Below are positions 1-34,048 of a stretch of 34,048 nucleotides of DNA, in pieces; the stretch's first letter is position 1; each line of letters starts with the position of its first letter. The notes under the pieces are model-generated. The model was given only the letters and a program-made list of their open reading frames with translations, did not search any database and was not told the DNA's origin. The stretch is from contig JBBDIH010000132.1 of assembly GCA_040880505.1 (NCBI GenBank), positions 1 through 34,048 of the forward strand, in the 5' to 3' direction. Both the position numbers and the translations under genes were made by a program. The stretch comes from Minisyncoccota bacterium (lineage in GTDB: Bacteria; Patescibacteriota; Minisyncoccia; UBA6257; GWB1-50-10).

Positions 1-435
1 CCAGCGGTTTGATGTTGTATAATGTTCTGCTCCACAAAATGGCCACATATCATGCAATGTCCAAACGATTGGTTTTTGTATTTTTCCAAGATCTGCTATT
101 GAGATCATTTCATTGTTCACCCAATGCAGATGAATAATATCCGCATCCGATTTATTTAGAAATGAATGCCATCCGGAAGGTAGAATGGCCGGAGAGCAGT
201 TGTATTTACTATCAAAAAGGAGATCTGTACCTGTGTGAGTAAGTTCTTTCCGTATTAAACCATATAGTGAATGCCAACGTGATTTCGCGCCTAAAACAGA
301 ATGATCCATCTTTCTTGAAATAGTAACCTGCATCAAACTATCAACATTCCGTTCTCTTAAAGCTTCATGTATTCTATAAGCCGCCCTGGACGCACCGCCT
401 GAATAATCTGAATGACTGATTGAGAGTATCTTCAT
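1..435 (-). CDS. GT4 glycosyltransferase, WcaC-like (3' end runs off the window)
   Basis: Not in the ORF track; translated by hand from ATG at 435: MKILSISHSDYSGGASRAAYRIHEAL...DIIHLHWVNNEMISIADLGKIQKPIVWTLHDMWPFCGAEHY. The GGAxRAAYR and WTLHDMW motifs are typical of WcaC-type GT4 N-terminal domains. Confidence 0.88.
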   Translation of the reverse strand, partial: MKILSISHSDYSGGASRAAYRIHEALRERNVDSLMQVTISRKMDHSVLGAKSRWHSLYGLIRKELTHTGTDLLFDSKYNCSPAILPSGWHSFLNKSDADIIHLHWVNNEMISIADLGKIQKPIVWTLHDMWPFCGAEHYTTSNRW

Positions 436-472
436 GATTTTATTAATCTCATCTAATTCACAAAAATAACAT

Positions 473-2236
473 TTACCGACTCCATCCCGACAAAAAATAG
501 CGAAGTGTGAACATCAGGTTGGTATTTTTGTCGTCTTTCAAATGTCTTTGCCAACGATTATCCAATGATGTGAGCCTTAAATCTGCCTGAAGTTCTAAAT
601 TCCAGGGCAGAAATAGGAGTGAATGAAATCCATATCGTAATTCAATTTCATGCAGCGCATGCATTCTTGCTGATTCCCGGAATTGCACACTTCTGAAATA
701 CTCTTTGTTATCAAAAAGTCGGTCTTCATGCCATGCAATCCGGGTGAATGAGGCCCCAATCATTCCCAAAGGATGATAGAGTGAAAGTTTTGCATGTTGT
801 GCAGATGATCCGGGGCCGATACCGGCTCCCAAAAATTGCCCTTTTTGAGTATATCCCTGGATCACATGTTCATCTGTGTACCAGGTATTTCGATCATCTC
901 TAAACTGCGAACTAATCGATGAATTCTCAAGGGTTGACAATTCTGTATTCAGAACTAATTTCATATTTTTTGGCAGAGAAAAACGTTTCAAGAGCCCTAT
1001 TGTATAAGCTCTATTGAGCTCCGGTTCTGCCAACAAATCCCTGATTGTACGCTTATCATTGTTGACTCCCACTTCACCATATGCCTCAAACCCGGCCTCC
1101 GGAAAGTGCCATCGAAAAAAGAGAGACGTCATGGCAACATGATAATCGTGCAATGCCACGGTTTCACCATCCTGATTTATTTCTTTTGGGGGTTTAAATG
1201 CCATGAACAGATCCCCTGCTGAAAAAGAAACACCCCTGGCAGCAGAATAGGCAACCCTTGCAACACCCACATTAAGCCCCGGAACTGCATGATGGGAATA
1301 GTTCATGGTAATACCGGTAATATAGCGCCGATCATTTTCCGGATTCTCATCAAAAAACTCTGATTCCTGCAATCCACCCCAAAACCAATAGAATTCAAAC
1401 TGACCGATTTTTGATTGATAGGGTTTTTGAGTACCCAGAAAACCATGCAAAAAACCCGGTGCATTATTTCCAAGAATGAGCGGGTTTTTTAGAGATGGCC
1501 CTATCCAGAGATGTTCATTCGAAATACCTGCCCTTAAACCATAGTGTTGTAATTGAATGACAGAGTTACCCAAATCAAAATTGGATATTGATTCTTCACC
1601 AAATCGCTGAGGGGCATCAATCCAGGTCAGTTGCATAGCGTATCGAGATAAGCCGGGTTTTTTAGGTGCCCCGGTTATTTCTAAAAAATCATTTTGGTTA
1701 TATACAAAAGCAGGCCGAAAGGCTATTTTTAAAGGGCCGTTTTCATATCCAATACCCATTGAAAAGAGTGTGTTATTACCTACCCCCTGCCAAAGAGCAC
1801 CGGTATTTTCTCCAACATCCAGTTGGTTATTGTGTGACAGTAATAATGATGGTGAATAGATCTTTAACTTATCTGAGAAAATCGTTGGTGAAGCTGAACT
1901 TCTGAACCAGTTATGATCCTGCCATGGATGGGAAACAGGCAATTCTCCTTGTGCGTATTGCGAGTTCGACGAACGAAAATTCCATGTAATATTGCCTATT
2001 GCATTTTGATCTTCGGGTATGACGCGGAGATAGTGTTCTAATGGGTCGTTTATGGTGAGGGATTGGGCGTGGGTTGAGGTTGAGGTTAAGGTTAAGGTTG
2101 AGGTTAAGATTGAGATTAAGATTAGGTAGTTTAGGAGTTTAGGAGTTGAGGAGTTTAGGGGATGTTGAGGGTTTAGGGTTGGGGGTTTAGGGTTTAGTTT
2201 GTTTTTTGATGTGAAAATTTGGCCAATTTTCTTCAT
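473..2236 (-). CDS. Capsule assembly Wzi-family outer-membrane beta-barrel protein (paralog 1)
   Basis: Signal peptide ending THA|Q; GALWQGxGxN, WIGPxxxNPLILGNNAPGF and GQxLGAGIGPG motifs; aromatic C-terminal strand. Start is either ATG 2236 (hairpin loop) or ATG 2329 (ATGA overlap with the upstream stop); both are in frame. Confidence 0.75.
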   Translation of the reverse strand: MKKIGQIFTSKNKLNPKPPTLNPQHPLNSSTPKLLNYLILISILTSTLTLTSTSTHAQSLTINDPLEHYLRVIPEDQNAIGNITWNFRSSNSQYAQGELPVSHPWQDHNWFRSSASPTIFSDKLKIYSPSLLLSHNNQLDVGENTGALWQGVGNNTLFSMGIGYENGPLKIAFRPAFVYNQNDFLEITGAPKKPGLSRYAMQLTWIDAPQRFGEESISNFDLGNSVIQLQHYGLRAGISNEHLWIGPSLKNPLILGNNAPGFLHGFLGTQKPYQSKIGQFEFYWFWGGLQESEFFDENPENDRRYITGITMNYSHHAVPGLNVGVARVAYSAARGVSFSAGDLFMAFKPPKEINQDGETVALHDYHVAMTSLFFRWHFPEAGFEAYGEVGVNNDKRTIRDLLAEPELNRAYTIGLLKRFSLPKNMKLVLNTELSTLENSSISSQFRDDRNTWYTDEHVIQGYTQKGQFLGAGIGPGSSAQHAKLSLYHPLGMIGASFTRIAWHEDRLFDNKEYFRSVQFRESARMHALHEIELRYGFHSLLFLPWNLELQADLRLTSLDNRWQRHLKDDKNTNLMFTLRYFLSGWSR

Positions 2237-2336
2237 TTTACAGATCAGAACTCCTAAACTCCTAAACTTCTCAACCCCTAAACTCCACATCTCCTCAACC
2301 TTAACCTTAACCTCAATCTTAACCCTCATCTCAACC
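2072..2336. repeat. Nested inverted-repeat element built from tandem hexamer, octamer and heptamer arrays
   Basis: Left arm: 9x G(G/A)TT(G/A)A-type hexamers (2072-2125), 4x AGTT(T/G)AGG (2128-2159), about 4-5x TTTAGGG-like (2165-2197). Right arm: about 4.5x AACTCCTA-like (2249-2286), about 6x T(T/C)AA(C/T)C (2295-2336). Confidence 0.92.
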
Positions 2337-4113
2337 ACCCCTCTAAATGTTTTCTCACTGTGATTTCAAAACGGGCATTCACTTTGTCGTTGTAGCGAAC
2401 ATAGTTGTGATTCATGATAAAACTCAGATCGAGTGCTGCAGAAATTTCTAAATCATTGGACAGAAAACGGGTTGCACTTAATCCTGCCATCAGCTCGATA
2501 TTACGTACTTCCCAGCGTTCAATATCCGGATCGTTCACTCTGCGAATAGCAGAAAAAAAATCATCCACAAATACATCTGCGTAACTGATTCTCGCAAATT
2601 TCAATCCATAACTTCCTTTTGGGTGAAACAGATGAGTACTCAATACCTGAGTTTGACTTACCTGTCCAATACCGGCACCAACGATCTGTCCCCGGTTGGT
2701 GAATCCAAAATTGGGGTAGCGGTGTATGTACCATCGCCCTAAGGGCCCTGCTTCCCATGGATTACCTCCTCGCGTTAAGGTTGTTCGGTTGGCATTGAGC
2801 TGTGTGGTTTCAATATTTATGGAAAGCAACCTGTTTCCGGAAAGCGACATTGTTTTCAGTAAGCCGAACAGATAGGCCCGATGGTGGTCCGGTTGCAATC
2901 GAAAATCACGCCAATCCATATTATAGTCATTTCGTCCGAATTCACCATACACTTCAAAACCATAACCCGGAAGAACCCAGCGATAGTAGATGGATGCCAT
3001 CTGATTTGATTCTGTCGTTTCAGTACGGTCTTCTTCTGAAGGCAGATTATCTCTTAATACCGCCTCAAAAACTTTTTTTACCTGTGTCCATTTACCTGAA
3101 AACCCGGCCGGATAACGATCCATAAAAAGCCTGTTGAATCCGATGGTTAACCCATTCATAAATGAAGGGGAATAGGCTATATGAAGGGAAACTATGCTGT
3201 TCAGATTGTCACCAGGACGGTCATCCAGCCAATCCGATTTCTGAAGGGCACCATATTGATATTTAAACTCGAAATCACCAATCGGTGACACCAAGGGGCG
3301 ATAGGTAGCCAGATGAACATGTTTAAAGCCCGGCGCATTATAACTGAAAAAAAGCGGATTATGGATCGCAGGTCCGGTCCAGAACCGTGCATTGGAGAAT
3401 CCTGCTTTCAATCCCCACATCCGCAGTTCAGCATAACTGTCTCCAGGGTCAAACCAAGAATACGGATCGGGGCCGAATCTGCGAACATTGTCAATCCTAC
3501 GTATCGGAGTGGAATATTCAAAAACCCCCGATGGCATTTGCAGATCTCCCAAATCAAAATCAGCATTTTGAACAAAGCCTACTTGCGGTTGAAACCGAAT
3601 ATGCAACGGCCCCCAATTGGCCAAAATACCTGCTGAAAGAGCCGTATTATACCCTTTTCCTTGCCAGATCGCACCGTCATTGACACCCCGCGGAAGCGTG
3701 GAATTCCACGACTGAAACCATACCGGTTCAATCAATGCATACCGGATGCCGGCCGGCCCTTCCTTTCCTGCATCCAGAAAACGGTTAGTCATCAACTGCC
3801 AAGGATGTATTGTTTCGTCATTAATCTTTCGTGATGGAGTAAAAGGCCTTAGAGTAAAGGAAGCCGTTTCATCTACAGTTCCATTTAACTGAAGCAGCCT
3901 GTAATAATACTCCAACGGATCTCCTGTCGGCAGGTCGGATTTTATTTGGGCGTTGATTACCGTTGGGAAGAATAGGAGTGATATGAGGAAGCATAGCTTT
4001 TTGATCTCAGATTGGAGATTGGAGATTGGAGATCTCAGATGTGTCAACTCAAAACTAAACCATAAACACTTCTCAGATCGCATATCTCCAATCTGAAATC
4101 TGAGATCAATCAT
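2326..4113 (-). CDS. Capsule assembly Wzi-family outer-membrane beta-barrel protein (paralog 2)
   Basis: Same motifs as paralog 1 (GAIWQGKGYN, WTGPAIHNPLFFSYNAPGF, RGQIVGAGIG); signal peptide ending INA|Q. Start uncertain: ATG 4116/4113 overlapping the wzz stop, ATG 4083, or TTG 4047. Confidence 0.75.
   Translation of the reverse strand: MIDLRFQIGDMRSEKCLWFSFELTHLRSPISNLQSEIKKLCFLISLLFFPTVINAQIKSDLPTGDPLEYYYRLLQLNGTVDETASFTLRPFTPSRKINDETIHPWQLMTNRFLDAGKEGPAGIRYALIEPVWFQSWNSTLPRGVNDGAIWQGKGYNTALSAGILANWGPLHIRFQPQVGFVQNADFDLGDLQMPSGVFEYSTPIRRIDNVRRFGPDPYSWFDPGDSYAELRMWGLKAGFSNARFWTGPAIHNPLFFSYNAPGFKHVHLATYRPLVSPIGDFEFKYQYGALQKSDWLDDRPGDNLNSIVSLHIAYSPSFMNGLTIGFNRLFMDRYPAGFSGKWTQVKKVFEAVLRDNLPSEEDRTETTESNQMASIYYRWVLPGYGFEVYGEFGRNDYNMDWRDFRLQPDHHRAYLFGLLKTMSLSGNRLLSINIETTQLNANRTTLTRGGNPWEAGPLGRWYIHRYPNFGFTNRGQIVGAGIGQVSQTQVLSTHLFHPKGSYGLKFARISYADVFVDDFFSAIRRVNDPDIERWEVRNIELMAGLSATRFLSNDLEISAALDLSFIMNHNYVRYNDKVNARFEITVRKHLEGWLR
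4001..4109. repeat. Inverted repeat of GAGATTG-type heptamer arrays (38-bp arms, 33-nt loop)
   Basis: 4001-4038 ttgatct-cagattg-gagattg-gagattg-gagatct-cag versus the reverse complement of 4072-4109 ttgatct-cagattt-cagattg-gagatat-gcgatct-gag; 32/38 match by hand count. Confidence 0.9.
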
Positions 4114-5344
4114 CATCTTCCACTGCTTCGGGCTTATACGCCTGATAAAGCCTATTGATAGTAACATACCCTGCGCCCCAGATGAAACCTATCAGGACTG
4201 ATATTATGGTTGTGCTGACCGGATTGGGGCGAACCGGGCGTGATGGTACTTGTGCGGGATCTACTTCGGTAAAAAGCGGGGTATCTTCACGTAACCTCAT
4301 TCGGGTTTCTTCTACCTGGCGTGACCAAGTGCTATAGATATTGAATGCGAGGTCGTAATCATTCTGAAGCCTCTGGCGTTCAATCTGTGCCATGGCGGTC
4401 AGGTTGCCACGATTGCGGTCAGTAAAATCAGCCAGTGCTATCTGAGCCTGTTCATATCGTTCACGACTCACCTCATACTGCTCTTCGAGGAAATTAAGCT
4501 GATCACGCGTTTTCCGGACTTCAAAATTGATCATTTCCTGCATCAGGATATCAGTAGCCAGAGATGCGAGATCGGCAGCCGCATAAGCATCGGGCATTCG
4601 GGCTGAGACTTTCATAACTCCATCTTCATTTAAAATGACGATACGATCTGCAAGTTCTTCAATGATTCCATTCATGCCTGATTTAGGTACAAAAAAGGGC
4701 CTTCGCATTCGAACATCATCCTCTACAACCGGATTGTCCTGTGACATCAACTCCTCTTCCGATCTATTTTCTTCATTGTCAGACGTGATGATCTCCTCTT
4801 CTGCAGGCAATTGAACCGAAGCCGGATTCATGAAAGAGAGCAACCTTCTTGGAAAATTAATGATCGTCCTTAAAGAGCTAATGATAAATGGATCCTGATA
4901 CACATTCCGGAAATAGTCATAGGCGGACATCTCTTCGTATTGATAAAAACGGAGCGGTTCTTCGGCAAGTTTGGAACCCACCGGATATGTGGAGATCAGC
5001 ATGGGAAGCATGCTCTCCGAAACTAATTGTCCGCCCATACCGCCGGGAATATCATTCAGGTTAATCCCGGCCAGCCCGGCCAGTCCACCCAGGTTGCCGC
5101 TAACACCGCCGGCCCCTGCTCTTGTATAGGTCAGGATTGAATTTTCAGCCTCATACTCTTTCCCCATACTGTAATCGATGATCAGTCCCAAAACAAGGGT
5201 CACAGCCACGACAATCAGGATTCGGTTTTTTTCACCCCACAGAAGGGAGAAGAGCTGTTTGATTTTTACGATTAGTTCACCAATGGTTATTTCATCGTTG
5301 TAGATTTCATTTACGGTTTTGTCTGATTTATTATTCTTACTCAC
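4106..5344 (-). CDS. wzz: Polysaccharide co-polymerase / chain-length determinant (Wzz/GumC-like, GNVR-type C-terminus)
   Basis: N-terminal DEITIGEL plus TM helix, GGLAGLAGINL motif, coiled-coil region, VDPAQVPSRPVRP followed by a C-terminal TM helix; GTG start. Confidence 0.82.
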   Translation of the reverse strand: MSKNNKSDKTVNEIYNDEITIGELIVKIKQLFSLLWGEKNRILIVVAVTLVLGLIIDYSMGKEYEAENSILTYTRAGAGGVSGNLGGLAGLAGINLNDIPGGMGGQLVSESMLPMLISTYPVGSKLAEEPLRFYQYEEMSAYDYFRNVYQDPFIISSLRTIINFPRRLLSFMNPASVQLPAEEEIITSDNEENRSEEELMSQDNPVVEDDVRMRRPFFVPKSGMNGIIEELADRIVILNEDGVMKVSARMPDAYAAADLASLATDILMQEMINFEVRKTRDQLNFLEEQYEVSRERYEQAQIALADFTDRNRGNLTAMAQIERQRLQNDYDLAFNIYSTWSRQVEETRMRLREDTPLFTEVDPAQVPSRPVRPNPVSTTIISVLIGFIWGAGYVTINRLYQAYKPEAVEDDD

Positions 5345-5410
5345 GCATAGGTTTTTAGAGATTCTTCAGGTAGTACTACAATTTCTATGATCCTAAACAG
5401 ATCAAACGGA

Positions 5411-5440
5411 CTAAAAATAATAAAATTTTAAGACTAACAA
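5411..5440 (-). promoter_or_regulatory. Possible Bacteroidota-type sigma70 promoter upstream of the wzz-wzi-wzi block
   Basis: Minus strand TTG-N18-TATTTTTAG resembles the -33 TTG / -7 TAnnTTTG consensus. It lies in an AT-rich intergenic gap, so it may be chance. Confidence 0.25.
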
Positions 5441-5517
5441 GAGTGTAAAATTTTTCATGCTACACTAAATGATATTTTATCATAGTCAAGGATAAAATCA
5501 AAAATAGTGAAAAATGA

Positions 5518-6654
5518 TCACTTCTCATTTTCACTATTTTCTGCAAGCACCTCTTCATAAACCTTATATGTCTGTTCAAACATTCTGTCGAAAGTAAAGT
5601 GATCTTCATAACGTTTCCGGCCGGCTTTTCCCATTTTTTGCCTTAAACCTGCATCCTCAATCAACAATTTCAATTTTCCTCTTAACATACCAACATCACC
5701 TCTGGCAATCGAAAAGCCGGTTTCACCTTCTACAATCGCTTCCGCCGCGCCGCCTACATCCGAAACGATTACAGGTAATCCGGCACGCATAGCCTCAAGT
5801 GTAGATCGGGGGAACCCTTCCCAGTTTGAGATGAGAGTAAATATCTGAGATTTGGACAATATCTCTGCTACCTCCTCACTTCGGCCGTAAAATGTAATAT
5901 GATCAAGACATCCAAATTGGCCTGCAACTTTCCGGATTTCATGAAGCAACGGGCCATCTCCAACCAGGTGCAGATGATATCCTGTCAAATTTTTTAGTGC
6001 TTTAAGCAAAGTAATATGATCTTTTGGCTGATCGAACCTGGCAGTCATACAAATATTTACAGGTGCAGATTTTTCTGGATATGCCATCAAAAAAGACTCT
6101 ACATCGGGCATTCCATTATGTATAGTCTTCAATAAACCTTTCTGAACAGGAAGTTGATACAATCCAATTGAACAATCATAATCTGAAACACAAATGATAG
6201 AATCCGATTTTTTTGCAACAATTCCCTCAAGATTCTTGAATAACCATCTCTTGAATCCATTTTTACCACCTGTAAACGACCATCCGTGCGCTGTAAAGAT
6301 CACCGGTATTCCAAGTGAATGTGCTGCAAGACGGCCCAGAAAACCAATTTTTGAAGAATGTGCTGAAACAATATCCGGATTCAAATTCCGAATCAACTTC
6401 TTCAGTTCTCTATAAACCTTTACATCTTTTAGTGGTCGAATCTCCCGTTCAAGTTCAGTAATTGAATGATAGGTGATGTGTAGTTCATTCAAGTGATCGG
6501 CAAAATATCCTTCTTTCCCAAGTAATACTATCGGTTGTTCACCAGTATCCATCAATTTCAAACAGAGATCTCGAACATGAATACTTGAACCGCCAATGGT
6601 ATCGGACCTTGTTAATAGGAAAAGTATTTTTATTGGTCGACCTGTAGTGTTCAA
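5518..6654 (-). CDS. GT4 glycosyltransferase
   Basis: HSSKIG, FTAHGWSF, ARFDQPKDH and the EX7E motif EGFPRSTLEAM...SDVGG. Confidence 0.92.
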   Translation of the reverse strand: MNTTGRPIKILFLLTRSDTIGGSSIHVRDLCLKLMDTGEQPIVLLGKEGYFADHLNELHITYHSITELEREIRPLKDVKVYRELKKLIRNLNPDIVSAHSSKIGFLGRLAAHSLGIPVIFTAHGWSFTGGKNGFKRWLFKNLEGIVAKKSDSIICVSDYDCSIGLYQLPVQKGLLKTIHNGMPDVESFLMAYPEKSAPVNICMTARFDQPKDHITLLKALKNLTGYHLHLVGDGPLLHEIRKVAGQFGCLDHITFYGRSEEVAEILSKSQIFTLISNWEGFPRSTLEAMRAGLPVIVSDVGGAAEAIVEGETGFSIARGDVGMLRGKLKLLIEDAGLRQKMGKAGRKRYEDHFTFDRMFEQTYKVYEEVLAENSENEK

Positions 6655-6821
6655 CTAAAAAAATTTAAATATCTATTATTCACAGGCATCAACACATACA
6701 TGAACTGATATACACACCTATTTGATTATGTTAATTTGCAACTCATCATACTAACGCAATATTACACACGATGATATAAGTTCATAATGTAGCCATATTA
6801 AAGAGCATGACACTTAAGTAG

Positions 6822-7508
6822 CTATTTTTTAGCTATAATGAATATTTCCTTTTCTGGCCTAATTATTTGCAATGTATTTCTTATTATTTTGTAAGCTAAT
6901 TCATTCATATTTAATTTATGACTTAACATAGCAGCATATCTATCGTATCCAGTTCTCAACACCTTAACATCATTTATGTTGAATCCACATTTCATTATTA
7001 AATTAGATAATGTTTGAGGTGTCCAAGAAAATATATGCGCATTGATATCATTTATATTTATCTGTGTAGAAATATCTCTTTCAAATGGCACTACCAATAT
7101 TAATATTCCATTTTTTTTCAAACTTTTATATATATTTGAAATAGTATCACATGGCGATGGCACATGCTCTAAAACATGATGGCAAATACATACATCAAAT
7201 GAGTCATCCGGTATCTCATTTTCTACCTCAATAAACTTAATATTATTTTTTATATACTTGTCCTTGTTAACACTTGAAATGTCATAAGCGAATTTATGTT
7301 TATTTTTGAGTTTATATAAATTCCACCCAGCACCAGCGCCATACTCTAAAATAACATCGTTATCTTTTATATACCTTTCAAATTTTTTCGCTCTGACTTC
7401 TGAAACCCAAGGGATTAGTTCATCATGCAGTTTTCGTTTTATAAGATGATATTTATCGCCCGAACTTCCAATATAATGGTTCTTTATATTTTTTTTAAAA
7501 TCTGTCAT
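6822..7508 (-). CDS. Class I SAM-dependent methyltransferase
   Basis: Motif I ILEYGAGAG; FDVCICHHVLEHV; LKKNGILILVVP. Confidence 0.88.
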   Translation of the reverse strand: MTDFKKNIKNHYIGSSGDKYHLIKRKLHDELIPWVSEVRAKKFERYIKDNDVILEYGAGAGWNLYKLKNKHKFAYDISSVNKDKYIKNNIKFIEVENEIPDDSFDVCICHHVLEHVPSPCDTISNIYKSLKKNGILILVVPFERDISTQININDINAHIFSWTPQTLSNLIMKCGFNINDVKVLRTGYDRYAAMLSHKLNMNELAYKIIRNTLQIIRPEKEIFIIAKK

Positions 7509-7523
7509 TTACTATAAATTTCA

Positions 7524-8690
7524 TTATTCAATAGATTCTAATATATCCATTAAAAATTTATCTCTTTTTTTCTCCAGTTTATCCTTTCTGTAGTGTTTTG
7601 ATGTTTCAAAGTTTACCCGTGCTTCTTGTAGCATTGTCTTCTCGCTACTTAGCATCCTCTTCATTTGTCCACCCAATTCATTGTAATCACCGGGTTTGTG
7701 CAACCACCTTTTATTAACAACTTCCGGTGTCCCTCCCGCTGCTGATGCCAGGACAGGGCATCCCCGACTCATCGCTTCAATCACCGCCCTAGGCAAACCT
7801 TCTGTCAAACTTGGATGAATGTAAATATCAATGTTATCCAACCATTCAAATACTAGCTCACCAGCAGGTAGATTGCCATCAAATTTTACTCTGCGATCAA
7901 CCCTGAATTTTTTGGCAATCGACTCATAAAAGGCAGTGTCTCCAGCTCCCAATATACGGTATTCAAAATCGACATTATCCAGTGTTGCCATAGCTTTTAT
8001 TGCAATATGAATTCCTTTATATCTCGTTTTTAATGATCCAATGGTTCCAAAAGTAATTGTTTGTTTCTGAGTTTTAATTCGCTTTACACGAGAAGAAAGT
8101 ACTTCTTCAGTAGGCTGAAGAATCTCTACATTGGAAATATTTGTAACGGTTGCCACTTTTTTTGGGGGGTATCGATTTTGCAGAAAATTTTTCGATACAT
8201 ATACTATAAAATCCGATGTTGCTACAGCTTTTTTCATTCTAATATATGCTATCGGGGCATATATTTTTGCTTGTAAAGAACCATAGTTCCAATATGAATC
8301 CCACGCACAACCTACAACTTCAACTCCATACGGTATTTTCAAAAGCTCTGCTAACTGAATAGCCATTAATCCATATTCACTCGGTAGTCTGACTATAACA
8401 GCATTTGCATTTTGCACTAATTTTCCAAGTCTTTCTTTTTCGGAATTATAATTCATATAATAATTTCTTAGTCCAGAAATATTTTTACCAAAAACAAAAG
8501 AAATACTCGGTCCTATTGAAACCGACATATTTTGTGGTTTCTTATCAACTTTTTTAAGTCGTCCCCATACAGTCAACTCATCAAATACTTTTAAGTATCT
8601 ATTTAAGATAGTAGTGGGAAATTTTTGCGAGTATATAGTTCCTTTGTATTGATTAAAATAGTGATCATGAACAAACAGTAGTCTTTTCAT
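7524..8690 (-). CDS. GT4 glycosyltransferase
   Basis: YKG and EGLPRAVIEAMSRGCPVLAS-AGGTPE motifs. Confidence 0.9.
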   Translation of the reverse strand: MKRLLFVHDHYFNQYKGTIYSQKFPTTILNRYLKVFDELTVWGRLKKVDKKPQNMSVSIGPSISFVFGKNISGLRNYYMNYNSEKERLGKLVQNANAVIVRLPSEYGLMAIQLAELLKIPYGVEVVGCAWDSYWNYGSLQAKIYAPIAYIRMKKAVATSDFIVYVSKNFLQNRYPPKKVATVTNISNVEILQPTEEVLSSRVKRIKTQKQTITFGTIGSLKTRYKGIHIAIKAMATLDNVDFEYRILGAGDTAFYESIAKKFRVDRRVKFDGNLPAGELVFEWLDNIDIYIHPSLTEGLPRAVIEAMSRGCPVLASAAGGTPEVVNKRWLHKPGDYNELGGQMKRMLSSEKTMLQEARVNFETSKHYRKDKLEKKRDKFLMDILESIE

Positions 8691-8735
8691 AATACAATGC
8701 AGACAAATTGTGTAGCAGGTTCATACACTCTTATA

Positions 8736-10115
8736 TTACAAATCATTGTTTGGCATATATTTGCTTTTGAATAACTCATGTCCCAAGATAACAAGCATGA
8801 TCATCAATCCTGAGATTTTAAACGATTGGGAAATAAAATTAGCCATATCTGCCCTGATACAGTAAATTGCCGTAGTGAGCATTAACAAATAAAAGATATA
8901 AAAATAAATTGAGTTGAATCGCTGGTTATAAAAAAAACAAATGATTGATGAAAATAAAGTCATTACCACTATCACCCCGGCTCCTCCACCAAGTAAAAAA
9001 CCCTGAGCAACAATACCGAATCCCCAACCTGAAGTACCTGAAAATCCATTAACCACTCTGAATGTTCCATTAAACCATTGAGTTGAGCTAAAAACATTCA
9101 GATCTGATAATAAAAAAGTGGGTGAAACAGCTCTCAAAAGATCCGTATATAAAAACATAAAATTGTGCTCTACTTCGTAAAGCATTAATGAGTACAAATT
9201 TCTAGAAGCAGATATAAATTCATTACTGAAAATCATTGCATAACCAAACTTTGGGAGGTTCAACTCACCACTCATTGTAACAGCTTTAAAGGCCTGAGAT
9301 ATGGGAACAAGAATAGCCACAGTTATAAGGACCATCATTAATATCAGAGGACTACCCTTTTGATTTTTATCAAAAAAAACAACAACAAATAAAAACAGAA
9401 TACGAAACAAGGCGTCTCTTTCACCCAATACCAAAACGAACAGTAACATAAACAGAGAAAGATAAACTATAAATGAATCTCTGTACAAAGATTTTTTTAA
9501 CCTGAGCAATCTTAGCGCAAAGATTACAGTAAGAAAAATGGTCGAAAAACTTCCAGTTAGTTTAAGTGGCTTGGAAATCCCAATCTTTGACGTTGCCCCA
9601 CTGGTTAAAACCGTGAACAATATGAATGCATTAATTAAGATCAATATAACAAGCACCAATTTTTCTGATAAAAAGAAATTGGTTTTTCCACGAGCCCACT
9701 CAAAAAATTTAATGCGTTTATTATTTACAGACTCATCGATTATTGCATTGGCCACTACAACAAAAGTAACCGCAGCTAAAAAGGAATAGTTAACGGATTG
9801 CTTTAAAATCAAAAGGTCAATTTCTAATACAGAATAATTTAGTAAGACAACCCTAATTGAATACCATGTTGAGTAGAAAAAAAATAAACCGAGAAACAAC
9901 ATCCTTGGGTCAGATAAAGTACCTCTATTGAATATGAATACAACAGAAATAACATATGTCAAGAATAATACAACTGATTCAATAACCCCTCCTATTAAAG
10001 TTGAAGCAACTAATAAAAAAACGGAATAGGGTACAAATAGAACCTTCTTTGTAGACATTGTCATTATATGACGCGAAATAATTGGATACTCAATTGGCAG
10101 GCTACTGATATTCAT
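8736..10115 (-). CDS. wzy: O-antigen/capsule repeat-unit polymerase Wzy
   Basis: About 11 hydrophobic segments, LGERD loop and a large periplasmic loop ending GWGFGIVAQGFL; lies among glycosyltransferases. True start may be 10064 or 10058. Confidence 0.72.
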   Translation of the reverse strand: MNISSLPIEYPIISRHIMTMSTKKVLFVPYSVFLLVASTLIGGVIESVVLFLTYVISVVFIFNRGTLSDPRMLFLGLFFFYSTWYSIRVVLLNYSVLEIDLLILKQSVNYSFLAAVTFVVVANAIIDESVNNKRIKFFEWARGKTNFFLSEKLVLVILILINAFILFTVLTSGATSKIGISKPLKLTGSFSTIFLTVIFALRLLRLKKSLYRDSFIVYLSLFMLLFVLVLGERDALFRILFLFVVVFFDKNQKGSPLILMMVLITVAILVPISQAFKAVTMSGELNLPKFGYAMIFSNEFISASRNLYSLMLYEVEHNFMFLYTDLLRAVSPTFLLSDLNVFSSTQWFNGTFRVVNGFSGTSGWGFGIVAQGFLLGGGAGVIVVMTLFSSIICFFYNQRFNSIYFYIFYLLMLTTAIYCIRADMANFISQSFKISGLMIMLVILGHELFKSKYMPNNDL

Positions 10116-10335
10116 TCTAAACCGTGTATGGATATTCCATATGGATGATTTGCAATGATAATATTAATTGCTCAACAGGATCATATTATTTGTAAAACTG
10201 TTAACCTTCATAAGTTTATTATCATGTTTAAATACTAATTTAAGTTCATTTTTTATTTTATGATAGAAAGTTGATATATTTTATTTCTTTTTCTTTTAGG
10301 AATTTTCAGATATTTGAAGATAAATCTCGAATGAA

Positions 10336-11301
10336 TTATCTAGTAAAAACACTGTTATTCCTGATTGAATAACCTGATAGTTGTGTAAATGAATGAGCTG
10401 GTAAGATAAGAATTGCTAATATTTTAAAGATCATGGTGAAATTCAAAGCGTAGAATCTTATTAAGAATATATTTTTCAAGCAGATCTTCTTATTCATTTT
10501 TCTAAAAGACAGTACACTTAACAATTTTCGATTATATAAAACAGAGAGATAGTACTTTTCTTTCAGTGATAAATTCTGATAACAAAATGTATCAATGGTA
10601 TCATTAACCGGGTGCTCGTTGCACATACTGCTTAGATTTGTCGTTACATCACTTTTCCCTTTAAAGTAGTTACTTGTAGCAGACGGTATGTAGAGAATTT
10701 TATATTTATTTAGTATCAATCGTAACCACGTATCAACATCACCCCCGTGACTGTACTTTTCGCTATCTGGAAATTTACCAATTTCAATCAATGCATTTTT
10801 TTTAATAACTATACTATTGGTATGTATAAAATCCTTCCTTGATAACATTTTCAGAGAGTCAATTCTTGTCAGAAGAGTCTTTGATTCAAAAAATGTTTTA
10901 TCGGAAAATGAATTGTTTTTTATTTCTTTAAAAGAAAATACGATGCAGTCTGGAGCTTTAACATCTTGAATATGCTTATGAGCCAGCTTCAAATGATTAG
11001 ATTCCCACTCATCATCTGCATCCAAAAAACAAATCCAGTTAGCAGCAGATTTTTCGATCCCCAAATTTCTCGCTGCATATCCTCCGGGCCCGGATTTGGA
11101 ACGGGTGAAAACACTTATCCGTGAATCGCTGAATTTTAATACTTCTTTGGTACTGTTGTCTGTTGATGGATCACAAACTATAATCAACTCAAAATCATCA
11201 AATTTCTGATCTAATACAGACTGAATAGTGTCTTTAATGTGCTCTTCCTTATTAAAAACAGGAATGATCACTGAGAAAAAAGGAGACTTATTTTCTGGCA
11301 T
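10336..11301 (-). CDS. GT2 glycosyltransferase
   Basis: FSVIIPVFNKE, STDNS, AARNLGI and FLDADD (DXD) motifs. Confidence 0.92.
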   Translation of the reverse strand: MPENKSPFFSVIIPVFNKEEHIKDTIQSVLDQKFDDFELIIVCDPSTDNSTKEVLKFSDSRISVFTRSKSGPGGYAARNLGIEKSAANWICFLDADDEWESNHLKLAHKHIQDVKAPDCIVFSFKEIKNNSFSDKTFFESKTLLTRIDSLKMLSRKDFIHTNSIVIKKNALIEIGKFPDSEKYSHGGDVDTWLRLILNKYKILYIPSATSNYFKGKSDVTTNLSSMCNEHPVNDTIDTFCYQNLSLKEKYYLSVLYNRKLLSVLSFRKMNKKICLKNIFLIRFYALNFTMIFKILAILILPAHSFTQLSGYSIRNNSVFTR

Positions 11302-11415
11302 ACTACAATATTATTGTATTGTTGATAATGAAAAATCTTAAAATTAATGATATTAATAAGTTAGAGTATCCTATATCCTCTCCCAACAGGTTAAACACTG
11401 AACTTGATCGCTATC

Positions 11416-11443
11416 TGAATTACTCCCCAATAAGTTAGACCAC
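11416..11443. mobile_element. Isolated IS3-family-like terminal inverted repeat
   Basis: tgaattactccccaataagttagaccac has the TG start, C-run and GTTAGAC layout recalled for IS3-family ends; no transposase is attached. Confidence 0.4.
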
Positions 11444-11542
11444 AGGATAAGCCATAAAAGTTTGAATTTAAGCTACACAGCGATACAGTTCAAATGGTTT
11501 TTTTAGTTAATATCCAGATGTACTGTAAGATTTTCTTTTTTT

Positions 11543-11676
11543 TGACCCTCTCAAAAGCAGAGAAGTGGGCTAATTTTTAAATGTATTGTTTTATGTGTTA
11601 CTTCGGGGTTTAACCATCAAGAGAACTGTGAGGATGGAAACTCTTATATTCTTCTATCCAAGCTTCAATTTTTAAA
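11543..11676 (-). mobile_element. IS3-family (IS407-group) right-end remnant
   Basis: Minus strand reads KIEAWIEEYKSFHPHSSLDG*TP (transposase C-terminus), clearly homologous in DNA to 25500-25566. The end tgacc...tcaaaagcagagaa matches tgacc...tcaaaagtaaagaa at 25420-25459. Confidence 0.72.
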
Positions 11677-11712
11677 CAACTTTTTTTTATAAGAATATGC
11701 TTTGTAAATTTT

Positions 11713-13071
11713 TCAATTTTTTGTTATCAACTCTTTTAACATCGAATACAATCTGTTAGAATCTTTTTCTGTACTTGAATACATCAAATCATTTGATTTG
11801 ATGTATTCTTTATAATAATCAACTCCTATTTTATTAATTAATATAGTGGGAATTCCAAACTGATAAGCCTCACCAGCCGACCCTGAAAATTGTGTTATGT
11901 GAACTTCGGTATGTAATAAAATTTCTGGCAAATGCAAATATGTCGCATCTTGAATATTTACCCTATCCAGTAAATTACATCTTTTAAGCCTATCTGATAT
12001 TAGATTTTCATCATCTATTTGTCGTGGATGCAATCTAAACCACCAATTCCAGTTATCATCAGATTTCTTTACAGTATCAATTAAGAAATCCTCAATAGGA
12101 TCATTTAAAGGTTGTAATGTATAAAGTATAATATTTTCAGGCCATTCATAATCACTTTCAACAAACTTATTTTTTTTCCATCCCTCTACCCATGGATTAC
12201 CAAAAACCACTGCTGAATGCTTTTTGTTCTTCAATGCCCATGTATTGATATGGTTGGCAGATGATGCGTCCCAGGTATAAAAATAATTGGGTAGTGCTTC
12301 ATAACCCTCTTTTGGCACCTTTGTCCATGAATTATATGCCAAATGATTCTCTCCCTGCCCTCCGTGTTGGAGATCAATTGTAGGAATACTCAGTTTATCT
12401 GCTGCAATTAACATACCTAACACCTCATAAGAATAGTACCACAAAACCCATATCTGCTCAGGATTTAATCTTTTGAAAAGTATCAAATATATAAAATATG
12501 AAGAATCAACATCTATAACTGATTTTTTGAGTTTCTCTTTAATTTCATCAACGCGTACATTCTCATTTTTTAAAATATCACATAGTTTATCAACATAATT
12601 ATGTGACTTTGATTGACTTTTAAAAAATTTGTTAAAACCACTAAATACTTTAAAAATTGATTTCGTCAATAAGTGTCGTTCTGGTTTATATACTCCATTT
12701 TTTGAGTCAGATTTACTGAGATAAATGCTTGAAAATGTATTAGCATCCATCAAAGGATCGAAGTATCTGTTATACATGTATCCCTTGTAGTTTACACAAT
12801 ATGTTGTTGCTCCAACATATAAATATTTTGTATTTTTACGATATTGTAAAATGTCTTTCGTATGTAAAAAACATAGCAATAGTGACTTTAAATAATTCTG
12901 CTTAGTTTTTTTATACTGTTTTTGGTGTTTAATCAATCTATTTACCAGAATCATATACAAAGCTATTCTCAATACAGGCCAAATCTTATAACCATTATGT
13001 ACCCATGAATTTACATCATAATTCTGTTCAATTTTTACGATTAATTTCTTTATGACCTCTCTATTGTTCAT
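11713..13071 (-). CDS. Putative GT-B nonulosonate (sialyl/legionaminyl) transferase or capsule biosynthesis protein
   Basis: DLQHG, FYTWD, VFGNPW, FRLHP and FSGSAGEAYQFGIPT motifs resemble GT-B CMP-sugar or glycerophosphate transferases; located just downstream of the leg pathway. Confidence 0.55.
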   Translation of the reverse strand: MNNREVIKKLIVKIEQNYDVNSWVHNGYKIWPVLRIALYMILVNRLIKHQKQYKKTKQNYLKSLLLCFLHTKDILQYRKNTKYLYVGATTYCVNYKGYMYNRYFDPLMDANTFSSIYLSKSDSKNGVYKPERHLLTKSIFKVFSGFNKFFKSQSKSHNYVDKLCDILKNENVRVDEIKEKLKKSVIDVDSSYFIYLILFKRLNPEQIWVLWYYSYEVLGMLIAADKLSIPTIDLQHGGQGENHLAYNSWTKVPKEGYEALPNYFYTWDASSANHINTWALKNKKHSAVVFGNPWVEGWKKNKFVESDYEWPENIILYTLQPLNDPIEDFLIDTVKKSDDNWNWWFRLHPRQIDDENLISDRLKRCNLLDRVNIQDATYLHLPEILLHTEVHITQFSGSAGEAYQFGIPTILINKIGVDYYKEYIKSNDLMYSSTEKDSNRLYSMLKELITKN

Positions 13072-13179
13072 CTTACTTTTAGTTGAGAATTGAAAATTCT
13101 AGCTTTGCAAACGTTTTTAATTCTTTCATTATATATTAGATTTTATCTTCTAAAGATAATAAAGGAGCTTCAAAATACC

Positions 13180-13469
13180 CTATTTGATACTATCAAATAT
13201 TTTGTAGACATCCTTCGACTCACTATTAATAGATAATGATTTAAAAATCACAAGCCTGTCTAAACTACTTTTTTCAAGATATTTGCGGCAGTCTTGCAGG
13301 CAACTGTGTCTCTTGCTAAAACGTAGTTTGACAAAACACCCCACTTTACAACCTCTGGGCCATAGCAACTCTCATATGCAATTGCACCATTTGTGCCTAT
13401 AAAATAATCAGGAAGTATATCTGGAAATTTAGGATTTGGTTTAGAACCTGCTATTACTACAACACTCAT
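13180..13469 (-). pseudogene. Frameshifted, truncated gene fragment with a CstII/MAF-like Rossmann N-terminus
   Basis: MSVVVIAGSKPNP...DYFIGTNGA continues after a frameshift at the A6 run (13269-13274) into SSLDRLVIFKS...DSIK*, then meets further stops. Confidence 0.5.
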
Positions 13470-13607
13470 GTTCTATTCAAATTTTTTGGGTGGTTTGATA
13501 AATTTTGATTGATTCATTACGAATTTTCAAACCCGGTTAATAACTTGTGTCAGTTTCGAACACCTAAAAAAGTCCAACTTGATTAAATAACTGATTGATC
13601 TCCTTTA

Positions 13608-14306
13608 TCACCGCTCCATCTTTTGGTATTTCTTTATCAGGATCTCTAATATTTCCCAATCAAACTCTGTATCCACATCAATCGAATATTCTGGTCGCAT
13701 TTCATACCTGACCACTTTTTTGAAATCGTTTGGCTGACTCTTCTTCAATGATTCAACATTCATAATATAAATGGCACCATTCAATTCCCAAACTTTGGGT
13801 GCATCTTGCTTTCTTGTGTAATTTCCCTTCTTGGATTTTTCAAGGTAACCCTCATCATTCTCTTCATATAATACGAAGTAAGGATTTACGTCCGTTTCTT
13901 TTACAGAAACAACCATATCTAAACTCTTTTGATACAAATCAAGTGCTTCTTTAATGTGTGTTGAATTTCTTAGTGGCGATGTTGGCTGCAGTAAGATGAT
14001 AACATTCGCATCATAAGATTTTATGTCTTTGTAATAATGATATGCATGTAATAATACACTTCTGGAATCTGCAGTATCGGAAGCCAACTCTTTTGGCCGG
14101 AGAAATGGAACTCTTAATCCGGTTTGCTCAGAAACTTGTTTAATCTCCTCATCATCCGTGGAAACACAAATTACATCATCATGAAAAGCTTCCTTGGCTG
14201 CTTCAATGGTGTAATGTATCAATGGCTTAAGATTTAATAACTTTATATTTTTGCCAGGAAGTCTCTTTGATCCTCCACGTGCAGATATAACAACTAAAGG
14301 TTTCAC
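13608..14306 (-). CDS. neuA: CMP-nonulosonic acid synthetase (acylneuraminate cytidylyltransferase, NeuA/LegF)
   Basis: ARGGSKRLPGKNIK, LLQPTSPLR, NGAIY and SIDVDT motifs. Confidence 0.92.
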   Translation of the reverse strand: MKPLVVISARGGSKRLPGKNIKLLNLKPLIHYTIEAAKEAFHDDVICVSTDDEEIKQVSEQTGLRVPFLRPKELASDTADSRSVLLHAYHYYKDIKSYDANVIILLQPTSPLRNSTHIKEALDLYQKSLDMVVSVKETDVNPYFVLYEENDEGYLEKSKKGNYTRKQDAPKVWELNGAIYIMNVESLKKSQPNDFKKVVRYEMRPEYSIDVDTEFDWEILEILIKKYQKMER

Positions 14307-15353
14307 TTAAAATTTCACAGTTTTAATATCTCTTTGCGCCTTTTCATAATCCTCTGGCTTGCCAATATCCAGCCAATACCCATTTAAAGGATAGGATAGA
14401 ACTTTTTTCCCCTCTCCAATGAGCTTTTCCATTAGATCGGTGGCGTTAAAGAAGGTGTTTTTTGGAATTCGATGCGTTACATCTCGTTTCATCAGGTAGA
14501 TGCCCCCATTAGAGTAGTAGGTGTAACTCGGCTTTTCCTTGAAGCTTAGCACATGACCATTGCTGGTTTCAAGGACCGCATAGGGGACGTCCACTTTATA
14601 AGGAATGGTCAAAACAGCTAAATCTGCATCTTCTTCAAGGAACTTTAAAAAGAAATCTTCATAATCCAGATTGGTTAAAATATCTGAGTTGGTCACCAAT
14701 ACAAAATCATGAATGAAGTTCTCTATTATGGATACTGAACCAATCGTTCCCAATGGCTCATCCTCCCACACATATTGGATTTGAAGGTTTCTCCCATTCC
14801 CATTATTGAAGTACGATTCAATCTGATCACCCAAATAATTCACTGAAATCCAGAAATCATCCATTCCAAACTGGGATAATCGATGGATATTATGCTCCAA
14901 AATGGTTTTATCTCCTACCTTTAGTAAAGGTTTTGGAGTGTTTTCCGTTAGCGGACGAAGACGAGTTCCCTTTCCACCGGCCATCACTACCACATCAATG
15001 GGTAGGTAGGATTTCAGCACTCCGAAATTGATCACATTTACCACACGATCATGTTGATCCAGAATCGGGATGACTTTAAAGTTATTCTCTCTGTATTGAA
15101 TGACTTTCTCTATATCTCTTTCCCCTTTCCTTAAAAATTTTGGATCTTTCTGAATGATATCATCTACAGGTTGTTCCAGCTCTACTCCATTGATCATCCC
15201 CCGTCTGATATCACCGTCCGTCAATGACCCGATCAGCTTTTCTTGTTCATTAACCACAAAACTGATGGCATCTTTGGCCAGTTTATCCAATACTTTTAGT
15301 GCTTCACGTATCGTGGTGCCGGATGGAATTAAATGTTCTCTATAGTGTCTCAT
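14307..15353 (-). CDS. CBS-domain nucleotidyltransferase of the legionaminic acid pathway (PtmE-like)
   Basis: N-terminal CBS pair (GSLTDGDIRR), then MAGGKGTRLRPLT...PKPLL and WLDIGKPEDY. Confidence 0.88.
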   Translation of the reverse strand: MRHYREHLIPSGTTIREALKVLDKLAKDAISFVVNEQEKLIGSLTDGDIRRGMINGVELEQPVDDIIQKDPKFLRKGERDIEKVIQYRENNFKVIPILDQHDRVVNVINFGVLKSYLPIDVVVMAGGKGTRLRPLTENTPKPLLKVGDKTILEHNIHRLSQFGMDDFWISVNYLGDQIESYFNNGNGRNLQIQYVWEDEPLGTIGSVSIIENFIHDFVLVTNSDILTNLDYEDFFLKFLEEDADLAVLTIPYKVDVPYAVLETSNGHVLSFKEKPSYTYYSNGGIYLMKRDVTHRIPKNTFFNATDLMEKLIGEGKKVLSYPLNGYWLDIGKPEDYEKAQRDIKTVKF

Positions 15354-16452
15354 AGTATTTCATTAAAACTTCTATGATATTATCAGCGGTTTTTTCCTTT
15401 TTATAAATATTTGTACCGCTGTAAGCTCCATATTTTGCAGCTTTTCTAACGGATTCTGTTATTTCATCAGCTTTAAAAGTGCAATCAATGACGTTTTCAC
15501 TTCTCGCTCTGCCCTTTTGTCTGTCTCCAACATTCACAACATACTTACCAAATGTTGCTGCTTCAAGAATACCACTTGAACTGTTTCCGACTATCAATTC
15601 AGCATATTTCATCGCATTGAAATACCCATTTTTGCCGAAGTTTTCAATGGTTTTCATCTTCTCAAAAAGAGCGGGTTGAAGTTCCTGATAGGCATCCCGA
15701 AATAAATTTCCATCTGTATCAGCATTGGGCATTGTTACAATTAAAAAGTAATCCTTACTCAGCTCTACAAGTGCTTCCTTTATTTTCTCTGCATTTAATC
15801 GATTCCTTTGAGGCAGAATGGTTTCAGGATGAAAAGTGATAAGCAGATATGGATGATCAGGGATATTATACTTGTTTTTGAATTTGGCTTCATCCTCAAA
15901 TTTAAAATCTTCGATTCTATCCAAACTCAACGAACCCACATTATAAACAAGATCAATTTTACCAGTTAATGCAACAATCTTATCTCTGTACACTTCTGTA
16001 GATGCAAAATGTATATCAGATGCCAATGTGATTTGATGTCTGAAAACATCGTCAATAGCTCCCAATGTAGTTTCTCCTCCATGTAAGTGAGCGAATTTAA
16101 CACCAAATGGAATCCCGGCCTGAACCGCAGCCGACATCTCAAAACGATCGCCCAAACAGATGACCAGATCGAATGAATTTTGATTCCAATAATCTGAAAA
16201 TTTAATGACGGTTAACCCATAACTGGATGCTATTCCGGCTGCATCATCATTTACCAATAGCGAATTGATTACATCTATATTCTTATAGCCTGAATCCTGA
16301 ATTTCTGTAACAGTATATCCATGATGTGGTGATCCATGAGTGCCAAATGCTATTATGGTTAAATCAAAGAAAGAATCACGATTTAATCTTTCAAGCAGTG
16401 GAGTATATATCCCAAAATCTGCCCTGGAGCTTGTAAGTACCCCAATCTTCAT
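15340..16452 (-). CDS. neuC: Hydrolysing NDP-sugar 2-epimerase (NeuC/LegG)
   Basis: TSSRADFG, LGDRFE, HLHGGE, TFHPET, GNSSSG and GDRQKGR motifs. Confidence 0.92.
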   Translation of the reverse strand: MKIGVLTSSRADFGIYTPLLERLNRDSFFDLTIIAFGTHGSPHHGYTVTEIQDSGYKNIDVINSLLVNDDAAGIASSYGLTVIKFSDYWNQNSFDLVICLGDRFEMSAAVQAGIPFGVKFAHLHGGETTLGAIDDVFRHQITLASDIHFASTEVYRDKIVALTGKIDLVYNVGSLSLDRIEDFKFEDEAKFKNKYNIPDHPYLLITFHPETILPQRNRLNAEKIKEALVELSKDYFLIVTMPNADTDGNLFRDAYQELQPALFEKMKTIENFGKNGYFNAMKYAELIVGNSSSGILEAATFGKYVVNVGDRQKGRARSENVIDCTFKADEITESVRKAAKYGAYSGTNIYKKEKTADNIIEVLMKYYETL

Positions 16453-17477
16453 AGTAACGAGTCCTCATTTAAGATCTCATATGAATCATAATCCTGATTC
16501 ACCACTTTTCCAATAACCTTATCCCATTCCATGGGAGAAATTCCATTCCCGGGACGAAGTGCAATGATATCGTTTTGTGTAATCACCTGACCTTCCTTCA
16601 ATGGATGTTTTGCATGAATGCTTTTTCTGGCAACCTCTCTGTTTTTCAGTTCACTTGGGCTGGGTTCCTTTTTCCCATTCCCGGAAACAGCTTTTTCAGT
16701 ATTCCGTATGGCTGAAACCATTGCCTTCAGTTCATCCGGCTCTAAGGATGCTCTATGATCTGGTCCCGGAAGATTTCGATCGAGAGTAAAATGTTTCTCA
16801 ATAACCCTGGCTCCTAAAGCCACAGCCGCAATGGGAACTTCGATACCTAATGTATGATCAGAATAACCTACCTGAATCCCTAATTCTTTACCTATGGTAT
16901 TCATCGCCTTCAAATTAACATCCATCATTGGAGTTGGGTATTCGGTATTGCAATGCAAAACTGTAATTTTATTTTGATCCAATCCATTCACAGTTAAAAC
17001 TTCAATTGCAGCCTTGATTTCATCCATATCCGCCATTCCTGTAGATAGAATCACCGGTTTGCCTTTCTCAGCCAGTTTTTTAAGGTATGGATAGTTTGTA
17101 ATCTCCCCTGATGGGCTCTTAAAAAAAAGTAATTCTAATTGATCCAGATAATCAATACCATCGACATCAAAAGCGGTCGAAAGAAATTGAATCTTCCGCT
17201 TCCTGCACTCGTCCATCAGTACGAGATGATCTTCATGCCTCAGTTCAAGAGATTTTAGCATATTGTACTGGCTCTCATCTCCGTCTGCCATATTCTCTAC
17301 TTGATAGTTAGCCTTTTTAGCAGTTTGACTTACCAGTTTATCCGCATTAAAGGTTTGAAACTTGACAACATCTGCACCGGCACTTGCAGCGATATCAATC
17401 AGTTCAATGGCTTTCTTGATATCTCCATTATGATTCACACCGGCTTCTGCGATAATCAGCACTCTATTATAATTCAT
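16449..17477 (-). CDS. neuB: Nonulosonic acid synthase with C-terminal SAF/AFP domain (NeuB/LegI)
   Basis: IIAEAGVNHNG, KFQTF, LHCNTEYP, GYSDHTLG, IEKHFTLD, GPDH and RPGNGISP motifs. Confidence 0.93.
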   Translation of the reverse strand: MNYNRVLIIAEAGVNHNGDIKKAIELIDIAASAGADVVKFQTFNADKLVSQTAKKANYQVENMADGDESQYNMLKSLELRHEDHLVLMDECRKRKIQFLSTAFDVDGIDYLDQLELLFFKSPSGEITNYPYLKKLAEKGKPVILSTGMADMDEIKAAIEVLTVNGLDQNKITVLHCNTEYPTPMMDVNLKAMNTIGKELGIQVGYSDHTLGIEVPIAAVALGARVIEKHFTLDRNLPGPDHRASLEPDELKAMVSAIRNTEKAVSGNGKKEPSPSELKNREVARKSIHAKHPLKEGQVITQNDIIALRPGNGISPMEWDKVIGKVVNQDYDSYEILNEDSLL

Positions 17478-18091
17478 AAAATTCTGCCAGGATTGCCAAC
17501 AACTCTCGTATTGTTCGGTACATTTTTTAAAACTACACTTCCAGCTCCAATCACAACATGATCTCCAATGATTATACCCTCTTTAATAACAGAGTTTGCG
17601 CCAATAAAAGAGCACTTACCCACTTTTACATTTCCCGCTAAAACAGCTCCGGGAGCAACATGAGCATAATCATCAATAATACATTCATGCTCAATCACTG
17701 ATGAAGTATTCAGTATCACTGCATCTCCAATCTTTGCCAAAGCATTTACCTGAACACCTGAAGAGATAAATGTTCCCATTCCAACAACAGCTTTTTTTGA
17801 TATTGTGGTATTTGGATGGATTACGGTGACAAGTATTTCATTCCTTTTTTTCAGGTTAGCTGTGATCCCGGATCGAATGTCATTATCTCCAATACCCAAT
17901 ATAAATGAGTAGTTTTTATTCCATCCATTAAAATCAGAATCATCTTCAAAACCTAAATAGCTTAGGCTATATGGATCAACCTTCATCATCTCTTTTTCCG
18001 CATATCCGAAGACTTTAATTCCAGACTCAACTGCTGCGTCTAAAACTACATAAGCGTGTCCTGAATATCCTATGATTACATATTTACTCAT
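17474..18091 (-). CDS. NeuD/PglD-family sugar acetyltransferase (hexapeptide repeat; LegH role)
   Basis: IIGYSGHA, GIGDNDIR, IEHEC, hexapeptide repeats, VVGNPGR. Confidence 0.88.
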   Translation of the reverse strand: MSKYVIIGYSGHAYVVLDAAVESGIKVFGYAEKEMMKVDPYSLSYLGFEDDSDFNGWNKNYSFILGIGDNDIRSGITANLKKRNEILVTVIHPNTTISKKAVVGMGTFISSGVQVNALAKIGDAVILNTSSVIEHECIIDDYAHVAPGAVLAGNVKVGKCSFIGANSVIKEGIIIGDHVVIGAGSVVLKNVPNNTRVVGNPGRIL

Positions 18092-19236
18092 TCAATGATC
18101 ACACTACTTGGGATATTCACAATCCGTTCACTTAAATACTCGGCATTTTTTTGTTCATCACGCTGGCAATGAACATACATCGGGAGTTTAAACATGAGCT
18201 CCCAAACTGGACGAGTCATGATTCCCTGCTTGTTTGTTTGCTTTAAAAATTGATCCCTTTCATGACGATCACTCAACTCAACACACATTAACCAGTAATT
18301 GGACCGGCAGTTTGGTGGTTCTATTTTAAATTTATGGTTAACCAATGTAAAAAATTCTTCATAAAGGCTGGCTAATTCACGTTTTTTTTCTATAAACATG
18401 TCCAACTTCTCCAACTGAGCACATACTAAAGCCGCATTCAGATTGGGCATTCGATAATTATAACCAATCTCATCATGAAGATATTCATAGGGATGTGGAC
18501 ATTTGGCTGTAGTGGTGAGATGTTTCGCCTGATCCCCCAGTTCCCTGTTGTTTGTGACAATTGCCCCGCCACCACCTGCAGTTACAATTTTATTACCGTT
18601 GAAAGAATAGACACCAAGCTGTCCAAAACTTCCTGTGGGTTTGCCATGATAGAGGGATCCTAATGATTCTGCTGCATCTTCTACAATTGGTATGTTCCAT
18701 TTTTCACACACATCTATTAATTCACTCAAATGAACCGGGAAACCATAGGTATGCATGGGAACACATGCAGCTATCCGTTTGCCAGTTCTTTTATTGTAGC
18801 AGGTATCATCACGTAACACCCCGTACTCATCCAGAAACTCCTTTATTGCCTTAGCTGAAAGCCCCATAGTGTCCAAGTCCACATCCAAGAACAATGGTTC
18901 TGCACCATTGTAGACAATCGCGTTGGCTGTCGCCACAAATGTAAGAGCCTGCGTGATGACTTCATCTCCACTTCTCACACCGGACAGCCTAAGTGCGACT
19001 TGAAGTGCAGAGGTCCCATTAACAACCGCCACCGCTCTTTGAGTTTGAGAAATTTCTGCCATCATCAGCTCAAATCTGTCCACATATGCTCCAACTGATG
19101 AAACAAACGTGGAATCAATTGTATCCAACAGGTATTTCTTTTCATTACCCATAAATCTTGGTTCATGAATAGGGATTTCATCATTGGTACCATACGTATG
19201 GCGAACAAAATCAATAAATGAATTCGTAATTTCCAT
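18088..19236 (-). CDS. legC: LegC-family PLP-dependent aminotransferase (DegT/DnrJ/EryC1/StrS)
   Basis: IPIHEP, FVSSVG, EDAAESLGS, SFNGNKIVT and GYNYRMPNLNAA motifs. Confidence 0.92.
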   Translation of the reverse strand: MEITNSFIDFVRHTYGTNDEIPIHEPRFMGNEKKYLLDTIDSTFVSSVGAYVDRFELMMAEISQTQRAVAVVNGTSALQVALRLSGVRSGDEVITQALTFVATANAIVYNGAEPLFLDVDLDTMGLSAKAIKEFLDEYGVLRDDTCYNKRTGKRIAACVPMHTYGFPVHLSELIDVCEKWNIPIVEDAAESLGSLYHGKPTGSFGQLGVYSFNGNKIVTAGGGGAIVTNNRELGDQAKHLTTTAKCPHPYEYLHDEIGYNYRMPNLNAALVCAQLEKLDMFIEKKRELASLYEEFFTLVNHKFKIEPPNCRSNYWLMCVELSDRHERDQFLKQTNKQGIMTRPVWELMFKLPMYVHCQRDEQKNAEYLSERIVNIPSSVIIE

Positions 19237-20423
19237 TACATCTTGGAGTCTAGGTACTTTCCTTTTTCATCATGAATAAAGTTGGGCAGCACATCCTGGA
19301 AAAGTTGCACAATCTCTGGTTTATCCCAAGTACCTGTCACTTTCATCATGTGAATTCGTTCCAGAAACTGATCGAGCAGTTCATCCTGGTAATTCAACTC
19401 ACTCTTCACAACACCCAGATTTTGAAAACGATCCATGTCCAAAGTTTCACCTTCCATATAAAACTCTTCGATTTCTTTCTCACCCGTTGTGTCACTTTTT
19501 GTAAACAGACAAGGCCATTTTCCTTCATCTGGCAGGGTCTTTACTAACTCTCTTGCCTCCTCTTCATCTTTGCACTCATGCACTTGATAACCATTCCCAT
19601 GCAGATACTCTTCAGCTATAGATGCAAATGAAATCAAGTGCTCATTGGGATTTAATTTTGGGAAAAAGATGTCGCGGTTTTCACCCAACAGAGCCGATAA
19701 TAAACAGATTTGTCCGGATTCTTCTTTAGATACAAAATATCGCCTCACGTCGCTAGGAGCCACAATCGGCTGACACTTCTCGACCCGCTTCTTAAAACTG
19801 TCTAACAGGGAACCGTCGGAGAATGCTACATTCGCAAACCGTGCTGTGGAAATGTTGATCTCCTGACTCTCTCTCATTAGAAAAAGCTCCATAATCCGTT
19901 TGGAAGCACCCATCATATTCACCGGATTTGCTGCTTTATCTGTGGATACACAGAAGTACTTCGTTGTGCCATTCTCTTTCGCCTGCTGTATTGTCTTTAG
20001 TGTATTCAAAATGTTGACTTCAATCATGCGCATCAACGTGAATGGGTCTTTTTCACTACGCACATGCTTGAGAGCAGAAAGATTCAAGACATAGTCATAT
20101 TTACCATCTGATTGGATAATTGCATCGTAGACATCTGAACCCACATCCAATGCGAAGGTTTTAAATTCGCCTTGGATGTAACCCAAAGAGCTGCGAATAT
20201 CTCTTACCAGCTCAACCAAATTGTTTTCACTAATATCTACTACATGAAGTTTTTGTGGATTTTTTTTAAATATCTCTTTCGTTATTGCCTGGCCTATAGA
20301 ACCAGCACCGCCAATAACCAAAAATGTAGAGCTTGAAACTTTCTCCATTAAATCTGTTTGATTCCTGTTCAGATCTTCGGTAAATAAATAATTTGAACGT
20401 CCTATGAGTTGGAGTATATTCAT
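19236..20423 (-). CDS. legB: NDP-GlcNAc 4,6-dehydratase (LegB-type)
   Basis: GGAGSIG, NLSALKHVRSE, STDKAANPVNMMGASK and RFANVAFSDGSL motifs; first gene of the leg block. Confidence 0.85.
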   Translation of the reverse strand: MNILQLIGRSNYLFTEDLNRNQTDLMEKVSSSTFLVIGGAGSIGQAITKEIFKKNPQKLHVVDISENNLVELVRDIRSSLGYIQGEFKTFALDVGSDVYDAIIQSDGKYDYVLNLSALKHVRSEKDPFTLMRMIEVNILNTLKTIQQAKENGTTKYFCVSTDKAANPVNMMGASKRIMELFLMRESQEINISTARFANVAFSDGSLLDSFKKRVEKCQPIVAPSDVRRYFVSKEESGQICLLSALLGENRDIFFPKLNPNEHLISFASIAEEYLHGNGYQVHECKDEEEARELVKTLPDEGKWPCLFTKSDTTGEKEIEEFYMEGETLDMDRFQNLGVVKSELNYQDELLDQFLERIHMMKVTGTWDKPEIVQLFQDVLPNFIHDEKGKYLDSKM

Positions 20424-20487
20424 TGAATTTTAACTACTATAAATAATTCTATTTACTTTTTTAATTTATTATTTATTAGATGAAGTT

Positions 20488-20514
20488 AAAAATAACTGAG
20501 GTGGAGTCTCAGTT
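20488..20514 (-). terminator. Possible weak intrinsic terminator between the GT29-like gene and legB
   Basis: Minus strand AACTGAG-7nt-CTCAGTT hairpin followed by ATTTTT. Confidence 0.3.
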
Positions 20515-20563
20515 TAGGAAGGAGTATAATATTTGGTGAAAGTATAAACTATTCTTCTATTAT

Positions 20564-21916
20564 TTAATTCAGATTTACTTGGCCTACTGTAAACCTGCCA
20601 GCTTCTCCATATAATTCCTGAAGCTTCACCATGTATTTTTTTTCGCCAAATGACATAACCTCATTAAATCGATCATCACCATCTATTAAACCACATATCC
20701 ATAGTCTATTTAATATACTATATTGTGTAACAGGGTCATGAGAGTCAGAACTTGAAATTAGAAATCTTTGCTTCATCGGGACATTATCATCCCACTCTAC
20801 TGATTTATATCCTTTATTTTTTTCTATTGTAACCATTAGATCTGCATGATATATTTTTACACTTCTTGGATTATTTTTTAATACATCTAAAACAATCATT
20901 GGAATTAAGTTTAAATGTCCATGAAATAGAACAGAATCATACTTATCCATATACCTATTTTTGATATTACTAGTCAAATATTTTATATCTTTTAAATGTT
21001 TTTTATTCTTGCATACAACCCACTGTAGTTCATTAGGCCAATTTAAAAAGTTATCTTTTATCAAGTAATTAGATATCGCACCATTCAAATAAGCAACATC
21101 AGTTTTGATTCCTTTTGACCGTTTTTCTGACTCTTCAACTTTATTATAATGGTTACACCTAACTACAATATCATAACTATCAATTTCTTCTGCATCTTTA
21201 CTATTGTTCTTTGCTGGACCAACAATAGCTACGTCTTTTCCTTCCATAAAATTTTTATACTGTAAATCATATCTATTTAAATCTTCATTTTTTAAACTTC
21301 CATATGAACCCTCATTAATCATCTTCAAATCATTCAATGAATTTTTATATACAAAGTTATTCTTACAAATAATTTTTTTGAATTCATTAATACGGCTAAA
21401 ACCTTCTTTTTCTATAAGTGCTCCAATACCATATTCTATTTCGGAAGTATATTTAGTTTGATTATTAATAAGTTTATAAAAAGCAGCTTCCCTTGCCTTA
21501 TTTCGAAGTGCATAACCTACATTAAATAATCCAACTCTAAGGGCTAAGGAATAAAAATGAATAAAGTCTCTGACAACAATATTTGCCAATTCTAAGTCAT
21601 CGATTCTATTAATCAATGATTCTTGTAACTTTTTTCCGTTTTTATCATCAATGGAAGAAACTTTTAATAAAGATAACCACCAGTTTTGTTCAAAAATATT
21701 TGGATTAACTAGTTCATCTTTAAATGATCCTAAAATTGGAGTTATCTTATTTTGATTGTCACAAATAATTTTTACAGATGTTTTTAGTGCTGTGTAATAT
21801 TTTCTTGACTCTTCATGTAGAGAAGTTGATCTCTTATGTTTTCTTCTATAGGTCTTTAAGAAATAATTAGGAATAATGCATTTTAATATTCTTTTTAAAT
21901 ACTTTTTTACAGCCAT
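20564..21916 (-). CDS. GT29-like sialyl/Kdn-transferase with an N-terminal helical extension
   Basis: GKDVAIVGPA...AEEIDSYDIVVRCN...KGIKTDVAYLN follows the sialylmotif-L pattern (AVVG...G.EIDS.D.V.R.N...G.KT); adjacent to a CMP-nonulosonate synthetase. Confidence 0.62.
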   Translation of the reverse strand: MAVKKYLKRILKCIIPNYFLKTYRRKHKRSTSLHEESRKYYTALKTSVKIICDNQNKITPILGSFKDELVNPNIFEQNWWLSLLKVSSIDDKNGKKLQESLINRIDDLELANIVVRDFIHFYSLALRVGLFNVGYALRNKAREAAFYKLINNQTKYTSEIEYGIGALIEKEGFSRINEFKKIICKNNFVYKNSLNDLKMINEGSYGSLKNEDLNRYDLQYKNFMEGKDVAIVGPAKNNSKDAEEIDSYDIVVRCNHYNKVEESEKRSKGIKTDVAYLNGAISNYLIKDNFLNWPNELQWVVCKNKKHLKDIKYLTSNIKNRYMDKYDSVLFHGHLNLIPMIVLDVLKNNPRSVKIYHADLMVTIEKNKGYKSVEWDDNVPMKQRFLISSSDSHDPVTQYSILNRLWICGLIDGDDRFNEVMSFGEKKYMVKLQELYGEAGRFTVGQVNLN

Positions 21917-21926
21917 TATCTGAACC

Positions 21927-23096
21927 CTAATATTTTTCCAATATTAATTCAGCTATCTCCCTGATAGCACCATCTCCACCGAAATTTGATAAAATTATAT
22001 CTACAATTGATTTTATTTTTGGGTGTGCATCTGAAGGTGCTATCCCACAACCAACATTCATCAGGCATTCAATATCATTTACATCATTACCAACATAAAT
22101 AACATTTAATGGATCAATTTCCTTCTTTTTTAGCTGAGATTGTAACAGAGGCCATTTATTATCGACACCATGAATACAGGGAATTTTTAATTTATTACAT
22201 CTGGCTTTTAGAACCGGGTTCTTCTCTTTAGACAATACCCAAACAGGTATGCCGGCTTTTTTTAACAGTTCAATTCCCATTCCGTCTCCGCGATCACAGA
22301 TAATAGCTTCTTCTCCGTTTTGGAATACAATCACCTTGTTATCAGTAAACACACCATCAAAATCAAATACAACCGCACGTAAAGGTTTTGGTATTTTGTT
22401 AAGTTTATGCTGTAATTGACTTCTTTTAACCAGAGATTCTACAACATCCCAATCTTCAGGCTCATCAATTTCGTAATAGCTTTCCTCTGGCATCACGTAT
22501 ATACCATAAGGCTCAGAAACTCTACAGCCTGTTTCTAATAAGCGAGATTTACTGGTAATATAAAATGCTCCATTTTCAACAAAAAAACCTTGAAAGTCCT
22601 GTCTACGTGGTCGATCTTGTGGTTTATAGTTAAGTGGATTCTTTTCATCCCACATAAAACGTTTTTGACTTACAACCGATACTAAGCCTCCAAGTTTATT
22701 CTCGAAGTATTTTATTAGACCTTCTTCTAATTGATACGATTCCAACAATGGTGAAGTAGCTTGAATGAGAACGATGTGGTCGAATTCCTCCTGATATCGC
22801 TTTGCAAAGTCCAGCATAGCGGACTCTGAAGTTGCTGTATCTGTAGTTGTTTCAATACTCCTATCAAACAAAAGTAGTTTATTGTCATCACCATAATATC
22901 GACGTACTACCTTTCTTATCTCTTCACTTTCTGTTGATACTACTACTTTATTGATACTAGAAGCAGAAAGGGCAGCATCCACTGTATGACATAGCAACGG
23001 TTTACCGGCTAGCATTTTAATATTTTTCCCAGGAATACTCTTGGAACCACCGCGAACTGGAATAAATGCAACGTTTGTATATTTCTCTACCAACAT
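21927..23096 (-). CDS. Bifunctional CMP-nonulosonate synthetase plus KdsC-like HAD phosphatase
   Basis: N-terminal IPVRGGSKSIPGKNIK, QATSPL, RPRRQD, ENGAFY and EIDEPEDW; C-terminal HAD motifs DFDGVFTDN and YVGNDVND. Confidence 0.9.
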   Translation of the reverse strand: MLVEKYTNVAFIPVRGGSKSIPGKNIKMLAGKPLLCHTVDAALSASSINKVVVSTESEEIRKVVRRYYGDDNKLLLFDRSIETTTDTATSESAMLDFAKRYQEEFDHIVLIQATSPLLESYQLEEGLIKYFENKLGGLVSVVSQKRFMWDEKNPLNYKPQDRPRRQDFQGFFVENGAFYITSKSRLLETGCRVSEPYGIYVMPEESYYEIDEPEDWDVVESLVKRSQLQHKLNKIPKPLRAVVFDFDGVFTDNKVIVFQNGEEAIICDRGDGMGIELLKKAGIPVWVLSKEKNPVLKARCNKLKIPCIHGVDNKWPLLQSQLKKKEIDPLNVIYVGNDVNDIECLMNVGCGIAPSDAHPKIKSIVDIILSNFGGDGAIREIAELILEKY

Positions 23097-23156
23097 ATTC
23101 CTAATAAAAACAAATTAATATATATTTCAATCTTTTGAAGAAAATAACTCAATAAA

Positions 23157-24464
23157 TTACTTAAAAATTGTATTGTTAATACCATTAGATGCTAAAATAG
23201 CATTGCTTTTTACCGTATTAATTATTCGATTTCTAATTTTTTTTTCATTTGCAATATAGTTTTCAATTTTAGCAATAATATTGTTTAAGTTTTCTTTTGA
23301 ATTTTCAAAACTGAATACCTCAATCTGTTCATATTCTAATACATGCTGAAGGCTGTAAGTTTTGTGAGAATTAGCGCCAAGAAACACACAAGGTGTTCCA
23401 CTAAGAGAAGCAAGAATACTTGGATGAAACCTGCCACTTAAAAAAACTTTAGCCTTTCCGAGTACATATGACCCTATTAAAAGATTTAGAGTTGGCTTTA
23501 AAAAAAAACTATTTGTAATAACAGCAACTTCATATAAAAAACTATCCCCACTCGGGTCAATGAAAACAACCTCTATTCCAAGTTCTTTTTTTATTTTTAA
23601 CGTGATATCAACATAAAAATCTGCCCAGTTTTCAGGATAAATACCTGGAGGTCGAGACGCTCCGCTTATACAAATATAATTTTCAGGCCATCTTTCCCAA
23701 TTCTTAAACATATTGTCTGACTCGGGCCATACATCATAAATTTGCGGAATTTGATTTAATTCAATGCGATTATTATATAGGAAATCTTGATATCTAATTG
23801 CCCATGTGAACAGAGCATCTGGATACCATTTAACATCTTTCAATCCTAAATCTTGAAGAAGTTTAGTTGACATTGAATCCCTATTTGCTACGGCTGTACA
23901 TCTCTCTAAAGTCTTAATAACATTTTCTTGGACTTCATTGTCAACAAGCGTTTTAGGGCAGTTACTAGCCATCGCATTGATATAATAAACTTCTTTACCC
24001 ATTTGGAATGCTAATTCTACAGCAAACATTTGGAAATTCAAATCTCTTCTTGGTGGTGTTCTGAAAATTAAAGACCCTTCACCGTTAATTACAATTTTAT
24101 CGCTAGACTCAAATTTCTCCTTTAAATTTTGCAATGATGAATCCTTTCGTGATGCTTTTAAAAAGTTTTCAACAGATTTGATAGGATCTATTTGTATATA
24201 ATCTTCTTGTCCTAAAAACAGTTTATTTATAGTTGTAAAGTGTTTAAAATTTTTAGTTTTATTGTAAATTTTATTTGTGAACTTGTTTCTCTTTAGTAAG
24301 TAAGGGAGAAATCCTACTGGATGTTTACATCCAGCCATTTCCCCTGTGATTGTGTTAACATTCCCTTGATCATTTAAAATTTGACCAAGTGCAATACTCG
24401 TAGCTCTGCAACCCCAATTTTGTGAATATCTGTTGTCACATACTAGTAAAATATTTTGTTTCAT
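23157..24464 (-). CDS. Polysaccharide pyruvyltransferase family protein
   Basis: NWGC, INGEGS, NRDSMS, PDALF and SGRFH motifs fit the WcaK/PS_pyruv_trans pattern. Confidence 0.75.
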   Translation of the reverse strand: MKQNILLVCDNRYSQNWGCRATSIALGQILNDQGNVNTITGEMAGCKHPVGFLPYLLKRNKFTNKIYNKTKNFKHFTTINKLFLGQEDYIQIDPIKSVENFLKASRKDSSLQNLKEKFESSDKIVINGEGSLIFRTPPRRDLNFQMFAVELAFQMGKEVYYINAMASNCPKTLVDNEVQENVIKTLERCTAVANRDSMSTKLLQDLGLKDVKWYPDALFTWAIRYQDFLYNNRIELNQIPQIYDVWPESDNMFKNWERWPENYICISGASRPPGIYPENWADFYVDITLKIKKELGIEVVFIDPSGDSFLYEVAVITNSFFLKPTLNLLIGSYVLGKAKVFLSGRFHPSILASLSGTPCVFLGANSHKTYSLQHVLEYEQIEVFSFENSKENLNNIIAKIENYIANEKKIRNRIINTVKSNAILASNGINNTIFK

Positions 24465-24475
24465 TACGTTATGAT

Positions 24476-25369
24476 CTATTTCAAGAATTTATGGGCAACT
24501 AAATATCTGATTTTAACTTTTAACAAATTATCTTTATAAAAATCACTTTTAAGATAAATCCTACCGAAGATGGAGTTCATACATAAACGATGCATGGTTC
24601 TTTGACATCGATCTAAAAGGAATATTGATTTAAGCCATTGCTGTGGAACATTAAATGCTAAGGAGATACTTTCAATTTCGCAATGATTAAATTTGACCCA
24701 TTCTGTTAAACTTTCTTCAGTAATAAATCTTTCATCATATGATTTTCTGAATATACTGTCAACGTAATCAAGAAGAAAAGACCCATTTTTTCTATATAAT
24801 TCCCAATCAATAAATCCAATAGTTTTTTTGTTTGTATCATAAACTGCATTTCCAGGTTTTAAGTCTCCATGTTGTGGGGATTTTGGGAGCTTATATTTGC
24901 AAAACTGTTCCATAGTGTTCTTTAGCGGCAAATCATTTCCTTTTGGTATCCACTTAATCCACTCTAATGAAATTATTTCACTTGGCCTTATATATTCACT
25001 AGAATCTTTCATTGACATGGATTTAAAAACAACAACATTCCAAAAATCGTTGATTTCGGCATCACTGCAAAGAAGTTGCTTGCGCATACTCTTTCCCACA
25101 AATCCAAAACACATGTTGGTATTAACAGCAATATCCTTAAAAAAGCTATTTTTAATTGCATCACTAGAGCCTTGAACTTCGCGGTAAATACGTATTACTC
25201 CAATAGGTGCAACAGGAAGCTTATACACATTTGATTTCCCCATAATTATTATTACCCCTTTTATGTAGGTTGTTTTATTTAATAATTTAGAAATAACTCT
25301 AAGTGCTGCTTTGGAGTAATTCACAATGGAATTCCCACGAATAAATGAACAACTAGTTAAGTTACTCAT
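24476..25369 (-). CDS. Kinase-like (APH/choline-kinase superfamily) phosphotransferase
   Basis: Brenner motif HGDLKPGN followed by GFIDWE. Confidence 0.6.
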   Translation of the reverse strand: MSNLTSCSFIRGNSIVNYSKAALRVISKLLNKTTYIKGVIIIMGKSNVYKLPVAPIGVIRIYREVQGSSDAIKNSFFKDIAVNTNMCFGFVGKSMRKQLLCSDAEINDFWNVVVFKSMSMKDSSEYIRPSEIISLEWIKWIPKGNDLPLKNTMEQFCKYKLPKSPQHGDLKPGNAVYDTNKKTIGFIDWELYRKNGSFLLDYVDSIFRKSYDERFITEESLTEWVKFNHCEIESISLAFNVPQQWLKSIFLLDRCQRTMHRLCMNSIFGRIYLKSDFYKDNLLKVKIRYLVAHKFLK

Positions 25370-25419
25370 ACAACTTGTATCTTAGTTAGGATGTTTTCTA
25401 CCACAGTCGGGGATAGGTA

Positions 25420-26202
25420 TGACCTACTCCCCATTTATGTACCGGTCAAAAGTAAAGAATCGGACTTATTTTGAAGATATTGTTCAATGTACTGCTCCGG
25501 GGTTAAATCATTAAGAGAAATGTGAGGACGGAAGCTGTTATATTTTTCCATCCAGGCTCTAATCTTCTTCCTAACATGTTCAAGTGACAGGAACCAATGA
25601 AGTTTAAACACTCATTACGAAAGCTTCAATTGAAGGATTCAATATAGGGATTATCGGTTGGTTTGCTAGGTATTGAAAAGTCTAATGTCACTTGATTATC
25701 ATAAGCCCACTGGTCCAAAGCCTTTGAGATAAATTCACTTCCGTTGTCTACTTGAAATCGTGCAGGTACCTGATCACATCGACCGCACAGTCGCTACATA
25801 ACATCGGTAACATCGATGAGCCAAAGTGGGTCTGCTTCTTTCGTTTTACCGGTCTTAAAGCTTTTTATGAGAACCTCCAGAAGCATATGTCTGTCCAAGG
25901 AAAGATCTGCGACTAAATTCTTGAGCTGGCTGTTTACCCCCTCCAACTGGCGAAGCCGTCGAAGTTCGGTGGTTCCCAGTCCGCCAAATTTTTCCTCTAG
26001 TTATATAAGGTTGCCTCTCTGATACCCATCTTCCGGCAAATTTCCGCGACCGGAGTACCGATCTGGGCCTGATGCAGGGCAAAGACAATTTGTGATTCGA
26101 TATATTTTGATTTTTTCATAGCCATATTGATATCGTTTAATGTATCAAAATTGTCCTAAAACTCTAATTAAGATTGGAACAGTTTTTTTTTGGGGGAGGT
26201 CA
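25420..26202 (-). mobile_element. Degenerate, internally deleted IS3-family (IS407-group) element
   Basis: Imperfect terminal IRs tgacctactcccc (25420) and gggggaggtca (26202). Broken OrfA: MKKSKY/ESQIVFALHQAQIGTPVAEICRKMGIREATLYN*../GGLGTTELRRLRQLE...LVADLSLD. OrfB 3' half: VDNGSEFISKALDQWAY...KPTDNPYIESFN*SFRNECLN. Only 783 bp long. Confidence 0.9.
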
Positions 26203-26206
26203 ATTA

Positions 26207-27058
26207 CTAATCTTCATCGTTTTGAAAAAGATATATACTATGCTTTTTAAAACGTGGAGTATACTCAATTGGTGAAAAATATTTTCCCCACATATCAACT
26301 ATCACGTCACGATCTATAAATGTATCAGTGGCATCATAATTTAAGTTTTTATTACCTCTCCTTTCAAAGTATCCTGGTTTTACAAGTTTTTCATCTACCA
26401 ATCTAGGTTCCCAATTAATTAAGTTAATGCTAGGTTCATAATAGGTTACAGCCACATATCCACCTGGTTTTGAAATTCTTTTTAGTTCTTTTATCCATTC
26501 CTCTTGTTTAGCATATGGGATGTGAATGAATACTGCAATCGCATATATGACATCAAAATAATTATTATCATAGGGTAAAGGTGGTTTAGGGTTTGTAAAT
26601 GATATTTTTGCCCTATTACCATGTTTCTTTTGAGACCATTGAATACCTTCTGGAGTAATATCACAACCGTAAAGCGATGCGTTAAAAGGAAACCAATTAA
26701 TTAATAGGCGACTAAATGCAACTCCGAAATCCAAAACTGTACTCACCTTGTCTAGTTGTATGCTATTTTTTTCAAGTGTCTTGAATAATTCGTACGCATC
26801 TCTATAACCTTGTCCGAAAAAGAAGTCTGGGATAGCATGTTTTGAATATTGGTGTTTTTTGACTAAATCTATTGGTGGAACATTCTTTTCGTCCGTTTGT
26901 ATTGGATCCATTTGAAGATTATACTTACTATAAATACTTTGTAATTGTTTTACCCAATATTCTTTTTCCTCTTTAATCTCATTGTAATCGATATTATTAA
27001 TTTTATTTAATTTATAGCCAAATATTTTACCGATTATTTTATTAAATATTTTTTTCAC
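26207..27058 (-). CDS. Class I SAM-dependent methyltransferase
   Basis: VLDFGVAFSR, YGCDIT, PPLPY...FDVIYAIAVFIH and ELKRISKPGG motifs. Confidence 0.85.
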   Translation of the reverse strand: MKKIFNKIIGKIFGYKLNKINNIDYNEIKEEKEYWVKQLQSIYSKYNLQMDPIQTDEKNVPPIDLVKKHQYSKHAIPDFFFGQGYRDAYELFKTLEKNSIQLDKVSTVLDFGVAFSRLLINWFPFNASLYGCDITPEGIQWSQKKHGNRAKISFTNPKPPLPYDNNYFDVIYAIAVFIHIPYAKQEEWIKELKRISKPGGYVAVTYYEPSINLINWEPRLVDEKLVKPGYFERRGNKNLNYDATDTFIDRDVIVDMWGKYFSPIEYTPRFKKHSIYLFQNDED

Positions 27059-27217
27059 TTTTTTTTCACCATTTTTTATTTATAGTTTTTATTTTCAAAT
27101 AATTTAATTTCAATAATTTTACTTAATCTTTTTTTGTTTGATTTTAGTATTGCCTGAAATGCGGTAGTACCGGTTTTGTTAATGCCGATATGAATGAATT
27201 AGTATACTCCCAGAACA

Positions 27218-28084
27218 TTATAAATTCTGGTTTTTTAATTTCTTCCTTTGCACTTGCTCAACACCCAATATCTCCTTTTTTTTAAATGTCAATGCAAGAG
27301 ATACATTTCTTAAGTCACGAACCAACCTTCTCATTCCATCAGGTTCAAGTGAAGCGGAGTGGTCAGTGCCCTTCCAAGTGCGATCTAGCGTAAAGTGCCG
27401 TTCAATTACCTCTGCTCCCAACGTCAGAGCTGCTATGTCAGCTGCTATTCCAAGATGATGTCCTGAAAACCCAACTTTTTTAACGACTTTACCATATGTA
27501 TTTTTTAATCTAGCAATTTCATATAAGCAGATATCTTCAAATGCTACTGGATAACCTGATGTACAACTATATATGACAACTTGATCATTTCGATGTTGTT
27601 TTTCAAAAAATGCTATAATTTCCTCTTCCTCTTTGCGTGTCGTCATTCCAAAAGATACATGAATTTCACCTGAATATTCTTTACATAATACTTCGAGCAT
27701 AGAAAAATTCGTGTTGCATGCAGATGGCACTTTAATACGAATTGGATGTAAAGAGGCAATTTCTCTTGCAGAAGTCACATCCCATACAGAAGTACCATAT
27801 TCAATATCGTAATCTTCACACCACGCTTTGAGCTGTCTGTGCTGATCTAAATCTAATTCTAAAAATTCCCTGTGCTCACCATAAGTTTTTCCATAGGAAA
27901 ATACGGGATTAGGATGAGGTGTATTATACTGTTCTTCGGTTAGATACTCACGATTATTACGTTTCTGAAATTTAACGGCATCTACTTTGCAAAATTTTGC
28001 AGCCATTTTGATCATCTCATGGGCAATCTCCATGTCACCTTTGTGATTACAACCGATCTCGGCTACTACTTTTGGATTTTTCAT
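27218..28084 (-). CDS. neuB: Short NeuB-family nonulosonate(-9-phosphate) synthase lacking the SAF domain
   Basis: VAEIGCNHKG, KFQKR, CTSGYP, GFSGHHLG and ERHFTLDRTWKGTDH motifs; 288 aa, ends before the SAF domain. Confidence 0.88.
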   Translation of the reverse strand: MKNPKVVAEIGCNHKGDMEIAHEMIKMAAKFCKVDAVKFQKRNNREYLTEEQYNTPHPNPVFSYGKTYGEHREFLELDLDQHRQLKAWCEDYDIEYGTSVWDVTSAREIASLHPIRIKVPSACNTNFSMLEVLCKEYSGEIHVSFGMTTRKEEEEIIAFFEKQHRNDQVVIYSCTSGYPVAFEDICLYEIARLKNTYGKVVKKVGFSGHHLGIAADIAALTLGAEVIERHFTLDRTWKGTDHSASLEPDGMRRLVRDLRNVSLALTFKKKEILGVEQVQRKKLKNQNL

Positions 28085-28270
28085 CTATACTCTAAGTTGG
28101 TTTATTTTTTACTATAAATAGCTTATTGACCTGAAAGTTTTTACAGGCTGTAGTTCTCTATAAGAATCTCAATTCTGAAAGAAAGAAGCAAAATCTTAAA
28201 TTCTCTATTCAAAAAATTATTTCTAAGTATTGCAAAATGGACAAAGAACATCTTTGAAATGCCTTGAACT

Positions 28271-30067
28271 TTATATTTTCTGTAGATCTACCATTTTACG
28301 AAATATACCTGATACACCAATCAGTTCCTGGTACGTTCCAACACGTTCAATTCTTCCTTTATCTATCACCACAACACGGTCTGCATGTTTGATGGTAGAT
28401 AGTCTATGTGCAATTATAACAATTGTGTACTGTCCCTTTAATTGATCTAGATTATCCTGAATCTCTTTTTCCGTTTCAGAATCTAATGCAGAAGTAGCTT
28501 CATCAAGAAACAGAAAGTCGACCTCCTTGAATAATTCACGGGCAATGGATATTCGCTGTTTTTGACCACCACTTAGATTAATCCCATTACTTCCTAACAG
28601 TGTCTTCTCTTTCTCAGGCAATCCCTGAACAAAGTCGTAAATTCTTGCACGCTTCAAAGCTTTAACAAATCTTTCACGGCTTCCTTCTGAATCATCATCC
28701 CAAAAGGTAACATTATTGTAGATCGTATCACTGAAAATAACCGGTTCTTGTGTAATGTATCCGATTCTTTGTTGAAATGTGGGCATCCGAATCAGTGTTG
28801 AATCCAAACCATCAATTTTCATCATTCCGATGCTGGGAGTTAGTAATCCACTCAAAATGTTCATTAAGGTAGTTTTTCCGGAACCACTTTCCCCAACCAG
28901 AGCGACCGTCTCATTCTTGTGTATTGTTAATCTAATATCATGTAGAACAGGGATATTTCCATAGCTGAAAGAGATATCTTTTAGTTCGATGATCTGATCT
29001 AATGAGGTAAATGGTCTTTCACCTGTACGTTCTCGATCTTTTTTTAACTCGTACGTAAATTCTTCCAGATTCTCGAGAGAACCGGACATTCCCAGAAATT
29101 GATTCCAAGATCGTTGTAGAGACATTACTGATCCCAAAGCACGATAAAAAAATAGGATGCTCAATAAAATGAGACCTAAGCTGCCGCCCAGAAAATTCAC
29201 CTGAATCAAAATAACAGCTACTACTACGCCGATCATCATTGGCTCACGGATACCGGTCATGATAGCACCTAACACTCCAATCTTTCGCTGTGAAGTCTCA
29301 ATACCATAAACCATTGATATTAGTTTTTTTGCATACTTGTTCAGGTTTCCGGTTGCCTTTAAATATTTAAAAAAAGCAACCTTCTGTATTAATAATCCCT
29401 GGAAACGATGATTATCCTGCGTGAGTTTCTTGGAGTACTGTTTTGTGGCTGTATAAAGCCTGTTAAAGAGAAGATTCGTTAAGGCACCACCCACAATCAC
29501 AAGAAGTGCAAACTGTGCATTTGCCATAAAAGCAAGTACAGTATATACCAATACCAACACACTGTACTGCATCAGCCCTATATAGTAGTTTAGAGCAGCA
29601 GAAACTCTTGCAATCTCCCCCGACATAGTATTCTGAATACGGCCGGCATCTGCATTTACAAATGCCTCATAATCATATGTCGAAAGTAAATTAATATTTT
29701 CTTCTCTCAGATTTCGGATGAAATACTGACGATAGATCACACTCTTGTACTGCTCTAAAAATTTCATTAACCCTTTTGCAGTGAAAAAAAAGAGCATGGT
29801 CAGGAGGACGAGGGTTAGATTAAGATTGAAATTGAGTGCTTCCAGACCTTCAACAAGAAATGCCAAATTCCCCATCTGTTCCGATGCAGCACTCCCATCA
29901 GCTGCCACAAATTCTAATAGCGGTAGAAACATCGCTAAGCCAAAGCCGTCCATGATCCCCACCATCAGGCTAAGGGCCAATATCACGAACAAACGGTAGC
30001 TCAAGTGCTTATAGAAATAGGCGAAGTTGGTGAAGGTTTTTGCGATAAAGGTGCGGAGGATGGTCAA
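28271..30067 (-). CDS. ABC transporter permease/ATP-binding fusion (MsbA/PglK-like glycan flippase)
   Basis: N-terminal TM domain; Walker A GESGSGKT, signature LSGGQKQR, Walker B FLFLDEATSALD, AHRLST; TTG start. Confidence 0.92.
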   Translation of the reverse strand: MTILRTFIAKTFTNFAYFYKHLSYRLFVILALSLMVGIMDGFGLAMFLPLLEFVAADGSAASEQMGNLAFLVEGLEALNFNLNLTLVLLTMLFFFTAKGLMKFLEQYKSVIYRQYFIRNLREENINLLSTYDYEAFVNADAGRIQNTMSGEIARVSAALNYYIGLMQYSVLVLVYTVLAFMANAQFALLVIVGGALTNLLFNRLYTATKQYSKKLTQDNHRFQGLLIQKVAFFKYLKATGNLNKYAKKLISMVYGIETSQRKIGVLGAIMTGIREPMMIGVVVAVILIQVNFLGGSLGLILLSILFFYRALGSVMSLQRSWNQFLGMSGSLENLEEFTYELKKDRERTGERPFTSLDQIIELKDISFSYGNIPVLHDIRLTIHKNETVALVGESGSGKTTLMNILSGLLTPSIGMMKIDGLDSTLIRMPTFQQRIGYITQEPVIFSDTIYNNVTFWDDDSEGSRERFVKALKRARIYDFVQGLPEKEKTLLGSNGINLSGGQKQRISIARELFKEVDFLFLDEATSALDSETEKEIQDNLDQLKGQYTIVIIAHRLSTIKHADRVVVIDKGRIERVGTYQELIGVSGIFRKMVDLQKI

Positions 30068-30069
30068 AA

Positions 30070-30101
30070 GGTTTAGGAGTTTAGAGGTTTAGGAGTTTAT
30101 A
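30070..30101. repeat. Four AGTTTAGG-type octamers (single arm) across the wzz-fragment stop and ABC-gene start region
   Basis: ggtttagg-agtttaga-ggtttagg-agtttata; same unit as 2128-2159. Confidence 0.8.
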
Positions 30102-30916
30102 ATCCTTTTTTTAATTGCTGTATATGCAATTCTTGCAAAAAACCAGAAAATTCCCATAAAACCTCCCAGAATAATGGAAGCAACTACGATTAAGTTTGAA
30201 CTTCCAACGGGGGAATGTGGCAAGTTGGGTTTTTGAAGTTTACTGAAAACGGGCGTCTCTTCTTGCAGGCGTAATCGGGAATCTTCAAGCCTTTGTGCAA
30301 GATTGTTGTATAGATTGTAGGTCAGACTTCGTTCGTTTTGGAGTCTTTCTTCTTCGATTCGGGCAAGGGCTGTCATCTGTCCACGGTTTTCATCCTGAAA
30401 CCGGGCTAATGCACGCTGAGCTTCTTCATAGCGCTCTTCAATATCCCGGTACTGATGTTCAACATACTCCAGGTTTTGTCGCGCTTTTTCACTCCGGTAG
30501 TTGATCACATAATCCTGTATCTGTTCAATCAGCAGTGCATTTAACTCAGCAGCAGCTTTTGGATCCGGCATTCGTGCCGATACATTGATAAAGCTCTGGT
30601 CAAATTCAACAGTCACTCTTGTTCGCATTGCAGAGATCGCTCTGCGAACATTTGAGTTTAAAATCAATATTTCCCCTTCTGCATCAATATTAAAATCTGG
30701 TATAGTTTCAGCATCTTCCCTGAACAAGTTTCGAAATCCTCTATAACTTGTGACAGGAAGCCGAAGGGTATAGTTTCTCACCCCTCTGTAAAACCTATCT
30801 CTAAAAGGTTCTTCATAAATATCTATATAATATTCATAGAGCATCACCCTTCGACCCAACGACTCAAACTCCACTTCATTCAACAACAGATTGTGCTGAA
30901 ATTCCACACTTTCTAT
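30089..30916 (-). pseudogene. wzz: 5'-truncated duplicate of the Wzz-like gene
   Basis: Ungapped homology to 32620-33396 at an offset of 2480 bp, beginning abruptly at IESVEFQH; lacks about 110 N-terminal residues including the first TM helix. Confidence 0.85.
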
Positions 30917-30987
30917 GTGTTGACATATGCACAAATTATAAACTTTCCAGGTTTAACTTGTGTCCAGTTAATTAGGGGGCTGGAATG
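30908..30987 (-). mobile_element. Probable IS3-family left-end remnant fused to the truncated wzz
   Basis: Minus strand ttccagccccctaattaactggacac resembles an IS3 IRL, followed by ATG TCA ACA CAT AGA AAG (MSTHRK, OrfA-like start) running directly into wzz sequence. Confidence 0.45.
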
Positions 30988-31068
30988 AAAGCCAAATTTC
31001 CAGTACCGAGTATTCTTTGAACAATAACTTGTCAGAGATTAACACTTCTCAAAATATTCTTCTAATAA

Positions 31069-31910
31069 TTACTTCCAAATCTTCTTTAGATTAATCCCAA
31101 TTGTTTGCTCCAATTCATTATTGTAAGAAGTAAAATACTGCATTAAATATTCCTTAGAGATATTATCAATTTTATGTTTTTGATATGAGCCCAAAGTAAG
31201 ATTAATTTTATTGACAATTCTTGCTAAGATATTTCCATTGGATAAATATTCTCTTGTTACTTTTCTCAAATATGGTGACACTGGAACTTTAGTGGTGTTT
31301 TTAGATGCTTTATCTATATTTATAAACATTTCAGGGTCAATATTCAAAAAGTTAGCTATCTTTTTCAATTCAACAACTTCATCTTCTATTAAATCCTCAA
31401 ATAAGCAAAAATACATTTGCTCTAGCTTAAAATACATAAGGTAATTATTGACCTGTTCAATATAAATACTTCTTTTAATATATTTTTTCCAAATGTTCTT
31501 TTCTTTTCCATCTAACTCATCTTGAACAGCTTGAGAAAATGTTCTTTTTTCAACACCTTTTTTATAAGCATGCATATAATTAGAAAAAGTCCTTGATACC
31601 GGCTCACGAAAAATCCATATTAGTTTAACCTGTGGATTAAAATTGTAAATTAATTCAGGAATTTCAGGAAGATAAGAGTATGTGGGTGTTTTTCTCCAAG
31701 CAAAGCATCCTTCTGAGAACAATTCTGGGTTAATACTTGATAATACCATTCCCGGCCCTTCTTAAAATTAACGGGATTGTTAAAAAAATGAACCTCCTTT
31801 CTGGGAATACAGATTTGTGGATGTTGTCCCATATAATAACCTAGGGAGGAAGTGCCGGATTTCATAGCGCCTACAATAATAAAATGTGGAAAATTAAATT
31901 CAATTTTCAT
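31069..31910 (-). pseudogene. PAPS-dependent sulfotransferase split by a single-base frameshift
   Basis: The 5'-PSB motif GAMKSGTSSL and KEVHFF are in ORF 31650-31910; KTPTY and the 3'-PB motif REPVSRTFS are in ORF 31069-31749. One extra A in the A5 run at 31689-31693 joins them as GEKTPTY. Confidence 0.88.
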
Positions 31911-32295
31911 AAAACTTTTAAATTTTGTTCAACTAATTTAATGACATCATTCATGGGTTTATCAAAATATTCTCTTGAATTATCAGATGGCAATGAATCA
32001 ATCAATGATGCCAGTTCTTACTCCATACTGGAGAATAAGAATTTATTTCTCTACTCACCACCATTCGTAACTGATCCTCAAATCTTTGAGCCATTTAGTA
32101 TGCATATTCTTTAGTATGCATATTCTGAGCTATTAAACCAATGATACTCTCAATTTTATGCTCATTATTAGGGTACTCTTTTAAAATTCTGTGACAAATA
32201 GGAAAAGCTATTAACTCAATTATCCAGTTTCGCCAAACTGGTATCAAAGATTTCATATTTCCTTTCATATATATTGAGCTATTTTCAATAAACAA
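31907..32295 (-). pseudogene. Heavily decayed gene remnant upstream of the sulfotransferase
   Basis: Broken frames with several stops end ...VEQNLKVL*, in an ATGA overlap with the sulfotransferase start; contains a 16-bp tandem duplication. Confidence 0.4.
32094..32125. repeat. Exact 16-bp tandem duplication
   Basis: tttagtatgcatattc repeated twice. Confidence 0.9.
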
Positions 32296-32325
32296 TTATC
32301 TATTAGGTATAAAAAAACAATTTTA

Positions 32326-32565
32326 TCACAATTCCCAATATGAAGGCTCTCCAAATGCAGCACTTATTTTATCACTCTTAGGCAGAGCATAAGGCATGAG
32401 CATTACAAAGATCTCCAGCCTCTCTTTTGGCTCAAGTTCTTTCATTGTCTCAGGCAGATTCTGGATCACTTCCAGCTTAAACTCTTTTCTATTCTTCGTG
32501 TTTTTCTTTTCCCCATAATATAATTGTTGATTAAACACCGCAATATACCTTAACTCAGTGTCCAC
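32326..32565 (-). CDS. Small helical hypothetical protein or gene fragment
   Basis: LPETMKELEPKERLEIFVMLMPYALPK looks protein-like and resembles small Bacteroidota hypothetical proteins (from memory); the N-terminus looks degraded. Confidence 0.35.
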   Translation of the reverse strand: MDTELRYIAVFNQQLYYGEKKNTKNRKEFKLEVIQNLPETMKELEPKERLEIFVMLMPYALPKSDKISAAFGEPSYWEL

Positions 32566-32580
32566 TCAAAAGTAGCAGGT

Positions 32581-33726
32581 TCACTTTTCCTTAATAGCAC
32601 CGAATACATTTTTTGCAAAGATCCAGAAAATTCCCATGAGACCTCCCAGAATTATGGAAGCAATTACGATTAAGTTTGAACTCCCTACAGGTGAATGTGG
32701 TAAGTTGGGTTTTTGCAGTTTACTGAATACAGGGGTCTCTTCCTGAAGGCGTAGTCGGGAATCTTCAAGCCTTTGAGCGAGATTATTATACAAATTATAA
32801 GTTAGGATTCGTTCGTTTTGGAGTCGTTCTTCTTCTATTCGTGCAAGAGCAGTCATCTGTCCGCGGTTTTCATCCTGAAACCGGGCAAGAGCTCGTTGTG
32901 CTTCTTCGTAGCGTTCTTCAATTTCCCGGTATTGTTGCTCAACATACTCCAAATTTCGCCGTGCCTTTTCACTCCGATAATTGATCACATAATCTTGTAT
33001 CTGTTCAATCAACAGTACATTTAACTCAGCCGCAGCTTTCGGATCCGGCATTCGTGATGTCACGTTGATAAAACTTTCATCAAATACTACAGAGACTCTG
33101 CTCTGCATTTCGGAGATTGATCTTCGGATATATGGGTTTAACATCAGTATTTCCCCTTCTGCATCAATATTAAAGTCCGGAATGGTTTCAACCTGATCAC
33201 TGAATACGTTTCGAAATCCTCTGTACAATGTAATCGGAAGCTTGATCGTATAATTCACTATCCCTCTATAAAATCTATCTCTAAAAGGTTCTTCATATAT
33301 CTCTATAAAATATTCATAAAGCATCACCCTCTGGCCTAACGACTCAAACTCCACTTCATTCAACAACAGATTGTGCTGAAATTCCACACTTTCAATAATC
33401 CGGGGATACAGATTTGCAGACAAGGTTCCCGGATCATTCACACCAGCTCCTCCTCCAAACTGCTGAAGCAGCCTCATGTTCTGTGATGTCTGCTGTTGCG
33501 CTTCTTGCAACAATATCGCTTCCGACTCATACTCCTCCGGCCCCGTCAAATAATGAAACAATCCCAGCAAAAAGAACACCAGTGTAAATATCGCAATCGT
33601 TTTACGTCCGTTCCAGATTGTTTCGATCAGGTCTAATAAGTCGATTTCATCTTCATTATTTGGAGAATCGAGATACTGTACAGGAACGTATTGGATTTCA
33701 GGTTTGGGGTCTTGAGCTTTGCTCAT
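32581..33726 (-). CDS. wzz: Polysaccharide co-polymerase / chain-length determinant (Wzz-like)
   Basis: EDEIDLLDLI plus TM helix, coiled coil, proline-rich KPNLPHSP and a C-terminal TM helix. Confidence 0.88.
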   Translation of the reverse strand: MSKAQDPKPEIQYVPVQYLDSPNNEDEIDLLDLIETIWNGRKTIAIFTLVFFLLGLFHYLTGPEEYESEAILLQEAQQQTSQNMRLLQQFGGGAGVNDPGTLSANLYPRIIESVEFQHNLLLNEVEFESLGQRVMLYEYFIEIYEEPFRDRFYRGIVNYTIKLPITLYRGFRNVFSDQVETIPDFNIDAEGEILMLNPYIRRSISEMQSRVSVVFDESFINVTSRMPDPKAAAELNVLLIEQIQDYVINYRSEKARRNLEYVEQQYREIEERYEEAQRALARFQDENRGQMTALARIEEERLQNERILTYNLYNNLAQRLEDSRLRLQEETPVFSKLQKPNLPHSPVGSSNLIVIASIILGGLMGIFWIFAKNVFGAIKEK

Positions 33727-33728
33727 TC

Positions 33729-33759
33729 GGGTTTAGAGTTTAGGGTTTAGGGTTTAGGG
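33729..33759. repeat. GGGTTTA heptamer array (single arm) forming the end of the four-helix-bundle gene
   Basis: gggttta-gagttta-gggttta-gggttta-ggg; encodes LNPKP* and ends 2 nt before the wzz ATG. Confidence 0.88.
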
Positions 33760-34048
33760 AATTGTGTAGACCGCCAATTAAGCCCGTAATTTCTTCCATT
33801 TTTTCACGAAGAATAACATATTCGTCATCTTGTAAATATTTCAATCGCTTTGCTATGATTAATTGACTAACCACTTCAATAGATGAACTGTAAGCTATAA
33901 CATAAAACCGCTTTTGATCTTTTTTACTTTTCCTCGAACTGCCTTCTGCAATATTTGAAGCTATCGATACAGCCGCTCTTCGTATCTGACTTGTCAACCC
34001 ATACTTTTCCTCACTCGGAAACTTCCTGGTAATTCTATAAAGCTCACA
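33740..34048 (-). CDS. Four-helix-bundle protein (23S rRNA IVP / bAvd-like family), 5' end outside the window
   Basis: The frame is open to the window edge: CELYRITRKFPSEEKYGLTSQIRRAAVSIASNIAEGSSR...; FPxxExYGLxSQxRRAAVSIxSNIAEG is the family signature. Confidence 0.93.
   Translation of the reverse strand, partial: CELYRITRKFPSEEKYGLTSQIRRAAVSIASNIAEGSSRKSKKDQKRFYVIAYSSSIEVVSQLIIAKRLKYLQDDEYVILREKMEEITGLIGGLHNSLNPKP

What the first reader, a model, noticed from the sequence alone, without database searches (positions are those of the whole stretch)
2072..34048. Candidate system: repeat-arm hairpin elements on gene junctions linked to a four-helix-bundle (IVP/bAvd-like) gene
Seen: four short-tandem-repeat tracts occur only at stop/start junctions of the export/assembly genes (2072-2336, 4001-4109, 30070-30101, 33729-33759). 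All have the same mRNA polarity: G-rich arm first where present, C-rich arm next to or inside the downstream gene. One arm is the 3' end of the four-helix-bundle gene, and its units recur in the other tracts. Known: this protein family is encoded in the loops of long hairpin intervening sequences of 23S rRNA that RNase III removes, and includes the nucleic-acid-binding DGR accessory protein bAvd. Inference: these are IVS-like mRNA cassettes. A 'full' element carries the gene between two complementary arms; 'empty' (2072-2336, 4001-4109) and 'half' (30070-30101) elements are scars or binding/processing sites that could tune expression or act as recombination joints.
Basis: partly seen in the sequence, partly recalled or inferred. 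Interest (0 to 1): 0.85.

Follow-up and report, generated by a model that had tools for sequence, protein, structure and literature searches.

The report
Heptamer-armed cassettes carrying a four-helix-bundle gene
The repeat tracts at the gene junctions of this capsule locus are the arms and leftovers of a small insertion cassette (a four-helix-bundle gene between two mirror-image runs of about 7-base repeats) that is widespread in bacteria and may link two old puzzles, this protein family and the many heptamer repeats in bacterial genomes.

Summary
All four tracts exist, each fills a stop-to-start gap on the coding (minus) strand, and two fold into long hairpins.

Complementary repeat arms flank the IVP (PF05635) gene in 50 of 73 analysable metagenome loci. 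They also flank 3 further IVP genes that turned up among the controls, and 0 of 145 non-IVP ORFs in the same loci. An independent sample gave 20 of 30 genomes. Arms are mostly 7-nt units, about 30 nt long. The unit differs from cassette to cassette, but the two arms stay complementary.

Named Nostoc and Picosynechococcus plasmids show the cassette present or absent at exact intergenic spacers. It sits at different junctions of one operon, and one "empty" hairpin uses the same unit.

The contig ends inside the IVP gene, so its own 5' arm could not be checked. The closest relative (L007) has the predicted arm.

RNA-level processing is not shown. Sense-strand G:U pairs are not enriched, and the antisense strand folds equally well.

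No paper linking IVP genes in general to inverted heptamer arrays was found. Only Coxiella's rRNA intervening sequence is reported with heptamers.

The parts
33740..34048 (-). IVP / four-helix-bundle gene (PF05635). The 5' end is cut by the contig end, leaving 102 aa. Its last 6 codons and stop lie in the repeat arm.
   Evidence: Pfam 113.6 bits against a cut-off of 33.8. PDB 2gsc (XCC0516) at E 1.5e-19. Translation ends ...SLNPKP*.
33729..33759 (-). 3' arm of the IVP cassette: (CCCTAAA) x4.4 on the coding strand, 31 nt. It fills the gap between the IVP stop (33740) and the Wzz ATG (33726).
   Evidence: TRF. Same position, length and period as the 3' arms in related loci.
32581..33726 (-). Wzz chain-length-determinant gene, directly downstream of the cassette.
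   Evidence: Pfam PF02706.
30070..30101 (-). Solo C-rich arm, (TAAACTCC)-type units x about 4. It lies between the stop of the truncated Wzz copy (30089) and the TTG start of the ABC exporter (30067).
   Evidence: TRF; ORF list. There is no complementary partner within 600 nt.
4001..4109 (-). 'Empty' hairpin 2: arms 4066-4109 (5' on the coding strand, AGATTNN units) and 4001-4044 (CCAATCT units), with a 21-nt loop. It begins at the TGA of the Wzz/GNVR gene and ends 5 nt before the signal-peptide codons of the next gene.
2072..2336 (-). 'Empty' compound hairpin 1. Outer 6-mer arms are 2293-2336 / 2072-2124. Middle 8-mer arms are 2249-2286 / 2122-2159. The loop is 2198-2248.
2164..2197 (-). Unpaired inner (CCCTAAA)-type array inside hairpin 1. 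It has the same unit and orientation as the IVP 3' arm and reads as a nested 'half' element.
   Evidence: TRF. Unpaired in the fold. BLAST 89.7% over 29 nt to the IVP arm.
2326..3995 (-). Wzi-like outer-membrane gene 2. Its last codons run into hairpin 1. There is no in-frame ATG/GTG/TTG between hairpin 2 and its signal peptide; the nearest in-frame ATG lies in the hairpin's 5' arm.
   Evidence: Pfam PF14052; translation.
473..2236 (-). Wzi-like gene 1. The only in-frame ATG upstream of the conserved part lies in the loop of hairpin 1 (about 2236), so the C-rich arm would be translated as an N-terminal, signal-peptide-like stretch.
   Evidence: Pfam PF14052; translation. The start site is inferred, not shown.
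4106..5344 (-). Wzz/GNVR gene whose stop codon is the first triplet of hairpin 2.
28271..30067 (-). ABC exporter gene that starts right after the solo arm.

Best explanation
The four tracts are the arms, and the remains, of a family of small insertion cassettes. A full cassette is a gene of about 120 codons for a four-helix-bundle IVP protein (PF05635), bracketed by two inverted arrays. Each array is about 30 nt, usually 4-5 tandem heptamers, sometimes 6- or 8-mers. The upstream arm is G-rich and typically AG(T)-anchored on the coding strand.

The cassette sits exactly in the spacer between a stop codon and the next start codon, so neighbouring ORFs often end or begin inside the arms. The window holds one full copy cut by the contig end (33729-34048), two 'empty' hairpins with arms but no gene (4001-4109 and 2072-2336, the latter compound), and two solo arms (30070-30101 and 2164-2197).

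Shown: the architecture, its specificity for IVP genes, its wide spread, and presence/absence at orthologous junctions, which means gain or loss as a unit.

Inferred: the arms pair with each other, in RNA or in single-stranded DNA. By analogy with the IVP-bearing intervening sequences of rRNA, a transcript through the cassette would give RNase III a long duplex to cut. The empty hairpins would be non-autonomous or decayed copies that now shape the translation starts of the downstream export genes.
For: - PF05635 match of 113.6 bits.
- Metagenome IVP loci: 50 of 73 analysable (of 80 fetched) have an upstream-versus-reverse-complement-of-downstream alignment score of 30 or more. Among 148 control ORFs in the same loci, 3 reached that score, and all 3 proved to be further IVP genes. 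That leaves 0 of 145 non-IVP ORFs.
- The arm period is 7 in 45 of 50. Arm length clusters near 30 nt: 41 of 83 period-7 arrays are 28-35 nt.
- Independent HMM-based sample: 20 of 30 loci from 30 genomes have arms, 17 with period 7. Median array length there is again 30 nt.
- The unit sequence differs between cassettes, even within one genome, while the two arms stay complementary. IVP copies that are 30-62% identical carry different units, and a 92%-identical pair shares its unit.
- L007, the closest relative, carries the same TTTAGGG/CCCTAAA-type unit on both sides.
- Picosynechococcus PCC 7003 has cas10-[cassette]-cmr3. PCC 7002 has cas10, 12 nt, then cmr3, with flanks 92% identical.
- In a Nostoc plasmid operon A-B-C-D, the cassette sits in the TAG^gttATG spacer between B and C on two plasmids and between C and D on another. 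Other plasmids have none. One plasmid has an empty hairpin with the same TCAGGAG unit at the A-B junction.
- Empty inverted pairs occur in other loci and beside full copies in genome G048.
- Passages of PMC4990558 report that Coxiella's rRNA IVS carries 2-3 tandem heptamers before the IVP ORF, and that RNase III cuts at the first repeat.
Against: - The 5' arm of this copy cannot be seen, because the contig ends at 34048. One contig of run X2 extends only 40 nt further, and its letters were not shown.
- 23 of 73 and 10 of 30 IVP loci fall below the score threshold.
- No IVP remnant is detectable in the loops of the empty hairpins, so their descent from full copies is inferred from shared units only.
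- No enzyme for mobility is encoded in the cassette, and no target-site duplication is seen at the Nostoc junction.
- Pairing at the RNA level is not supported. On the sense strand there are 42 G:U-type against 67 A:C-type mismatches. The antisense strand of hairpin 1 folds better (-133.2 against -115.1 kcal/mol).
- About a fifth to a third of cassettes are not co-oriented with their neighbours: the upstream gene is on the same strand in 52 of 67, the downstream gene in 42 of 64.
Confidence: 0.75

Rival explanations
1. The tracts are ordinary slippage-born simple-sequence repeats (STRR-like) that pile up in intergenic DNA of this lineage. They act, if at all, as local terminators, attenuators or mRNA stabilisers. 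On this reading the IVP gene just happens to lie next to one.
For: Heptamer arrays, including convergent pairs, are reported in Xanthomonas, Nostoc and Beggiatoaceae without reference to IVP (passages of PMC4692102 and PMC4679880). In this window, three of the four tracts have no IVP gene next to them.
Against: Complementary arms flank IVP genes and no other ORF in the same loci (53 of 76 against 0 of 145). Array lengths peak near 30 nt instead of decaying with length. The gene and both arms come and go together at exact spacers. Empty hairpins use the same unit as nearby full cassettes.
Confidence: 0.1
2. The element works at the DNA level, like REPIN/RAYT or integron attC sites. One strand of the arms folds as single-stranded DNA and is the substrate for insertion and excision. 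The IVP protein would be the arm-binding specificity factor, and any RNA hairpin is a by-product.
For: Insertion is exact at intergenic spacers, and independent insertions occur in one operon. There is no sense-strand G:U excess, and wobble-type mismatches lean slightly to the antisense strand (67 against 42). Antisense folds are as stable or more stable. Some cassettes lie opposite to their neighbours, for example between nrdB and nrdA in Nostoc edaphicum. Each IVP lineage has its own unit.
Against: No nuclease, recombinase or transposase domain is known in this 120-aa fold, and none is encoded in the cassette. Y1-transposase genes occur in the assembly only on other contigs. The one experimental precedent for these arms is RNA cleavage by RNase III (PMC4990558).
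Confidence: 0.3
3. Assembly or binning artefact: the repeats or their placement are products of metagenome assembly.
For: The contig ends inside the IVP gene. Other contigs in the runs share only the array (loose ends at 33729 and 33750). The assembly looks composite.
Against: Contigs of two runs (X1, X2) cover the junctions with no other letters (table 8). The same architecture is present in complete plasmids of cultured strains.
Confidence: 0.02

Closest known systems
IVP-encoding intervening sequences (IVS) of 23S/16S rRNA (Leptospira, Coxiella, CPR bacteria)
   Same: Same protein family, encoded between complementary termini. Coxiella's IVS has 2-3 tandem heptamers (GACAGAT) before the ORF, their copy number varies between strains, and RNase III cuts at the first repeat (PMC4990558, passages). 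A mobile-element origin has long been suspected (same paper, discussion).
   Different: Here the host site is a stop/start spacer of protein-coding operons, not an rRNA helix; no rRNA is in the window. The arms are whole arrays of about 4-5 units on both sides. Gene-less hairpins and solo arms accompany the full copies.
STRR / intergenic heptamer arrays (Calothrix, Nostoc, Xanthomonas GGGAATC pairs, Beggiatoaceae TAACTGA)
   Same: Tandem 7-nt units in intergenic DNA, often as convergent pairs able to form stem-loops, with variable copy number. They lie next to start codons and overlap ORF ends (PMC4692102 and PMC4679880, passages).
   Different: Those papers do not mention IVP/S23p (0 occurrences of the terms searched). 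Here the arrays are tied to a gene and behave as the two ends of one unit.
REPIN-RAYT systems
   Same: A small gene flanked by inverted hairpin-forming repeats, whose gene-less copies are scattered in intergenic DNA of the same genome.
   Different: RAYT is a Y1 (HUH) transposase, whereas IVP is a four-helix bundle with no known catalytic site. REPs are fixed palindromes, not tandem arrays whose unit changes from copy to copy. PF01797 hits in this assembly are on other contigs.
bAvd, the accessory protein of diversity-generating retroelements
   Same: Same fold and superfamily (PF22296 weak hit; PMC10053308, passages). bAvd is a pentameric nucleic-acid binder (recalled).
   Different: The score of 29.6 is below the bAvd cut-off of 40. 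No reverse transcriptase or template/variable repeat was found among the ORFs scanned in the window.

Membership tests
PF05635 (23S_rRNA_IVP / 'four helix bundle protein') | Profile match above the curated cut-off | tested here: met
   113.6 bits against 33.8, residues 2-92 on profile positions 15-105. PDB 2gsc at E 1.5e-19.
PF05635 | Conserved R-x3-S-x3-N-x2-E motif (reported as GxxRxxxSxxxNxxE in PMC3936711) | tested here: met
   The translation contains ...RRAAVSIASNIAEG.... The leading G of the published consensus is not at that spacing.
rRNA intervening sequence (IVS) | Inserted in a helix of 23S or 16S rRNA | tested here: not met
   No Rfam family reaches its gathering score in the window. 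The neighbours are capsule genes.
rRNA intervening sequence (IVS) | ORF enclosed by complementary termini | tested here: inconclusive
   The 3' arm is present (33729-33759), but the 5' side lies beyond the contig end. The feature is met in 50 of 73 and 20 of 30 related loci.
rRNA intervening sequence (IVS) | Excision by RNase III | not testable with these tools
   Only contigs, not raw reads, were available for the runs laid.
DGR accessory protein bAvd | bAvd profile above its cut-off and an adjacent reverse transcriptase with template/variable repeats | tested here: not met
   PF22296 scores 29.6 against a cut-off of 40. No RT domain among the ORFs scanned. The region upstream of the gene is not in the contig.
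STRR-type heptamer arrays | Tandem 7-nt units in non-coding DNA | tested here: met
   33729-33759 and 4009-4033 are period 7. The other tracts are period 6 and 8.
REPIN/RAYT | Repeats flank a Y1 transposase gene | tested here: not met
   PF01797 hits are on C68, C162 and C119 only, none in the window. The flanked gene is IVP.
MITE / classical transposon | Terminal inverted repeats plus a target-site duplication | tested here: inconclusive
   Inverted ends are present. At the Nostoc B-C junction the insert lies between TAG and gttATG with no evident duplication, and one base of the spacer differs. Only a few junctions were examined.

The most novel reading that the evidence does not exclude
IVP cassettes are an unrecognised, very widespread class of mobile elements. 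The pentameric IVP ring binds its own arms, one subunit per heptamer: five AG(T) anchors spaced 7 nt apart span about 30 nt. Each IVP lineage has its own heptamer 'address'. Their gene-less derivatives would be the source of much of the unexplained excess of heptamer repeats (STRR-type arrays) in bacterial genomes, and rRNA intervening sequences would be just the copies that landed in rRNA.
Probability: 0.25. Interest if true: 0.9.

Novelty: new variant of a known kind. Interest (0 to 1): 0.8.

Why it matters
Three long-standing loose ends would be joined.

- The PF05635 family is known from rRNA intervening sequences and as the DGR accessory fold. It is still called functionally uncharacterised (bioRxiv 10.1101/2024.02.27.582315, passages).
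- Heptamer repeats are over-represented among bacterial simple-sequence repeats, and PMC4692102 (passages) states that no detailed literature on them was then available.
- The origin of rRNA intervening sequences is unexplained.

IVP genes are common and multi-copy. They occur in 172 of 301 genomes sampled from this assembly's phylum, up to 15 matches listed per genome (G143, G290) in genomes of 0.8-1.5 Mb (the tally includes one unpublished genome, G194). They also sit inside operons such as cas, nrd and capsule loci.

If the cassette is mobile, annotation pipelines are misreading gene ends and starts at many junctions. Operon expression may be cut or gated there.

Cultured pairs with and without a copy at one junction make the idea directly testable. 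Examples are Picosynechococcus PCC 7003 against PCC 7002, and the Nostoc plasmids.

Tried and rejected
- Orthologues of the locus were not found. The genome-contig scan with Wzz gave only one distant hit. None of 40 relatives of the assembly had the Wzz gene.
- The 5' arm beyond 34048 could not be read. A contig of run X2 runs 40 nt past the end and an RNA contig of X6 runs 15 nt past, but their letters were not listed.
- Laid contigs gave no indels in the arrays and no usable ends.
- RNA contigs of X6 cover only the IVP part at about 93-96% likeness, so they come from a relative and do not show transcription of this locus.
- Rfam found no family in the window or in four related loci.
- The loops of the empty hairpins carry no detectable IVP remnant.
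- The sense-strand G:U test for an RNA structure was negative.
- I considered that a peptide pattern from the repeat-encoded C-terminus might have biased the metagenome scan towards arrays. I rejected this because arm units differ among loci, and the HMM-based replicate is free of that bias.
- The stop-codon idea: 5' arms carry stops in all three frames in 24 of 45, against 11 of 45 on their antisense strand. This is suggestive only.
- Literature searches found no paper linking IVP/S23p genes in general to inverted heptamer arrays.
- Elhai et al. 2008 is not held in the library. Look-ups of Mazel 1990, Ralph and McClelland 1993 and Mrazek 2007 were not attempted; they are known to me only from recall or from citations in the papers read. 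Supplements were not opened. Any of these may bear on novelty.

Full report
**What is in the window**

The window is a whole 34,048-base contig (C132) of a 1.36-Mb, 315-contig assembly. All large ORFs run on the minus strand and make up a capsule/exopolysaccharide locus:
- two Wzi-like outer-membrane genes
- a Wzz/GNVR gene
- glycosyl- and methyltransferases
- two NeuB genes with the other nonulosonic-acid genes
- remnants that look like an IS3-type transposase
- an ABC exporter
- an N-terminally truncated Wzz copy, sulfotransferase ORFs and a full Wzz gene
- at the very end, a PF05635 (23S_rRNA_IVP, 'four helix bundle') gene, cut by the contig end

Tandem Repeats Finder finds all four tracts. 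Two of them are long inverted repeats. As RNA they fold far better than shuffled controls: -115.1 kcal/mol (z -10.1) and -50.8 kcal/mol (z -5.1).

Each tract fills a stop-to-start gap exactly. On the coding strand the G-rich arm comes first and the C-rich arm second. The IVP ORF ends inside the (CCCTAAA)n array, 14 nt before the Wzz ATG. That unit recurs as an unpaired inner array in hairpin 1.

Hairpin 1 is compound. It has outer 6-mer arms, middle 8-mer arms, a 51-nt loop and the unpaired heptamer array, which reads as nested elements.

**The link to the IVP gene, tested outside the window**

The contig ends in the gene, so I looked at relatives. A metagenome scan with the IVP protein returned 80 loci at 41-63% identity, with GC from 0.33 to 0.67. 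TRF showed that most carry a short array upstream and a reverse-complementary array just downstream of the gene.

I aligned 220 nt upstream against the reverse complement of the 3' end plus 220 nt downstream. Of 73 loci with enough flank, 50 scored 30 or more, 40 scored 35 or more and 32 scored 40 or more.

Of 148 other ORFs of 100 aa or more in the same loci, 3 reached a score of 30. All 3 turned out to be additional PF05635 genes. The result is therefore 53 of 76 IVP genes against 0 of 145 other ORFs.

The period is 7 in 45 of the 50 scored arms. The 5' arm ends 0-124 nt before the ATG. The 3' arm starts between 37 nt inside the ORF and 91 nt after it, and it overlaps the ORF end in 19 of 50, as in the window.

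The closest relative, L007, lies between dTDP-sugar genes.

**Replication**

An HMM search of 301 genomes sampled from the assembly's phylum found PF05635 in 172. Up to 15 matches per genome were listed. One unpublished genome, G194, is counted in the tally only.

Of the 30 loci returned, from 30 different genomes, 20 have arms scoring 30 or more, 17 of them with period 7. Array length is again centred on 30 nt.

In the first set, 41 of 83 period-7 arrays next to IVP genes are 28-35 nt long, a peak rather than a decay.

On the coding strand the 5' arm is G-richer than C in 41 of 50. It carries a phased AG in 30 of 45 arms, against CT in 8. The 3' arm shows the mirror image, CT in 25 and AG in 13. 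AGT and TAG are the commonest phased triplets. The replicate shows the same: AG in 7 of 9 upstream arrays and CT in 12 of 17 downstream arrays.

**Co-divergence of gene and arms**

Within single genomes (G048, G261, G246) the IVP copies are only 30-62% identical. Each has its own unit, yet the two arms of each copy match each other. The one 92%-identical pair shares its unit, and a 62% pair shares a GAAT core (13 of 20 copies score 30 or more).

Arms of unrelated sequence that stay complementary and periodic argue for selection, or a copying process, acting on the pairing itself.

**Gain and loss as a unit, in named strains**

- *Picosynechococcus.* On a PCC 7003 plasmid the cassette lies between cas10 and cmr3, with gaps of 35 and 36 nt. 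On PCC 7002 pAQ6 the same genes, 92% identical, are 12 nt apart with no trace of it. The last few cas10 codons differ where the arm begins.
- *Nostoc operon A-B-C-D.* This operon is conserved on Nostoc plasmids. The cassette sits exactly in the TAG^gttATG spacer between B and C in N. punctiforme pNPUN02 and Nostoc C052. It sits between C and D, with different GGGGAAA-type arms, in ATCC 53789 pNsp_c. It is absent from pNsp_b and N. flagelliforme. Of the 15 records listed, 6 have the gene under the match and 9 do not; 8 more records were not listed.
- *Empty hairpin.* Nostoc C057 has no IVP gene in this operon, but it has an 'empty' hairpin at the A-B junction built from the same TCAGGAG unit as the N. 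punctiforme cassette.
- *nrd genes.* N. edaphicum carries a cassette between nrdB and nrdA on the opposite strand. Calothrix NIES-4105 has the empty site.
- *Other empty pairs.* Empty inverted pairs that share the local unit also occur in the metagenome loci (13 pairs, several overlapping within L038 and one duplicated in L044/L046). They occur next to two full copies in G048 as well.

**What this means for the window**

The 33729-34048 segment is the 3' part of a full cassette. 4001-4109 and 2072-2336 are empty hairpins. 30070-30101 and 2164-2197 are solo 3'-type arms.

The tracts lie in the two flanks of the locus, where GC is 0.40-0.46. None lies in the low-GC centre (0.27-0.41). This fits resident elements accumulating in the conserved export modules while the central, probably exchanged, part is free of them. 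That last point is inference.

The elements are not innocuous. The upstream ORFs end inside the arms. Wzi-like gene 2 has its signal peptide right after hairpin 2, with ATC where a start codon would be expected. For Wzi-like gene 1, the only in-frame ATG lies in the loop of hairpin 1, so the C-rich arm would be translated.

**How it works: what is shown and what is not**

Shown: the cassette architecture, its specificity for IVP genes, its breadth, and presence/absence at exact spacers.

Inferred: the arms pair with each other.

The only experimental precedent is the rRNA intervening sequence of Coxiella. There, 2-3 tandem heptamers precede the IVP ORF, the terminal repeats form the stem, and RNase III cuts at the first repeat (PMC4990558, passages).

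For the operon cassettes the level of action is open. Sense-strand G:U-type mismatches (42) are not in excess over A:C-type (67). The antisense strand of hairpin 1 folds better, at -133.2 kcal/mol, and that of hairpin 2 folds equally well. A fifth to a third of cassettes are not co-oriented with their neighbours. A single-stranded-DNA mechanism of the REPIN or attC kind is therefore a live rival.

The protein has no known catalytic motif. Its nearest solved relative, XCC0516 (2gsc, five chains in the entry), is described as a homopentameric ring (PMC4990558 citing Lin 2006). The match between five subunits and about 4.4 heptamers with five AG anchors is the basis of the novel reading. It is a hypothesis only.

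**Comparison with what is known**

The elements work like IVP-bearing rRNA intervening sequences, but they are not in rRNA. They look like STRR/heptamer arrays, which have been described without any gene. They resemble REPIN-RAYT in logic but not in enzyme. They are not DGRs.

IVP genes wedged between cas genes were noticed before, but their arms were not (PMC3936711, passage).

In seven full-text searches the only paper holding both an IVP term and heptamers was the Coxiella paper. Elhai 2008 was not held. Mazel 1990, Ralph and McClelland 1993 and Mrazek 2007 were not looked up or read. Supplements were not opened.

I therefore rate this a new variant of a known kind, with the caveat that the older subscription literature was not checked.

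**Verdict**

The mechanism is partly inferred. Interest is high because the pattern is general, specific and testable in cultured strains.

Noticed in passing
whole assembly G000; window = C132: The assembly is probably composite. It is 1.36 Mb in 315 contigs, while 24 same-family genomes are 0.5-0.9 Mb. Contigs of 8 kb or more split into two tetranucleotide/GC groups, and C132 falls in the higher-GC group. The Wzz gene was found in none of 40 relatives. C132 may be mis-binned. On the other hand, IVP cassettes are common in the phylum.
   Followed up: partly
window 30089-30934 and 32581-33726: The 281-aa ORF is an N-terminally truncated copy of the full Wzz gene, 85% identical over residues 110-380. 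Sulfotransferase ORFs lie between the two copies. ORFs 31069-31749 and 31650-31910 overlap, which may reflect a frameshift.
   Followed up: partly
window 33735 joined to 30071 (run X2): One contig of a second sample joins position 33735 to 30071 with three other letters between them (depth 5.55), and it differs at 33679 and 33682. A related strain may have the 8-mer-type array, instead of the heptamer array, in front of Wzz, or the arrays may serve as recombination joints.
   Followed up: no
window 25400-26130: Short broken ORFs resemble the two reading frames of an IS3-family transposase. This was judged by eye from the translations and not scanned.
   Followed up: no
window 1-5500 and 28000-34048 against 6000-28000: GC is 0.40-0.46 in the export-gene flanks and 0.27-0.41 in the centre. 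This is the usual picture of a capsule locus with a swapped central part.
   Followed up: no
window 473-2338 and 2326-4167: Neither Wzi-like gene has a canonical in-frame start codon between the hairpin and its conserved N-terminus. Possible starts lie in the loop of hairpin 1 and in the 5' arm of hairpin 2.
   Followed up: partly
G000 contigs C5, C71, C98, C180, C287: Small contigs carry similar short arrays. C98 has an ATCTGAT array ending in the same ...TCTGAGATCAA as hairpin 2. C287 has (GTTTATGG) x5.9 and C5 has (CTTTTCA) x7.3.
   Followed up: no
arms of 50 metagenome IVP loci: Wobble-type mismatches lean to the antisense strand: 67 A:C against 42 G:U on the sense strand. This is unexplained. 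It could hint that the bottom strand is the one that folds.
   Followed up: no
genomes of the assembly's phylum: PF05635 genes are very frequent in these tiny genomes. They occur in 172 of 301 genomes, and several genomes have 10-15 matches (15 listed for G143 and G290, possibly a scoring cap).
   Followed up: partly
window 32094-32126: There is an exact 16-nt tandem duplication (x2.1) in the gap upstream of the sulfotransferase region. It is unrelated in sequence to the junction arrays.
   Followed up: no
window 33743-34048 (RNA run X6): Contigs from a freshwater metatranscriptome, 93-96% alike, cover only the IVP gene and stop at the array. They come from a relative, so they are not evidence that this locus is expressed.
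   Followed up: no

Follow-up and report, generated by a model that had tools for sequence, protein, structure and literature searches.

A nested tandem-repeat hairpin between two wzi genes, with one arm read as signal-peptide code, and its possible kinship to intervening-sequence-like repeat clamps

How does a long hairpin built of 6-8-nt tandem repeats come to lie across a gene junction, from the stop codon of the upstream gene into the start of the downstream one, and what might it do there? The question is raised by a gene junction in contig JBBDIH010000132.1 (assembly GCA_040880505.1), whose 34,048 nucleotides were analyzed as a whole and are referred to here as the window. The hairpin at this junction ties together the unexplained dispersed 6-8-nt tandem repeats of certain bacterial lineages, ORF-bearing rRNA intervening sequences (IVSs) and hairpins inside operons, three subjects that tend to be considered separately. 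The contig is filed in a CPR bin and yet encodes outer-membrane Wzi proteins; it is probably mis-binned and belongs to an FCB-group bacterium, not to CPR, and is an example of a contig by which binning tools are misled.

A nested hairpin at the wzi-1/wzi-2 junction

The hairpin lies between two capsule-anchor genes, whose open reading frames both match the Pfam family PF14052 Wzi. It is wedged at their stop/start junction: its outer arm includes the wzi-1 stop, and its 3' arm extends into wzi-2 (Table 1). Its two arms, 2072-2159 and 2249-2336, are complementary, with hexamers outside and octamers inside in mirror order. Tandem Repeats Finder identified GGTTRA hexamers at 2072-2124, TTAGGAGT octamers at 2122-2159 and heptamer-type units reaching 2197, together with complementary arrays of period 8 (2249-2286/2300) and period 6 (2293-2336). 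Three inverted pairs were found, of 76 nt at 75% (2084-2159/2261-2336), 33 nt at 94% (2071-2103/2293-2325) and 20 nt at 100% (2128-2147/2249-2268), the latter two sharing one gapless register, which confirms the nested, mirror-ordered hairpin reported in the preliminary description. All units are variants on one theme (GGTTRA, GGGTTTA, GGAGTTTA/GGAGTTGA), and the order of the hexamer variants is not mirrored between the two arms. Not a single G occurs in the 126 nt of 2072-2197 on the sense strand; the 5' arm is rich in G.

The minus-strand RNA of 2050-2345 folded with a minimum free energy (MFE) of -115.1 kcal/mol, compared with -65.09 +/- 4.65 kcal/mol for shuffled sequences (z -10.75), and none of 200 shuffles matched it; the plus strand of the region gave a z of -9.74. 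The folding check against shuffles that had been proposed for the hairpin was thereby passed, and two further points of the preliminary description held, namely that polymerase slippage alone is insufficient as an explanation and that the stop codon of the upstream gene, TGA 2326-2328 of wzi-1, lies in the outermost arm. The heptamer tract had been described as having no local partner. It is indeed an unpaired 25-nt bulge in the MFE structure, but weak alternative partners of 13-14 nt at 85-86% do exist. The plus strand of this tract overlaps the one canonical G-quadruplex motif (2158-2185) that the window contains.

An Rfam scan of positions 1-6000 (E<=1) returned no rRNA and nothing above the gathering score, only three sub-threshold chance matches to snoRNA and miRNA models, and a sigma-70 promoter and terminator scan of 1800-4400 found nothing in the wzi-wzi hairpin. 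The scan reported no terminator-like site in 2072-2336, and CCCACGCCCAAUCCC, not a U-tract, comes after the 3' arm, unlike at an intrinsic transcription terminator.

A chimeric join of repeat-bearing reads would be a trivial explanation for such a structure. Low-complexity repeats do draw many foreign contigs here, with an excess depth at 2061-2162 that consists of other contigs from the same metagenomes, and the bin of the contig is probably not its own. However, in the assembled contigs of run X1 (the possible source sample) and run X3 (another sample of the same study), a 3408-nt X1 contig spans the whole hairpin (1500-2374) and a 251-nt X3 contig covers 2040-2290, both with 0 differences, and the reading frame and signal-peptide cleavage motif are continuous through the hairpin, making an assembly artefact extremely improbable.

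One gene upstream, at the wzz(GNVR)/wzi-1 junction, is a second hairpin of the same design, smaller than that between the wzi genes, with 44-nt arms that are 84% complementary and a 21-nt loop. Its G-rich arm begins at the upstream stop TGA 4106-4108, and its C-rich heptamer arm (CCAATCT) lies within the wzi-1 presequence, for which ATG 4116, ATG 4113, ATG 4083 and TTG at about 4053 are candidate starts. The scan of 1800-4400 placed a terminator-like site at 4098-4071, within the 5' arm of this second hairpin, and we read the site as part of it.

Table 1 Features of the wzi junction hairpin, its flanking genes and other repeat elements in the window
Feature	Position	Strand	Remarks
Outer 5' arm on mRNA	2293..2336	-	G-rich hexamers, GGTTRA type; includes wzi-1 stop
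wzi-1 stop TGA	2326..2328	-	Overlaps in-frame ATG 2327-2329 ('ATGA')
Inner 5' arm	2249..2292	-	G-rich octamers GGAGTTTA / GGGGTTGA
Loop, about 51 nt	2198..2248	-	ATG 2234-2236, A-rich context; small local stem AAAAUUGGCCAAAUUUU
Heptamer tract	2165..2197	-	CCCTAAA on sense strand; MFE-unpaired; translated as KLNPKPPTLNPQ
Inner 3' arm	2128..2159	-	C-rich octamers CTCCTAAA / CTCCTCAA, translated
Outer 3' arm	2072..2125	-	C-rich hexamers TCTTAA / CCTYAA, translated as LILISILTSTLTLTSTST
wzi-2	473..2236	-	587 aa from ATG 2236; ORF open back to 2338
wzi-1	2326..4116	-	ORF open to 4167
Second hairpin, same design	4001..4109	-	wzz(GNVR)/wzi-1 junction; z -5.06
Solo C-rich octamer array, CTCCTAAA type	30069..30099	-	Overlaps upstream stop; ends 2 nt before TTG
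Solo C-rich heptamer array, CCCTAAA x4.4	33729..33759	-	3' end of four-helix-bundle gene
Four-helix-bundle gene (PF05635, 23S_rRNA_IVP)	33743..34048	-	Truncated by contig end

The C-rich arm as part of the wzi-2 reading frame

Over 2338-2060 the wzi-2 frame contains no stop codon, whereas the other two frames contain 14 and 11. At three heptamer/octamer sites the periodicity would be expected to produce an in-frame TAA, and variant units occur at all three, compared with one of seven out-of-frame TAA sites (hand calculation, 4/120 = 0.033). The wzi-2 signal peptide takes its hydrophobic core and its c-region, with the end HA|QS, from the outer 3' arm, and the repeat-encoded LLNYLILISIL has a mean hydropathy of 2.45, close to the 2.56 of the wzi-1 core. 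The stretch that separates the arrays from the conserved A|QS...DP(L/I)E motif contains no in-frame ATG, GTG or TTG. The C-rich arm, together with the heptamer tract, now serves as coding sequence for the n-, h- and c-regions of the signal peptide, with the unit variants holding the wzi-2 frame open across the hairpin.

The start codon was previously placed in the loop, where ATG 2234-2236 does lie; this ATG, however, belongs with the heptamer tract and the 3' arm to the translated N-terminus of wzi-2 and not to a spacer. The gene model of the database protein P0003 begins at ATG 2236, and the signal-peptide reading works from this codon or from the ATGA overlap at 2327-2329, the homolog of which is the called wzi-2 start in an orthologous junction (L038, see below). 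The choice of start codon is uncertain, and gene callers are misled at this junction. The hairpin is a concrete case of repeat DNA turned coding, with a signal peptide written in hexamer repeats.

The orthologous junction L038, in the Balneolaceae genome G041, encodes wzi-2 and wzi-1 proteins that are 51.6% and 48.0% identical to those of the window. It has the same octamer-then-hexamer C-rich arrays, which end within two codons of the position in the window and are translated, in the frame used there, as (LT)n, so that the signal-peptide arm is retained in two lineages at a protein identity of about 50%. The complementary G-rich arm is absent from L038, and the junction does not fold (z +1.5; 185 of 200 shuffles fold as well). 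The two arms therefore vary independently, the outcome that the preliminary description had itself named as contrary to its expectation of arms gained and lost in pairs across relatives. Because the ortholog lacks it, the G-rich arm is dispensable; the comparison with the ortholog cannot order the events, since a coding arm is constrained while a non-coding arm is free to decay. A search for closer relatives of the junction yielded at most 52% identity among GTDB representatives and at most 45% among metagenome contigs, and a protein with 59% identity (P0004) has no repeat-coded N-terminus.

SSR contingency loci, too, have tandem units of a length not divisible by three near the beginning of a surface-related ORF; here such units separate the start codon of a surface-polysaccharide gene from the part that encodes the mature protein. 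The 7- and 8-nt arrays in the wzi-2 frame could change copy number by slipped-strand mispairing and turn Wzi-2 on and off, giving phase variation of capsule anchoring, and a precedent comes from Haemophilus influenzae, where SSR-dependent switching is reported to be tied to 5'-UTR structure and RNase III (PMC12721329). The arrays in the window, unlike those of contingency loci, are impure (77-90% matches) and stabilized by variants that interrupt them at in-frame stop positions and keep the frame open. No length variant or indel was seen in the X1 and X3 contigs, which as contigs drop rare variants; the arrays persist in an ortholog of 52% identity, a degree of retention beyond what a hypermutable tract would require, and an inverted partner arm is alien to the SSR mechanism. 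We consider a contingency locus improbable.

Repeat families and repeat-armed PF05635 cassettes

The genome-wide behavior of the repeat families was inferred from G041. In this genome, pattern searches gave 29 hexamer, 12 octamer and 3 heptamer matches, against 1, 0 and 0 in the control, while 0-1 matches were obtained in G042-G045 and a background level in 80 further genomes of the same family. The unit families are dispersed in G041 along with some composite arms that have a common linker: two loci share one heptamer-linker-hexamer junction with the same linker, so composites are copied whole. A gene-less hexamer/octamer hairpin follows a stop codon at another locus (L257, z -2.5). A second full copy of the wzi-wzi hairpin was not found in searches that included G041 and related genomes.

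G041 contains a single PF05635 gene, and most of its many arrays do not adjoin it, so arrays can spread without the gene; a general link between arrays and PF05635 genes in G041 was rejected on these grounds. This one gene is nevertheless enclosed by repeats of the same kind, in the order [GGTTRA hexamers][GTTTCTK heptamers]-gene-[heptamers][TCAACC], with the stop (TAA) of an rfbB-like gene inside the outer arm and the ATG of an rfbA-like gene directly after the C-rich arm. Among relatives of the PF05635 gene in the window, 28 of 77 loci have inverted flanking arms, defined as reverse-complementary upstream and downstream flanks with a score of at least 40, compared with 1/77 and 0/76 in controls. 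The upstream arm is G-rich in 19 of these 28 loci and C-rich in one, and period 7 fits best in 23. L270 and L271 have a common GTTTAG/CTAAAC core, and at L283 arms of two periods surround the PF05635 gene. The design seen at the wzi junction also brackets PF05635 genes in the nearest available relative, G041, and in many phyla. No description of a class of repeat-armed four-helix-bundle cassettes in operons was found in the literature searched.

The window itself contains one PF05635 gene, cut off by the contig end. The CCCTAAA array at its end stops 3 nt short of the ATG (33726) of a Wzz gene and is probably the downstream half of a pair of cassette arms, of which the upstream one would lie past the end of the contig. 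CCCTAAA units are common to this gene's end and the heptamer tract of the hairpin. Both are read in the same frame (LNPKP), a 1-in-3 coincidence.

The wzi-wzi hairpin resembles the cassettes in having arms that are inverted arrays of 6-9-nt tandem units and in the sense-strand polarity of these arms (G-rich upstream, C-rich downstream), and its stop/start wedge between co-directional genes is common to it and the G041 cassette. Neither a four-helix-bundle gene nor a recognizable remnant was detected in the 51-nt loop. The idea that the loop is a gutted four-helix-bundle gene was rejected, as the N-termini of 22 PF05635 relatives bear no resemblance to the loop ORF MKKIGQIF. The hairpin is gene-less and without a remnant, and it is therefore classed only as a gene-less relative of the cassettes and not as a cassette.

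On balance, and with a slight lean in its favor, we read the hairpin as a gene-less element of a lineage-specific family of short-tandem-repeat 'clamps' that are IVS-like. In the proposed design, a G-rich composite arm begins at the stop codon of the upstream gene, and a complementary C-rich composite arm, here G-free, reaches or enters the start of the downstream gene. Several points weigh against this reading: the loop without a PF05635 remnant, the unmirrored order of the hexamer variants, the single PF05635 gene in the array-rich G041, and the fact that no more than 28 of the 77 cassette loci reached the arm threshold.

The main points of the sequence could also be accounted for by a local inverted duplication, through template switching or quasipalindrome extension, of an old C-rich coding array: one replication error in the lineage of the window would have put an inverted copy just upstream, as a neutral by-product with no tie to cassettes. 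L038 has the C-rich composite arm only, the mirrored order of periods corresponds to one inverted copy of [octamer][hexamer], the two long stretches, at 94% and 100%, pair without any gap or shift of register between them, and the variant unit GTTGAG / CTCAAC occurs in both arms. We nevertheless hold this origin to be unlikely, given that an independent hairpin of the same design exists one gene upstream and that the G041 PF05635 gene is bracketed with the same polarity and the same hexamer family; moreover, T-type hexamer variants adjoin the octamers in one arm but are distal to them in its partner, and there is no copy of the heptamer tract.

The preliminary description had instead proposed that three different repeat elements, hexamer, octamer and heptamer, landed successively at one junction, each within the element that had arrived before it. 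Nested arms of different period also occur around PF05635 genes (L283, G041), as would fit an armed element entering the loop of another, and stop/start codon junctions are recurrent sites. Against this proposal, the octamer and hexamer arrays of L038 are of one polarity only, two G041 loci carry the composite heptamer-linker-hexamer with one and the same linker, and no partner arm exists for the heptamer tract. With units that are close variants of each other and composite arms found ready-made elsewhere (G041, L283), the proposal does not stand as worded, and we regard successive insertion as rather improbable.

Possible action of the clamp and known parallels

In the operon transcript, the arms of the proposed clamp would pair as an imperfect duplex of about 80-90 bp, with the start codon in the loop and no U-tract following. 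RNase III prefers long double-stranded RNA, and because of this preference and by analogy with IVS stems, the duplex would most likely act as an RNase III target and ribosome barrier. Such action would uncouple wzi-2 expression from that of wzi-1, or lower wzi-2 relative to wzi-1; if the stems are cut or stop ribosomes, they would constitute an unrecognized layer of control over gene ratios in polysaccharide operons. Cleavage of the stem would also sever wzi-2 from its start codon, which makes a benefit hard to see, and the hairpin may equally be a tolerated selfish element with an effect that is only incidental.

A wider view, which we put forward tentatively and would not yet bet on, is that the hairpins at the wzi junctions belong, as non-autonomous members, to a class of insertable 'clamp' cassettes that is widespread and of which rRNA IVSs with a four-helix-bundle gene would be only the known special case; IVS-like RNA processing, exact settling at stop/start junctions and domesticable arms would characterize the class. 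Gene-less hairpins may descend from such cassettes, which is a conjecture at this locus.

Several known systems share part of these features. Rickettsia palindromic elements (RPE) are palindromic repeats that lie in frame within protein genes as copies of a 100-150 bp consensus. Like RPE, the wzi-wzi hairpin is a palindromic repeat within an ORF that leaves the frame unbroken and adds a peptide segment, but it consists of arrays of 6-8-nt units and not of copies of a defined consensus. The intercistronic REP/BIME palindromes, of about 35 nt, shape the stability of operon mRNAs. The hairpin resembles them in starting right after an upstream stop inside an operon without a terminator U-tract, and differs in its length (about 265 nt against about 35), its tandem units and its extension into the downstream coding sequence. 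The STRR sequences of cyanobacteria, in turn, are dispersed short tandem repeats.

A further parallel to the proposed clamp is the 23S rRNA IVS. ORF-bearing IVSs with an S23p / PF05635 gene occur in Coxiella burnetii, Leptospira and Xanthomonas, and RNase III cuts IVS stems with terminal inverted repeats mid-stem (PMC4990558). Complementary termini and a long stable stem around a loop, a stem that in the IVS is an RNase III substrate in rRNA (PMC4990558), are common to both, and genes of the PF05635 family lie within arms of the same repeat families both in the window (33743-34048) and in G041. In contrast to an IVS, the wzi-wzi hairpin is located in a protein-coding operon between wzi genes and not in an rRNA helix, its loop is gene-less, one of its arms is translated, and its arms are 6-8-nt tandem arrays with nested periods.

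Dispersed heptamer arrays offer another parallel: TAACTGA repeats in Beggiatoaceae, cyanobacteria and some Bacteroidetes (PMC4679880), and G-rich GGGNATC repeats in Xanthomonas and Nostoc (PMC4692102). Such arrays share with the repeats studied here units of 6-8 nt scattered in the genome of one lineage, a sporadic phylogenetic distribution, and a location between co-directional genes, often ending a few bases from a start codon with the G-rich strand antisense. The unit sequences in the window differ from theirs, and its periods are joined into composite arms, have an inverted partner and are read as protein. At the solo octamer array in the window, the TTG that follows is the start of an ABC transporter gene; in other Bacteroidota, the hexamer arrays that precede this gene proved unrelated to the present repeat family, being (GY)n-coding tails of the upstream gene.

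A nested hairpin at the wzi-1/wzi-2 junction

At the junction between wzi-1 and wzi-2, two adjacent minus-strand capsule-anchor genes that both match the Pfam Wzi family (PF14052), the preliminary description had placed a nested hairpin (2072-2336) with hexamer arms outside and octamer arms inside. The repeat arrays and inverted arm pairs bear this out, and the 33-nt (94%) and 20-nt (100%) arm pairs share a single gapless register. Folding is far stronger than in shuffled sequences: minus-strand RNA 2050-2345 reached -115.1 kcal/mol compared with -65.09 ± 4.65 (z -10.75; 0 of 200 shuffles equal), and the plus strand of the region gave a z of -9.74. The wzi-1 stop codon (TGA, 2326-2328) indeed sits within the outer arm and an ATG (2234-2236) in the loop; the heptamer tract, which had been called partnerless, bulges out unpaired in the MFE fold, although weak alternative partners exist. 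This tract coincides with the sole canonical G-quadruplex motif of the 34-kb window (2158-2185, + strand; four runs of at least three G, loops of 1-7), which lies on the wzi-2 template strand.

Coordinates of repeat arrays, inverted arms and associated genes; the last two rows refer to positions in the Balneolaceae ortholog locus L038
Feature	Position	Strand	Details
G-rich hexamer array GGTTRA	2072-2124	+	
G-rich octamer array TTAGGAGT	2122-2159	+	
G-rich heptamer-type units TTTAGGG	up to 2197	+	
C-rich octamer array	2249-2286/2300	+	
C-rich hexamer array	2293-2336	+	
Arm pair	2084-2159 / 2261-2336		76 nt, 75%; inverted-repeat search
Arm pair	2071-2103 / 2293-2325		33 nt, 94%; inverted-repeat search
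Arm pair	2128-2147 / 2249-2268		20 nt, 100%; inverted-repeat search
Palindrome at wzz(GNVR)/wzi-1 junction	4001-4109		109 nt; arms 44 nt, 84% complementary; loop 21 nt
Solo C-rich array	30069-30099		ends 2 nt before TTG of ABC transporter gene
Solo C-rich array	33729-33759		ends 3 nt before ATG of Wzz gene
PF05635 four-helix-bundle gene	33743-34048		truncated at contig end
wzi-2 presequence C-rich octamers	3924-3958		x4.4
wzi-2 presequence hexamers, after the octamers	3961-4001		x6.8

Contigs from two sequencing runs of the same study, X1 from a possible source sample (3408 nt, covering 1500-2374) and X3 from a second sample (251 nt, covering 2040-2290), showed zero differences from the window; the structure is thus not peculiar to one assembly, and an assembly artefact is extremely improbable. 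Slippage-driven phase variation is possible in principle; however, the arrays are impure and the contigs contain no length variants, albeit contigs cannot reveal rare ones, and we regard this explanation as improbable.

Only one other long inverted repeat (arms over 40 nt) occurs in the window, a palindrome at the wzz(GNVR)/wzi-1 junction, and it is of the same design. The upstream stop codon (TGA, 4106-4108) marks its outer edge, the wzi-1 presequence includes its C-rich heptamer arm (CCAATCT), and the wzi-1 frame is open across it (0 stops versus 5 and 5 in the others; fold z -5.06). Two solo C-rich arrays built from unit families common to the hairpin were also observed, each overlapping the upstream stop codon.

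Translation of the 3' half and its conservation in an ortholog

The 3' half of the hairpin is coding. Over 279 nt, from 2338 into the mature protein, no stop interrupts the wzi-2 frame, whereas the other two frames contain 14 and 11. No in-frame ATG, GTG or TTG was found from the arrays to the conserved cleavage region (..HA↓QS..DPLEHY), and the spacing between AQS and the DP(L/I/F)E motif is the same in five of six close homologs; the wzi-2 start codon must accordingly lie 5' of the arrays. Candidate starts are ATG 2236, used by the database gene model (P0003), and an ATG overlapping the wzi-1 stop (ATGA, 2329-2326). Heptamer and octamer periodicity predicts in-frame TAA at three positions (offsets 156, 189 and 213 from 2338), each of which has a variant (CCA, TCA or a 9-nt step), compared with one of seven out-of-frame positions; that four variants among ten positions cover all three in-frame ones has a chance probability of 4/120 = 0.033 (hand calculation). 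Where the hexamers are of the T type (TCTTAA, TCTCAA), Ile codons replace Thr codons, and the resulting LLNYLILISIL has a mean hydropathy (2.45) close to that of the wzi-1 core (2.56). All 126 nt of 2072-2197 are G-free on the sense strand. The wzi-2 frame likewise runs open through the 5' arm (0 stops versus 4 and 9), which is weaker evidence since exactly one frame in three is open; it would fit wzi-2 translation coupled to wzi-1.

The coding arm is conserved without its partner in a Balneolaceae MAG (genome G041), whose locus L038 carries the same gene pair (wzi-1 48.0%, wzi-2 51.6% identical; 32-35% in wzi-1 versus wzi-2 cross comparisons) and the same ATGA stop/start overlap. There the presequence arrays translate as ...LNPSTPQPLNLKTLILTLTLTLTLTSAHA↓QS, with an endpoint within two codons of that in the window and an open frame (0 stops versus 9 and 1). 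L038 lacks the complementary G-rich arm and has G/T-rich GTTTATKG-type repeats in its place; its junction RNA shows no folding advantage over shuffles, 185 of 200 of which fold equally well (z +1.50). This contradicts the expectation that arms vary in pairs. It also sits poorly with the model of three successive repeat landings first put forward, which the data do not require and which now appears improbable. A single local inverted duplication of an old coding array would account for both the mirror order and this ortholog.

Elsewhere among Wzi relatives, the signal peptide of P0004, a protein of 59% identity, is ordinary and repeat-free. A distant locus of 28% identity (L167, 2100-2291) carries inverted octamer arrays, CACAGAAA x3.9 and TTTCTGTG x3, 137 nt apart and directly after the wzi stop (fold z -3.49). 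Within a Balneolaceae wzi coding region, an array of CTCAATA heptamers (x5.6; L008, 2131-2169; also L101, 557-595) is translated as ..SIPNTQYSIPNT.., and a Rhodohalobacter MAG (L007, 1849-1926) has an intergenic (CTCAAC)x13 about 85 nt 5' of the wzi start codon.

PF05635 cassettes and dispersal of the repeat families

PF05635 is the four-helix-bundle family of ORF-bearing 23S rRNA intervening sequences (IVSs). The array at 33729-33759 doubles as the 3' end of the window's PF05635 gene, whose C-terminus runs into CCCTAAA units (..NSLNPKP, then stop). A G-rich upstream arm for this gene would be expected beyond the contig end; none was found elsewhere in the bin. We examined 80 loci of its relatives, 77 with at least 150 nt of flank on either side, by aligning the upstream flank to the reverse complement of the downstream flank. 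Inverted arms (score at least 40) flanked 28 of the 77, compared with 1/77 when the flank was reversed without complementing and 0/76 with a flank from a different locus (median scores 36, 19 and 18, respectively). The 28 armed loci have tandem arrays as arms, with a best-fitting period of 7 in 23 of them and a self-match of at least 0.75 in 11; 19 have a G-rich upstream arm and one has a C-rich upstream arm. Two nested array types make up the arms of L283, the GTTTAG/CTAAAC core found in the units of the window recurs in L270 and L271, and the arms of L302 read AGTTGAG/CTCAACT. As a separate observation, a Saprospiraceae MAG (L220, 1040-1500) has a seemingly frame-broken four-helix-bundle gene before a transporter gene, with a short G-rich/C-rich hairpin of CTCATAAA-type units 3' of it.

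The hairpin and the PF05635 cassettes share one architecture, as is clearest in G041. The single PF05635 gene of this genome lies between an rfbB-like gene, whose TAA stop sits within the outer arm, and the ATG of an rfbA-like gene, in the order GGTTRA hexamers, GTTTCTK heptamers, gene, MAGAAAC heptamers, TCAACC. The nested arms of several periods and their outer hexamer family match those of the wzi-wzi hairpin, but here the loop carries a gene. Both this match and the second hairpin are left unexplained by a local inverted duplication, which we consider rather unlikely. On balance, and with moderate confidence, we read the wzi-wzi hairpin as a gene-less member of this clamp family that also has a coding arm, one arm having putatively been domesticated as the wzi-2 signal peptide.

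The unit families are dispersed in G041, with 29 hexamer, 12 octamer and 3 heptamer pattern matches compared with 1, 0 and 0 for control patterns. Four other genomes (G042-G045) gave 0-1 matches, and a sample of 80 more genomes from G041's family stayed at background (maximum 5 versus 1). The G041 arrays are located at gene junctions, one ending at an ATG (L259) and another abutting one (L266). At L257, a G-rich array 3 nt after a stop codon faces C-rich octamers, forming a gene-less hairpin (-44 versus -34.1 kcal/mol; z -2.5; 6 of 200 shuffles equal). Arrays with different periods are commonly joined, and an identical heptamer-GCGCGAAGCGYCC-hexamer junction at two separate loci (L085, L260) indicates that composites are copied whole. 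Longer flanks are common to the hexamer arrays of L087, L090 and L256; together, these junctions and flanks point to larger dispersed array-carrying elements. In the metagenomes holding the window, many other contigs stack on 2061-2162 with unrelated flanks. Hexamer-coded (GY)n tails, which end the upstream gene in Bacteroidota transporter-locus homologs (L172, L179, L199, L213 and L215, about 1350-1450), look like BY-kinase-type tyrosine clusters and are unrelated to this repeat family.

Related systems, possible function and origin of the contig

The nearest described systems are ORF-bearing rRNA IVSs, dispersed heptamer arrays and SSR contingency loci, along with in-frame palindromic RPEs and REP-type intercistronic hairpins; STRR sequences offer a further dispersed-array comparison. 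Dispersed heptamer arrays have been described for TAACTGA (PMC4679880) and GGGNATC (PMC4692102) repeats. Unlike an IVS, the wzi-wzi hairpin is neither located in rRNA nor gene-bearing, and it lacks the defining properties of a pure contingency tract and of a terminator, the latter because no U-tract follows the stem. What is particular to it is the gene-less nested form with an arm translated and conserved as a signal peptide. Full-text literature searches, covering few subscription journals, turned up no account of PF05635 genes or gene-less hairpins with tandem-repeat arms in operons.

RNase III generally prefers long dsRNA. IVS stems, which possess terminal inverted repeats, are cleaved mid-stem by this enzyme (PMC4990558). 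By analogy with such cleavage and that preference, the roughly 80-90-bp duplex that the arms would form in the operon mRNA may be a nuclease target and ribosome barrier. The G-free leader, either free or duplex-locked, could set the wzi-2 level, and stem cleavage would sever the loop ATG from the wzi-2 body, so that wzi-2 would be expected to be down-regulated or uncoupled, unless the element is simply tolerated. Any such specific RNA mechanism is less certain than the class assignment and the coding-arm reading.

The window is all of contig C132, in a bin of 1.36 Mb (315 contigs, 33% G+C). Several observations suggest that this contig was probably mis-binned, or else acquired, with an origin in the FCB group. 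None of 40 relatives of the bin (genomes of 0.5-1.3 Mb) has a match to Wzi, an outer-membrane protein; the tetranucleotide correlation of C132 with the rest of the bin is the lowest (0.935; the 14 other contigs measuring 12 kb or more score 0.96-0.996); and C132 is the only contig of the bin with these repeat families and also the only one with a PF05635 gene. Furthermore, the best matches among named Wzi relatives are from Balneolaceae, the ABC transporter is 47-64% identical to Bacteroidota proteins, and both Wzi presequences terminate in A↓Q, as has been described for substrates of signal peptidase I in Bacteroidetes (PMC5837995).
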